From Gekko japonicus (taxonomy: Eukaryota): DNA of 64,000 nt. The translations under genes were made by a program, and so were the position numbers. How positions within the stretch are numbered: the first letter of the stretch is position 1; every line of letters starts with the position of its first letter. The DNA is taken from positions 410,662 through 474,661 of the forward strand of contig NW_015175992.1 of assembly GCF_001447785.1 (NCBI RefSeq). The letters are read 5' to 3'. Below the pieces are notes generated by a model that worked only from the letters and a program-made list of their open reading frames with translations, made no database searches and was not told the origin of the DNA. This document shows positions 1 through 64,000 of this stretch, piece after piece.

Positions 1-72
1 ATTGTATAAAGGATGTTTGTGTGCTATTTTATAAAGTTATTTTAATTTGCAATACCTGTGAATTTGCAATAC

Positions 73-321
73 CTGTGAAGTGTGCTCCATCTTTAGCATT
101 CTTGGGCACAAGGCACAGTTCCATATCGTCCAGTTCATTCTGTTGTTTTAATCCAAGCCACTTTTTAATGTCTGGTCCACCCTTTCGAATGCTGCCCAAG
201 GTTGTACTCGGCATTTCCAGAGCAAGAATGATATCTACCGATACATGTGAGGGTGGCTCTCCAATTCGAAGAGTAACTGCTGGGCTTCCAGGTTTTTTCC
301 TCTCCACAGTAACTTTCATTC
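73..321 (-). CDS. CGAS: cGAS coding exon 3 (gene continues beyond left edge)
   Basis: TAG|GA acceptor in correct phase; VTVERKKPGSPAVTL...SVDIILALE (third catalytic D)...WLG...LVPK; donor CAG|GTATTG. Confidence 0.93.
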
Positions 322-812
322 CTATTAGCAGCCATTAAAAAAGTTTTAAATATTTCCATTTCAGGCTACTGCTTCACCAAATTTCAGCAAAATAGATGAA
401 ACCAATACAAAAAGTCGAGCAAGAGGTTAACTTAGAAGTAAAAGTTTACACTTTTGATACAAGGAGTGGCTTGTGGGACATATTCAGCTGGCATTGTTGA
501 GCTGCAAATAAATTAAGTACATTAACAGCTCTGTCATTGCTGCTTTTCCATTGGAGGAGAAATCTACTGTTATATTTTAGCTACAGAATTTTAAGTGAAG
601 TCCATTGGAAGCACTGTGTACAAGCAACTCAGATTTTAAGCATAGATTGTTCATAGGATGATTTGAGAGTAGGCATAACTTTCAGGAGTCCATAGGACAG
701 TTCACATATACAAGCCAGAGACTTATTTTCATTCTTGCATACAGGGTGGTAAAGAAAAACTCCTGTGGAAGACAACCTCTACACATGCTGTAGCAGTATA
801 TGTTTCAGTTCT

Positions 813-2587
813 TTTTTCCCCTTTTTTTTTATAAAACTCTCCTAAAAAGGAGAGAATGTTATTGCTTTTAAAATTTTCAGAAAAAGGGAGGGGTATATAG
901 CGGGATTAAGAATAGTGGTGAGTGATGATTGAATTAGTATATTAATCTTTTGTCAGTAATATTACATTCTGTGGCTTCTTCTGCATTTGACCGATCTTCT
1001 TTCTTCTTTACCTGTCAAAAATAAAGGTGTTAACATATTAGTAATGTCCTTTCGGGTTATTATTAGTATTGTCCTTTAACGCACTTTCTGAAAAGTTTTT
1101 CAGGTGTTGGGGTGTTTTCCTTTTTTATCTCTCAAATTATAGGGTACTCCTCCTACAGCTCCTCCTTCTTCCAGTTTCTTGTCCCCTTCCTCCGAGCCTC
1201 TGTCCTCCTCACTGCTGAATACCTTCCATGTAGCAAGTTCTGCTTCTTCCTCTGAACTGGCGTGCCTCTTCAAAAAGTCTTGGGCTTTGAAAATGGAGTC
1301 TATCTTTTCTCTCTTGTCTTTAAATTTAAAGACAAGTCCTTCTGGAATCAACCATCTGTAGTTAATTTGATGATTTTGCAAGAATGTAGTCAGTCCTTTA
1401 TAAGATTTCCACTTCTTGCGAATTTCAAATGGTACATCTTTTAAAATCCTTATATTCTGTTCTCCAATCTTCAAGGGCTTTGCTGATGTCGCTTTTAAAA
1501 TTTGATCTCTGATGCGTTGTTTGGTAAATTTGACAACCACTTCAGCTGGCAGATTATTTTTCTTTGTAAAATTGGAGTAGGCTCTGTAGGCCAAATCCAT
1601 CTCTTCGCTTAACTTATCCGCTTCACTGCCCATCAGTGGTGCCAAAGCATTTGCCAATATGCTTCTGAGATCTTCCTTCTCAACCTCCTGGATACCTTGA
1701 AATTGGAGAGTTAAATTTGATTTTTCCATCTGTAACATCAGTAACTTGTTTTCTTGTATTTCTTGGTTTTTTTTTCCATTTTATTAATCTTGATTTTTTG
1801 TGTATCTTTCGTTGATACCAGACATTTCTTTGCAATCACCTCCATCTTCTTAGCTGTATCTGTCAATTGTGCCTGTTGATTGCTGAGGACACTTTCTATG
1901 CTAGATAACATTTGGCTGATTTTCTGCATTTGATCCAGCAGGGGGCGAAGCATCTCCTTTTCATGTTGAGTGACAGCCGGCTCTGAAAGGCGGGGGCTAG
2001 GACCGGAAGTTCCCGCCTGCTTCTTCGCCTGCTTCTCCTTCTCCTTCTTTAGCCCCGACATCTTAACTTTTTTGTTTACTTTTTAAAAGTTCATGCCGCG
2101 CGGCTTAGGGATAAATCCCTCTTCGTTGTTTTAAAAGATTTCCCAAAAGGTAACTTTTCTATTCCAAATTTTCACTCCCCCCCCTTCTCGTCATTAACAC
2201 AGTCTCATTCTGTCAGGGGGGGCTATCCACCCTCCTCCCATGCGCTTATCCGGGGGGGGAGAGAACCGCTTAGATTTTCTGATCGTCAACTCACAGTTTG
2301 TAGCCAATTTTGTCTTTTATAATTGCCTTATCGCTCCATCACTCCGAAAAGACTGGTGGTGTTGCTGAGTCCCGTCAGGGCACAACGCGGCGGGGCCTTT
2401 GGGGCATGGGGAAAGCCTCAATTTCCCAACCGTCAGGTCAACAAAGAGGCAGCTCCCTGGTGCGCCCCCTGGTCCGGAGCCTTTACACTAAGGCTCCTAG
2501 GGTCTCCACTTGTGCGGAGTCCCCCCCAACCGTGTGTGGGCATATCGCCTCCGGGAGCGGCATTCGCTTTGCCGTAACCGGAAGTCC
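813..2587 (-). mobile_element. ORF1-only L1-like retroposon (HAL1-like), copy A, full length, in CGAS intron 2
   Basis: 14-bp TSD TATGTTTCAGTTCT (799-812, 2588-2601); 5' end GGACTTCCGGTT; single L1-ORF1-like frame 2061-1100 with one frameshift; A-rich tail; no ORF2. Confidence 0.88.
1100..2061 (-). pseudogene. L1 ORF1p-like protein (coiled coil, RRM, CTD), frameshifted near 1740-1790
   Basis: ORFs 1738-2061 and 1100-1738 join; NLTLQFQG, VVVKF, IRILKDVPFEIR and YRWLIPEGL motifs align with the intact copy at 43758-44720. Confidence 0.85.
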
Positions 2588-4213
2588 TATGTTTCAGTTC
2601 TAATGGTCACAGCCCGCCCAGCCATTTCATTTTAGTAATACATGACTTCTATTTGAGAAGTGGCTTTCAAGGCATATTCCATCGACCATTAGCCAGGAAC
2701 TAATCGAACATTAGCCAGGAACTGGCTGTCACCCCACCCTTGGCTACAGGTGGGGCAAAAGCAGTGTGCATGCATTAGAGGTGGAGTGACCTCCTTCTTG
2801 GTCAGTTCTCTTCTAGCAGCTGCTATTGGAATATTCTCTTAAAACTGTTCTTACCACATCTTACAGAACAAAAAATTATAGCAAGAGTCAACAAGTGTGT
2901 CTAGTGCTATGCATTGTTTAAGACTGTACCTTAAAACCCTCTGAGTAAATAATTTGTTTACAGTCTAACCAAAAAAAAATGTAGTTCTTTTAAACAGTTG
3001 TGTGCTTAATTTGCAATATGATTCTAAACCTGGCCCTACAAGGTGTATTAAAAAGTTTACATAATTGAGCCAAGGACAGAAAGGAAGAAATGAAAAATCC
3101 CAAAAAACATTTTAAATGAGGTTTTATTACACCCTGCACACACACAAAATGAATGTTGGGTGATATCTTACAAGAATATGGTTGACATCGTGGGGTGAGA
3201 GAAAGGCTTGGGAAAGAAAAAGCAGTAATCATGGAGTGGATGGGATTTCCTTCCCTCACAATTTCATGGATCCTCCACTTGTAAAAATATAGACATTACA
3301 TCAACAGAAAATGTCATACCAATTATTATTTAATCTTGAAGGGAAAAGATAGAATATCATGATTATCAAATTCACTTTGATCTTACTGAAACAGGTGGAC
3401 TTTTGTTGTAGAACAATGTGAGATGCTACTTTTAAAAAATCATGACCAGTTAGTGTTCTAAACCAACAAGTGAGCTGTAGCATGCCATAGAAGTCTTTTT
3501 TTAAGGCTAAATGTTCAGAAAACTAAAGAGAAGGAGAGAAATTTGTGTCCAAACTGGCTATTATGCCCACCTTTGCTTTGGTGCAGACTTTTCTGTTGTG
3601 GAAGGACCGTGAATACTAAGCCCCATGTTTGCTTTCAAGCTGGAAAAGCCTCACCTATATATGCAGCCTACTTTCTACTTAATCAGCAGCAATGAAGGTG
3701 GGGAGGGGGGAACACTAATGGTTGCATTAGCTTGAGCAGCAAGGTTTTCTGTGGCTATGTGTTTTCCTTTCTGTGTACAGGAAACCAAGAGAGGCAGTGC
3801 TACTGGTTATTTCTGCATTTGGATGTCTTTATAAGCAACATTTTAACAAGCCAGGAACAAACCATGGTTTAAAATTCTAGCTTAATTTTTATGGACAAAC
3901 AGGAGTTTGTGGTGCAGCCTGCATGAAGGCATTACACTAAACCAATCATGATTTATGAACACATTTTTTTCAATGTCTGACTGCAGCCTAATTCAGATGC
4001 TCACATGCTATCCTGAACACTAGTTTTAAAATTTTTGATTGCCCTTGCCTTGCAGTTTCTGTCCTATGGGAGCAACACAGTTACAAAGACGTTACTGTGC
4101 ACTGGAACATTTGTGATTTTAACTGCGTGCTTAGATTAAAATGAGACTGAAGAATTGACTATGACCAGTATCACTTTTAATCCCCTTTTAATTCTGAATA
4201 AATGAATACTTAC

Positions 4214-4445
4214 CATTTATAGTCTTTACTTCATTTATAATAATGCTCCGCAGTTCTGAAAGGAATTTGGAAGCTGAAAGATATTGCTGATCATCCACGA
4301 AGTCATTTAGTCGCTGTAATCCAGGGTTCCTTTTCAGTTTTACAAAATAATAAACACCCTTGCAGTCACCACCATTATAGGGCTCCAGCTCAACTCTTAC
4401 TCCTGGCACTTTAAGCATAATATCAAATTCATCTGGTTTAGTTAT
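4214..4445 (-). CDS. CGAS: cGAS coding exon 2
   Basis: CAG|ATA acceptor, G|GTAAGT donor; ITKPDEFDIMLK carries the catalytic E/D; YYFVKLKRNP matches the nucleosome arginine-anchor region; 232 nt. Confidence 0.95.
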
Positions 4446-4551
4446 CTGTAAGACAAACATGTTATTTTCTCACCCTTCCAAATTAACTAACAAAAGGATG
4501 AAAAAAATCTACAACAAAATAATTTTTAAAAACTAGACTGCTGACAAACCA

Positions 4552-4750
4552 TCCTGTAGCTCAGTGGTATTGCATCTACTTGGCATGCAAAAGGTCCCAG
4601 GTTCAATCCCTGACATTTCCAGGTAAACGGATCAGGTGGTAGGTGATAGACACCTCCCTAAGACCCCGGAGAGCCACTGCCAGTCTGAGTAGACAGTGCC
4701 GACTCTGATGGACCAAGGGGTTGATTCAGTGAAGGCAGCTTCATGTGCTT
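4552..4750 (+). mobile_element. tRNA-derived squamate SINE (Squam3-like)
   Basis: A box TAGCTCAGTGG and B box GGTTCAATCCC followed by a non-tRNA body and a ...GGCAGCTTCATGTG tail. Confidence 0.7.
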
Positions 4751-5249
4751 AAATGTTCGTTTGATTACTTGCTCAGAACCCAGAGGGATCAACTAATGTC
4801 TTACCAGTGAGAGCGAATGTTGGTCTGATAGTGAGGGATCTCTCTATATTAATAAGAGATGCACACTAACACTGTCTTTGGATTCCAAGTACTCAGCTAT
4901 AAGAAAAGAGCACTCCTTCAACTGAGCAGAAAAGGCAGAAAAATATCTAAAAGTGTATGGCACAAGGCTCTCCGGGAGGGGGGGTATAATAAGCCAAAAT
5001 AATTTCCTCAATGTACATTGTGCTTGTCAGAAGAACACACCCACCCACCCCCTCCCTCCCAAGAAGTATTGCTTGCACACAAAAGCTTATACCAAGAATA
5101 AAACGTTGTTGGTCTTGAAGCTGGAATGGGATTCCAACTTTATTTTCTCTCTCCCCTCCCTCCCCAAAAGAAGAGAAGCAGCCCCGGAGAAGGAAGCAGA
5201 AGGGGTGTGTGTGAGTGAGAGAGAGAGAAAATGAACTTGTCTTTGTATC

Positions 5250-7512
5250 TGTTGTGTAGTGGGTTCGACGCATGAAAGATCACAGAGACGGTGTGCTGCA
5301 GAGCATGGTTTACTGGACACAACACGAACTAACTTCAACAGGGCAGGCGGCCCACTATATACAGAGGCAAAGGGACAACCCTAGGTCCTATTGGTGGGTT
5401 TAAACTTCCTGCCAAAGGTCCTATAGATCCCTGAAGGAAGAGTTCAGGAGCCTAGTCCCTATTCTTGGGACTCCAGCGAGTGCACATATCGCTGCCACCT
5501 GGTGGCGGTCAGCGGACATAACACACACACCCCATAGTTCGAACCCTGCATATGTCACATAGTCCTTCAGGTACGTGGGGGACCGACATTCCCTTGTTGA
5601 CTGCCTTGGGGATGGCACGGGTGACTCATAACTATTTTTCTGTGGTGTCCTCGGGGAAGGTGCTGATATCTCACCCATTTCTGGCAGTGGTTGTGTTTGG
5701 GCCTCTTCTGGTGTCCTCGCAGGCACCGGTGCGCTGACCTCTGGAGCGGCTGCTGGGATGGGGGCTGTTTCCCGTTCCTGGGGAAGCTCCCAGTCTGAAA
5801 CAACATCGGCTGCCCTTTCGGAGACCTGGGCCTCTCTTGCTTCTGGAAGCAGGCGCCACCTCAGCTGGTCCACATGTCTACATAGGACCTGCCCGCAGTC
5901 CGTTGAGACTTCATATGACACTGGTCCCGTGGGGCAGATGATCCTGCCGGTGATCCACTCCAGGCCCTTGCCGTAGTTCTGGACGTAGACGGGATCTTCA
6001 GAGAAGAATCCCCGTGGCGCCTCCCGCTGCTTGGACAGGGTCCGCGACTCTGAAGCCTGGTCCAGGTGTAGGTGGTCTAAAAGGATCGCGGGCCACTGGC
6101 TCATGAGGAGTTCTGCAGGGCTGCGGCCGCTTACCGGGTTGGGGGTAGTCTGTTGTGCCAGGAGGAAGCGGGCCAGGTGGAACTCCCAGTCCCCCTCTGT
6201 CAAGTGGCTGAGGGCTATCTTTGCGGTGCGCACCATGTGTTCCGCTTTGGCCATTCGTTGCGGGGGGGAAGGGAGTCGATCTGATGCTGTGGAGGAACTA
6301 TTGAAATTCCTCTGACGTGAATGCCGTGCCGTTGTCTGAGACAACAGTGTCGGGCAGGCCGTGCGTGGCAAAAATTCGGCGAAGGGCTCGTATGGTCGCC
6401 TTGGAGGAGGTGGTGGAAACCGGGCTAATCTCCAGCCACTTCGAGTAGGAGTCCACAGTCACCAGGAATAACAGTCCATGGAAGGGCCCGGCGAAGTCAA
6501 TATGGAGCCAGGACCAAGGTGTCCATTTGATTCCCATGATTGGGAGGGCGCACTCGGCAGGCTGGGCCAGACTGCCTGGCAGGCCGCACAACGCTTCACC
6601 CAGGCCTCTACTGCGCTGTCGATGCCAGGCCACCAGACGTAGCTGCGGGTGATGGCCTTCATTCTCACGATCCCAGGATGTGCCTCGTGCAGGGCCTGGA
6701 GAACCTGGTGTCGCAAGGCTTGGGGGACCACGACCCTGTCCCCCCACAGCAGGCAGCCCTTGTGCATAGACAGTTCCTCCCTGCGGATCGTGAAGGCAGT
6801 GAATTCTGGCTCCTTCATAGCCACAGGCCACCCCCTTACCACCCAGCCCAGAACCCGGGAGATGATGGGGTCCCAAGCCGAGCTGCAAGCAATGTCCGCT
6901 GCCTGGAGAGGGGTGTCAGGGAGACCTTCAATCACGAGGACATGATGTGCGGGGGCTGGATCATCGTCCACCTCGGGCAAAGGATGGCGGCTGGGGCGTC
7001 GCCGTGTCCCATGACCTTCCCTGGACGATGCTGCAGGGTATAGTTATAGCCTGAGAGGAAAATGGAGCACCGCAAGACCTTTCGGACTTGCGGCATCCGG
7101 CAATCCGCAGCAAAGAGGCAGAGGAGAGGGCGGTGATCGGTGGCGATAGTGAAAGGCCAGCCATAGACAAAATCGTGAAATTTTTTCACTCCGACAACTA
7201 TTGCCAGCCCCTCACGGTTGATCTGGGCGTAGTTTTGTTCGGCCACAGACAGGGCGCGCAAGCAGTATGCCATGGGCACTTCTCTCCCATCCAGGAGGCG
7301 ATGTGCCAGCACTGCACCAATGCCGTATGGAGACGCATCGCACGCCAGGACCACTGGTAACGTTTAATTGAAGTGGGCCAGGACAGAATTTGAAATGAGA
7401 GTTTTAACCCCCCTGAACGCAATGGCCTGGCGCAGGCCCCACGTCCAGGGAGCCTGCTTATCCAACAGTCTGTGCAGGGGTTCAGCTACCACCGCCTTGT
7501 GGGGAAGGAAGG
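5250..7512 (-). mobile_element. Gypsy/Ty3 LTR retrotransposon, 3' part (RNase H, integrase, 3' LTR 5250-5523), decayed and cut by an assembly gap
   Basis: [15 protein letters not shown] (RNase H); HEAHPG...WWPG...CAACQ (integrase HHCC); HIDFAGP...DSYSKW...SDNG (DDE core); LTR bounded by TGTT...AACA; several frameshifts. Confidence 0.88.
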
Positions 7513-7580
7513 NNNNNNNNNNNNNNNNNNNNNNNNNNNNNNNNNNNNNNNNNNNNNNNNNNNNNNNNNNNNNNNNNNNN
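7513..7580. other. Assembly gap (68 N)
   Basis: Run of N. Confidence 1.
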
Positions 7581-7984
7581 TATGCTAGGTTCATTATTTG
7601 GAAAGCAGTTAATGAAAATAATGAACTGCACTATATTAACCTCAGCTTTTTAAATTTTAAATAGTCAATATTCTTGATTAGCTGGACAATTCAGTAGGCA
7701 AAACTAAATGTGTCCACCTTCATTGATGTGGTGTCCACCTTCATTGTTGTGATGTTTATCACATTTGGTTATGTTCCCCATGTGGGCAATATACAAATTT
7801 GTTTCCATTAGGACCAACAAAAGGACTTGTGCCATACAAAATACCTGCCCTATGAAAAGAACAGATGCATTATACAAACACTACTAATTTACAAATGAAT
7901 TTAAGTGTTGTTTTATATATTGTATTTGACATGTTTTACAGAACCATACTAAACCCTTCCCAAATAAGCTGCAGCAAATTATTC

Positions 7985-8540
7985 TAGGGTAATAGGACTG
8001 CCAGGTTGTATCTTGCTGCCAGCGGGGGGCTTTGTTGGGGCATTCCAGGAGGGAGAGGGGATGTCCCTGATGTGATGACATTATGCATAAGTGATATCAT
8101 CACGTTGGGAACACAGCCCCTTGGAAGGTACTGGCAGTGCCCACCTGCAAAAACTAGTGAATTTGCTGCTTGGAATTCAGGTGCAGGTGGCCCCCACTTG
8201 CTAAAAACCATTTAAAGGGAACCTTCCGTTTAAATGGTTTTTTGTGAGCTGGGGCTGCCCACGCCTAAACTCCAAATGGCAAATTTGCCACTTGGAGTTC
8301 AGGTGTATGCTGGCGGCCACCCCTCCCCCCTGCAAGATTTAAAGGGCTCTCCAGCTGATCACCAGTCCACATGCTCCTGCCAATCAGCTGGAGGTCCCTT
8401 TAAATCTTGCAGGCAAGGAGGGTGTGAGGTGGCCACTGGTGGCTGCTGTTTGTAAACAGGGCTTCCCTGCTGGCTGGCAGGGGAAAGGAGCTCATGAAAT
8501 TTGGGAATCCCGCACCCCCACCTGGGGACTGGCAAGCCTA
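7985..8540. mobile_element. Non-autonomous DNA-transposon-like repeat (TAGGG...GGCAAGCCTA termini)
   Basis: Shares GATTTAAAGGGC-CTCCAGCTG and AAAGGGAACC-TTTAAATG motifs with 30230-31190. Confidence 0.45.
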
Positions 8541-9554
8541 CAGAGTAAACATTATCAGGATGCAGGTTTATGGGAAATGGTTCTGCTTTCTAAAGCTGGA
8601 AAAGTACCAGGGTCTACCACTCTGCACTCAGATACCTAGAAAATCAGATCAGAGGATTTTAAACATGTAGACCTGTCTTACAAATGGTAGAATAATGAAG
8701 CAGCAGGGTGCTAAAGCGACAAAATGGACTGTACCACTTCATGCTGCAGGTAGGCAATCTCACATTATCTATGCTCCCCTACAGCTGTTTTGGCGCTTGA
8801 AAAGGCATGGGGGGGGGGGAACGACAAGAACAGCTCATCCCATTGTGGGGTGGCTTGATTGGGCCCTCACAGAATTTTAAAATCTCCCATTTTAGGCTTT
8901 AAAATGGTGGTAGCAGCCCCATCCCAGAAACAAGGAAGCTGTCACAGCTAGTTTGGCCTTTTGATCACCATTATAAGGCAGAACTTGTGTTATGCAAGTT
9001 AGTGCAATTGGGGGGGAGGCTTTCTTTCTATTCAGCCTAGCTTGAAAAACAGCCCCTTACCTTGAGAAGGCTGATCTGGCCACCCCAATCCATGCCATGG
9101 TAATGTTGAGACTAGACTACTGTAGTGCACTGTACATTGGTTTCCTCTCAAAATCAATTCAGATGCAGAATGCCACAGCTCAGCTATTATCACGAGCTAG
9201 AAGTATGCATATTACTCCCATTCTAGTCACCCCAATGGCTGCCCATGAGTTTCTGGGCTCAATTTAAAGTATTGACTGTCATACATAAAGCCCTTCATGG
9301 CCTTGGGCCCTCATATCTGCCAGACCATCTCTCCCCCTGTGCTCCCTCAGGACAGCTTTGCTCACCCAGGCACAGCCTTCTGCAGGCGCCATGGGCAAAA
9401 TCAACATCTGCTCATACACATGCCTTCTCTGTTGTGGCCCCTGCCTTGTGGAATGGCCTGCGTGAGAAGGTCAGGAAGGGCTCCCACTCTCCTGTCTTTC
9501 TGCCAACTATACAAAACTGAAATATTCAAAAGGGTTTTTCTACGCAGGCAACAG

Positions 9555-9905
9555 GGTAAGGTAAAGGTTCCCTTGCTCGACAGCCAGTCGAATCCGACTC
9601 TAGGGTTGCGGTGCTCATCTCCGTTTCAAAGTCGAAGAGCCAGCGCTGTCCGAAGACATTTCCGTGGTCATGTGGCCGGCATGACTAAACACCAAGGCGC
9701 ACAGATCGCTGTTACCTTCCCACCGAAGTGGTACCTATTTATCTACTTGCAATTTCTTGCTTTCAAACTGCTAGGTTGGCAGGAGCTGGAACTAGAGACG
9801 GGAGCTCACTCCGTCATGCGGCAACTCGGGTCTCGAACTGCCGAACTACCGACCTTCCACAGCCTGCAGTTCAGCATCTTAACCACTTGAGCCACCGCAG
9901 CTCCA
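9555..9905 (-). mobile_element. Sauria SINE (Squam1-like)
   Basis: Minus-strand head GGAGCTGCGGTGGCTCAAGTGGTTAAG; (ACCTT)n tail; near-identical to 53228-53549. Confidence 0.8.
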
Positions 9906-10025
9906 CAAAATGCTTCACAACATTACTGGGATAAATTATTAGGGATTGTAGTCTATACTTCTATGTACAGTTGGCTGTAAATTGGATCATGTTCTGTAAT
10001 TTTGCATCATTTAATGTGTTATCTT

Positions 10026-10360
10026 TGTTAGAGAAGCAACAGCCTGCGAAGAGTCTACTTACTGTGAATGCTGCTGAAAGAGTAGTTTAGTCCACGTGTA
10101 CCCTAGGGGGAGCTGTGGTGCATTCTCTAAAGTTTAGGATGTATTGAATTTTTCTCTTGTAGTTCAGCCTACCTCTCGTTCTCTCTCTCTTCTCTGTGTT
10201 AGTATCTGCTAGTGCCTGTGCTCTGAAGGCCTCTCTGTTGCATTAATAGCCTGCAGTCAGTTATTGTCTTTCTGCAAAATCCTGTCGCAGTAAATTCAGT
10301 GAAACTGAACTCCAAAGCATGGATTGGATTATTTCCTGAACCCTGCCAACATCCTTAACA
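10026..10360 (+). mobile_element. Probable solo LTR
   Basis: TGTTA...TAACA inverted termini and internal AGTAAA; interrupts an L2 tail; TSD not clean. Confidence 0.45.
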
Positions 10361-11369
10361 CTTACGTGTTGCCTCAGTTCTGTTTTCTAGGCCTAGTTGG
10401 TTCTACAACCGAAAGCCTATTGCATTGTTTACTGAATGTCTCATCTTGTTTACACTTTGTGTAATCTGCCTTCAGTCCCAGTAACAAAGGCGGACTATAA
10501 ATAATGTAAATAAAATAAATGTTCAGCTTTTCCATTGGTTCTTAGTCTGATCTGTAGAGATATATGATATAGGTCTTAAAAACAAAGTATTCCTTACAGG
10601 GAGGGGAAAATGTCAAACTTGGCCATAGTTATACTACTCTGGAAAAGAGATACAAGATTTCCAGAAAAGTTGACATTTCCAGAAAAAAAGACATTTCCCC
10701 CAGAAAAACAATTCTGGAGAAAAATTGAAATAAGCATTACATTTCTATCAAATATAAACCTGTTTTGCTGCAATAACAACAAAAACACATTGTTTATAAA
10801 TTAGCATATAAAATTATATCAATTTGTTTACTTCTGAAATTTAAGAGTATAAATGCCTTTGTTTTCTACAAACAAAACTGCAAATACACCCAATACTAAA
10901 TTAGAGAAAACAGAAAACTGCTGTAACCTTTGCTGTTGTAGAACATTTCACTCATTCCAATGTATAATAGTTCCTTCCAGCGCTTTCTAAAAGTTCCCCA
11001 TATTTCTACTGGGAAAAAATTGGGAAAGACCTTGGGAAAAAAGATGGTTTTCTTCCAGGCTTTCACATTTCTAGGCCCAAAGCAAAAAGTTAACCATGTA
11101 GAGGATCCATGCTAGTCCTGCCCCTATCAATCAAGAACACGCAAGGTATTACCAGCACAAGTAGCTCTCTTGATGGAATGAGATGGACTGTAAGCACATC
11201 TGATCCTCAAAATGTGCTTGAGCAAATATATTCTTCCCCAGGACACTAAGAGCTAAAACAGATGTGTGACTACAAACTGAATTCATTATTAAGAACTCTG
11301 AAACCCAAAGCAATCATTAAAATCCAAAATGTGTTAATAATTGATATTTTACTGATTCCAAAATGCTAT

Positions 11370-11740
11370 AGTAGAGATCCCCAGGCTTTTTGAGCCTGAA
11401 GGCGCCTTTGGAATTCTGGGAGGGAGGGGACCCACACCAACCCAAGATGGCCAGCACTGGAGGCTGAGCCAAACATGATACCTTCCTTCTTGCTTTGCAA
11501 AAGAATTACAGAAGGAGAATTTTAAAAAATAAATGAAACCCACCCACCCCAGAAAGCAGAGAGATACAAAGAAGGCCTGAAGGTGAATGGAACCAGAAGC
11601 CTGGGTGCAGCCCTAGAAGGCCAATAACTGCCCTGCCTTACAATGGCCCCCACCCACTTTCAGAAAAGCTGGGTGGGCATCAGGGGAAGTACTGGCAGGT
11701 GCCATGGCCCCCATGGAAATCACAATGGAGAATCCCATAC
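11370..11740. mobile_element. Degraded hAT-like MITE
   Basis: GATCCCCAGGCTTTTT...GGAGAATCCC termini typical of squamate MITEs. Confidence 0.35.
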
Positions 11741-12650
11741 TCTAGTCTTCCTCTGGCCAAGACAAAAAATGCTTCTAATAGGGGTGTCCTATGTTGCCAG
11801 CCTAACATTCCTACCTCCCTTTCCAAGAAAGGTGCAAATGCATGCAACATCACCATCCTACCAACAAGATACCCAGCCTATCCGCTGCTTTTGAATTGTT
11901 ATCTTAATTTGTATTAATGGTGCTTGTTTTATGGAAAGCATATTTACTGAATTATAGCTCTGAACCACTTTGGAAAGGTAAATTACAAAAGGAGCCGGAA
12001 TCAGTCCTTAATCTCAGCATCTGGGATGAAACACTACTGGTGTTAATTGTAGAGCTGGAAGGCCCTGCTGGGCTCAATCAGTTATCAATCTCCTGACAAG
12101 TTTTTAAAGTAAAAAAAAGTAGTTTTTGCAATATGTACACTTTGCCCCACCCAAGCTGTTATTAGTTTCGGGAGGAACACAAAGGGCTGGCTGTCATTTC
12201 CCCACAACTAGGGCTAATAATATTGGGCGATTCTGCTTCTAGCATTCTCCACATTTTCTCAACTGGGAGGAAAAAGTGCAGCTCAAAAACCACATTCAGA
12301 TACCAGGGGACAATACCCTACTGACTGCAAAGTCACCCCTGAACGGCCATAAATCTATGCAGAAGGTACCATAAATACCCGATGATCAAACGAAGCGAAA
12401 GCTACATAGTCTAGAGGACACCATAAAATCCGATGATCAAGGAAAGAGAGAGGAGCATGCAATGCAGAGAATACAGAATCGCCCACAGAGTTAGGAGAGG
12501 GTCGGCTTCTACCGAGAAAATGTAGCCGGTAAAAGAGTTAACCCCACCCGCCATCGGAGAGTACAGCAACCACTCTTTCACCTTGACAAATATAGACCGC
12601 GTCTCCCACTTCTAGACCCCGTTTGAAAACCAGTGATGCCTCCCATTTAC

Positions 12651-13370
12651 CTTGAGGTGCTCGTAGTAGCTGCCGGTGCCTACTATCTGAACAGAGTTAG
12701 AGCTTAAGTACAGCCTCTTTCTGATGGCTTCCACCAAAAGGTCTCTAACTGAATTAACCCGCCGGGAGGCATCCGAAATCTCTACTCTGCGCAAGGTGAG
12801 CCTTTCCAGCACTTGTCTCAAGGAGATGCCCTGTGGAGGGGGCGGCCCTCTGGGCACAGCTTCGGCCCTTCCTTGCTCCGGCGGCTCCTTTGCTGGGGGA
12901 GGGCGCGCCTTCTGGGACGCTTTTTTCCCTCGATGGGGAGCTTCTTTTTTCTCCCCATCAGGGAGACGGTTCTTCTCCCGGGAAACAGCTCCCGAGGCAA
13001 CGTCTGCCTTCTCCGGTTCAAACGCCTTCGCCTGGAGGTGACGCTCCCGCTTCTGCAAAGCGCCTTCGTCCCCTGGGGGATTATCACTTTTTCCTGCCGG
13101 GCGGTCACATTTCTCGGCGCCGGGGGTGCTGTTCTCCAGGGACGTTTTCCTTCCCCTAGGGGCACTTTCTTTCCCGCTGTGGCCGGATCCTTTCCCTTGG
13201 TTCACGAGCGATGTCTTGGCTTTGCCAGGGCAGTCGGAAGAAGGTTCCTGCCCTCTTCCTCTCCCCTTGGAGGCTGCAGCGGGCTTGGCGGCGTCATCCT
13301 CCGGCGCTGGCTGGACAGCAGCGATAGCTTTTCTCGCTCCTTGTCCTTTTTCGGCTGGCTTCCGATCCAT
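12651..13370 (-). CDS. CGAS: cGAS (cyclic GMP-AMP synthase) coding exon 1: long basic disordered N-terminus, spine helix and start of NTase core
   Basis: ATG at 13370; translation ends ...IVGTGSYYEHLK at donor AAG|GTAAAT (12650); GSYYEH is the cGAS/Mab21 nucleotidyltransferase motif; 720 nt, phase 0. Confidence 0.93.
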
Positions 13371-13661
13371 AGAAGTACACTTTGCCGCTGAAAATTATGA
13401 CCAGGCTAGCCCTATCTGTTCACATCCCAGGACTTGGATGGGAGGCCGCCAAGAAAGTCCAGTGTCGGTCTGAGATAGATACATACATCACACCACCTGA
13501 GGACGTTTGGCGCCTTGAGACCCCTACGAGAGGGCCAGAACTCGGCTGGGACTTACCAGCAGCAGTCTAAACTCTTCTGATGATAGCTAGCCAAACCGGT
13601 TCTCCGTCGCTTCCTGTCTCATCTGTGCGCGCTTAACTCCACGACCGGGCTCTTTCTCGTG

Positions 13662-13701
13662 GAGAAACGAAACCAATTCATGACGAGGAGGTTTCCGAGA
13701 A
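13662..13701. promoter_or_regulatory. Candidate ISRE (GAGAAACGAAACC) and GAS (TTCCGAGAA) in the CGAS promoter
   Basis: Motif matches about 300 bp upstream of the CGAS ATG; E2F-like GCGGGAAA near 13790. Confidence 0.55.
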
Positions 13702-14254
13702 GCCCTCCCACACCCACTGTCTTCTTCCTCAAACACAGATTTAAGCTTGGCTACTTGACCCAGCTCATTATTGTCATGACAGATTTGCGCGGGAAATTAG
13801 AAAACAGTAGCGGTGTTACTCTATAGCAGCCAAAGAGTCTTATCACCTTTTCAAGATCAACAGAGGTATTATAGCATCACCTTTAATGAGCTCGCGTTGT
13901 CAGATAGAGTTGTCAGGGCCAAGAGAAAAATGTCCTGTCTCCTTAGCAGAGGTTTACCTATGGGAAATGAGCAGCTGAAGTCCACCCCCTTCTGTTAAAA
14001 AGGCAGGACGTCATAAGCTATGTAATGATCAGGCAGTTTGTTGGTTTATTATATTATGTATGTTTTTAGTTGTTGTTAAAAGTGAAGAACAAATTGTAAA
14101 ACTGAAAGAATCATTGTTATATTGTTTATATAAAATAAAAAATAAAAAATTGTTAAAAAAAAAGAAGAGGCAGGACGTCCATTTTCCCCCCCCTCCAGAC
14201 TGTCGGGAACCCTGTCTGTGGCAGTGTCTCAATTGATCAAATTCCAGTATGTCT

Positions 14255-15400
14255 GTCAGACTAGTCAAGTCAAGTAATTTATTGTATTTAGCCATTGGCC
14301 ATTACAAAATACAGCAGAGCATTCATAAAACATTAAAATACAACCTTAGTGACCGGGTTAAAATTAACTACTAGTCTGTGATAAAAGAAGAATAAAACAG
14401 GTTTGATCACCATCAAGTCGCCTGCCCCTTAGATCTAGTCTTGGATGCTGCTACAGCAAACAGGGAAACTCTATGGGATAGATAAGCATCTTTATCTGAC
14501 AGCAGGAACACAATCTTCTCGGTTTCTGGGAGTGCTTGCATACCTAATAGAATTCCTACTAAAAATTTCTCTCTTGGAGTGCTGTAAAGCCGACAATAGA
14601 GCATGTAGTAAGGAATGTCCTCCACCTCTGGCAAAACACAAATGCAGAGACATTGCTCTTTTGGAGTATGCAAATAATGGCCAGCCAAAAGGGCTGTTTT
14701 CATAGTTTGGAATCGCAAAGCTGTAAAGGACACTCTGAGGTTATAGTTAGAGATATTAACTAGGTAACTCGACCTGCGGTGGTCAAATTTGCAATATTTA
14801 TACCAGGGAGCCACTTTAGAGAACGATTGATCATTGCATCAGCCTCCTATATGCAGTCCCTAAGATGTGAATTCTCAGCTGAGAGCCTGAGAAGGCCGTC
14901 TGGAATAGTATATCTTTGAATGATAGTATTAAGAACGTTAGAACGGCTAGGGTCTTTACCAAAATGGAAGTTGTCTGATTGATGGCTTATATAGCCTTAT
15001 AGGATTGGAGCTCGGAGGTGTGTTCTTTTTCCAGTATTTTATAACCGCCAGGTGTGCCTGGGCCTTCACAGAGGGAAGTCCCAGTTCAGCTCTCATTACA
15101 GATGTGGGAGTACCTCTGGGCAAAGCTAGAATTCGCCTCATAAATTGATTTTGGATTACCTCCAAATTAGCCAAAATATCCGCCTTCCAGCCCCAAACTT
15201 CAATTCCATATAAGAGATGGGAGATGACCTTGCTGTTGAATAATTTCAATGCTGGGTCAATCAGACGGCCGCCCTTCGTGTGAAAAAAATGTACAATTGA
15301 TCCTACCATTCTTAATGCTGAGGCTTTTACTGATGCAAGATGGTTTTTCCAATTCAGAGTCTCCGTGAAGGTTACTCAGAGATATTTAAATGTTCTGCAT
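14255..15400 (-). mobile_element. RTE-X/RTE-like LINE 3' fragment
   Basis: RT thumb LLYGIEVWG...ELGLPS; C-terminal CxC...E...C knuckle; tail AATAAA(TTAC)TTGACTTGAC; a short tail copy near 35205-35255. Confidence 0.65.
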
Positions 15401-15955
15401 TGTTCGATCGGGTTGCCAAGTCATCAGCAGGTCCGTTATTCTCCTGCTTAAATCTAAAGAGTACACACCTATCTGTCACCCTGCTTCACCTCTTGTACCT
15501 CTGCAATTGCAGGGAACAGCCTATTGGTAATAGGGGAAGGCAGGGAATAATTACCAAATACCTGGAGGGGGGAAATGTCCTGTAATAGAGGTTTCATGCA
15601 TGGGATGTTATTCACCAAGTACTATTATTTCTCTCCATGCCATTAAAAGCTCCAGCTACCCATTTCCATATGTTAAGCCTTTTTGCAAAGCCTATGGGGA
15701 CCACAGCAGGCAGTAAAAGCTTAAGAAGAAATGGAAATAAAAGCTCCTGTGGCACCTTCTTGTTAGCAGCAATCACAAATGCCAAAATCCTAATTGTTCT
15801 GTTAATGGAGGAAACTTGCCAGAACACTCTACTGTGGTTGGAGTGTTGGGAAAAAAACAGTTGTATTCTCATAAACAAAAGGGAAAAAATACTTGTCTGA
15901 GTAAAGATGTCTGGGAAAAGAAACCTAGCATGTCTTTCAGTTGGCCTGCACTTGA

Positions 15956-16380
15956 TTCTAACGTTTGGTAACTTTGTGCTTAAAAAAACAGGATTATCCG
16001 TCCCCTTCTCTGGAAGGCCCAATGATAAATGAAAATTCAAACAAAATAGAACCTTACGAAAAGGGGGGTGAGGATGGCGAGTGGCCCGGGTCACGTATAC
16101 CCGGGCCTCTCCCTCCGGCCACCCCGCTGCCCAGCGATTGGCCCGGAGAGGGAGGGGAGGCGCCTACCTTCCCGCCACTTGCCTGGTCCCACCCCCTCCC
16201 GGCCTGGTGCCTGGCCAGCCTCCTCCTCCCCCGCCTGGCCCCGCAAATGGCGGGCCTCGCCTACCCAGACCCTTTTGTTTTTCTAACGTTTGGTAACTTT
16301 GTGCTTAAAAAAACAGGATTATCCATCCCCTTCTCTGGAAGGCCCAATGATAAATGGAAATTCAAACAAAATAGAACCTT
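15956..16380. repeat. 100-bp direct repeat (15956-16055 / 16281-16380) flanking a 225-bp CpG-rich insert
   Basis: Two copies differ at 2 positions. Confidence 0.9.
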
Positions 16381-16447
16381 TACATTAAGAAGCAGTAATC
16401 CTCTGAATAAAAGTGCTATGGAGGTGGCAATATAAAGAAAAGGCATT

Positions 16448-17180
16448 AGAATCATGGAGTTGGAAGAAACTTCCAGGATCATCTAGTCCAACCTCCTGCA
16501 CAATGCAGGAAATTCACAAATATCTCCCCCTCTACACCCACAGTGACCACTATTCCACATCCAGAAGATGGGGGGAGGGACCCAACCTCCAGGATCCAAG
16601 GCCAAACTGACCTGGAAGGGGGGAGAGAAACTTGGCATACTTGACCTTGGACATCCTTTCAGCTCCTTGATAGAATCCCTGTGTTGCAGATGTGAATCAT
16701 AGAATCATAGAGTTGGAAGGGATCTCCAGGGTCATCTAGCCCAACCCCCTGTACAAGGCAGGAAATTCACAAATACCTCCCCCTTCATACCTGCAGTGAC
16801 TGCTGTTCCACACCCAGAAGATGACAAAAAAACCTCCAGGATCCCTGGCCAAACTGGCCTGGAGAAAAATTGCTTCCTGACTCGAAAGTGGCAATCAGCA
16901 TTTCCCTGGACGTGTAAGAAAGGGCCACAAAAACTAAGAACTGAGGCAGCCCTTCCTGCCCTCCCTCTCATGAGCTGCCTAAGTTCACAAAATCTGCCTC
17001 TGTTTGAAAACCTCCAAAGAAGGAGAGCCCACCACCTCCCGAGGAAGTCTGTTCCACTGAGGAACCACTCTGTCAGGAAGTTCTTCCTAATGTTTAGCCG
17101 AAAACCTTTCTGATTTAATTTCAACCCATTGGTACTAGTCTGACCTTCTGGGGCAACAGAAAACAACTCCATACCATCCA
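16448..17180 (-). mobile_element. CR1 LINE 3' fragments (two)
   Basis: (TTCTATGA)n tails; GFRLNIRKNFLT-type C-terminus; homologous to 41670-42100. Confidence 0.8.
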
Positions 17181-18061
17181 GTCAGAAACCATCATGCAGT
17201 GGTCATAGAGGAAGCTGCTCAGCAACTTTTCAGGCAAGGGGAAGTTTTTGAACCTGGGTCTTTCCTGTTTACAGATCTTCTTCATGGTCTCTGTGCATTA
17301 CACCTATGGGATTATGCACCTGTGTTGATCTGTGTTGATCTGAATCGGTGATATACAAAGCTCACAACGGGATATACAAAGCTCACCACCTCGCTCCCTC
17401 CTGATACAAGAGTTTACCTAGAGGACCTACCTTTTGATGGCCAAGGGCTCTTCCGTGCTTCCACAGATTCGGCCCTGCAGGAAATGGATAAAAGCATTAA
17501 GGCATCTAGGTCATTAGGAGTCTCTGGTCCCCCTAAGCCTTTTTTACCTCGTTCTTGGTCCTGAAACAGTTTTCAATGTCCATTTAATAAACCACCACAA
17601 GACGAAGGCTATAAACCATGGCAGTCTCCATCTGGAAGCAGATGGAGACTGCGAACATCTTCGGGAGGCCACCGCAGCTCCATGTATAACCTGTACTAAT
17701 AGGTTAAAAGATCTATTATTTTAGCTTCTCAGATTGTGATCAGTACTAGTCTTTACCCTATCCCCACTGCGCATGCCCAAGGAGGCGGGGCCAGTTCTCT
17801 TCTGATCGCCGCGCTGTTAACAGTTTGTTTTCTGCCAGTCGGTGAGAAAGTACTTGTCTCTCTTTGAGGGATTGCTCACTGTGTTCATTAGTTTTCGTGG
17901 TTTTTGTCTTTTGTTTTCCTTCTTCTGCTAAAAAAAAAAGACTTTTTGTTTGAGGGTCACCGCTGCCTCTGGTGGTTCCCCCCCCCCCCCGAGGTAAATT
18001 TTAATTTGCCTCATCTGAGGGCTTCTGTTCTGTTTCCTTTTTTGTGCCATCTTTTTGTTTT

Positions 18062-20250
18062 ATGCCCAAAAAGTGGGGGTGTTTCAGAAGTTGTGGCGGG
18101 TGTGGCAGCAAACTTTGTATTATTTGCCTGGGGGAGGCTCATTGCCCAGAGACTTTCCGTCACTGCGCCAAATTTTCCAATCTGACCCGCAAAAACTGGG
18201 CCACAAGGCTCCCTTGTCTGTCAACAATATGTCTACAGAGCCCCCTTCAGATGTCCACCGGACAGACCCTGCATCGATATCGGAGTCGTCGATGTCGATC
18301 CCTCCTCGTCCTAAGGCGACATTGGATGTGGGTACGTCTTTAAAATATCTGGCACCGACAGGGACTTCCTCAGCCTCAACCCCGGCTAAGAGGAACAAGA
18401 AGGAGAAGCACGACAAGAAGAAGTCTGCTTCGAAAAAGACCACGCATAAGTCTCACAGTATGAGCAGCGTTGGTAAGAAACCGGGCTCTGCTCAACCCCC
18501 TATCCAGCGGGCGGAACTCGAAATCGCCAACCCTCCTGAACCGGAGCTGCCTGTTATACCATTGATAGAGTTACTAGACTCGCCTATACAGCAGCTATCA
18601 GAGGCTTCCATTATTGCAAGACATTGATCTCTCTGTTGGAGGTCGTGATTCCACGCAGATCTCATATGGACTATTCACCATCGGTCTCTTCTTGGGCTAG
18701 TGGTCGATCCTGGCCGGACTCTCGATATTGGTGTCCTCGATCCAGATCTCCTAGGCGTGAAGAGCATCGGTTTCGATCAGAGGGATACCCTGAATACTAC
18801 CATTCCAGACCGAGACTACACCGTTTGCCCAGGCGGGAGTCCAGACCACACTCCCCTACCTATTTTGAGCCGCCCATGCCACCTTTGTGGGACCATCGGC
18901 AGCACATGCCTTACTGGTTTGGTTTGTATCCGATGTCAGCACCCATGCCGTGGGGGACGCCTTGGCCTCATTCAGATTGGGACCGCAGATCGCGACGTTC
19001 TCGTTCTCCTCAACGGAGGTCCAGACCATCTCCAAGCCTCCAGAAGACTGTCTGTGTTCTCCTTCTCCGCTTCATCCTAGGCCTACGTTACCATCACAGA
19101 CTGGTCCAGTGGTCCCCACTCCTACCCGAGTGACAGAGGTTCCATCTGTGTCGACACCGATGTCACCTTCCGGATCTTTGGACTCCGATTCAGACACCGA
19201 CGGTTCGGAGCAGCCTGGATCGCCCGAAGACCCTTCAATTCCAAACCCTGCAGTATCGGACAACCTCCCTATATCCCTGTCTGAAGATATTTCTTCTTAT
19301 GGAGAGTTAATCAAACGCATGGTGAATCTGCTAGGACTTTTGATTGTCCAACCCCAGCCGTCGGTGTCGGATGCCATCTTCGATGTCGTACAACTAGACA
19401 CCTCCACACCGATTGCTCTCCCGATGTCGTCCGTGTTACTCCAGGCAGCTAAGGCTCCATGGGACAAACCGTGTTCTGCTCCAGTGTCCTCTCAGTGCTT
19501 GGATCATATGTACCGGATTCAGGAGATGGAGGCTGAATTTCTCCAGCTCCATCCTAAACCCAACTCTATGGTCATGTCATCCTCCTCAAAGAGCAAACGT
19601 AGCTTGGCTACACCTTCGGAAAAGGAGAGTAAAAAACTAGATTCAATGGGACGCCGTTTTTATTCAGCAGGAGCTCTCGGAATTAAAACTTCAAACTACA
19701 TCGCATGCATGGGCTGTTATGAATTCTCGCTCTGGGCGCGTGTTACCAATCTTTTGTCATCGGTACCCGAGGACAAGCATCAAGAGGCCAGGAAACTGCA
19801 AAAGGATGGTACAAACAAATCATAAACTCCTCCAAACATGCCTTAGATACATTTTCAAAAACAATGTCTTCTGCAGTAGCCCTTTGGAGACATTCCTGGC
19901 TCAGAACCACCTCGCTCCCTGCTGATACGAGAGCTTACATAGAGAACCTACCTTTTGATGGCCAAGGGCTCTTCCATGCTTCCACGGATTTGACCCTGCA
20001 GGAAATGGATAAAAGCATTAAGGTGTCTAGGTCATTAGGAGTCTCTGGTCCCTCTAAGCCTTTTCAACCTCGTTCTTGGTCCCGAAACAGTTTTCGATGT
20101 CCATTTAATAAACCACCACCAGACGGGGGCTATAAACCACGGCAGTATCCGTCTGGAAGCAAACAACACTATCAGCCCAGACAAAGTTACGGTACTGGAC
20201 AACAACAGACCAGACCAAAACAACCTAAATCAAACAAACAGGGCCTTTGA
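18062..20250 (+). pseudogene. DIRS gag-like ORF (Cys/His finger, LAP2alpha-like region), disrupted
   Basis: FRSCGGCG...CIICLGEAH...C finger; SSYGELIKRM...IALPM...WDKP; frameshifts and stops. Confidence 0.7.
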
Positions 20251-20251
20251 C

Positions 20252-22100
20252 TTGGTCCTGCCTACCCTTACGGACCCTACCCGTCTCTACCCTTATTTAC
20301 ATGCCTGGACTGCCATTACTTCGGACCAATGGGTCCGTTCCATCTTGACCACCGGCTATTCCATCGAGTTTATAGAGCTTCCACCCCTTTCTGGGGTAGT
20401 CACCACACCCCTGTCGTCATTCCTACTCAAAGAAGTAACCACACTTTTATCGAAGGGTGCTATAGAACCCGTGCCTCTAAATCACCAGGGCCTCGGGTTT
20501 TATTCCAGATACTTCATGGTACCCAAAAGGGACAGCGGACAGAGGCTGATCTTAGACCTCCGTGGCCTCAACGCCTATATACAATGCCAGAAATTCAAGA
20601 TGACATCCCTGCAGGTCATTCTACCTCTCCTGTCCCAAGGCTGTTGGATGGCCACTCTTGACCTCGAAGATGCCTACTTCCATGTAACCATCCACCCCTC
20701 CCATCGAAAGTATCTTCGATTTGTGATAGGGGGCAGCCACTACCAATACAGGAGTCTACCGTTTGGCCTCAGCACAGCACCGCGGGTCTTCACCAAACCG
20801 ATGGTGGTCGTTGTGGCACATCTCCGCCTCTGTGGCCTGACGGTGTTCCCGTAACTAGACCACTGGCTTCTAGTCGCAGCTTCCAGAGACCTTCTTACAG
20901 AACAAGTGTTGCAGGCCTTGGAGGTCCTTTGAAGCCTTGGTCTCCGGGTCAATTACAAAAAATCGCACCTAGTTTAGTCTCAAAGAGTGCAATTTATAGG
21001 AGCAATACTCGACTCTATACAAGGAAAAGCCTTGTATAGAGTCCTGCCCTAAGACCGAGTCCTCACTCTGGCTACTCTTGCTCAACAGATTTGGCTCCAA
21101 GACAGATCACCTGTGTTCCAAATTCTATGCCTACTGGGCATGATAGCAGCTACAACTGTGGTCCTTCGTTCCACAAGGCTACACATGTGTCCATTCCAGC
21201 TCTGGTTCGTACAACATTTCAAACCATTACAAATGACCCAGTGTCCGTCTCTCCCCATCACAAGAGGCACTCGACTCCCTTCTTTGGTGGACACTAACAG
21301 ACAATCTGACACGAGGTGTCTCTTTTCATCCCCTTACTCCTGGTCTCACTCTTACGACCGACGCTTCGCTGTGGGGCTGGGGTGTCCACCTCAACGACCT
21401 CTCCATTGGGCACAAGTGGGACGCTGTGACCTCCAAGAATCATATCAACTTTTTGGAGCTTCTGACCATCAAGCTGGCTCTTCATTGTTTCCAGCCTCTG
21501 CTGCTGGGGAAATCCATGGCTGTATTGACGGACAATACAACGACACTCAGTTACATCAACAGTCAAGGAGAAACAGTCTCCCGCAGTCTCTGTTGCCTAG
21601 CTCTGGACCTTTGGGCCTGGTGCATTCCTCTGCACATATTTCCCATCGCCTCTCACATTGTGGGCAGTGCCAATGTATATGCAGACCTGCCCAGCAGGGG
21701 TCTCTTTCAGCGTCACAACTGGGAGCTGAACTGGGCCTACCTATGCCCCATGTTCCAGAAGTGGGGTACACCTCACATAGACATGTTTGCCACCCGACAC
21801 AATACAAAATGCAATCTATTTTGCTGCAGGGGAGCACAAGATCCCAAGGCCTTGGGAGATGGGCTCCTCTACCCGTGGGACATGGACTTCCTATATATGT
21901 TTCTCTCTCTGCCACTGCTGCTGCAGACAGTCCAAATACTTCTGAGGGTCCACACAAGGTGCATTTTGATTGCTCCCTGGTGGCCAAGGCAACCTTGGTT
22001 CGCCAGTCTCCTCTCCCTAACGAAATCCTGATACCCTCTTCCACAAGTGCCAGATCTGCTTCTGGCGGAGGGAGGAGCACTTTTGTTCCACGAGGTCCAC
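20252..22100 (+). pseudogene. DIRS reverse transcriptase, RNase H and methyltransferase-like domain, disrupted
   Basis: LDLEDAYFH; LPFGLSTAPRVFTK; YLDD mutated to *LDH; HINFLEL...TDNTT; WGTPHIDMFA...APWWPRQPWF. Confidence 0.88.
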
Positions 22101-22139
22101 AAGCTCAAACTAACGGTGTTTCTTGTGGACACGTACATT

Positions 22140-23500
22140 TTTCAAATAGTATTAAAAACGTATTACTCAATGCCAGGAAGAACTCTACCAGATGCTCTTA
22201 CAAAGGAAAATGGTCTAGTTTCCTGGCCTTTTTACAGCCCTCAGGCATGTCTCCGTCTTCTATCACCCTGGATCAGATTCTGGAATTTTTAGTTTCTCTA
22301 GCAGTGAAAGGCCTCTCGCCAGGGGTCGTTTCGTAGAAAAAGAGCTAGGGGAACTCATTAGCATAACTCATTAGCATATGCCACACCCCCTGACATCAGG
22401 GGCCCGGCGGTGGACCTGCAAGGCCGGCGGGAGTGCGAGTAAGTCCCGCCAAGGCCCTCCCTGGCCCCAGGCAGGCAGGGGTGGGGAGAGGCGGGGAGGA
22501 AGCAACTTACCCTCCCTCTTCTCCTGCCCTCTCCTGGCTGAATGAGGGCCGGAAGCGGGGTGGCTGGAAGCAGGGGGCGGGGCTTCATCGTGTGCCCCGC
22601 TCCCGCACCTCACCCGGGGGAACTGCGATCCTCCGCGATCCCCCCCCCCGAATCGACCTCTGCCTCTCGCATTCCTCAATAAGGGTGTAGTTGTCCGCTA
22701 TTTCCACCTACCATCCAGGCTTCGAGGGCTTCTCTGTTTTCTCTCAGCTGGTCTCAAAGACATTCCTGAAGGGTCTCCTACACTTATATCCACCAATCCG
22801 TGTGCCGGTACCCTTGTGGGAATTGCTGCTAGTGCTGTGCCAGCTGATGGGATGACCCTTTGAGCCAATGGCAACCTGCGAGCTAAAACTTGCCGCATGG
22901 AAAACTGCCTTTCTAGTTGCCTTTACCTTAGCCAGCAGGGTGAGCGAACTCATAGCCTTTCATCATGATTCACCTTTCCTTGTCTTCCTACTGGAAGGTG
23001 TGAAATTACCTGACATCTCTTTCCTTCTGAAAGTGATTTCTGAATTCCACCTGAGCTCGGAGATTTTCCTACCAAGTTTCTTTCCTGACCCAAAAGATGG
23101 ACAACAGCGTCTCCTCCATGTACTAGATGTTAAGAGGGTGCTGCTTTCTTACCTGGACAGGACATGTTCAAGTAGGAGGGACAATCACTTATTTGTTTCC
23201 TACTCCAGTCACTCCACAGGACAGAAGATTTTGGCACAACATCTCTCCAAGTGGATTGTTGGGACTATTAAGCTGTGCTACCTGTTGGCTAAATGCCCGT
23301 TACCTTTGCCTGTGCAAGCACGCTCTACAAGATTCTTAGCTACATCTACGGCCTTTCTGAAGGGTGCTTCCCTGTCGGTGATCTGCAGGGCTGCAACATG
23401 GTCTACTCCGGGCACTTTCATCAAGCACTACGCTGTGGATGTTCGTGACCGGCACAGAGTGGACCTTGGTAATCTCGTCCTTTCGTCGGCAGAGCATTGA
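22140..23500 (+). pseudogene. DIRS tyrosine recombinase, disrupted and interrupted by a MITE
   Basis: ARKNSTRCSYKGKW; ASRVSEL; RSTR...ICRAATWSTPGTFIKHY (catalytic Tyr). Confidence 0.85.
22320..22662. mobile_element. hAT-type MITE (343 bp) inserted in the DIRS recombinase
   Basis: 8-bp TSD CCTCTCGC (22312-22319, 22663-22670); imperfect TIRs CAGGGGTCGTTTCG / CGAATCGACCTCTG. Confidence 0.88.
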
Positions 23501-23678
23501 ATTTGCGACAGCTCCCACCTCCAGGTGAGCCACTGCTTTTCAATCTCCCATAGGTGTTATGGACAGAGACCACGAAGAAGATAAACAGGTTGCTTACCCG
23601 TAAGTGATGATCTTCGAGTGGTCATCTGTGCAATCACATGCCCTTCCTTCCCCACTGCTGTCGCTTCAGTACTTTTCT

Positions 23679-25480
23679 TTTTTTATTATTATTTTTATAA
23701 GACTACAAAATACTACAGAAAATAGGGGAGGGGAAACTACATATACGAGGGGGAAAGTAAAGAAACCAACTACTACCTAAAAACCCAAGAGAGGAGATCT
23801 TCAAAAAGCTTAATTACATTAAGTCATAGCTCATTTAAATAAATATGAATTGAGTCAAATATTTCAAACAGTTTCCCTTTTCTTTTAATTTTTTTAAACT
23901 GTCTAAAGACAATTCCCACCAATTATCACATCGTATCAGTTAATTCAAGGCACAATTCAGAGTCCTTCAGCCTTTATTTTTCTCTTCCTTGTCTCTTCCT
24001 CAGTTTATAAGGACTTTTCGGAGCAGCAGCTCCTTGCTCAGTCAGAGAGTCCTCTCCAGAAGATCCCAACTCCAGCTCTCCACTCGAATTGCTGTCATCT
24101 TCCTTTTCTTCTTCCTCTGATTCCTTCTTCCTCTGATTTTCCCAGCTGAACCCTTAGAAACTCTTTGGCTTTAAAAACAGAGTCAATTCTTTCTTTTTTA
24201 TCCTTCATCTTGAAAGTTACGTCTTCCGGAAATAGCCATTTGTATCCAATCGAGTTTGTCTGAAGATAAGTCACCAGCTCTTTATACTTCTTCCTCCTTT
24301 GTCTTATGTCAAATGGAATATCCTTCAGCATTCTGATCTTATGTTTCCCCATTTCCAGGGGTTCTCCAGAAACTGCTTTCAGGATTGCATCCCTTATTCT
24401 CTTCGAGAATCTTACAACAATGTCCCCAGGCAGATTATTCTTTTTTATATAGCCTGAATATGCTCTGTAGACCACATCCATATCGTTTATTTAATAGCGA
24501 TTCTGCCGTCATTTCCATCACTGGGGCGAGCAGTTCACCCATTACTTCTTTAAGATTCTCTCCCAATTTTTCTGGCACACCCTGGAAGCGAAGGACCATG
24601 TTGGCCTTATCCATTTGAATTTGCAGCCATTTATCTTCCATTGAAGTTTGTTTCAATTCCAGCTTTTGGACTTTCTTCTTTACTTTTTGAGTTGTTGCAG
24701 CCACTTCCTAAACTTTTTCATTCTCTTGCTTCATTAGTTGTATCACATTGTTCATTTGGGTTTGCTGCGCTGTCATTGTTTGAGTTACCACCAACATCTG
24801 CTCTTTGAAAGTATTTAGTTGCTCCAGCAGAGTGCGCATGCATTCAGCTACAGATTTAGCCAACTGAGTGGTCACTTCTGGTTTAGGACTATCAAGTCCT
24901 TTTACTTTCGAAATCTTGTCTTTGTCCCTCGTGCCCGCCATCTTTTCTGTTTGTTTACTCTCAGCAAGTTTTTAAAAGTCTCTGAATATGCGCTTGACCA
25001 CTTTACTTCTCTCTGGTGAGTATATCTAGACAGTTTTCTCCGCGTTACTGCTCGCTCCCCCCCTTCCATTTAACAGTTTATGTGCATGGGAGGCATCCCC
25101 CCGCTCGCTTTTTCCCATTCCGTGGGGTAGGGTGGGGAGCGTCTTTTTCTTTTAAAAATCGTTTCTCAGTTGACTCACGTTGGTCATCCGACCACGCTTC
25201 TTGCATCATTTTTAGCGCTCGATCTCCTGCGCTCGACCCGGTTAGCGTCTCTAGTACCATTCGGCCTCTCGGCACGAAGACCCACCAAAGCAAAGGGGCG
25301 CCTCAATTCTCTGGCATTCCGCCATCGAAGAGGCCACCCCTCAAAGCTCCCTGGCCAGGTCCCCTTCATCGGGTCTCTGGGGGGAGCCTGCTCGTCCCCT
25401 CCTTCAGCCGGAGCGCAGAGACACCCCCGGGAGGTCCGGGAGGTGAGTCCGCAGACACGCCACCATCAACCGGAAGTCTC
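23679..25480 (-). mobile_element. ORF1-only L1-like retroposon (HAL1-like), copy B, full length, nested in DIRS
   Basis: 17-bp TSD CGCTTCAGTACTTTTCT (23662-23678, 25481-25497); 5' end GAGACTTCCGGTT; A-rich tail; no ORF2. Confidence 0.88.
23974..24941 (-). pseudogene. L1 ORF1p-like protein of copy B (one stop, two frameshifts)
   Basis: NMVLRFQGV, YRAYS, IRMLKDIPFDIR and YKWLFPE motifs; a 16-nt duplication near 24105-24137 shifts off the tail ...SPYKLRKRQGREK*. Confidence 0.82.
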
Positions 25481-28265
25481 CGCTTCAGTACTTTTCTCCA
25501 GTTATTGACATGACAGCAGTTAGAAGGAACTGGCAGAATGTCCACGCCCTGCCCCCTTGGGCATGCACAGTGGGGTTCCCACGCGTGCTTGGGAGAGAGG
25601 CACGAAAATCCCATTGTGAGCTTTGTATATCAGTGATTTGGATCAGCGCAGGCGCATAATCCCGTAGGTGTGACTGCACACATGACCACTCGAAGATCAT
25701 CAGTTACAGGTAAGCAACCTGGTTTTTTTGTCCTACAAAATGAGGGCTAGCAGAGATATGCAGAAGAGGCAGGCATGCAGGATGGGGGGGGGTTGCTTGT
25801 AGCAATACATGGGGCATAGATATAGAAATACATATCTCCTTTTCCTAGCATGGAGATGCCTTGAAGGGAAAAATATGATACTCATTGTAAATTTCTGCTC
25901 AATATACAACTAATGAATCATAATCACCTTGCTAAAACTTCATTGAACTGAACATGGCAACTGTACTTAAAATTCATATTTTAACCCAAATTGTAAAACA
26001 GTGAGAGCTAGATGTTCAGGCATCAGAAAGATTCTCTTACCTCATCCTTTCTCTGAAATATGACATGTAACCAAGAGAAATTGCTTATTTTCACTTGGAC
26101 CATATTTAGGGCTGTTAACAGACCCAGTGAAAGAGAGCATATCCCTTAAATAGGAGCTTGCTTGATATGTGGAAATGGGCAGGGAGATAAATGTCATCTG
26201 GTTGATAATATCCATAAAAGGAATTCCCCCCCCCCTCCAGGCTGTTGGCAATTCTAACTGTTAAAGGACTGAGAATGGGCATGTACTCACCTACCTGCTA
26301 TAGATCTGTATTCTGCTTTTCTAGCATAAAGAGCTCTAGGTTCATTTGGGCTATCTGTCTGTCATACATAGGTTTAAAGGACTGGGACATGCAGCAGGTA
26401 TTGGGACGAGTAGGGCTTCCATCCCCCACACCCTCAGTAGTTCTTTTGTAGTTTTAACACCCATATGAGAGACACACAGGTCAATTTCACATTACCTTTC
26501 TAAACTGAATGGCTTCTATTATTATTGGCCCATCATGGAGTAAACTGGTACGTTGATGGCTGTTTCACACTGCATTCCCCTTCCAGTAAGGAGCCGTCTC
26601 TGAAGTGCTGTGGCCATTTCAAACTACCCCGCTTTCTTTCCCCGCCATTTCCCCCCATGCGCATGATCTCCAGGAGAGGAGTTTTGTGGGGTTTTTTAAT
26701 GTTCTATTGGGAATGCTATGATGCTGAAACAGGACGTCAAATCAGCGCAATAGTGCCACCATCGGTATGCCTAGACTCCATTGAGATACATGCAAGTGCT
26801 ACATCTGCCACCTGGAAACAAGTATCTCATTGGATACAGAGTTCAAGCTGGAGATCAGGGCACCAGAGATTGGTGAGACAGCTGCTGCTAACCCTTCCAT
26901 GCCCAGTGTGAGTGAGGGGGGAGGGATGGGTTTCCAGGTGATGCAGAGGCCCACATATTGGAGAGGCTGTTGCCACCTGGAGAGAAGCTGCTCATTGGGC
27001 AGCAGGTTTAGGCGGGAGATCAGGGTATCAGTGACTGGTGAGATAGCTGTTGCTAACGCAGCCTGATGTGCATCTATCCATGCCAAGAGGCGATTGCCTG
27101 GGGAGTGACTGGTAGAAAGCTGGATCAGGTATAAATGGCAGGGAGGCAAACCCCTTCTCTTTGTGGGTTGAAGTTGGTAAATGGTTGGCTTGTTTGATTA
27201 GAGTAGTCTTGTTGATCACCTGCAAGGAGGATGAGTGGGACAAGGGGAGGTAGCCTGGAAGAAGCAGGAGATTAGAGTCCTGCTGCTTTTCAACACTACA
27301 CCAAACTGGCTCTGGATTTCCATTCCACCTTTTTCAGCTTATTGAACAATTAAAGATGTCGACATGATTGGTCACAAAATTTGACTATGAATGTAAAAAT
27401 CAGGTTTTAAAAGAAACATAAGGACCATGCAGTAAGAAGGAAAGCAGTGACACCATTGCTTTGAGCTGCAGCCAGCTCTTGAAGCATTTTGGAATTTTTT
27501 TAGTTTTGGGGGGGAAATAACAAATGGTGACTCAATAAAGGTTTATAAAATCTAGGTGCATCTGACCTATTTCTGCTTGTCACAGTTATCACCTGAGAGG
27601 AGATGGAGAATTACTGGAATCTGAGTTGCAGTGTTACCACCTTAAGTCTGTGATATGGAGGAATTGCGAGCGAGAGAGTGTGGAGAGAGCAATTCCCAGA
27701 AACACCAAATGTCTGGGGGAAAAATCCATAACGGAAGAATAATCAGAATACAATTAGATTAGAGGCCCCTGCACAGTGAGGCTACTGCCACCAAGCCGTC
27801 CTCTTCCTCTGCTGTGGGCGTGCTCCCAGCTCGCTGTTCTCTCTCTCTTTCCCCCGGCTTCCCTGACCCACAGGATTTCCGAACACCCCACCACCCAAAA
27901 TTTCTGTCTACCCCCCTGAACTTGAGAGTGGCTGAAAGGAAGATTGAGTTTGGCTCTTTGCATTTTCACTTCCTGCAGGAGGATGGAGTTTAGAAAAACA
28001 CAGAATGAGCGACCGCACAAACCACTCCCCAAGAATCACACAGAAGCTTCCGTTTCAAAAAAATTCCCCGTCAGGCTCTGGGTCACCCGGCTTCCCTACA
28101 GCGAGCCGCCCACGCGGTAGAGTAGGCTGGCTGGCTGGCTGGGTGGGTAGGGCGAGCGGGGGGATCTCGAGAGTCTTGTTGCCCTCCTCTGCCGTCTCCC
28201 CCCCCCCCCCCCCCTCTTTTTTTTTTTACCTTTCTCTGTAGGATTAAGTCTACCACGCCCATGAG

Positions 28266-28335
28266 TGCATGCGCATGCGAGTTCCTATCAATCATCTTGT
28301 GTCGCCGAGAGTACGTCACAAGGAAAATGGCGGCG
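28266..28335 (+). promoter_or_regulatory. MTO1 CpG-island promoter: NRF1 (TGCGCATGCG), CRE half-site, YY1 (AAAATGGCGGC)
   Basis: Motifs 140-210 bp upstream of the ATG inside a CpG-rich stretch (about 28000-28730). Confidence 0.6.
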
Positions 28336-28476
28336 CGCGCACAGTGTGCTGGACTGGAGACCGGCGGTCCTTCCGAGCCCTGATTTGGTCGTCAGGTTCC
28401 TGCCTCCCTTTAGCTGTGGCTTCGCGGGGTGGTGGGTGCCGCCAGTCTTTCTGTTCTGCCTCCCCCGCAGACACGC

Positions 28477-28708
28477 ATGTTGTCCTTGGGTCGCAGCGCG
28501 CGCCGGGTCGCGGCGACTCTGGTTCCCCAGACGTGGCTCTGGTGTGCGAGGAATGACACAGCCTCGACAGTTCGTCGCCTCAGCTCTCCCTCTCCGAGAT
28601 ACGACGTTATTGTCATCGGGGGTGGCCACGCGGGCGTAGAGGCAGCCGCGGCGGCAGCTCGGCTGGGAACCCAGACACTGCTTCTCACGCATAAGATAGA
28701 TACCGTAG
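28477..28708 (+). CDS. MTO1: MTO1 exon 1 (presequence and FAD-binding GGGHAG)
   Basis: [10 protein letters not shown]...[23 protein letters not shown]...; donor G|GTAAAG; 12 exons sum to 2040 nt = 679 aa with consistent phases. Confidence 0.92.
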
Positions 28709-29029
28709 GTAAAGAAGAATGAGAAGAAAGTCGATCGGTCTTGCTGAGTTAAATCCTTATTGCTTTGGAGTAACGTGCACAACAGATGCCTGTTGCTAAC
28801 TGTTTTTTCGGGGAGCAAGTGTAGATAACACGACCTCAGGGTATGCCCCTCAGGATGTCAATGCTGGATGAATTTTTCCTCTCCTGTAGTGCTGGTAATT
28901 GGGCTGTCCCATGAAGTTGAAAGATGATAGATTCAGGACAGTCAGGTTTGCTGCGCAAAGTGTTAATTGTGGAATTTTTTGAGCACCTGTGTATTAAGTG
29001 TTCTTAAGTCACTTTTGACTTAGGGTGAC

Positions 29030-29230
29030 TAGTGTTCCCTCTAAGCTGAGTTAGTGTGATGTAGCTGACAGTTTTTTAGCCTCTGGCTCACACTTTTGTC
29101 GTAGCTCAGAAAGGATGGCTCCAAAGCAAACTGATTTATGCAGAAGCCAAATTACTAGCTCATAGTTTTAATGCCAGTAGCTCACAAAGTTTAATTTTTG
29201 CTTACAAGACTTTACAGCTTAGAGGGAGCA
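29030..29230. mobile_element. MITE inserted in an RTE-BovB-like fragment (about 29000-29480)
   Basis: TIRs TGTTCCCTCTAAGCTG / CAGCTTAGAGGGAGCA; the host resembles 62600-62850. Confidence 0.65.
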
Positions 29231-30229
29231 GACCCTATGAATTAATGACCTCAAAAACATCCAGTTATTAATAGCCTTGCTCAGGTTCAGGTCTTGCAAA
29301 CAGAGGGCCCTGGCTTCCTTTATTGAGACCATCCATCTCACCTTTGGTCTTCTCTGTTCCTGCTGCTTTCTAGTTTTCCTATCATTATTGTCTTTTCCAA
29401 TGAGTCTTGTCTTCTCATACTGTGACCTAAGTACAATAGCCTCAGTTTAGTCATTTTCAGCATTTGATCTAGAACCCATTTATTTGTGGTAGGATGGATA
29501 AAATGTATGTGATCATATGATATGGATAACCATGTGACTTAAAAAAACCCCCAACAACTTGGCCAGATGCTAACAGCTCCTTGTTTTTGACTTTCTGTAT
29601 TATAAGCTGCAGTGAGTTCTCCACAACCTGATTGGAGCCCTAGGGATTTGGAGACTTCTTTCCTCTACTTTAAGCTTTATTAACTGAAAAAGACTCTTAG
29701 TAAAGACTGTTCTAGCTACTAGGCTGCTGGGGAATTTCCATTTGCAGCCAAAGTGTGTGTGTGTGTTGGGGGGAGAGGTAGACCAAATGCTGGCAAAGAT
29801 GAACTGGTTTCAGACTACAAAGTTCACAAGCTACCTTCCATGGTTTCAACCTCAGCTCCACACAGAGCAGGGAGTGCCATGTGTGTGAATGTGGGTGCAG
29901 TTTCTTTCCCTGATGCATGACATGAGAAATTGCCTTTATGTTAAATGTTTACAGCTTGAAATATGTGAGGGAGATAACTGCTATTCATCTGACTGTGGCG
30001 TGAAGTACTAAAATGTTTCTTATGCAGATGAGTTGAAAATATTTCTTTCTCAGATTCAGATATAGGCACACCCAAATATGATGTCTAAATTTTAAGTACT
30101 GGTAAAATGTGAACTGACATTCATACTGTTAGGTGAGTTTCTCACCTAAGGCCGCTACATCTAAATCTTTACAAATAAGCAGAATCACAAAGTCTGTTTT
30201 CTCAAAGAGAAGAGCTTAAAATGCTGGGA

Positions 30230-31190
30230 CCAGCCCCATAACCAGAAATTTTGGGTTGGTGGGGCATGGGGAAATTTTGTGGGGCAGAAAGGGGGGGGAA
30301 GGAGAGGGGCAGCCCCATGGCATGCCTTCCCTGATCTCCAAGCTACGATTAGCCGCTTGGAGATCAGGTGCAGGTAGCCGCCCAGCTCGAAATACAGCAT
30401 TTAAAGGTAACCCTTTAAATGCTGTTTTTTGGGGGAGGGGGGTTTGCACACTTTCCCTGATCTTCAAGCAGCAATTTTGCTGCTTGGAGATCAGGCGTGG
30501 GCAGCCCCTGCTAGAAAAACAGCACGTAAAGGGAACCCTTAAATGCTGTTTTTCTAAACAGGGGAGGCAGCTACCTGCCGCCTGCCCGCCTCCTCTAGGA
30601 GCATTCAGAAGGGCAGGGAGCATCAGGCACCATGAGCTGCCCTGACCGAGCGGGAAAGCGATGCCCAGTCTGAGCTGGTGCACAAAACTCTTAAACGAAG
30701 GGAAATTGACTCGTGCACCCCACTACCCCAGTGGGAAATCCCATTGTGGTCAATTTCACCCAGGAGCCAGTGACCACTCCTGCAAGGGAGAGGGGCGGCT
30801 GCACACTTTCCCTGATTTTCAAGCCGTGATTTTGCCACTTGGAGATCAGGGAAAGCCTGCGGCTAGCCCCCCTAACAAACAGGATTTAAAGGGTTCCCTT
30901 TAAATGCTGTTTTTTAAGCAGGGGCTGCCTCTGTCTGGGAAAGTGTGTGCCCCCCCACTAGAAAAACAGCAATTAAAGGGTTCCCTTTAAATGCTGTTTT
31001 TCTAGGGTGGCTGCAAGATTTAAAGGGCCCTCCAGCTGGTTGGCGGGCTACGTGCTCACAGATTAGTTGGAGGGCCCTTTTAATGCCACAGGAGGGGAGG
31101 GAGAGAAGGGGGGCGAGGGGCAGCAACTTTTGTGTGGCATGCATTCCGTTTGAGGGGGCACAGCCCCCAAATGCCCCACCATAGCTACGG
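30230..31190. mobile_element. Non-autonomous DNA-transposon-like element with internal palindromic subrepeats
   Basis: Repeated AAAGGG(A/T)(A/T)CCCTTTAAATGCTGTTTTT and CTTGGAGATCAGG units. Confidence 0.5.
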
Positions 31191-31399
31191 GTCAGGCTGG
31201 GACTAAGTGGTGCAGGAAATAAAATGCTGAGTACTAGAAATCTAGTCTCAACCCTTGCTGGGGTGATCTGTTGCAAACCTTTCAGCCTAACCTAACATAA
31301 AATTTTGAAGGTAACCTGTATAACATTATATGTGTGTTTGTCTTGAATTCACGCTAGTTTTCCTCATTATCCCAACTAACAGGGAGTGCATTCTTGTTA

Positions 31400-32060
31400 A
31401 ATCTCCTGAATATCCTGGCAGCATTTGATACCATTGCCTATACCGTAAAGATCTCTACATGGGGCTGACTTTGAAAAAGGTCCAGAAATCAGCTCATCCA
31501 AAACAAGACTGTCAGGGGTTGTATGGTGCTGAAAGACCTGCTCTGGCTGCCAGTTTGTTTTCAGACTCAATTCAAGGTGCTGGTTCTTACCTTAAGACCC
31601 CAAATGGCTTGGGGCCAGGGTACTTGAAGGACTGCTTACTCCCATACTGTCCAACCCACCAATTGAGGTCTGTCTTTCAAGCCCTACTGTCTGTGCCCCC
31701 AATTTTGGAGTTAATGCAAGTTGCAACTAGAGACAGGGCTTTTTCAGTAGTGGCACCTCACCTATGGAATATCCTTCCTCTTGAGGCTCACATGGTCCCT
31801 GTGCTACTTTCTTTTAGCTGCATGCCAAAACATTTCTGTTAACCCAGGCTTGGTCTTCTAACACCATTTTTATAGTGTGCTTTCAGCTCGAATATTGTTG
31901 CTGCTTAATTATTTCTGTGTAATGCTTTGGGTGGGGTTTTTTTTTTAAAAAAAATCTGGGTTTTAATCAACAACTTTTAAAGTTTTATGCTTGGATTATG
32001 TTTTATTTTGTAAACTGCCTTAGCCAGATTCCATTGGAAAGGTGGCATAAAAATTTTCCA
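31400..32060 (+). mobile_element. L2-type LINE 3' fragment
   Basis: GLGPGYLKDCL...RAFSVVAPHLWN. Confidence 0.6.
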
Positions 32061-32370
32061 ATTTCCATTGGAAAGGTGGCATAAAAATTTTAATGGAAAA
32101 GACGGAAGGGGAAGTACACAGTTTACTGCCCTACTGAATTATATGCTTAGTGACTTCAGTTCTGAGTCTTTATGTGGTTCTCAGTTGGTGTCATTTTGAC
32201 AGTTTTGTAGGTCAGATCTCAGACATATTGAGGAGTTTGCTATAGACCCCAGCTTTGGCAAACGTTAAAAGGGTGGGAACTTTGTACATTAAAGTGTTTT
32301 GTTGAGCCATATAGTATAGGTGTTTCATTTAACATCTACAATATCAGTGAGCCAGCTTGTCCTGATGGCA

Positions 32371-32418
32371 ATATATATCTATATCTATCTATATATCTAT
32401 ATCTATCTATATATATAG
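32371..32418. repeat. (TA)/(TATC) microsatellite
   Basis: Direct inspection. Confidence 0.9.
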
Positions 32419-32971
32419 GTGTTTGTTTATCATGCTTGCAGTATAATCCTGTGCAAAATTACTACTCCAATCTAAGCCCATCGACTAGAGTAAATTCATA
32501 GGATTGCACTGTTAGACACTTTTAGGTTTCTGTTCTGACACTCCATCCAAGCTTGTATTTTGTACATGCATAACCTGACCAATTTCTGAGATTTACCATA
32601 AGGTTTGTCTAATGAAGCTTGTTGCAATGCTAAAATTAAATGTTTGAAAGTCATCTGATTAAGAGACCATTTAACCATACTTGAGATTAGGAAATGTCAA
32701 GTCATCTTGTGGTTAATAGTAAGATTTGAATTAAGACAAACCATAATATTTAATTTCTTGTTGTTGGGTTTCTGGTGTGTGTGTTTCCCATTTCAATGCA
32801 TTTCGTTTCTTTAGCTGAACAATGGATAAATTGCATAAAGGGAATGTTGGTAACAGATCAAAAGCCTACTAGCTTTGGGTGCTATAACCCAGGTCTCTAG
32901 TCCAACATGTAATTTATACTATGCCAAACTGGGGCAGTGGAGGGAGGTGGAACTAAAGTATAAGCTTGTAA

Positions 32972-33232
<261 letters not shown>

Positions 33233-34688
33233 TAGAGAAGAACCCGGGGACACACACACACACACACACAATGTGGAAAGACTCATAAGATGTGAGATGG
33301 GGTAAACGGGTGAACAAAAGGACCCCAAAGGGGCAAAAAATTTAGACCCTAGATATATTAAAATAGATGTCTCCTATCTTTATAATCTGGAGGCACCTTA
33401 GATTGTCTTCTGATTCACACATGGAATGTGACTGACATTTGGGTGGCTCCAATAATAGCATGCATTTGTTTTTTAAATGTATAAATTGCAGCCAACAACA
33501 GTTTTCCAAAGTACTGTACAAAACATTAAAATGAAGAGACTTGATTGGGAAAATGTATTTATTGCTTTTATAGTTAAATCTCTCTGATTGTAATTTTTTG
33601 GCAGGGGGTGGGGAAAGATTTATGATCATTTCGAAAAAATGGGATTGGGTATGAGCCAAGATAATAGAACTAAGCAGTCTATCAGTAACCTTAAATGCAA
33701 ACTTTCACAAGCTTTACTTTCAAAGTGGTACCTGACATCTAAACTGATCCTGATTTGACACTGTATGACAGAAACCCTTAGATCAGAGGTATCGAACTCA
33801 TTTGTTACAAGAGCCAGATCTGACATAAATGTCACTTTGTTGGGCCAGGCCATGTGTGCCATAAAATATAATGCCAGGTACAGGAGATATAAACTTTATA
33901 AAGCACACAGGCAAACCCAATTAACGATATTATTTTCCACTCAAAATCCAAACAAAAGCAATTGATTTCTAGCAGTGGAAGCAATTGATTTATTGGGGAG
34001 CCCACAAAAGCCCCAATAAATATATTTAATCATGTGGAAGACTAGTTTTTTTCCAAGGGATACCATAAAGGGGGGGGGGGGTGTTCTTACATTTCCATAC
34101 ATACCAGTTGCTTGCGGGCCGAGGCCTTATGTAGATTATCTTTGTCTGTGCATAAATTGTTCATTTTAGGTAGATGGATACTGTTAAAGAAATGGCTCCT
34201 CAAACCCTAAAATAAAATATTGTAAAATGTGTTGTGGGGACCAGAAACCGGGGGTATTTTTTACTTTTTTTGGCTGAGGAAATTACCAGTTCAGTGAGGA
34301 AACTGACAAAAAGTGGCACAGACTAAGGGAAATGTCCTCAGAATTGCAGACAAGCGTTCATCAATAATGTTCATCTTTTGAACAGTTAAAGGAAACTTTC
34401 TTTTAGATGTCTTCTGTTTTTGTAATGTAAGGTAAATTTGCCTTCAAATTGCAGCTTAAATATAGTGGGCTGTTTTGTGCTCAGATAGGTGATTAAATGT
34501 AAATGTTTATGCCAGTTGACTTTGCAAAGGGGCACTGGAGGAATGTGAGGTGAATTTTCACCACAGTGCTTGCATAAAGTTAGGAGATGTCCCTGAGAGA
34601 CAGAAGGCATTCTGTTTGCTCAGGATTCCTCAAAAAGGTCCTGTCAGTGTGAGTACACCATCTCTTAATATTTCTCTTTTCCAAGTAG

Positions 34689-34806
34689 AAAGAAATTCTC
34701 CAAACGCCCTGTCTGACAGTGTGTGAGGCATCTGTGGAAGATCTTCTACTGACAGAACCAGAAGCTGGGAGTCCTGGGAAATGCTGTGTCAGCGGAGTCA
34801 TTCTGG
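34689..34806 (+). CDS. MTO1: MTO1 exon 3
   Basis: [21 protein letters not shown]...VSGVIL; AG/GT boundaries. Confidence 0.92.
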
Positions 34807-36209
34807 GTTAGTACAGGAGGAAAGCTGCTTCCTGGAACAGACCTGTCTTTCTGCCTTCATATGAAGCTGAATCCTTAAGTCACAAGAAAAAAAATATCCA
34901 GTAGTCTTATCTGATTATGCAGTGTAACAGTAATAGAACATGGCATTTTTGACCTTGTGTTATCTATTTCCTGTATGTTCACTTCACTCCAGTATCCAGG
35001 TGAGTGGGTGAGAATGGCTTCTTGTTGAACCTGTTGCTCGCACTAAGCTTTTGAAAAGTCATAATCAGTTCATAGATGGTGGTCATAGATAGATCATAAT
35101 CAGTGGTGGAATGTGCTGACTTTGTTATTGTACAGTTACCCTTCTTGAGATGAGAGTTGCATGTGATTATGGTCTGGTTGATTGCTTTTGCGTGATGCAT
35201 AGTCTTTTGTATTTTGTAATGGCCAATGGCTTAATACAATAAATTTACTTGTACTAGTAATTACAGAGGAACTGGAGAGCTGGACTGCATGGGATCATGT
35301 CAGTAAAGATTAGCACCATAATTACCTTAAATACTGTCATACTGCAAGACCAGATTATTGAAGTTTTTGCATGTGCACTTTCACCTCTGTTAAAGGGACT
35401 CCAAAATATCTTAGGTTATCAGATGTAATGTAGTTCACATGAGTTAGACCTCTTACTTTCTGATCCTCAGCAAGTTTATCAGGAAGTGAATCACCCTGCT
35501 CTGCTGCCTCAGAGGTACAGAGGCTGGTGCTCAAATTCTGGCAGTTGTTAGGTAGTAGTCTGTATGCTTGGGCCTGCTGCTTCAGTTTCAGATTCCTAGG
35601 AAGGGTTCAGCATGTAGATGGATCCAGAAAGCAGTGAGTTTCAAGTGAGTGTTTGTGACATGTCAGCATTTGAACAGGTAATCAGTAACCCATGCAAAGG
35701 CAAGAGGTACTTTGGTGGTTTTGCTATGTAAACGTGATTGTTTGAATCCACCCTGACCTGAAGGTGTGATGACTTTCCAAGGTTTGGGATGGGGCCACAT
35801 TGGGCTGCTGAGAGTGATGCAAGGAGAACAACTGGCTCAGACTGTTGTCTGACTTTTTTCTGGATCAATGTCATCCCAATGCAGAAAGTTCTGCTGTTCT
35901 GGTAGTTTAAATATATGACCCTTCCGATGCTCACAGATCAGAAAAGCCAGGGTGCATTCAGCCTTCCATATATGTCTCCACACACACCCCATGATAAAAA
36001 GAATACATGTGACATGGAACTGAAAGATGTCTTTTCCTAAACTACATATTTCCTCTTGAAAAGTTCTTATGGTGGTGGGGGGAGTTCAGGTTGCTTTAAT
36101 GAAATGTTATGATGGTACATCATAGAAAGGCACTGCTTCCTTTATGGTCAGGGAACCGTCTGGTGTGCTAAATCTACCCCAACCTGCTTCATTTTTTTCT
36201 CTCTCCCAG

Positions 36210-36499
36210 GGGATGGAAGGAGAGTGCATGCTGGGAGCGTTATTCTGACCACAGGGACGTTTCTAAGAGGGATGATCCTCATTGGACTGGAAATGCATCC
36301 TGCTGGGCGGATGGGAGATCAGCCCTCCATTGGCCTTGCTCAGACTTTGGAGAAGTTGGGATTTACTGTGGGCAGACTCAAGACCGGGACTCCACCCCGG
36401 CTGCTGAAAGACTCCATTGACTTCAGTGTTATGGCGAGACAACGGGCTGACGACCCTCCTGTGCCGTTCAGCTTCCTTAGTGAAGCGGTGTGGATCAAG
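36210..36499 (+). CDS. MTO1: MTO1 exon 4
   Basis: [11 protein letters not shown]...[11 protein letters not shown]; AG/GT boundaries. Confidence 0.96.
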
Positions 36500-37920
36500 G
36501 TGTGGAATCCTGAGCAGGCATGCTGCTTGTAAAGTTTATACAGGGAAGTCTGTCTGACTCTCTGAAGCTACTGAATGCCTCTGTATTGCCTGTAGCACTT
36601 GAGGAGGATATTCTGAAACACCTGCTTTGATGTGGAAGGGACTTGACTGCTGGAGTCACAGCACTAGCCAGACATGTGGGGGTGCCTGAATGACTATTAT
36701 ATTTATCTATCCTTGTTAAAAATTGTTGGGAGTCGTGCGAAAGGTTACTTTGAAGTCTTTCCTCCCCATTTCTATTACTGTCCTTCAGAACTGCCTGCTT
36801 TAGAATTCATTTTAGGATATCAACCCTCCTAGATACGTAGGACTCTGAGTAATTTAAATATCATTTTTCCACTTCACCAGTGGCCTCTTGCCTCTGAAAG
36901 TTACCCTGTGATATGTAGATGAGGGAAATCTTTGATCCTTGCAGCCACCTACACAGTTATTCTCAGTGTGTCATTATCTTTCTAAGCGTGAACATACTTT
37001 GGTCTTAAGACAGACTGATAAAATTCCAAATGGTTCAAGTTAATATGTCTACTTGAAAACCAGGGGTTGGCCATTTTATAATCTTTTCTGCTTTTTTTAA
37101 AGATTATATCCACACAGAACAAAAGTGTTGCTTTCCTGAGGGATCCACACATTACAGTTATCTAATAGGGCTCTGGAATAGGATGAAGATCTGAGTCACT
37201 TGACTATGCAACAGACTTTGTGACCTTTGCATAGGATTGCAGATTTAGTGATGTATTGAATTTCCTCCAGTCCAACCTTACTGAAATTAACAGATACACT
37301 CTGCAACTCTAAATAGTGGTATGGCTTAGAAAGGGTGCAATTCTCTTTAGAAATGCCCTGTTAACATTTCAGTAACTGCAAAGAATTGCACTGATAGCTG
37401 TGTGATGTTATGCTCTCTTTAATAGAAGTATATGCTGTTAAAATAAGTTAAAACGGCCTTAGCACTGAATATATTCAAGACTAGAACCTAACCTGTATTT
37501 CTATATTGTTAGCAGTAGGTAGAAATAGTGATTTTACATTTTATATTCCAGTACACTCAGGCAGCAAGATGATGAACTAAAGACTTTTAAAATGGTTATC
37601 TATAAAGGTTAATATGAAAACAACAACAATAATAATTAAGAATTATTGTATGGCATTGTGTATAGAATAGCCAGGAGATTCTAAGATTGTCTGGCAGCAA
37701 AAAGTTCTAGCTCTTTAGTGTTATGCACCACTACGTGGCAAGCTAGACTTGTTTTAAGGCAAGAGACGTTTCAGATACTAACCAAGGCTGACCCTGCCTA
37801 GCTTCCAAGAGCTGACGGGATTGGGCTAGCCTGGGCTATCCAATATGAAAATAAACCACCAGGTATACAGATGTATCCTAATTCGTTCATGAAATCAAAG
37901 TAGTTCTTGCTCTTTTTCAG

Positions 37921-38033
37921 CCAGAACATCAGCTTTTATGTTACCAGACCCATACCAACCCCAAAGTGGAACAGCTCATCCGGGACAACCTTCACCTGAA
38001 CAATCACATCAAAGAGACAACAAAAGGACCTCG
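37921..38033 (+). CDS. MTO1: MTO1 exon 5
   Basis: [13 protein letters not shown]...KGPR; AG/GT boundaries. Confidence 0.93.
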
Positions 38034-38332
38034 GTAAATTTTCCTTTGTATTATCATCTGTGTGGAGTTAGGACACTTCAGAATGACATAAGTAAAAAAC
38101 ACAGGTCTGTGCTGTAAGGAGCTTACAAGCTATCGTTTGACAGAGAGGGAGGCAACAGGGAGAGGAGGGGAGGAAAGGACCAGGGTAACAGAAAGAATGA
38201 GACAAGGACTACAGTACTAAGAAAAAGCATCTGTCCATACTCTTGCACTCCTTCAGGTAATCATGTGAAACATATGGCTAGCCCTTCTCTCCATGTCAGC
38301 ATCCTGATTTAGCTGGTTATTCCTGTGTCTAG

Positions 38333-38523
38333 GTACTGCCCCTCACTTGAGTCTAAAATTCTGCGTTTTCCAAACCGTGTGCATCAGCTCTGGCTTGAGC
38401 CTGAGGGTCTAGATTCCAATGTCATCTACCCACAGGGAATGTCAATGACGTTGCCATCTGAAATCCAGGAGGAGCTTGTCACTCACATTAGGGGTTTGGA
38501 GAAAGCAAAAATTGTGCAGCCAG
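38333..38523 (+). CDS. MTO1: MTO1 exon 6
   Basis: [12 protein letters not shown]...WLEPEG...[10 protein letters not shown]. Confidence 0.96.
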
Positions 38524-38589
38524 GTAAGATATCACATTTCTCCAATCAAATGAGGCTGTATGTCAGCACCTGGGAGAACATTCTGTATA

Positions 38590-38810
38590 CTTTTATTTAT
38601 TCATTTATACCCCTCTTTTCTCCTTCGTGGGGGAGCCTTAGCTGCTTACATAATTCTCCTCCATTTTATCCTCACAACAACCCTGTGAGGTAGGTTAGAC
38701 TGAGAGAGAGTGACTGGCCCAAGTCACCCGGCATGCTTCCATGGCAAGAGTGGGGGTTCCAACCTGGGTCTCCCAGATCCTAGTCTGACATCCTAACCAC
38801 TACAACCACA
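38590..38810 (-). mobile_element. tRNA-derived SINE with L2-type tail
   Basis: ATTTTATCCTCACAACAACCCTGTGAGG...CTAACCACTAC; related copies at 51715-52450. Confidence 0.6.
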
Positions 38811-38976
38811 ATTGCTCTGTAGTAGTTTAACAGATCTACAAACCCGCACAGTATGGTGCATGTTTTTATGGTCCTGAAATGTGCATGTTCACAGACTTTT
38901 ATCTTGTGAGCATGTTTGTCTGAATCCATGCAGCAAACATTTCCCACATTGATTCCTTTGATTTTGCTTCTCCTAG

Positions 38977-39107
38977 GCTATGGAGTTCAGTATGATTTTC
39001 TGGACCCACGTCAGCTGACTGCCTCCCTTGAGTCTCGTCTTGTTCAGCGGCTCTTCTTCGCAGGACAGATAAATGGCACAACGGGCTATGAGGAGGCTGC
39101 AGCCCAG
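38977..39107 (+). CDS. MTO1: MTO1 exon 7
   Basis: YGVQYDF...[19 protein letters not shown]. Confidence 0.96.
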
Positions 39108-40267
39108 GTTAATGTGTTGGAGAAATTGTGGCAAAAATAGATTTTGCTGGGAAATTTCTTCTGTTGTTGCTAGAGACGTGCAGCCAAAAACTTGACTGGT
39201 TATGTCAAACAATAAGTGATTCCAAATAGGCCAGTCTGGCCTGGGCTCCTCAGGGCTTGGGAGCTGAGCAGGGTCAGCCGTAGTCAGTATTTGGATGGGA
39301 GACCATCAAGGAAATTGGGGATTGTTGCGCAGAGAAAGGCACTGGCAACCACTTCCCCACTCATCACTTGCCTAGAACACCAGTGGTTGGGGTCACAATG
39401 AGTTGGTTGCAACTTGACAGCACATTTTTCTTCACCTCTGATTCTCCTAACCATCCACACCTCCTCTCACAGTCAGTTTTTCTGTCTCAGGCTGTGCTCT
39501 CAGGCCTTTGCCTCTTCCTGTTGTTTTCTGGACCTCTCTGCTTTCCAACTTCCTGTTTTGAGGCCTGTCTTCCAAGGTCACAGGATTGTGATTGTCATTT
39601 TGAGGGGAGGAGGAATGGGAGCCGTTACATGAGCCATGTGCAGGGAGGTGGTGTTGCTGCAGGAGGGCAAAGGTTGAGAGCTCACCCACCCACTGTTGCA
39701 TGAATCAGGTGGGTGGAGCTAGTGGCACTGCCAGTAGTTGGCTGGGAGGATGGTGGGAGCTGATGATGAGTGGGGAGGAAGGGTGGGACAAATCTGGCAG
39801 ATCCCTGCTTGTAAGGTACTTGCTGCAAGCACATTTAGCCCTGTGCTGTGTACCCTTATTCATAAGCTGCTGGATCCTGCACACCTGTTGGCATTCTCTG
39901 TTTGTGTTCACCAGAGAACTACTCTGAAGCAATTTAGTTTGCAGCACCAACTCAAGCAGAGCTACAGTCTTCTAAAGTCATTGACTTCAGTGGACTTCAA
40001 AGAATGTAACTCTAATTACCATAATTATGGTAAATACGGTAGTTGGGCACAATAGCATTTTTCATGTGCATACTACATGAACTGCAGCTCTTAACCTTGG
40101 TTGCAGCGTCTTCGGGTAGACAGAATCTATTATAATACATAATGGCTATGGCTTCAGCAACTTTCCCCCCTCTGAGACCTTATACAAGTACTGGCATTCT
40201 CCGTTTGTAGGAACAGTTTATACTATGGCTTCCCTTTGTCTCCTGAGACCTTGTTGCTCTCCACCAG

Positions 40268-40472
40268 GGTATAATTGCTGGAATCAATGCTGGCCTACGA
40301 GTAAAAGGGAAACCTCCCTTTATCGTCAGTCGTACTGAAGGTTACATTGGCGTTTTGATTGATGATCTCACAACTCTGGGCACTGATGAACCATACCGGA
40401 TGTTCACAAGCCGTGTGGAGTTTCGGATGTCTCTGCGTCCAGATAACGCAGACAGCAGGCTCACCTTCCGAG
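40268..40472 (+). CDS. MTO1: MTO1 exon 8
   Basis: GIIAGINA...[28 protein letters not shown]. Confidence 0.96.
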
Positions 40473-40557
40473 GTAGTGGGTTTGTCCAGCAGTGTTTCTT
40501 TGGCACAGATGATTCTGTCTTCCACTTCTTCTTATTTTTCTCTTTTTGCATTGGAAG

Positions 40558-40729
40558 GCTACGCTGAAGCTGGCTGTGTGTCCCAAAAGCGATATGACCA
40601 AGCCTCTCGGATGAATGCAATGTTGGAAGAAGGAATTGAAGCACTGAAGTCTATTGAGTTCAGCGGCACAAAATGGGCTCGATTGATTCCAGAGGCTACC
40701 ATAAGTACTAATCGCAGCTCACTTCTCAG
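40558..40729 (+). CDS. MTO1: MTO1 exon 9
   Basis: [12 protein letters not shown]...; follows an 85-nt intron. Confidence 0.9.
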
Positions 40730-41669
40730 GTATTGGCTGGCCCTTTCTGCTCTTCTGGGGGTTATTTCAATGAGGCCTCAAAAGAACTGTGGTATTGAAA
40801 CACTGTATCCTGTGTTCTTGTTCTGTCATATTGGGCTCAGTCTACAAAGTTGGGCAAAGAACGTATTGGGCTCAGTCTACAAAGTTCTCTGCCTGTGGAA
40901 AAGAGAGGAGCAATGTCCTTGTTTCCTTTTCTTCTTTGCCTCAGCCTTTCTTTGTATAGATGAGACCCCGAACTGGTCTCTGAGTCAGGTGCTCTTTGCT
41001 GAAAGAATCAGTGAGATGAGCAGCATTTACAATAAGATCATCTGTCCTATAGAAACAAATTGTTAAATTGAAAATTGAAAGTAACGCAGTCCTTCGCCTA
41101 GTTCCATCTTTAGTTTTTTTTTCTCACATGATCAACATCTTGATACAAAATTTATTTATTTATTTATTTATTGTCTGATTTATACCCTGCCCTCCCCGCA
41201 AGCAGGCTCAGGGCGGCTTCCAATAACATAAATACATGATAAAAACATACATAATACAGATTAAAACATAACAGTTAAAATAATACATTACAAAGTGCTG
41301 GCGGCAGTTAAAATTTAATCAAGAGGAATGCTTTCAGATGGGTTTCCAGCTTCCAGCATAAAAGTGCCTAGATGTTACTCTGCTCATCAACTCTTATGAC
41401 AGCTGCTCAATGATGACTTTGCGGGCCATGTGCTGTGGTGGCGGCGGCCCCGAATTATATGCCTGGCAGAAGAGCTCCGTCTTGCAGTCTCTGCGGAACT
41501 GTGAAAGGTCTCGCAGGGCACTGATCTCCTCCGGGAGCTTGTTTCACCAGGTAGGGATCGCCACCGAAATTGAAGCCGTGTGTGTGAGAATGAGAGAGAG
41601 AACTGCAATATAAACTGGGGCTCTTTCACTGGGTCTTTTTTCTCCTTGGAAGAAATAACTGACATAATA

Positions 41670-43476
41670 GTCATAGAATCATATAGTTGGAAGGGACCTC
41701 CAGGGTCATCTAGTCCAACCCCCTGCACAAAAACCTCCCCCTCCACACCCGAAGTGACTGCTGTTCCACGTCCAGTTGATGACAAAAAACCTCCAGGATC
41801 CCTGGCCAAACCAGGCTGGAGAAAAATTGCTTCCTGACCCCAAAGTGGCAATCAGTATTCCCTGGGTGTGAAAGAAAGGGCCTTCCTGCCCTCCCTCTCA
41901 TGATCTGCCTAAATTCACAGAATCCGCATTGCTGTCAGATGATCACCTAGCCTCTCTTTGAAAACCTCCAAAGAAGGAGAGCCCAGCACCTCCCGAGGGA
42001 GCCTGTTCCACTGAGGAACTGCTCTGTCGGGAAGTTCTTCCTAATGTTTAGCCAAAAACTCTTTTAATTCCAACCCATTGGTTCTGGGGCAACAGAAAAC
42101 AACTCTGTACCATCCTCTTTATGACAGCCCTTTAAGTCCTTGAAGATAGTTATCATATCACCTCTCAGTCATCTCCAGGTTAAACATACCCAGCTCCTTC
42201 AACCTTTCCTCATAGGACTTGGTCTCCAGACCCCTCACCATCTTTGTTGCGCTCCTCTGGATACGTTCCAGCTTGTCTATATCCTCCTTAAATTATGGTG
42301 CCCAAAACTGAACACAATACTCTAGGTGAGGTCTAACCAGAGCAAAGTGGTACCATCCGCATGATCTGGACACTATACTTCTGTTGATGCAACCCAAAAT
42401 TGCATTTTCCTTTTTAGCAATCACATCGCACTGCTGACTCATGTTCAGTGTATGATCTACTAAGACCCTTAGATCCTTTTCACACATACTATTGCCAAGC
42501 CTCCCCCAACCTATAATTATGTATTTGATTTTTCCTACCGAAATGCAGAACTTTACATTTATCCCCATTGAAAGTCATTAAATTTCTTTTAGCCCAGTTT
42601 TCCAGCCTGTCAAGATGATCCTGTATCCTGTATCCTACCCCTCCCAATTTAGTATCATCTGCAAATTTAATAAGCATTCCCTCTATCCCTTCATCCAAAT
42701 CATTGATAAAGATGTTGAACAAAATAGGTCCCAGGACAGATCCCTGAGGCACTTGTCACTCCTCTCCAAGAGGATGAGGAACCATTCACAAGCACTCTTT
42801 GGGTGCGATCTGTCAACCCGTTACAGATCCACCTAACAGTCATAGGATCCAAACCACATTTTTCCAATTTGTCAACAAGAATATTATGTGGAACCTTATC
42901 AAAAGCCTTATTGAGATCAAGATAAACTATGTCTATAGCATTCCCCTGATCCTGCAAGGTAGTAACTTTCTCAAAAAGTGAGATACGGTTAGTCTGACAT
43001 GACTTGTTCTTGAGAAACCCATGCTGGCTCTTAGTAATTACAGCCATCCTTTCTAAATGCTCAAGGTCTGTTTGATGATTTGTTCTAAAACTTTCCCAGG
43101 TAACGACATCAAGCTGACGGGTCAGTAGTTACCCAGATCCTCCTTTTTCTCCTTCTCCAGTCTTCTGGCACCTCACCTGTTCTCCAAGAATTCTCAAAAA
43201 TAATGGACAGAGGCTTCCACTTCGGCGAAAGGGCAGGATAAAAGCCAAATAAATAAATAAATCCACAAGTCCGTTTAGTACCCTTGGATGCAGCTCATCT
43301 GTCCCCAAGGACTTAGTTACATTTAAAGAAACTAGTGTTTATGTACTACCCCATGCCGATCCTAGGCTGCAACTCTCTTCCCTCATCATGTGTTCTGTTT
43401 TTGCCATATTGAACACTGTTTCCCTTGCAAGAGAAGACTGAGGAAAAATAGGAATTGAGCAGTTCTGCGCTCTCTC
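41670..43476 (-). mobile_element. CR1 LINE (ORF2 RT, internally deleted) in MTO1 intron 9, interrupted by HAL1-like copy C
   Basis: QHGFLKNKSCQTN; DIVYLDLNKAFDKVPH; [17 protein letters not shown]; KFADDTKL; TCTATGA tail. Confidence 0.9.
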
Positions 43477-45135
43477 TTTTTTTAAAAAATTGTTTTATTC
43501 CCTCTCCTAAAAAGGAGAGATATTTCGCTTAAAATTCAGAAAAATAGGGAAGGTATATAGAGGGATAAAGAACAGAGTTGAGTGGTGTTAGTGTATTAGT
43601 ATATTATTCCTTTAGTATTAAAAATTAAGGTCAATAATTTCTTCTGCAGTCAGGCGCTCTTCTTTTCTTCTGTATCTGTTAACAAAAGCAATTAATATGT
43701 TAGTACTGTCCTTCTGAGATTAATTTCCCTTTCAAAGTGTAGTCCAAAAGAAGAAACTTAAACTTTGGCATCTTTTCCTCTTTTTTCTCTCAGGTTATAT
43801 TTCGAACCCGTCGCTCCTTTAGCTTCCTCGTCTTTCACCTCTCCCTCCGAGCTGCTGTCTTCCCCGCTTAATCCCGACATCCACTTGGCCAGTTCTGCCT
43901 TTTCTTCTTTGCTGGTGTGCCTTTTCAAAAAATCTTGAGCCTTGAATATAGAGTCTATCTTTTCTCTTTTATCCTTAAACTTAAAAACCAGTCCTTCGGG
44001 CACCAACAATTTATAACTCGTTTGATGATTTTGTAAGAACATGGTCAATCCTTTATATTCCTTTCTTTTCATTCTGATTTCAAATGGAACATCTTTCAAA
44101 ATCCTGATCGGTTGGTCTCCAATTTTCAGGGGCGTTGCTGATGCCACCTTTAAAATCTGGTCCCTGAGACGTTGCTTTGTGAATTTCACAACCACTTCTG
44201 CTGGCAACTTATTTTTCTTCGTAAAATTGGAATAGGCCCTATAAGCCAAATCCAATTCTTCTTTTATTTTTTCCGCTTCGTTGCCAGTCAGTGGTGCTAA
44301 AGCCGCTGGCAAAATGTCTCTTAGGTCCTCTCCATTCTCTTCTTTCAGTCCCTGAAATCGGAGAGTTAAATTTGCTTTCTCCATTTGAAGCATTAGCAAT
44401 TTATTGTCTTGTTTTTCTTGATGTTTTTCCACTTTGATGACCTTCTTCTTAACTTTCTGTACTTCTTCTGCTGATGCCAGGCATTTCTTTGCAATATCGT
44501 CTACCTTTTCGGCTGTCTCTGTCATCTTCTTCTGTTGAAGACCATAGGCACTTTCCATAGAATCTAGTTTTAGGTTGATTTTTTGCAGTTCCTCCAGCAG
44601 ATGGCGTGCAAGATCACCTTCTTGTTGATTGACAGCAGTTCCAGCAGGGGAAGGGCTTGGACAGGAAGTCCCTCCCATCTTCTTCATCTGCTTCTCTAGT
44701 AGTTTTCTCGGCCCCACCATATTGCAACTTTGTTTACACTTTAAAAGTTCTTGCCGTAACTCTCAGGGATGGCTCCCTCCTCTCCGCGTTCTTCTCCCTC
44801 TCAGAAGGTAATGCGTTTTTTCAATTTTTTGCTTCGCCCCTCCCTTGCCTTTAAAAAGTCTCTTATTCATATGGGGGGGAATCCTCCCTCCCTTCCGCTT
44901 CTTGGGGGGGTGAAGCCCTTTTATGCCGCCGCTTTTATTTTGAACGCCAACTTACGGTTCATCGCTTGTCTCGTTGATGTGACTTAACTTTAGCGCTCCA
45001 CCACCCCGCTGTTCCGGTGGCGTTGCTAGTCCCCATAAGGGGCAAGTCGCAGCCGGGGCCGTTTGGGGTAGAGGGAGAGCCTCAATTCCCGACCTTCTGG
45101 TCGGCAAGAGGCTTCTCCCCAAAGCACCCCCTTTC
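43477..45135 (-). mobile_element. ORF1-only L1-like retroposon (HAL1-like), copy C, about 115 nt 5'-truncated
   Basis: 5' and 3' UTRs homologous to copy A; AATAAA plus A tail; no ORF2; no TSD visible. Confidence 0.85.
43758..44720 (-). CDS. Intact 320-aa L1 ORF1p-like protein (coiled coil, RRM, CTD, acidic/basic tail)
   Basis: Open from ATG 44720 to stop; heptad-rich N-half; NLTLRFQGL, LAYRAYS, VVVKF, IRILKDVPFEIRMKR, YKLLVPEGLVFK. Confidence 0.85.
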   Translation of the reverse strand: MVGPRKLLEKQMKKMGGTSCPSPSPAGTAVNQQEGDLARHLLEELQKINLKLDSMESAYGLQQKKMTETAEKVDDIAKKCLASAEEVQKVKKKVIKVEKHQEKQDNKLLMLQMEKANLTLRFQGLKEENGEDLRDILPAALAPLTGNEAEKIKEELDLAYRAYSNFTKKNKLPAEVVVKFTKQRLRDQILKVASATPLKIGDQPIRILKDVPFEIRMKRKEYKGLTMFLQNHQTSYKLLVPEGLVFKFKDKREKIDSIFKAQDFLKRHTSKEEKAELAKWMSGLSGEDSSSEGEVKDEEAKGATGSKYNLREKRGKDAKV

Positions 45136-46039
45136 TCTCCTACTCGAAATGTTTCCCCAGACACATCATCCCCCCCCCGCAGTTATAAGAACAACCAGCC
45201 CCCCACCCACCCAGTGTTTGTCCACAATTGGCTGCTGTAACTTGAGAGCTTTTACACAGGGAGCAAGAGTCCAGGAGCACTTTAAAGACTAACACAACTT
45301 GTGGCTGGGGAGGAGATTTCACTGCTGACTTCTTCAGATACAGCTAAAAATCTCGGGCAGTTGCATGCAGCCCGGGGTGAGGTGCTTTTTGTCAGGAGGT
45401 GCCTCATAGGGAGGAGAGAGCTTTTCTCATTCGTCTGCAGCACTGAGAGGCTTAAGGCAAGCGAGCAGCTTCCTAGAGAGGCTGAGCAAGGAGAGAGGGC
45501 GGGAGAGAGGAAGGGCGGGTGGTGGGAGAGGCTTTGCTATTTGAATTGCCAAAGAGAGGAGGAAGGGCTTCAGAGCTGCAACAGGAGGAGGAAAAGCCTT
45601 GTTGCAGCCAGGTCCCGGGAAGGTTTACTCACAAGTCATGGGGGGAAATAAACTTTTCAGTCCTGGAAGAGAGAAATGCAGCTGTTGAGTTAGTGTTTTT
45701 GATGGGGGGAGTTGGGATTAAATGGTTCTAAAACATCTGTTCCCTGTAGACAAAGTTTCTGCTTCTCCTTAATGGCTTTCTCTGCTGCCCCAGTTGGCAC
45801 AGAGGACCCTGCCCACCTGTTGGGGAGCCTGGGGGCAGAATTGGGCATGGGGTGGGGAGCTATCCATGTCATGGTAACATCAAGACTAGACTACTGTAAT
45901 GCACCGTACATGGGTCTCCCCTCAAAATCAGTTCAGTTGTTGCAGAATGCATTTATGTTTGAAAATTGGTGGGTGCACCGGGGCGGGGGGCGGGGGGGCA
46001 GAAGGTAGCCTCACCTAGTGTGCAGAAAAACTTGACACC

Positions 46040-48200
46040 GGCCCTGACCAGGCCACCCTTCTTTACAAGTAGGGCTCAAACAAAATAATATACAATCTCA
46101 GATTAAAATAAATTAAAACAAGCCAATAAGTACCAGTACATGGACAACATTGTCAAAATAGCAAAAATACCTCATATAAAAGATGACGGAAAACTCCAGC
46201 ACCCTTGTCTCCCTGGGGGGGGAGGGATAAAGAGGGATGGGGACATGTGAGAGTGGCAAAGGCTACCCCCATTGTTATCCTCAACTGAAGTCCCGACGGA
46301 ACATGTCTGCCTGACATGCCCTGCGGAATGGTAACAGCTCCCGCAGGGCACGGATATCTTCCGGCAGGGCATTCCACCAGGTGTGGGCCAGGACAGACTT
46401 CTCTCGGGCCGGGGACCACCAGGAAGTTCTTATTTCTTGAGCGTAACAGCTCTTCCAGATGCATACAGAGAGAGGCGGTCCCGAAGATATGTGGGTCCCT
46501 GACCGCTAAGGGCCTTAAAGATCAGAAGCTGAACCTTGAACCTGATCCGGTGCTCCACTGGAAGCCAGTGCAGCTCGTGCAGCACTGGTTGAATATGTGT
46601 TGTCCGTAACTGTATTTTGGACCAGTCAGAACTTCCGGGTCAGATGCAAGGGCAGGCCTGCGTAGAGTGAATTACCGTAGTCTAACCTGGAGGTGACCGT
46701 TGTATGGATTACCATGGCTAGGTCAGGGCAAGACAGGTAGGGAGCCAGCTGCCTGGCCTGGCGGAGTTGGAAAAATGCCTGGCTGGCAACCTGAGCTTCC
46801 ATACAGTCTAAGGTCACACCCAAACTTCTGACGGTCTGTGCCCAAACGAGGCCCTCCCCCGCCCAGCCACAGAACCTCCATCTTTCCTGGATTCATTTTC
46901 AGTCGAGACTGTTTTAACCATCTCACCACAGCCTTCAGGCCCTCAGCTAAATTCCTGGGAACAGTATCCATAGCTACAAACACAGGAAAGAAATTCACAA
47001 CTGTTTTAAATTGGAGCGATTAATACATCTTAAGGGAAGCACGGTTGCCCATCCTCCTAATCAGAACCGAGATTCACTTTCCCTATGAAGAAATGTTAAA
47101 GCTTGGGGCTCTTTAGCTTGGAGAAATGACGGCTGAGGGCTGACATGATCGAGGTTTATAAGATTATGCATGGGATAGAGCAGGTAGAGAAAGAGGTACT
47201 TTTCTCCCTTTCTCACAATACAAGAACTCGTGGGCACTCAATGAAACTGCTGAGCGGTCAGGTTAGAATAGATAAAAGGAAGTACTTCTTCACCCAAAGA
47301 GTGATTAACACATGGAATTCACTGCCACAGGAGGTGGCGGCAGCTACAAGCATGGATGGCTTCAAGAGGGAATTAGATAAGCATATGGAGCAGAGGTCCA
47401 TCGGTGGCTATTAGCCACAAGGCGTAGATAGGGACTCTGGGGCAAGTGATGCTCTGTATTCTTGGTGCTTGGGGGGGGGGGGTCAACAGGGGGGGGGCTT
47501 CTAGTGTCCTGGCCCCACTGCTGGACCTCCTGGCACATGGTATTTTTGACCACTATGTGACAGAATGTTGGACTAGATGGGCTATTGGGCTGATCCAACA
47601 TTGGCTTCTCTTATGTTCTTATGATACATCATCCAGAATTTCTGGAGCTGTTTGGCCGCCGCTCTTTCAGTTACCTTACCCAGAAACGAGAGGTTCGAGA
47701 CTGGGTGGTAATTGGTCAGATCCATAGGATCTGAGTTTGATTTTTTTTAGGAGCGGAACAACCATCGCCTCCTTCAGCCCCTCGGGAAAGGTTCCAGAAC
47801 CCAGGGACAGATTGATAATGTCTTCGAGGGTGCCTCGTAACCTCTCGCTGCTGGCTTTCACCATCTTTGAGGGGCATGGATCCAAGAGGCAATTGGTTGG
47901 CCTAACAGCACCCAGGATTATTTCGACATCGGCCTGGGAGAGCCAACTGAAGGTGTCAAAAACCAAATCCAGAGACGGCCAAGGGGCCTCCAGTTCACTT
48001 ACTGTATTAGTATTGGCTGGAAGGTCACGGCAGTGACGAGACTTTATCTGCGCAAATGCCTCACAGCTTAAGGTTGAATTTCTATTACTTTGGGTCCTTT
48101 CAGACAAGGACGTACGGTAATTATCCTGAATAGTTGTGCCGGGTGAGAGATGCAATGGAGGCTGCTCTTTCTTTGCAGTCTTCACTGCCATCTCATAGGA
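46040..48200 (-). mobile_element. L2-type LINE fragments (interrupted by CR1)
   Basis: LDPCPS..VK; MVVPLLKK; LKMNPGKMEVLW; VTSRLDYGNSLY. Confidence 0.7.
47075..47623 (+). mobile_element. CR1 LINE 3' fragment
   Basis: DMIEVYKIMHG...TRGHSMKL...FFTQRVINTWNSLP; TTCTTATG tail. Confidence 0.85.
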
Positions 48201-48921
48201 TTTTATAAGCGTCCTATAAGATGAATCATGAATAATACTATTATTCAGACTTCTGTGTGGATTTAGATTGTGTTAGGATTTGTAGCTAAAATGTGGAATT
48301 TATTTGCTGGCATATACAAACAGAAACTAAAGCTGTGGAATTCAGATAATTACAAGCAGCATCAGAAAAACAAACTTGCACCCAATCATAAATTCAAGTA
48401 CATGGGATTAGCATTGCAAAAACAAGGCCTGATGCTGTTCCTTTATTTTATACAGACCTAATTCTTACTGCAGTTGCCAAACCTGTGCTGCCGATTTTGG
48501 TTGCTGGAATATCTGTGGTATTTCTCCGTAGTTACCTTGCACTAAAATGCTGTGTTTCTTCTGTTTTATATAGTCACCTTCTCATACCCACTGTTGGTTT
48601 CTGGTAGAAAATGGGTTTCTTGTGTATTGTAAGTTTCTTTGGGTTTCTCCTGTATTGTTCCTTTGTAAGTGGTCTCTCGTGCTATATTATAAGACACCCA
48701 TATTGTTTTGTGCTTGAAAAATGCCTAATGCAATGTATTCAGGATTCATACACAACAGAACTACAGTAATGCAAGAACAACTTAGACTTGTAAATGTCCT
48801 AAAAGGCTGTGAGGATAGATATTAGCAAAGATTCATTCACTTATGTCACACGAACAAAACCTTTATTGGCATGACATTCACTGATGTAATAATCAGCAAT
48901 GCTTTATTTCTGTTTCGCCAG

Positions 48922-49040
48922 CGCTTTGGACATCCTTCAGTACCAAGAGGTCAATATGGAGATTTTGGCAAGAGTTTTCTCAGAGCCCCTGAAAAAGTTT
49001 GCTGAATGGAGACAACTGGCTCAGAGGTTGAAAACAGAAG
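48922..49040 (+). CDS. MTO1: MTO1 exon 10
   Basis: ALDILQYQEVNMEILA...RLKTE; AG/GT boundaries. Confidence 0.92.
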
Positions 49041-49489
49041 GTAAAGAATACCACCAAACACCTATGAAGTACAGTATCCAGGAGAATGTTCTCTTTTGGC
49101 GCAGCTAGCTCAGAGCAGACATTTTCTGCAGTTCCAGGGCAGACTGTTTTGAGTTCTATACAAATTGCTTATTATTGCTGTTATCTCAGACAGCTCCTGG
49201 CCCTGGAGAATTATATTATTTGTCTTCTCTCTGGCAGTGGCAAGTGTAAATTTAGATATAGACTACTGTATTGAATAGATTTGAGGCATTTGCAGATGGA
49301 CAGTTGCTGTGTCCAGTTATCCACATTCATATCATTTTTAAGGTGACATCACAATATTGAGTTCTAAGGGTCCAGAAGTAGTAGTTTATTTGCCAGTATC
49401 TTCTATGGTCTATGCTGTTGAGGTTTTCAAGTATTTTCTTCATTTTCTGGAGTGGTTACCCTTCTGTTCATTTTCATTGTCCTTGAAAG

Positions 49490-49647
49490 CTGTATACAAG
49501 CGGCCTGTGTCCTTTCAGAGGGCTGAAATAGAAGAAGTGCGTCGAGATGAGGCTCTCCAGCTGCCAGAGGATCTGGATTATTTTGCCATCAATGCATCAC
49601 TATCCCAGGAAGTGCGAGAAAAATTGGATTCCCACCGACCTCAGACG
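49490..49647 (+). CDS. MTO1: MTO1 exon 11
   Basis: DEALQLPEDLDY...LSQEVREKL..RPQT. Confidence 0.93.
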
Positions 49648-49964
49648 GTAAGGAGTTGGCATGGAAAAGGGTAACGTATTACAAAGAAGCTGTGCCTTTG
49701 AACTTAGTTAATTTCCAAATGCATTGCTGTGATAACTGAGGAACCACTGGCACATTTGGAGGGAGGGGTTTGCTTGTTAAGGAACCAGGTGTACTTTGAA
49801 TCCCCACAGACATTTCTGGCTGTACGTTTGGGAATAGTAAGCATTTAATTGATACTCAGTTTTCACTAGTGCTCTGAATGCATAGGGTTGGATTTTAAAG
49901 CAGAAGAGATTCTTGTGACTGAGGAGGTTACCACTGTTAATGGAACAGATCCATAGGATCCAAA

Positions 49965-50185
49965 TAGGGTTGCCAGATCTGGTTTGGGAAATACCAGGAA
50001 ATTTGGGGGGGGGGGTACCTGGGGAGAGCAGGGTTTGGGAAGGGGAAGGGCCTCCGCATAGTATAATGCCATAAGAGTCCACCCTCCAAAGCAGCTGTTT
50101 GCTCCAGGGGAACTGATCTTGATAATATGGAGATCAACTGTAACAGCGGGAGATCTCCATATGCCACCTGGAGGTTGGAAACCTT
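49965..50185. mobile_element. Short TIR element (TAGGGTTGCCA...TGGAAACCTTA)
   Basis: Imperfect terminal inverted repeats. Confidence 0.55.
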
Positions 50186-50423
50186 ATATGTAACCCATTC
50201 TTTAACTTTGCTTTTATTTTTATTACCCAAACTAAACCTAACTAAAAGAGGAGAATGGGTGGCAGAAAGAAATAGAATGACTTGTATAGGGCAATGAAAC
50301 AACCCTAGTCTTATAATAAGTATTGTCACTATTCATGACGAATCCAGCATCCTCCTCCCCTGCCCCCCACAAAAGAGGTCCAAGACCTAGACTATAAATA
50401 CTGTAATATGTTTCTGCTTTTAG

Positions 50424-50534
50424 ATTGGAGCTGTCAACCGAATCCCTGGAATTACACCAGCTGCTATTTTCAATCTGCTAAAATTTGTGAAAATCAGTCA
50501 CCAAAGAGCAAAAAGAACAGAGGGGATTAAGTAA
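50424..50534 (+). CDS. MTO1: MTO1 exon 12 (last coding exon)
   Basis: [23 protein letters not shown]...TAA at 50532-50534. Confidence 0.92.
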
Positions 50535-50727
50535 TTTATCTAGAACTGATAGCCTCTTTTCAGATGCAGATTTGCTGGGGCAATGAAAATTTAAAGTTGC
50601 TGATGGAAATATTCTTTTGTGCAGAAGCCATTAAACTTATTTATATGTGGTCCCTGAGCATGTGGCTATAAGATTGTCCGCATAGTATGAATGGATGGAC
50701 GACAGACATATTTGTAGTAGTACAGTA

Positions 50728-51345
50728 CAATAGAATGGGAAGAACTAGATATCTCTTCAAGAAAATTGGAGAAATCAAGGGAATGTTCTGTGCAAAGCTG
50801 GCCATGATAAAGGACAAAAACGGTAGAGACCTAACAGAAGCAGAAGAAATTAGGAAAAGATGGCAAGAATACACAGAAGAACTATACAAGAAAGACCTCG
50901 ATGTCCTTGACAACCACGATAGTGTGATCACTGACCTCGAGCCAGACATCCTGGAATGTGAAGTTAAATGGGCCTTAGAAAGCATTACTAGCAACAAAGC
51001 TAGTGGAGGTGATGGTATTCCAGCTGAGCTATTCAAAGTCTTAAAAGATGATGCTGTTAAAAGTGCTGCACTCAATTTGCCAGCAAATTTGGAAAACAGT
51101 GGCCACAGGATTGGAAAAGGTCAGTATACATTCCAATCCCAAAGAAGGGCAATGCCAAGGAATGTTCAAACTATCGCACAATTGCACTCATGTCACACGC
51201 TAGCAAGGTCATGCTCAAGATCCTACAAGCTAGGCTTCAACAGTACGTGGATAGAGAACTGCCAGAAGTACAAGCTGGGTTTCGAAGAGGTAGAGGAACT
51301 AGAGATCAAATTGCCAACATTCGCTGGATTATGGAGAAAGCAAGA
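50728..51345 (+). mobile_element. RTE-BovB LINE internal fragment just downstream of the MTO1 stop
   Basis: LTEAEEIRKRWQEYTEELY; KASGGDGIPAELF; SHASKVMLKILQARL...QAGFRRGRGTRDQIANIRWIMEK. Confidence 0.88.
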
Positions 51346-53227
51346 GGATATTTCTTGATATGTTATACTTCCTCTTAAACATTTTAAAAATGAAAATAAA
51401 ATAAAATGTCTCTTGGCAATCAAGTGTAAGACAGGCAAGCTAGTTATTTTGTGTTGTTTCTGACCAGGAAAAGGGACAAAAATAGTGACTCTTCAACTGT
51501 GTGGTGATAAAAATTACAAACATGACTCTAAATTTAGTGAAAGATACATTGTTGCTTACAACTTTGTTTTCTTAGTAATCCAAGGGACGGTGAGACTGGC
51601 CCAAGATCATCCACTTTGCTGCATAGCAGAATGAGGATTTGAACCTTGGTTTACCAGATAGCCATGACACCAGACCTAAGTAGAATGTTAACCTGTGTTT
51701 GTTGTGGAGGCTCGCTAGGTGACCTTAGGCCACTTATGCATTCTCAGCCTAACTGACCTCACATGGTTATTGTGAGGATAAAATGAGAAGAGAATGATGT
51801 AAACTGCTTTGGGTCCCCATTGCGGAGGAAAGTGGGGCATAAATATAGCTGGGGGGGGGCAGAGGAAAGGTAGGTTTGTTGGTGGGAAGTACAGAAGGAA
51901 GCAGGAAAAGGTTACTAGAACAGATAGTAGTGCGGGGAGAAGGATACAGGGGAAAGTGAGGTGCCCCCTGTAAGTCTTTGCAGGTTCTCCACTGTGCATT
52001 GTGGCCCAGCCCCATACAACTGGACCACTTTTCCCAGGTTGAGGCTGCTGGGGAGAAGCTGAAAGTGGGAGTAGATAAAGGCTTTTCTGAAAGCCCCCAT
52101 AGGGAGCTGTAAGGGGAGGACTCTTCAGGTATAAGCCTGGTAGCAACTACTGGGTGATGTCCTACCAAGTGATATATGGGACTCACCCAGGACTGGCTGC
52201 TTGCCAGAGTTCAACAGGAGCCACTCCATGGAAGCTAGCATTGCATAGAGGTTGAGTTTCAGACTAGGATCTTAAGAGATGAGGGTTCAAATCACTCTAC
52301 CTCAGAAGCTGACTGGGTGACCCTGGACAAGTTACACATTCCCAGCCTAACTTACCTTGCAGGGTGGTTGTAAGGATAAAGTGGAGGACAGGAGAATAAT
52401 GTAAGCTGCTTTGGGTCCACATGGTGGAGAAAAGCAAATATAAATGAATATAGCTGAACATAAAAGGGAGGTTGGTTGGTGAGAATAGGATAGAAAGGTG
52501 AGGATACAGGGATTGGCCAGGAGAAAGGTAGAAGGAAATAGTGTAGGCAAGGGGATGCTGGGGAAAGTGAGATGCCCCCTTGCAAGTCCTCACAGCTTTC
52601 TGCTTGTAATGAGAGAAATGAGCTGTGGTTGTAAAATAGTTTGCAATTTCATCTCTCATTTAATTGTAACAACACTATAAACAACCCCCCTGCCTAAATG
52701 CAAGCATTTTTACTATGGGATTTTGGGTGGGGAGAATGATACTTGTTCCGAGGCTGTATTATCCGAGTCCTGTTTGGCCACTTCTTTGCGTTAATATCAG
52801 CAGACACCCACAGAATCATGCCTAATACATTTTCATATTGAAATCAAACTTGAGAGCTTTTGATGTAGCATAAATCAAATGTGCCTTTTAGCTGGTTTCA
52901 GTTTATGACATCAAAGATTACAACACCGGTTCTTGGATTGTGTGCCCGGACTGATGGGTGGGACCCTCGGTTCTAGTCCTCACTTGGTCAGGAAGCTCCA
53001 TGGATGATCTTAGACCAGTCACTGCCTCCTGACTTCCTTCAGTGAGGACACAAAGAGAACAATATGTACCTTTGGAAGGGCAGTAAATAAACTGTCAGTT
53101 CCTTTGAGAGTTCTCGCATTAGCAGAAGAAACTAGATTATAGGTTTATTTTGTGATATGTGGGATCTTCCTAAAGCCTACATAACTGCAACTTTATAGAC
53201 GCAGAAACTATTGGTACAGAAGCCTAT

Positions 53228-53549
53228 AAAGGTAAAGGTTCCCTTTCTCGAAAGCCAGTCGAGTCCGACTCTAGGGTTGCGGTGCACATCTCCGTTTCAA
53301 AGCCGAAGAGTCAGCACTGTCCAAAGACGTTTCTGTGGTCATGTGGCCAGCGTGACTAAACACCAAGGTGCATGGAACGCTGTTCCCTTCCCACCGAAGC
53401 AGTACCTATTTATCTACTTGCAATTTCTTGCTTTCGAACTGCTAGGTTGGCAGGAGCTGGAACTAAAGACAGGAGCTCACTCCGTCATGCGGCAACTCGG
53501 GTCTCCAACTGAACTACTGACCTTCCACAGCCTGCAGTTCAGCATCTTA
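53228..53549 (-). mobile_element. Sauria SINE, 5'-truncated
   Basis: Near-identical to 9555-9880. Confidence 0.8.
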
Positions 53550-56500
53550 GTGTTAGACGATTTCAGGAACCAAAATACAAACAGGGTTGGATCCTAAAAC
53601 TTTTTACATGGTTTTTTCAGAGCAAGGAATATTTCACCAGTACTAGTGTGACCTTTGTACTTTGGTCACATTACAAGAGTCACTGGGAAAAAATCATGCT
53701 AGGAAAAGTTGAAGGCAGCAGGAAAAGAAGACCCAACATGAGATTGACTATAAAGGAAGCCACAGCCCTCAGTATGCAAGATAGGACATTTTGGAGGATT
53801 CACATAAACTGGAAACAACTTGGCAGCACTTCACACCCACACAGCCTTATGCATCAGTGAAGGTTTCTTGTGCCACAGCAACAACTCCGTGTACTGGCTC
53901 TACAGCCCTAGCTCAAACTAGGATTAATACTGGAAATTGGTGATATGATTCTGTCTTGCTGTATTAATTAGAATTCATCTGTGTATCAATAAATCATTGG
54001 GACCGTAGCTTCGGAATCAATATTGGTTAACACTCAGCTACGTATCTACCCAAAAGCAGCCTTATCATCCCATACCCAGTGTTTGTGGCCAAGAGGCTGA
54101 GAGATTTAAATTGAATCTAGGTGAGACTGAAATGATGCTGGGTGGAAAAACTAGAGCCTTACAGGGTTATGCTGCCTAATCTTGGGAGCCAGAAAGGATT
54201 GTCTAATCCACAGATAACCTTCGAAAGCCAAGTAAATGCTAACATATCTACTTGATACTCCAGTGTAATCTGTAAATATTTATAAGCAACACATTCAGCA
54301 TTGGCCTAAGTACCTGTCAGAGTATTAATTTATCAAGTGTGCCAGAAAATAATGCAATTTCAAAATGCACATGGGGAATTGCAATAGACTTCCTCCACTA
54401 GATCATGCATTTCCCTTCCAACTTTTAGGAAGATTTACAGTCTACAAGGGTTTTAGCAGCTCATTTCCTGTTTGTATCAAGCCTGAAACTGTCAGAAAAT
54501 GGCTCTCAAGTCAGGTCTCAAACTATGACATTAGTCTAAACAAAATCTATCCTACTTGAAAATAAACCACCCATAGAAATCAAGTAGTTCTAAGACTCAA
54601 CATTTACTGTGGAATCTAAAGTCCAAATCTGTTTTGCTTACAAAATTTAGCATTTTCTATTAAGCCAACATAATTTTACATATTTTGTTGGAAAGCAAAA
54701 CTAAACTAAGGAAAGGAATTGTAAAGTAAGACAAATATCAAATGTCAGTTTAAATGTAATTTTGGTTTAATAACCAAAGGCAATGTATACCACAGGCCAA
54801 ATGAAGAAACCAGTTTTCTTCAAGATGTAGTACATATAAAACCCATATTGCTTTCCCTCCCACACTACAAGCATAACGGCCATAATGCAAATTTTGGGAC
54901 CGTTATTCTTAAACTATCACTCTTCAGCTCTAACACTCAGTACCTGAGATCTCAAATAATACTTGCCTATCTGTTTTTCATGTCATTTCAGCAGTGCCCC
55001 TACAGATTATTCCAGGTGTTCTTTTCACCCATACAGCAAACTGTGTCAAGTTTTAGGACTCAAAATGCTGACAGGTGTAACATACACACCATTTTCTTAT
55101 CTCAAGGCTCTATTTGTAAGCATGTCCAATGCTTTTAATTCACTTTTTTCAGACAATGCCTAAATTGCCATGATTTTAGTTTGAAATGTCAAGACCCAAT
55201 GAGACTTAAGTACACACATAATTTTACTGTCGTATCATTCAGGTTTTTTCCAATTTTGGCAGCAACCTGCATGATGTACCTTTGAGGTCTTGCAGTTTCT
55301 GTATTAATTCATTGATTTGTGATTTTCATATTTCATAACCTTTTCATATAGACAGATAGGGTGATGGGATTATTTTCTAAGCATGCAACCAAATTGAAAG
55401 TTTAGGTCTCATGATCCAGCCATATTGAAATTAGTAAGCCTTTGAAAGCACTAGTGACAGGGCTACCAAACAGAATCCTGTTATCCGTAATTATACTACC
55501 AAGCAGTTGATTAACTGGTAATATCTTTTACTACAGAAAAGACAAGGTCATGCCCATTTTTAAAGGCTTTAGGGGGTACAAAATTACAGAAAGACGAGAT
55601 TTCACACATTTACCATTACATTTCTGAGTTTTAAATGTGGCTGAAAATGACCAAAAGACTACATTAGAAATTTATTCTCCCCCCCCCCCCAAATGTCCAA
55701 ATACTCATCAGAGAACATAGCCAATACAAGTGGTTTGTAACTGGAATGTACCATAACAAAGCTTTTACTAGCAGGGCTCTAAGGGAAATGTCTACCATTT
55801 GACTTCATTTACGTACAAACCCCTTTCTAGCATGGCACCTAAATCCCTAATTTTACTCATCTTAAACCAGTACATCATCACATACTTAAGTTTCATATAA
55901 GGGATTACATGGGTAGGGGGAGAATTCTTCTCAAATATGCTTAGTGCTTGTATATCATGATTTTAACCAACTCTAAAGACAAGCAAAATCAAACCTCTTG
56001 AATTAGAGCTCAGTTCTTTAGAACTCTGAAAGTTAGCAGCAACATGCTTGCAAAAGAAATCAACGCTTTCTGAACAAAATTAATGCATAGCATTGCATTT
56101 TTATTACTAATTTGAGAAATACTGAATCAGAATCAAGACTTCTAATCCTCATCTTCTATGGAACAAAACAGAATGCTATCAAACCAGCAACACTCACGAT
56201 AAAGTGATCACTGAACTTCAAGTCATATAACTACATCACACATTAATAGCTTGAGAAAGAATAAGCAACAAAAACTAGTTGCTTCGCTTCCTTAAATATA
56301 AAATTTGAAGCTATTAAGGCTGCAATCCTATTATTTCAAGGGGCTTATGCTCACCTATCACTGCATAGGATTGGACTGTGGAACTTCTGGACCACAGCTC
56401 TGAACATTGGCACAGGCATAAAATTTAGGTTTTGTCACCTGAGCACTTTGTGTTGCAATAACTTTCAGAAATATTGTAGCAGACCACGCAGGACAAAAAT

Positions 56501-56869
56501 TTTTAAACCTTCCATCTCAATTTAAGTGCAAGAAGTCCAAGTTAGTTACCCTAGCATCCAAAATGTAACTATTAACCCCAAAAAACACAGAGACTTTGCA
56601 TTAAACTTCGTTTTAATGGTCTCAATTTGTGACAGATTTTGGTCAAGTTGGTTCCATTTAAAAAAGGTTACTGATTTTAAAAACTAATAACTTAAACTGC
56701 CACGAAACAAATGATCCACAAACACTCCTTTCCTTCTGAAGCTTTTACGATGCATTGTAATCATTAACCAGTCCTTTACTATTAAACTTAAATGGCCAAT
56801 TGAGACAAAGAGTTCTGAGACCATGCTTCCACCACTGATTAAGACTGAGGTGGTAGATGTACAGAATTT

Positions 56870-57010
<141 letters not shown>

Positions 57011-57333
57011 TCAGCATTAATAGCTACATGATATTCAAAGCCATCTTACCATCTCATTCCCCCAACAATAGTACCATAACATGGAGCAGAGTTCAATTTG
57101 GTCCACTTATAGCCAGAATACTACCCTAGTGCACTACCCCAGCATCTACTCAAGAAAGGAAAGCTTGTGACTAGCTACAAAACTCTCCAAAGAATTAGCT
57201 ATTATTTATTGCAAATAGTTTGCTAACCAAAAAGTGTCCCATCAGCAGTAACTGTAACAAAATCCAAAACAACTTTAAATAATCTGGAGAAATATACTAA
57301 AGATTGAGGTTAAGCATAAAGATTGATACTCAC

Positions 57334-57568
57334 CCAGAGGAGGGTAGTCAGAAAAACTCTCAACACACATGGGCTTGCCTGGGATCATATCAACAATGGC
57401 AGCATCTCCAGACTTGAGGAATTTGGGGCCATTTTCCACCTTCTTACCAGAATGACAATCAATCTTCTCCTTCAGCTCAGCAAACTTGCAGGCAATGTGA
57501 GCAGTATGACAATCCAGCACAGGGGCATAGCCAGCGCTAATTTGGCCAGGGTGGTTCAGAATGATCAC
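57334..57568 (-). CDS. EEF1A1: EEF1A1 exon 7
   Basis: [24 protein letters not shown]...YPPLG. Confidence 0.96.
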
Positions 57569-57665
57569 CTATTAAACAGTTTTAAAGAGTCAGCCTATTT
57601 AGTGCTGTTGTAAACCCTACCAAAGATTCCTAAAAATGTCAAAACCTAGAATATCTGCTAAATAC

Positions 57666-57922
57666 CTGTGCTGTAAATCCTGCAGCTTCCATTGGGGGGT
57701 CATTTTTACTGTCACCAGCAACATTTCCTCGACAAACATCTTTAACAGATACATTCTTCACATTGAAGTCAACATTGTCACCAGGCAAAGCTTCACTTAG
57801 AGCCTCGTGATGCATCTCGACAGATTTTACTTCAGTTGTAACATTGACAGGGGCAAATGTTACCACCATGCCTGGTTTTAGAATACCAGTTTCCACACGG
57901 CCAACTGGAACAGTACCAATCC
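57666..57922 (-). CDS. EEF1A1: EEF1A1 exon 6
   Basis: [12 protein letters not shown]...[16 protein letters not shown]. Confidence 0.96.
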
Positions 57923-58150
57923 CTGAAAGGAACAAAGCAATTTTAACTAAATGTACAGCAAATGCTGTTTTTCAGCAACTAGGCAGAAACCATCAGCAAT
58001 AAAAGTAACACTGGAATGAGACCTTTGCATAAAACCCAACATGCATCCTGGTTTCTATGATCTAAGTTCTTTCTAAGTATCGTTTGTATTTTGGAAGTGA
58101 AGGTAGTTTACTGCTGCTTGTCCTTAATCTAAGCTTCTTGTAATACATAC

Positions 58151-58301
58151 CACCAATTTTGTAGACATCCTGAAGAGGAAGACGCAGAGGTTTGTCAGTT
58201 GGACGAGTTGGTGGCAAGATGGAATCCAGAGCTTCTAGCAGTGTGGTGCCACTAGCATTACCATCTTTGCGGTTCACTTTCCATCCTTTAAACCAGGGCA
58301 T
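58151..58301 (-). CDS. EEF1A1: EEF1A1 exon 5
   Basis: MPWFKGW...[15 protein letters not shown]. Confidence 0.96.
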
Positions 58302-58534
58302 CTGCAAGGGAAAACCATATACAGTATTCTCCTGAAACATCTACCCATCAAAACACTGTACAACAATGGAAAATTAAGCTGATATCCAGACTGGGAAAGG
58401 TTTACTGATTAAGGAATACAAATTCCTCCTGTCCTCATTGCTTAGAGATCTCATTGTTTACAGTATTGTACAATATGAATCATAACCAAAATTACTAATT
58501 GCATACCCTCATCCACGTAAGAATTATAACTTAC

Positions 58535-58831
58535 GTTAGAGCTGGGCTCCAACATGTTATCTCCATTCCAGCCAGAAATTGGTACAAAAGCCACCGTGTC
58601 TGGGTTGTAACCAATTTTCTTTATGTACGTGCTGACTTCTTTGACAATTTCTTCATATCTCTTCTGGCTGTAAGGTGGCTCAGTAGAATCCATTTTGTTA
58701 ACACCAACAATGAGCTGTTTTACACCCAGAGTGTAGGCCAGAAGGGCATGCTCACGGGTCTGCCCATTCTTAGAGATACCAGCTTCAAATTCACCAACAC
58801 CAGCAGCAACGATCAGGACAGCACAGTCAGC
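58535..58831 (-). CDS. EEF1A1: EEF1A1 exon 4
   Basis: [11 protein letters not shown]...NKMD... Confidence 0.97.
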
Positions 58832-58876
58832 CTGTAAAAAAACCATCAATTAAAATAATAATTACAAATTAAATCA

Positions 58877-59116
<240 letters not shown>

Positions 59117-59682
59117 CTAGACATCAAAAATAAAGGCATCAATGCACTATGTACAAGATATACAGAAATGATTAAGCAAGCCAGCAAACTGTCTCTAAAT
59201 ACAGCACACATCTATGCTGTGAAATAGAATACAACTTCTATCTAGTCAAGAGACACTTGGCACATACAATGAGATTCCACACATGGTGAGAGATTCCACA
59301 CTGGTTTCATTTGCCCAGTCCAGAGACACTTCAATCCATTACTTCCTAATATCACAACTCCTAAACATGGTCAGCCTATCCAAGTTGTCTCATCTGCTCT
59401 CCTAGGCATTCTACAATCTTCACTTTTTGGGGGGGTTAAAGTGGCAATTCTGCTAACAGACATCCCACAATTAAAATTGGAGTTTATAGTAGTAATATGG
59501 ACTTCCCAAACTGAGTAATTCAGAACACAATGTAGCCAGCACTGTATCATAATATCACTCTAGTTGTAAAAAGTTTTAACTATAGTTTCAGGAATTTGTA
59601 ACATTGATTACATGAGAAAGCAAAAAGTTTTGTAATCTGAACAGAAACACTCATTAACACTCAATAAACACAACTTATTTCA

Positions 59683-59850
<168 letters not shown>

Positions 59851-60966
59851 TTAGTGGATGGTTCTCTCGCACTTCAGATAAAGCACCTTGAGAGGAACAA
59901 AGTTAAAAGAAAACTCCAATTAACTACATTAAAAAAAAAGAAACCTTCCTACTGTGGAAAAAATTCAACTCGCTTAAAAAAATAATGTAAAAATTTGATC
60001 CTGCCACATAGGTTTACTTTCGAGTGCCGCTTAGCGGTCGGTTTCCTGAAGGACACAACCGTCCAGGCCGGAACTAGGCCCACGCCTGCCTCGAGTACGG
60101 CAGCTCCACCCACCTCAAGGGCGGAGGACGATTGTGGGAGAAAGAGGCTGAAGCAGTCGAGGAAGACTTCCACTTCATGGACCCCTTAGGCCCCTTTCTT
60201 CGTCACCTTGCGGCCATTACACAGGCCCCGAGGGAGGCAGAGGGGGGCAACTCCGAACCCTTTGTGTCGAGAGTCAGGCAGAGCGCGAGGGAGCGAGCAC
60301 GCGCCGCCCGGGAGTTGAGCTACTCGTTGGCCCCGCCCATGTCCTCCATTTTGTGACGGCGGCGGCTACAGCGGCAGAAAGCGGCCATTTTTTTTAACAC
60401 CGCGAAGCTAAGAATGAGGGGGGGGGGAGGGAGAAAAAGAAGAAACTACCAGAAATAACTTAAAATTAGACGAGCCGAACGGGATATTAGAGAAGTATGA
60501 AAACAGGAGCAGATCGAGAACGAAACAGTGGGCCACAGAGAATTGTGGGGAACGTGTGGCGGACACACCTGCCACGACCACAACCCCCCTCATCCTCTCA
60601 CTACCGCGTGTCTTGACGCTGTAAGGGCCACTACCCATCTGCCCACCCGGCCTACAATATCCATTAAAGACGGAGAAGTTCTCCCTCGTTTAATAGGAAA
60701 GCCAGCCACTGTCTTTACGCGAGAGAGGGCAAGAACGATAAAATCCACGCCGCGTTTCACGCACGCAAATGCGCGCGCGCGCGCACACACTCACTCCCTA
60801 CACCCCCCGCTCCCTAACCCGTCCCGAAATACTGCCGCCCTCGTGACTTTCTTCAGCCTTCGACGCGCCCCCACTCTTCTCTCCCCCCCCACCTACGTGA
60901 CCCTTTTTACTCCCACCCATTCCCTCGCCGAGGCCTAGACCCGGCCTGCCTTCACGCGCCTCCTAC

Positions 60967-61029
60967 CTCTGAAGCGGCGGCAAACCCGTTGCGAAAAAGA
61001 CCGACGCCGTGAGCAGCGTTCTTTATATA
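60967..61029 (-). promoter_or_regulatory. EEF1A1: EEF1A1 TATA box (61023-61029) and non-coding exon 1 with 5'TOP (60999-60967)
   Basis: TATATAA about 25 nt upstream of CTTTTTCGCAACGGGTTTGCCGCC; donor GAG|GTAGGA; CpG island about 60000-61130. Confidence 0.92.
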
Positions 61030-62599
61030 GTTGGAGCCGTGAGGGCGGTGGCCTCGGCAGACGTCATTGTTCCCGGCGTTCCATTCGCTGCTCCTGCCTC
61101 ATCCGCCCTCCCCGCCAAGAGCGCGACCCGAGGTAAGATGAAAAATAACCACCCCTTTACAGAAACGTAATTTCCTTCCCTTGCCATAGAATCAATTGGA
61201 GTTCCACGCCTCCCTTCTCCGTCCCTAGTAAACATGGAGAATTTGGAGACAGGCCCTTTTGTTTGCATTGCGGGGAGGGGGGTTAAGTCCAGGCTTCAGT
61301 GACTCCTGCCCCTCCTCCACTCTGAAGCGGCTAGGCTAGAGCCTTCGCTCCCTCTTCGCCGTACTCGTTCGTACTCCCACCGTACGGCTATTCCTTACCT
61401 CCCTCTCCTAATTACCTTTGCTTCTGATGTAAAATTAACTTTAGGTAATCTATTCTTCTCCAGAAGAAAGGGCGTATGCAGAAACTGGGATCATAGTTAA
61501 TGCCCTGCTGGCTTACCAAAGAAAGCGCATCTCATCTCTCTCCCCCCTCCCTTATTAATTTACATCCTTTTAAACATAGTCCAGTACTGCCATAGCCTTT
61601 CTTAACAGCCCCCACTCAGCGATGTTCACCTTAGGCTCTCCATCCATTCATACATTTCATCTTTCAGTACCCCTCCATGCAAAATTTTCCATTCCACTTC
61701 AACCAGCACTAACAGCCCTTTCCCTACTTCCCTGCTTAGGAAGCAGGCTATTTGCCAGAAAAGTTTTGTAAAACAAAAAAAGGTTTCACTTTGCCTTTAA
61801 AAGTACACATTGAAGTTCTCTCCCTGCACCCATGGTAGCTACAAACTTGCATTCGGACATAAGACATTTAGAATTGTATGCTTTAAAATCTCAATACAAT
61901 ATAAAATAGTAAAGTTAAAGCTTGGAAATAAAAAGCACTCTTGCCTTTTATTGTATTCAACTTGCACCATAATTTCCTGTTTACATTCCATGAATGATAC
62001 CAGTAAAATTATCTCCAAATAAAATAACTTTATACATAACTTATAATCAGAAGTTCTGATTCTACTACTATTTAGTGCTCATTTCACAGAAATAAATGGG
62101 GACTGTTAGTGGACTGAGTTAATTAAAACTTAACTTGCTTCATTGATTTCAGCAGCAGTTAAGCACACTTAACCAGCTGGCATTACCAAATTGTGCTTTT
62201 ACCCTCCTGTCCCCTCACCCTGCACTCCCATACAGTTACCTGGAGTAGGCCCAGTATATAGATATGGAACTTAACACTGAATGATTGCTTCAAAGTAAGC
62301 TAGGCTTGGGTCTGTGCAAGTTCTAAAGAGGCATTTAGTAGAGTTGTTTGTGTTGCATTTGATCACCAAGCCCTTAGCAGCATATCCAACAAAGATGATA
62401 GCATGCAAGTCAGAGCAGAGAGATGCTTCTGAGTGCGAATAAAATGGCAAAATGTCAAAGTTTAAAAGCCAAGCCATTTGTTTCGGGCAAGGAAATATTA
62501 AATGCTCTTACACTGTAGACAAATTCATTTTCCAAACATTTAAATAGCATCAGATTTATTAGGAAAGGGAGGGGAGAAGAGACAGAAGATCTGCATTGT

Positions 62600-62850
62600 G
62601 AGTGTGTTAAGTGCAGTCAGGTTGCTTCCAATTTAAGGCGACCCCATGAATTAGTGACCTCCCAAACATCCTATTGTTAACAGCCTTGCTTAGGTCTTGA
62701 GTCAATCCAGCTCATGTTGGGTCTTCCTCTTTTCCTGTTGCCTTCTACTTTTCCTAGTGTTATTGTCCTTTCCAGTGAGTCTTGTTGTCTTATAATAGAA
62801 TAGCTTGAGTTTAGTCATTTTAGCTTCTAGATAGAGTTCGGGCTTGCATT
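62600..62850 (-). mobile_element. RTE-BovB-like 3' fragment
   Basis: LEAKMTKLKL...; related to 29000-29480 and 53680-53830. Confidence 0.6.
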
Positions 62851-64000
62851 GGCAGAATGATTTAGTAGTATTGAGATAATTCATTTACCTGCTTCCCTGA
62901 CGTACAATAAATTAATGGAAGTATATAAACAAGCACTCAGCAAGTTGTTCCCTAAGGAAACCATATTGCAAACAATCATAAATATTTTACAAGGTTGAAG
63001 CCTACTGAACTCAGCTGGATTTGCTTCCAAGTAAATATACTTGAGATCATGCTGCAAGTCACACTAAGCTAACCTGCTGAGATGAATTTATTGTTTTATT
63101 TTAAAGGTGACTTTTATGTTTCTCAGAGGAAAGCTAATCATTACAGATATTTCATTAAAGATATACACAGTAAAGTATACACAGTTGATAAAATGCACAA
63201 TTCCTTGTTAATACATTGCACTATTGAGAGGGCTCCTTTTGGAGCTACAGGGTTTTCTTCAGATTGCAATTCATTGTGCTCTTTAGTCAAGCATGCTTAA
63301 CTTGCTAAAAAAGTTTTTTTCCCACTTGGCAGAAAAAAGTTAATTGTTTCCTAACAGTTAAATATGAAGATAACTTAAACACTTAGTTAACATGTGTTGA
63401 ATTAATTCGTTTAATCTAGTCTCTATTTGATCTCAGTTATATATTTATCATGATTTTGATGGCAGTGAGTTCCAGTGCAAAGTCAACAGCCTTCACAATG
63501 TTAACACACATTTTAAACAAACCATAGAAAGGCAGACCCAGTGAAACAAACAAATGCTTAAGCCCTATTAGCTGAAATAAGATTTAGTACTAGTATTCTC
63601 TGTAATATATATTATTATATTATATTATCATAGTTTTTATTGTTTTTGTCAAATTATGTTGATTGTTTTATTTCTTGGTGTAACCCGCCCTGAGCCCTGC
63701 AGTGCAGGGGAGGGCAGAATAAAAGTCTTAATAAATAAATAAATATTGGCATGTTGGCCCCAGGCCACCTCTATCCACAGCTCAACAAGTTTTTTGGGGC
63801 GCTGTCATTCCTTTTCTAGATTCCTTTTAAAGAGCATTCCTATTTACAATGTCTTATAATCCTGATTTAATATATATGAATTTTGAAAAAAATGTCCTGA
63901 ATTCCAAAGCTGAAATAGCTTTAAAAACCAATGTAAAAACAGAAGGTGCTTTTAGATTATGGACCCAGAATGAAAACAGAATAGTTTAGGTTATGTGGAA

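Follow-up and report, generated by a model that had tools for sequence, protein, structure and literature searches.

The window, i.e. the whole 64,000-nt stretch of DNA that was analyzed, contains three retroposons with an ORF1 but no ORF2, here called copies A, B and C. All three are located on the minus strand. Their features, including the target-site duplications (TSDs), are as follows.

2587..813 (1775 bp), minus strand: copy A, complete ORF1-only retroposon
2601-2588, minus strand: 5' copy of the 14-bp TSD of copy A, AGAACTGAAACATA, matching the 3' copy at 14/14 positions
2587-2062 (526 nt), minus strand: 5'UTR of copy A
2576..2586, minus strand: GACTTCCGGTT, nt 2-12 of copy A, putative element of an internal promoter
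2061-1100, minus strand: ORF1 of copy A, with one frameshift at an A run near 1775-1783
1099-813, minus strand: 3'UTR of copy A, with an A tail at its end
812-799, minus strand: 3' copy of the 14-bp TSD of copy A, AGAACTGAAACATA
25480..23679 (1802 bp), minus strand: copy B, complete ORF1-only retroposon of a distant subfamily
25497-25481, minus strand: 5' copy of the 17-bp TSD of copy B, AGAAAAGTACTGAAGCG, matching the 3' copy at 17/17 positions
25480-24942 (539 nt), minus strand: 5'UTR of copy B
25478-25468, minus strand: GACTTCCGGTT, nt 3-13 of copy B, the same 11-mer as in copy A
24941-23977, minus strand: ORF1 of copy B, in four pieces, with one stop (24710-24708) and three frameshifts
23678-23662, minus strand: 3' copy of the 17-bp TSD of copy B, AGAAAAGTACTGAAGCG
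About 45135-43477, minus strand: copy C, 5'-truncated, with an A tail
44720..43758, minus strand: ORF1 of copy C, 320 codons, open
Within the copy C ORF1p: disordered N-terminus; helix 37-116 (coiled coil); RRM 119-209; CTD 213-268

The spans, the lengths and the perfect TSDs that a first-pass annotation had given for copies A and B were confirmed. The insertion point, where the TSD begins, reads TT/AGAA for copy A and AG/AAAA for copy B, and copy B ends in an A-rich tail. Copy C resembles copy A up to position 45132 and lacks ~115 nt at its 5' end, among them the terminal motif. No TSD was found around copy C, and its upstream flank was matched equally well by shuffled sequences when compared with the first 120 nt of copies A or B. 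Copy C is located antisense in an MTO1 intron, immediately upstream of a CR1-like RT fragment; CR1-like and L2-like fragments are present in the window. An assembly gap of Ns at 7513-7580 falls within the pol gene of an LTR element, 4.9 kb from copy A and 16 kb from copy B, and is outside all three copies.

A single ORF of about 320 aa had been proposed for each copy. This held for copy C, in which ORF1 is open over 320 aa, but not for copies A and B, in which ORF1 is broken by one frameshift and by a stop plus three frameshifts, respectively. At near-invariant positions, the copy A ORF1p has a W at R219 and the copy C ORF1p an L at W238. The copy C ORF1p ends in an acidic tail with a PYxLR-type terminus (KYNLR).

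The copies share the layout that was originally noticed, with a GC-rich 5'UTR of ~530 nt (in A and B), ORF1, a 3'UTR and an A tail, without ORF2. The 5'UTRs have a GC content of 52-55% and an observed/expected CpG ratio of 0.74-0.83, as compared to 0.38 for the window. The 3'UTRs are 281-295 nt long and contain AATAAA-type signals, and the A tails are short. Copies A and C share 69% identity along 1684 nt and remain collinear through the ORF1 stop and the 3'UTR, whereas copy B could be aligned to A and C in the ORF core only (65-67% identity), in agreement with the earlier suggestion that A and C are kin and that B is distant. The 3'UTR of copy B was not alignable to those of A and C (z about 1), and its 5'UTR had only short blocks in common with them (z 3.5-4.6). 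The exact GACTTCCGGTT 11-mer occurs twice in the window, at the 5' ends of copies A and B. Read from the opposite strand, it is CCGGAAGT, which resembles an ETS-type site; the 11-mer may be an internal promoter element. Two other candidate features were rejected. A 3' hairpin in copies A and C (CUCUCCU/AGGAGAG) folds no better than shuffled sequences and is missing in B, and open frames antisense to the 5'UTRs have no ATG and lie in GC-rich sequence and were taken as chance.

Between their TSDs, copies A and B each contain one ORF and neither RT nor EN, which bears out the absence of ORF2 from these two TSD-bounded units. No L1 ORF2 or EN was found anywhere in the window, and a tblastn search of it with an ORF1+EN protein matched through the ORF1 part alone. 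No EN vestige was found after ORF1. Nor was an autonomous partner present in the window or linked to the copies by sequence. The RT and EN would be supplied by an L1 partner; no result here favors Tx1 over L1 in this role.

The affiliation of ORF1p was examined by profile and structure comparisons. A phmmer search of the PDB with the copy C ORF1p identified human L1 ORF1p (2ykp, E=5e-6, residues 71-249), and a profile of 71 sequences matched 2ykp at 1.4e-15 and 2ldy, an L1 ORF1p RRM-CTD chain, at 3.4e-14. The match of copy C to Pfam PF02994 (Transposase_22) was below the 22.4-bit cut-off (13.7 bits, E=0.084), and the relatives P0003-P0012 scored 18-24 bits. By sequence comparison, the protein is a divergent member of the L1 type, with the homology carried by the PDB profile match. 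Its identity to human ORF1p is only 19%.

An AF2 model built from the alignment (pLDDT 85.7) showed a long N-terminal helix followed by the RRM and the CTD; it was used instead of the single-sequence model, for which the pLDDT was 46.8. Foldseek matched the alignment-based model to the human ORF1p trimer (2yko_A, E=5e-11, target-normalized TM 0.76). A model of three copies scored 0.74 versus 0.00 for the best control, which may reflect memory of the solved human trimer. In this model, heptad-spaced contacts were predicted at residues 37-115, with at least 92% contact agreement between runs and a partner pLDDT of at least 81. The mark applied to the three-copy model was calibrated on two copies, where it was passed by 21 of 30 pair-solved and 0 of 23 single-chain-solved proteins. 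Thus, the L1 ORF1p organization claimed initially (coiled coil, RRM and CTD) is borne out by the sequence profile and the fold, with PF02994 itself below its cut-off.

An exhaustive protein search retrieved 334 relatives, and two word-indexed searches returned P0001 and P0002 only. The nearest named homologues are from squamates. Relatives in gecko are annotated as ordinary genes, for example as "apolipoprotein A-IV-like", names that are evidently mis-annotations of coiled-coil proteins. In a tree of ORF1p sequences, copies A, B and C and P0002 form one clade (SH-aLRT 99, stem 0.69), outside which the 77 other ORF1p sequences are placed, a snake ORF1+EN fusion among them. The C-terminal PYxLR tail is confined to this clade among the ORF1p sequences compared.

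For copies A and C, dN/dS in ORF1 is 0.16-0.30 overall, with 0.08-0.18 in the RRM and CTD and 0.31-0.47 in the coiled coil. These values are far below 1, and the neutral evolution of ORF1 for which dN/dS was to be checked is not supported. Identities at codon positions 1, 2 and 3 are 0.78, 0.79 and 0.54 (z 7.5), and the UTR identity of 73-80% is above the third-position identity. Between copy B and either A or C, dS is saturated and the codon-position identities are 0.58, 0.67 and 0.35. Judged from these substitution patterns, ORF1 has been under long-term purifying selection and the UTRs are conserved.

Evidence of mobility was obtained from two DNA runs of the same species, X5 and X12, which belong to one study. 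Both contain the empty site of copy A in exact form, with a joint from 798 to 2588 that skips 1789 bp and at which 14 letters fit both sides. Both runs also carry the two filled junctions of copy A at approximately half the flank depth, which together with the empty-site joint indicates that copy A is segregating or heterozygous. The exact empty site is direct evidence that the short unit itself has moved, and recently. For copy A, this upholds the view that the elements moved as short units and are not deleted L1s. The word depth in copy A reached 188,664, as compared to about 115 in the flanks (~1600-fold, which is not a copy number), and is indicative of related copies in the hundreds or above. 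The contigs of the DNA runs within the repeat were ~110-130 nt with 318 loose ends, too short to read related copies into ORF2. In the RNA run X21, 382 reads that were 90-99% alike mapped to the copy A element and none to its flanks, as evidence of transcription of related copies. There were no RNA reads that matched copy A at 99% or higher and no pile-ups at the start or end, and the RNA of relatives may be read-through.

We consider it likely that copies A, B and C are non-autonomous half-L1 (HAL1-type) retroposons of the L1 clade. For their propagation, we infer an internal promoter, coating by ORF1p in cis and use of L1 ORF2p in trans. The CpG-rich 5'UTR of ~530 nt would act as the promoter, with transcription starting 1-3 nt upstream of the conserved GACTTCCGGTT, and give rise to a polyadenylated RNA of ~1.8 kb. 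This RNA would encode an L1-type ORF1p alone, in which a trimer-forming coiled coil is joined to the RRM and CTD, and the protein would coat its own RNA in cis. The resulting particle would borrow ORF2p (endonuclease/reverse transcriptase) from an autonomous L1 elsewhere in the genome, which would nick an A-rich target and prime on the A tail, yielding TSDs of 14-17 bp.

The common ancestor of copies A and C would already have been ORF1-only. This would probably also hold for the ancestor that they share with copy B, although the 3'UTR of copy B, unrelated to those of A and C, counts against one ORF1-only origin for the three copies. The ORF1-only state appears to be old rather than recurrent. 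We tentatively propose, as a possibility that falls somewhat short of probable, that the copies belong to an ancient monophyletic lineage of ORF1-only L1 parasites, in which an ORF1p clade of its own (with the acidic PYxLR tail) and a GACTTCCGGTT promoter have been kept under purifying selection, independently of any one L1 family. The ORF1p clade would have diversified within this long-lived lineage, which would rank today with the most abundant L1-type elements of the genome that remain active.

Alternatively, each copy type could be a by-product of a separate autonomous L1 family, formed recurrently by internal deletion or by the splicing out of ORF2, as in spliced integrated L1 copies, with the selection on ORF1 and the UTRs acting in the parents. 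Such an origin would fit the unrelated 3'UTR of copy B, the several independent origins reported for mammalian HAL1s (PMC5753468, with reference to Bao and Jurka 2010) and the many diverged L1 lineages reported in non-mammalian genomes (PMC5381506). We regard it as improbable, since the collinearity of A and C extends over the entire unit, ORF1 stop and 3'UTR included, at near-saturated synonymous sites, so that two losses would need identical boundaries, and since the short unit itself has recently retrotransposed in the case of copy A. Moreover, the ORF1 clade with its PYxLR tail is separate from all other ORF1p found, including the ORF1+EN protein, and there is no EN vestige 3' of ORF1.

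It is very unlikely that the partner belongs instead to a different LINE clade that uses poly(A), for example Tx1, or is an unrecognized enzyme. In favor of such a partner, the first-pass annotation had left the choice between L1 and Tx1 open, no partner was found and CR1-like and L2-like fragments occur in the window. However, insertions of the CR1/L2 type have neither poly(A) tails nor long TSDs, and Tx1 elements insert at specific targets. In addition, the A tails, the variable TSDs of 14-17 bp and the A-rich nick sites are the signature of L1, and the ORF1p is itself of L1 type. Finally, we give hardly any credence to the view that the copies are not a transposon family but processed retrocopies derived from a domesticated ORF1, with one host gene or several as the source. 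In its favor, L1TD1 is an example of ORF1 domestication (PMC4161310), the ORF is under purifying selection, and gecko relatives are annotated as ordinary genes. We discount it because there are three lineages at synonymous saturation, with TSD-flanked copies and conserved 5' termini, because the related copies number in the hundreds or above as judged by word depth, because the 5'UTR moves with the copies and begins at the same motif, as for an internal promoter, and because the gene names in gecko are evidently mis-annotations.

The half-L1 interpretation of the three copies also bears on the function of ORF1p. The need of L1 for ORF1p is an open question, as Alu and SVA are mobilized without it. 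A family that has lost ORF2, retains a strongly selected ORF1 in lineages at synonymous saturation and is still inserting represents a natural experiment on the role of ORF1p in cis in capturing ORF2p in trans. If the hypothesis of an ancient lineage is true, its own ORF1p would be what lets a non-autonomous element compete for foreign ORF2p. The L1 elements annotated in squamates may in part be such half elements, and the mis-named ORF1p genes in gecko and snake annotations may be of the half-L1 type. The polymorphic copy A could be used as a population marker.

The family may be uncatalogued, as no description of HAL1 in lizards or snakes was found in the searchable papers of the open literature. 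HAL1 (half-L1) elements are described as mammalian (Smit 1999; Bao and Jurka 2010; cited in PMC5753468). Like these, the copies are non-autonomous L1 derivatives that code for ORF1p alone, with their own 5'UTR, a poly(A) end, L1-type TSDs and a presumed use of L1 ORF2p in trans. They differ in that the host genome is of squamate type, that several lineages coexist at synonymous saturation with one copy still segregating or heterozygous, and that ORF1p forms a separate clade with a PYxLR tail; an L1 parent is known for the mammalian elements, whereas none was found here.

Autonomous LINE-1 (2yko/2ykp, 2ldy) resembles the copies in the coiled coil, RRM and CTD, by profile and fold, in a coiled coil that is less constrained than the RRM and CTD, and in the CpG-rich 5'UTR, A tail and TSDs. 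In contrast to LINE-1, the copies have no ORF2 (EN/RT), are shorter (1.8 kb, against about 6 kb), and encode a protein with 19% identity to human ORF1p, a score below the PF02994 cut-off and an additional acidic tail that terminates in PYxLR. With Alu and SVA the copies would share mobilization by L1 ORF2p in trans via a poly(A) end, with TSDs of the L1 type as the outcome, but Alu and SVA code for no protein, whereas the A/B/C family retains a selected ORF1p gene. L1TD1 (PMC4161310) is likewise an ORF1p-derived protein without ORF2; however, it is encoded by a single-copy host gene, whereas the elements described here are multi-copy, TSD-flanked and polymorphic insertions.

The three ORF1-only ('half-L1', HAL1-type) retroposons all lie on the minus strand (3/3), with the following coordinates and target-site duplications (TSDs).

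Copy A, 2587-813, minus strand, 1775 bp; 14-mer TSD AGAACTGAAACATA at 2601-2588 and 812-799, flush with both ends
Copy B, 25480-23679, minus strand, 1802 bp; TSD AGAAAAGTACTGAAGCG at 25497-25481 and 23678-23662
Copy C, minus strand; alignable to A over 45132-43502 with 69% identity

The perfect TSDs that the first-pass annotation had placed directly against A and B were recovered, as the 14-mer in A and as two copies of AGAAAAGTACTGAAGCG in B. No flanking duplication was found for C, and its upstream flank was no more similar to the initial ~120 nt of A or B than shuffled sequence was; C thus lacks about 115 nt at its 5' end. The layout was also as described earlier, with a GC-rich 5'UTR, an ORF, a 3'UTR and an A tail. 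The 5'UTR is 526 nt in A and 539 nt in B (GC 52-55%), with a CpG observed/expected ratio of 0.74-0.83 as compared to 0.38 for the window, and the 3'UTR is 281-295 nt in all copies, with an AATAAA-type signal followed by a short A tail. Each copy contains one ORF of ~320 codons, as claimed, but the frame is open only in C (44720..43758, 320 aa); ORF1 of A has one frameshift, within an A run near 1775-1783, and that of B has a stop at 24710-24708 plus three frameshifts. The proposed relatedness of A and C and the distance of B, with its different 3'UTR, agree with the alignments, in which B could be aligned to A and C in the ORF core only (65-67%). The 5'UTR of B shared only short blocks with those of A and C (z 3.5-4.6, above all shuffles), and its 3'UTR did not align with theirs (z about 1).

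Reads and contigs of four runs from the same species were compared with window positions 300-3100. In X5 and X12, two DNA sequencing runs from one study, one contig each joined 798 to 2588; 14 letters at the joint are compatible with either side, and the skipped stretch is 1789 bp. This is exactly the length of the element plus one copy of the duplication, and the joint thus represents the empty site of A. Both filled junctions (2509/2510-2634 and 752-863) were likewise spanned by contigs free of errors in these two runs. The depth in X5 was 80.9 at the empty joint, 73.1 at the filled junction and 115-134 in the flanks, which fits a segregating or heterozygous insertion. The empty site and the filled junctions in the same runs show that the 1.78 kb unit itself transposed recently, in agreement with the earlier claim that A moved as a short unit; A is neither a deleted L1 nor an assembly artefact.

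Within the first 120 nt, the sole item common to A (nt 2-12) and B (nt 3-13) was GACTTCCGGTT, which has no exact match elsewhere in the window. On the opposite strand it reads CCGGAAGT, an ETS-type site. We propose GACTTCCGGTT as a candidate part of an internal promoter that would fix the start site. Other blocks kept in all three 5'UTRs are GCCTCTT, GAATTGAGGC, GGAGCGCTAA, GTGAGT and, directly before the ATG, GTAAACAAA. A 7-bp hairpin (CUCUCCU UUUU AGGAGAG) just 5' of the poly(A) signal is identical in A (838-856) and C (43508-43526), despite an overall 3'UTR identity of only 80% between the two. The hairpin is absent from B, and its folding in A and C was not significantly better than that of shuffles.

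The first-pass annotation had assigned the protein a LINE-1 ORF1p organisation. The Pfam L1 ORF1 model PF02994 matched copy C below threshold (13.7 bits, cut-off 22.4), whereas the other searches supported the assignment. A phmmer search of PDB sequences identified human LINE-1 ORF1p (E=5e-6, residues 71-249), and a profile of 71 homologues matched 2ykp at 1.4e-15 and 2ldy, an L1 ORF1p RRM-CTD chain, at 3.4e-14. AlphaFold2 with the alignment of the 71 homologues predicted a helix (37-116), an RRM (119-209) and a CTD (213-268) with a pLDDT of 85.7, and the best ten Foldseek matches were all LINE-1 ORF1p chains (2yko_A, E=5e-11, TM 0.76). A three-copy model of the ORF1p scored 0.74 as compared to 0.00 for the best control, with heptad-spaced contacts at residues 37-115, at least 92% contact agreement across three runs and a partner pLDDT of at least 81. 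The mark used was passed by 21/30 proteins solved as pairs and 0/23 solved as single chains, a calibration made with two copies. The three-copy model expresses likeness rather than binding, and its score may reflect recall of the human trimer structure by the predictor. Nine of ten near-invariant family residues are kept in C, the exception being L at position 238 (44007-44009), where 69/71 have W. The protein of C may therefore be non-functional despite its open frame. In A, the near-invariant R219 is replaced by W (1409-1411), whereas almost every related read, DNA or RNA, has the Arg codon here (place 1411). The R219W site and the frameshift are two private lesions of this segregating copy.

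Selection was estimated from codon alignments of the ORF pieces, skipping breaks. Between A and C the dN/dS was 0.16-0.30, where a value of about 1 had earlier been named as evidence against the reading, and identity at codon positions 1/2/3 was 0.78/0.79/0.54 (z 7.5). By domain, the dN/dS was 0.08-0.18 in the RRM and CTD and 0.31-0.47 in the coiled coil. Synonymous sites were saturated between B and either A or C (codon-position identity 0.58/0.67/0.35). A and C are collinear through the ORF1 stop and the entire 3'UTR, and the simplest reading is that they descend from an ancestor that was already ORF1-only; selection on ORF1 would then have acted within a non-autonomous lineage. The UTR identity of A and C, 73-80%, is above that of third codon positions, which suggests either constraint in cis or UTR exchange at a later time.

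An exhaustive protein search identified 334 relatives, of which the nearest named ones were from squamates: two Gekko japonicus proteins, an 'L1 RRM domain' protein of Micrurus and, from Pantherophis, a protein with ORF1 fused to an endonuclease domain. Among these database relatives (P0005, P0008 and P0036 included), the ORF1p-like Gekko japonicus proteins are named 'apolipoprotein A-IV-like' and the Pantherophis fusion 'ubiquitin-conjugating enzyme E2 E2 isoform X2', which are likely to be mis-annotated LINE genes. In an unrooted tree of 81 sequences obtained with a quick method, A and C (SH-aLRT 95) formed one clade with B and the database protein P0002 (support 99, stem 0.69), apart from all other sequences, including the ORF1-endonuclease protein. 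An acidic, Ser-rich C-terminal tail ending in PYxLR was observed in A, B, C and P0002/P0151, with the motif form (K/P)Y(N/K)LR at the end of the tail.

Motif in C, 43788-43799, minus strand
Motif in A, 1130-1141, minus strand
Motif in B, 24002-24013, minus strand

None of the remaining 148 ORF1p relatives examined has PYxLR as a tail motif, and a second, profile-based word search gave no further members of the clade. An ancient, self-maintained ORF1-only lineage is a tentative reading, to which we give slightly less than an even chance.

The summed word depth within the element at 90% likeness or more reached a maximum of 188,664 (bin 1240-1333, in the CTD) as compared to about 115 in the flanks; over part of the 5'UTR it was only 3-5 times the flanking depth. 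Summed word depth is not a copy number and is read only as showing that conserved ORF parts are common to many related copies, with few in A's own subfamily. The RNA run X21 contained 382 reads on the element and 0 on the flanks; all were 90-99% alike. They show that relatives are transcribed, but do not show this for A itself. No pile-ups of starts or ends were observed, and some reads cross a genomic A tail, so the RNA may be read-through from other copies.

A tblastn search with E. coli MnmG located exons of MTO1 (MnmG-type) at 28588-50492 on the plus strand. Copy C lies antisense within the intron between exons 40256-40465 and 49495-49650, and A and B lie upstream of MTO1, amid other repeats. 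Additional features of the window are the following.

5421-7594, minus strand, LTR-retroelement pol gene; integrase core PF00665 at 6298-6888
18055-23500, plus strand, run of long ORFs; RT domain PF00078 at 20252-20854
42293-43470, minus strand, CR1-like LINE fragment; Pfam RVT_1, FADD motif, frames 43308..42293
45712-46008 (plus) and 46430-46998 (minus), upstream of C, VTSRLDYCN / LHWLPV-type fragments; by eye, L2-type LINE 3' coding ends
58451-58849, minus strand, ORF with EF-Tu GTP-binding domain, EEF1A-like; PF00009, E=1.8e-17

A run of N (7513-7580) falls inside one pol-like frame of the LTR-type element, at distances of 4.9 kb (A) and 16 kb (B), and no claim on A, B or C rests on continuity across it. 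The CR1-like fragment starts directly after the A tail of C; its upstream part was not found 5' of C, which is thus not a simple interruption of this fragment. A 210-aa ORF at 22868-23500 (plus) has no Pfam name, and the TSD of B is about 160 bp downstream.

The insertions show A tails, variable duplications of 14-17 bp and A-rich nick sites. A tails, duplications of variable length and A-rich nick sites are the signature of L1, and we infer an L1 partner as the source of ORF2p. No L1 ORF2 or EN was found anywhere within the 64-kb window. The literature searched gave no description of HAL1 or ORF1-only L1 in lizards or snakes, and a review of vertebrate L1 makes no mention of non-autonomous forms (PMC5381506). 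The family may already be catalogued in Repbase or Dfam. This analysis adds the empty-site allele, the domain-wise dN/dS, an ORF1p clade of its own that is marked by a tail motif, and a conserved 5' end. The family resembles mammalian HAL1 in being a non-autonomous L1 derivative with ORF1p as its sole product, and HAL1 has had several origins in mammals (PMC5753468).

Follow-up and report, generated by a model that had tools for sequence, protein, structure and literature searches.

The closest described systems belong to two groups: proteins that bind the H2A-H2B acidic patch of the nucleosome by an arginine anchor, and L1 retrotransposons together with their half-length derivatives. R540 of PFV Gag enters the pocket formed by E61, D90 and E92 of H2A, while Y537 and L539 make hydrophobic contacts (PMC9040877). 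The Y537Q substitution lowers nucleosome binding and R540Q nearly removes it (PMC12125541). Chromosome painting persists in cells with R540K, as does chromosome binding with Y537A (PMC6042332), and thus constancy of Arg over Lys is not a cleanly discriminating feature. In the host protein RNF169 the residues used are Y697, L699 and R700, the last being the anchor (PMC5426901). CMV IE1 uses M483, T485 and R486 (PMC9040877, section 7), and the anchor of KSHV LANA consists of M6, L8 and R9.

As to the L1 elements, PMC12047440 reports that condensates of the human L1 RNP bind mitotic chromosomes via DNA binding by ORF1p, and that this is needed for nuclear entry; a chromosome-binding step therefore exists in L1 biology. 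Mammalian HAL1 (half-L1) is described as a non-autonomous L1 derivative encoding only ORF1p (PMC5753468). In lizard L1 clade 1 there is either no spacer between ORF1 and ORF2 or an overlap of the two, and the ORF1p of lizards is possibly not trimeric; the ORF1p tail goes unmentioned in the accessible text on these clades (PMC5381506). The class of motif and the HAL1 layout have each been described before; their combination did not turn up in a literature search that covered mostly journals outside subscription. Nor did the search find a link between L1 ORF1p and the acidic patch, only an unrelated co-mention.

The window (the whole stretch of 64,000 nucleotides of Gekko japonicus DNA that was analysed) contains three ORF1-only, HAL1-like derivatives of L1, all on the minus strand. 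Copy C (43475..45132, family AC) is apparently 5'-truncated, its likeness to sister loci stopping at 45132. It has an uninterrupted ORF1 of 320 amino acids (43758..44720) comprising a coiled coil, RRM, CTD and tail, followed by a 3'UTR of about 250 nt and an A-tail, with no ORF2; a search for a target-site duplication of this copy found none. Copy A (813..2587, alignment A1), a full-length element of the same family, is flanked by a 14-bp target-site duplication (799-812 and 2588-2601), and its ORF1 (1100-2061) has one frameshift near 1770. Copy B (23679..25480, family B) is full-length and decayed, with a 17-bp target-site duplication (23662-23678 and 25481-25497) and an ORF1 (about 24941 to 23974) that is broken by several frameshifts and a stop. 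At the end of each ORF1-only family a small hairpin adjoins the poly(A) signal, before the signal in AC, where it is common to the family (43502..43519 in copy C and 837-854 in copy A, minus strand), and after it in B, D and E; it is possibly a recognition signal for a borrowed ORF2p.

The initial annotation had reported a four-residue word near the C-terminus of each ORF1, and all three are present on the minus strand: Y-N-L-R in copy C (43788..43799), Y-N-L-R in copy A (1130..1141) and Y-K-L-R in copy B (23998..24009). The Y, L and R of copy C fall in invariant columns of the tail alignment (A5) and entered the codon test described below. The word of copy B, in frame in sister loci, is out of frame here because of a 16-nt tandem duplication ahead of it (about 24107..24138, minus strand), which had also been annotated and which comparison with the sister copy L062 confirms as an insertion. 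In copy C the word lies within residues 284-320 (43761..43871, minus strand), a tail made of an acidic and Ser-containing linker, GA-T-G, YNLR and a basic end, which AlphaFold2 predicts to be disordered (pLDDT <50). Across all six frames the window contains 25 instances of YxLR, which gives a chance level of about 1% per 50-aa tail; as the three copies are related to each other, the family was taken as the real test of the motif.

The ORF of copy C matches human L1 ORF1p in sequence (E 5e-6, PDB chain) and, as an AlphaFold2 model, in fold (Foldseek E 2e-11). Its layout is that of L1 ORF1p, with a coiled coil followed by an RRM of non-canonical type, then a CTD and, in the model, by the disordered tail bearing the motif; Pfam gave nothing above cut-off for the ORF1s of the window, PF02994 reaching only E 0.08. 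Past the last aligned position there are 71 residues in copy C versus 41 in the solved human chain, and to our knowledge human ORF1p has neither an acidic linker nor the tail motif. A search of the gecko's own genome scored 125 matches among 29,464 candidates. In loci of families AC, B and D, ORF1 is followed in the same way by a 3'UTR of about 250-300 nt, a small inverted repeat and an A-tail, and ORF2 is missing. A relaxed endonuclease pattern picked out 2/100 AC and B loci; L028 ends in an A-tail like the others. Marks of retroposition are present in the target-site duplications of copies A and B and in the dispersal of copies genome-wide, and the ORF1 of these elements is under purifying selection (omega 0.11-0.17 on internal branches). 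Autonomous L1s with ORF2 occur in the same genome, and the ORF1-only elements are probably mobilised in trans by an L1 ORF2p. The elements share with mammalian HAL1 the coding of ORF1p alone, here together with poly(A), target-site duplications and a high copy number. The host differs in being a squamate, and a separate origin is likely, because the ORF1 groups with the autonomous L1 ORF1s of this genome. Family D includes a very young subfamily (loci L297-L302 and about 25 equal-scoring matches) whose ORF1 tails are identical, whose 3'UTRs are nearly so and whose frame is open, which suggests recent activity. One family B locus (L110, G000:C7826) has an in-frame duplication of the motif region and hence two YKLR words.

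The sample comprised six ORF1-only lineages (AC, B, D, E, F and G), and in a tree of 51 rows including autonomous L1 ORF1s they form one clade (support 100/100) amid the ORF1s of autonomous elements. YxLR recurs in four of them, with N, K, D, R, Q or H as x. It is in frame in 47/50 loci of family AC, in 32/50 of family B (40/50 counting any frame), in 27/31 of family D, 6 of these being identical young copies, and in 22/30 of family E, 2 with a stop at x. Families which are only about 50% identical in RRM-CTD still keep it. The initial annotation had the copies converging on one motif; the motif is indeed common to all three, and its cause is common descent rather than convergence. YxLR is absent from the 7 tails of lineage F that were read and from all 30 loci of lineage G, where N-[LV]-K-Y stands instead in 22/30. 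F and G are sisters (96/98), with E as their weak sister (82/95), and the simplest reading is a single loss of YxLR; F and G both amplified despite it. Since a few G tails read LKVKL, BET ET-binding was considered for this family and rejected, the K-phi-K-phi consensus (taken from PMC11939847) being found in 0/30 further copies.

For the codon test, 100 AC and B loci yielded 65 with an open tail of 40-75 residues, and 6 of these, frameshifted inside the tail, were dropped, which left 59 copies. On internal branches the Y, L and R codons together record 17 synonymous changes and no non-synonymous one. Of the other tail codons just 6/48 are free of internal amino-acid change, against 64/162 (about 40%) of RRM-CTD codons, which puts the motif level with the domain core in constraint and above the codons around it. 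Y and L are each present in 59/59 copies and the anchor R in 56/59; position +1 after the anchor is E, D, K or G, and at +2 and +3 K and R replace each other freely. A count of 0 non-synonymous changes at Y, L and R is also seen in families D (24 copies) and E (21), on just 3 and 2 synonymous ones. The acidic linker, previously called poorly conserved, turned out to be under purifying selection (omega 0.16 in AC and 0.27 in B), and so are the residues ahead of Y.

The autonomous L1s of this gecko resemble clade 1 of the lizard L1s in PMC5381506, and in some of them the end of ORF1 overlaps or abuts ORF2. Their ORF1 is laid out alike, with a CTD, acidic linker, basic stretch and a short word, here [QH]-[IVM]-[LQ]-T-R-[FY]. 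[IVML]xTR is found in 47/56 unique tails, whose median identity is 34% versus 65% in the CTD, and the Lys control of phi-x-T-R is depleted (2 versus 9.7 expected). Many of these words then carry Y-[KR]-x-R, aligned with YxLR, and this may be the source of YxLR. Further autonomous lineages also show phi-x-T-R; in one L1 clade with short tails the word is missing. Among autonomous copies, L032 and L033 (G000:C4011) have the 5'/ORF1 segment tandemly repeated, and L049 has an in-frame internal duplication of ORF1.

Residue positions in the published binders place the ORF1-only word in the register of Gag and RNF169, and the autonomous word in that of IE1. Like known arginine anchors, the tail words have a hydrophobic residue at -3, Leu or Thr at -1 and a conserved Arg, in a segment predicted to be accessible and disordered, and the patch residues of the host H2A are intact. 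The tail shares with PFV Gag a Y-x-L-R register in the basic C-terminal region of a retroelement's RNA-packaging structural protein. Gag binding has been demonstrated by crystallography and mutants, and it reaches H3 via Y549; the tail is non-homologous and has no counterpart of Y544 and Y549. Gag presumably also has N at position 538 and a preceding GG. The LR motif of RNF169 and RNF168 is likewise Y-x-L-R with R as the anchor and is disordered even when bound; unlike the tail, RNF169 is a host protein which needs an adjacent ubiquitin-binding helix and the upstream R689, and has Ser at +1. The chromatin-tethering domain of IE1 (M483, V484, T485, R486, S487) has phi-x-T-R near the C-terminus, as the autonomous L1s do. 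Ser at +1, found in IE1, LANA and RNF169 and perhaps not a universal requirement, is absent from ORF1 tails, that position being F or Y in autonomous L1s, and the herpesvirus proteins are unrelated. Human L1 ORF1p has the same coiled coil-RRM-CTD fold and an RNP that binds mitotic chromosomes for nuclear entry, but it does so by DNA binding that requires its N-terminus. On this comparison, the likeness of YxLR to an acidic-patch anchor, proposed in the initial annotation, holds, and it gains from the shared register, the purifying selection on Y, L and R and the IE1-like variant in autonomous L1s.

We consider it somewhat more likely than not that YxLR is an arginine anchor for the H2A-H2B acidic patch which loads the RNP of the element on mitotic chromosomes. 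In this scenario, Arg would insert in the E61/D90/E92 pocket of H2A, and Tyr and Leu would occupy the hydrophobic pocket next to it. ORF1p coating its own RNA would display many tails and thus gain avidity, and the tails could dock on nucleosomes once the nuclear envelope breaks down. Clinging to mitotic chromosomes, the RNP would be carried into the daughter nucleus, and ORF1-only elements might then borrow the ORF2p of an autonomous L1. The strongest argument for it is that two apparent anchor registers, YxLR and phi-x-TR, occupy the same region of related proteins. On the other hand, a four-residue word holds little information, and with about 40% of RRM-CTD codons equally unchanged, the constraint on it is at the domain-core level only. 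Lineages F and G amplified without YxLR, and the short-tailed L1 clade is wordless. The missing Ser at +1 and the missing counterparts of Gag Y544 and Y549 also count against chromosome tethering, as does the possibility that lizard ORF1p is not trimeric (PMC5381506).

Distant relatives bear on the same question. A tail-free profile of RRM-CTD (23 sequences), used in an HMM search over representatives, found 775 proteins, whereas word-index protein searches had found 1 and 2 relatives only. Of the best 150 of the 775, 122 reach the end of the CTD and 81, taken whatever their ORF2 status, have tails of 40-160 residues; 4 among 20 relatives looked up are named proteins, from gecko (2), snake and fence lizard. 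Strict YxLR is found in 2 of these 81 tails, for an expectation of 0.3. The counts are 20 tails for [MYIVLF]x[LT]R, against 7.7 expected, and 18 for Rx[LT]R, against 3.2, with flat Lys controls; z-scores of the broader patterns are inflated, as these were partly chosen after the tails had been inspected. An N-terminal control region is flat for [MYIVLF]x[LT]R and Rx[LT]R, whereas strict [MY]x[LT]R exceeds shuffles there too (9/61 versus 3.0, partly via the initiator Met), which weakens the case for a tether, and so does the lack of any phi/R-x-[TL]-R in 45 of the 81 tails from the best 150 of 775. The anchor-like word is scattered over several clades of the distant-relative tree. The conservation in the wider family for which the initial annotation had called is thus seen inside the ORF1-only clade and does not extend, for strict YxLR, to distant relatives. 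On the tether reading, the tail word is a general accessory trait of a large squamate L1 group, losable, and not an invention of the parasite. Several relatives without a tail word open with M-x-T-R (P0047, P0054, P0074, P0082, P0088, P0092, P0098). The idea that this N-terminal word complements the tail word was rejected, as 12 proteins have the N-terminal word only, 27 the tail word only, 2 both and 48 neither, which is not significant (Fisher p = 0.13).

The initial annotation also saw in the tether a possible reason for a parasite to keep ORF1. This does not stand, because autonomous L1s share an equivalent word and family G has kept its ORF1, with a CTD under selection (omega 0.14, 21 copies), without YxLR. 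A wider form of the tether reading, in which squamate L1s and half-L1s use a histone-binding arginine anchor on ORF1p, independent of Gag, IE1 and LANA and occurring in Gag-like and IE1-like forms, to hitch-hike on mitotic chromosomes and perhaps to bias insertion, is one that we offer tentatively and with less confidence than the loading step itself. If true, a protein of a non-LTR retrotransposon would be tethered to the nucleosome directly, doing the job which human L1 does by DNA binding, and would add non-LTR retrotransposons to the elements converging on the nucleosome acidic patch. It would touch on the long-standing questions of the route by which the L1 particle reaches the genome and of the need for ORF1p, and a discrete, mutable tether of four residues, which nature offers as YxLR, as phi-x-TR and in wordless sisters, would make this step testable with peptides.

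The tail holds a second word, [GE]A[VTM]GG, found in 11 of the 81 distant tails from the best 150 of 775 against 0.03 expected (P0002, P0019, P0032, P0059 and others); in copy A it lies at 1145-1162 on the minus strand, and in families B, E, F and G its form is GAAAP. Docking of the tail on another host protein, on ORF2p or on ORF1p itself, with Y, L and R as part of a longer module that includes GA-x-x-P or GA[VT]GG and acidic Ser sites, is an unlikely explanation, but the one that survives best beside chromosome tethering. It would account for the excess of the second word, for the persistence of GAAAP in F and G after the loss of YxLR, for the purifying selection on the linker and on the residues ahead of Y, and for the different word, N-L-K-Y, conserved in family G (22/30). 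However, no known partner fits, the literature search on GAVGG having given nothing relevant among the titles listed, and the occurrence of the YxLR and phi-x-TR registers in the same region is left unexplained.

Slightly less likely still is a role of the tail as a basic signal for nuclear or nucleolar localisation or as a nucleic-acid-binding patch, perhaps phospho-regulated, of which YxLR is only the conserved start. All families, including F and G, do end in a K/R cluster, which is preceded by Ser-rich acidic stretches and, in family B, by an S-P-Y-K site; we take S-P-Y-K and the Ser-rich stretches to resemble kinase sites. Constraint within the tail is weakest in the K/R cluster (omega 0.27 and 0.64), where K and R are swapped freely, whereas the uncharged Y and L, which a localisation signal does not need, are invariant. 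Binding of DNA by human ORF1p through basic N-terminal residues (PMC12047440) offers this explanation a parallel. Finally, that YxLR was passively inherited or fixed by an RNA-level constraint, as descent of all YxLR families from one ancestor and the ORF1/ORF2 junction of some autonomous L1s might suggest, is very improbable and largely refuted by the codon test, since synonymous changes are frequent at the motif codons (four Leu and three Arg codons in family AC, all four Thr codons in the autonomous phi-x-T-R), ORF1-only elements have no overlapping frame, and the word persists in families half-diverged in RRM-CTD.

Copy A sits in an intron, between two exons of a cGAS-type (Mab-21) gene (4209..4451 and, on the other side, the next exon at 32..334, both minus) and on the same strand as this gene, which is adjoined by GIDA (MTO1-type) and EF-Tu-family exons. 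The gene names around copy A (cGAS, MTO1) are presumptive and rest on synteny. The initial annotation had placed copy A in cGAS and called this a probable coincidence; the intron position is confirmed and nothing points beyond coincidence. A link to cGAS was rejected because copy A, whose ORF1 carries a frameshift, is just one among a great number of dispersed copies. Two more matches, G000:C3617 and G000:C17578, score the same as the Mab-21 exon of the window, and they represent either a duplicated cGAS-type exon or redundant assembly. The window further contains a decayed pol fragment of an LTR retrotransposon with an integrase core (5421-7363, minus strand), whose C-terminal part has an R-x-S-T-R...P-x-Y-L-x-D-Y stretch that in our view resembles the CENP-C nucleosome-binding motif. 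Just ahead of copy B, at about 18000-23500 on the plus strand, lies a decayed element with an RT frame and further long frames, which we take to be DIRS-like.
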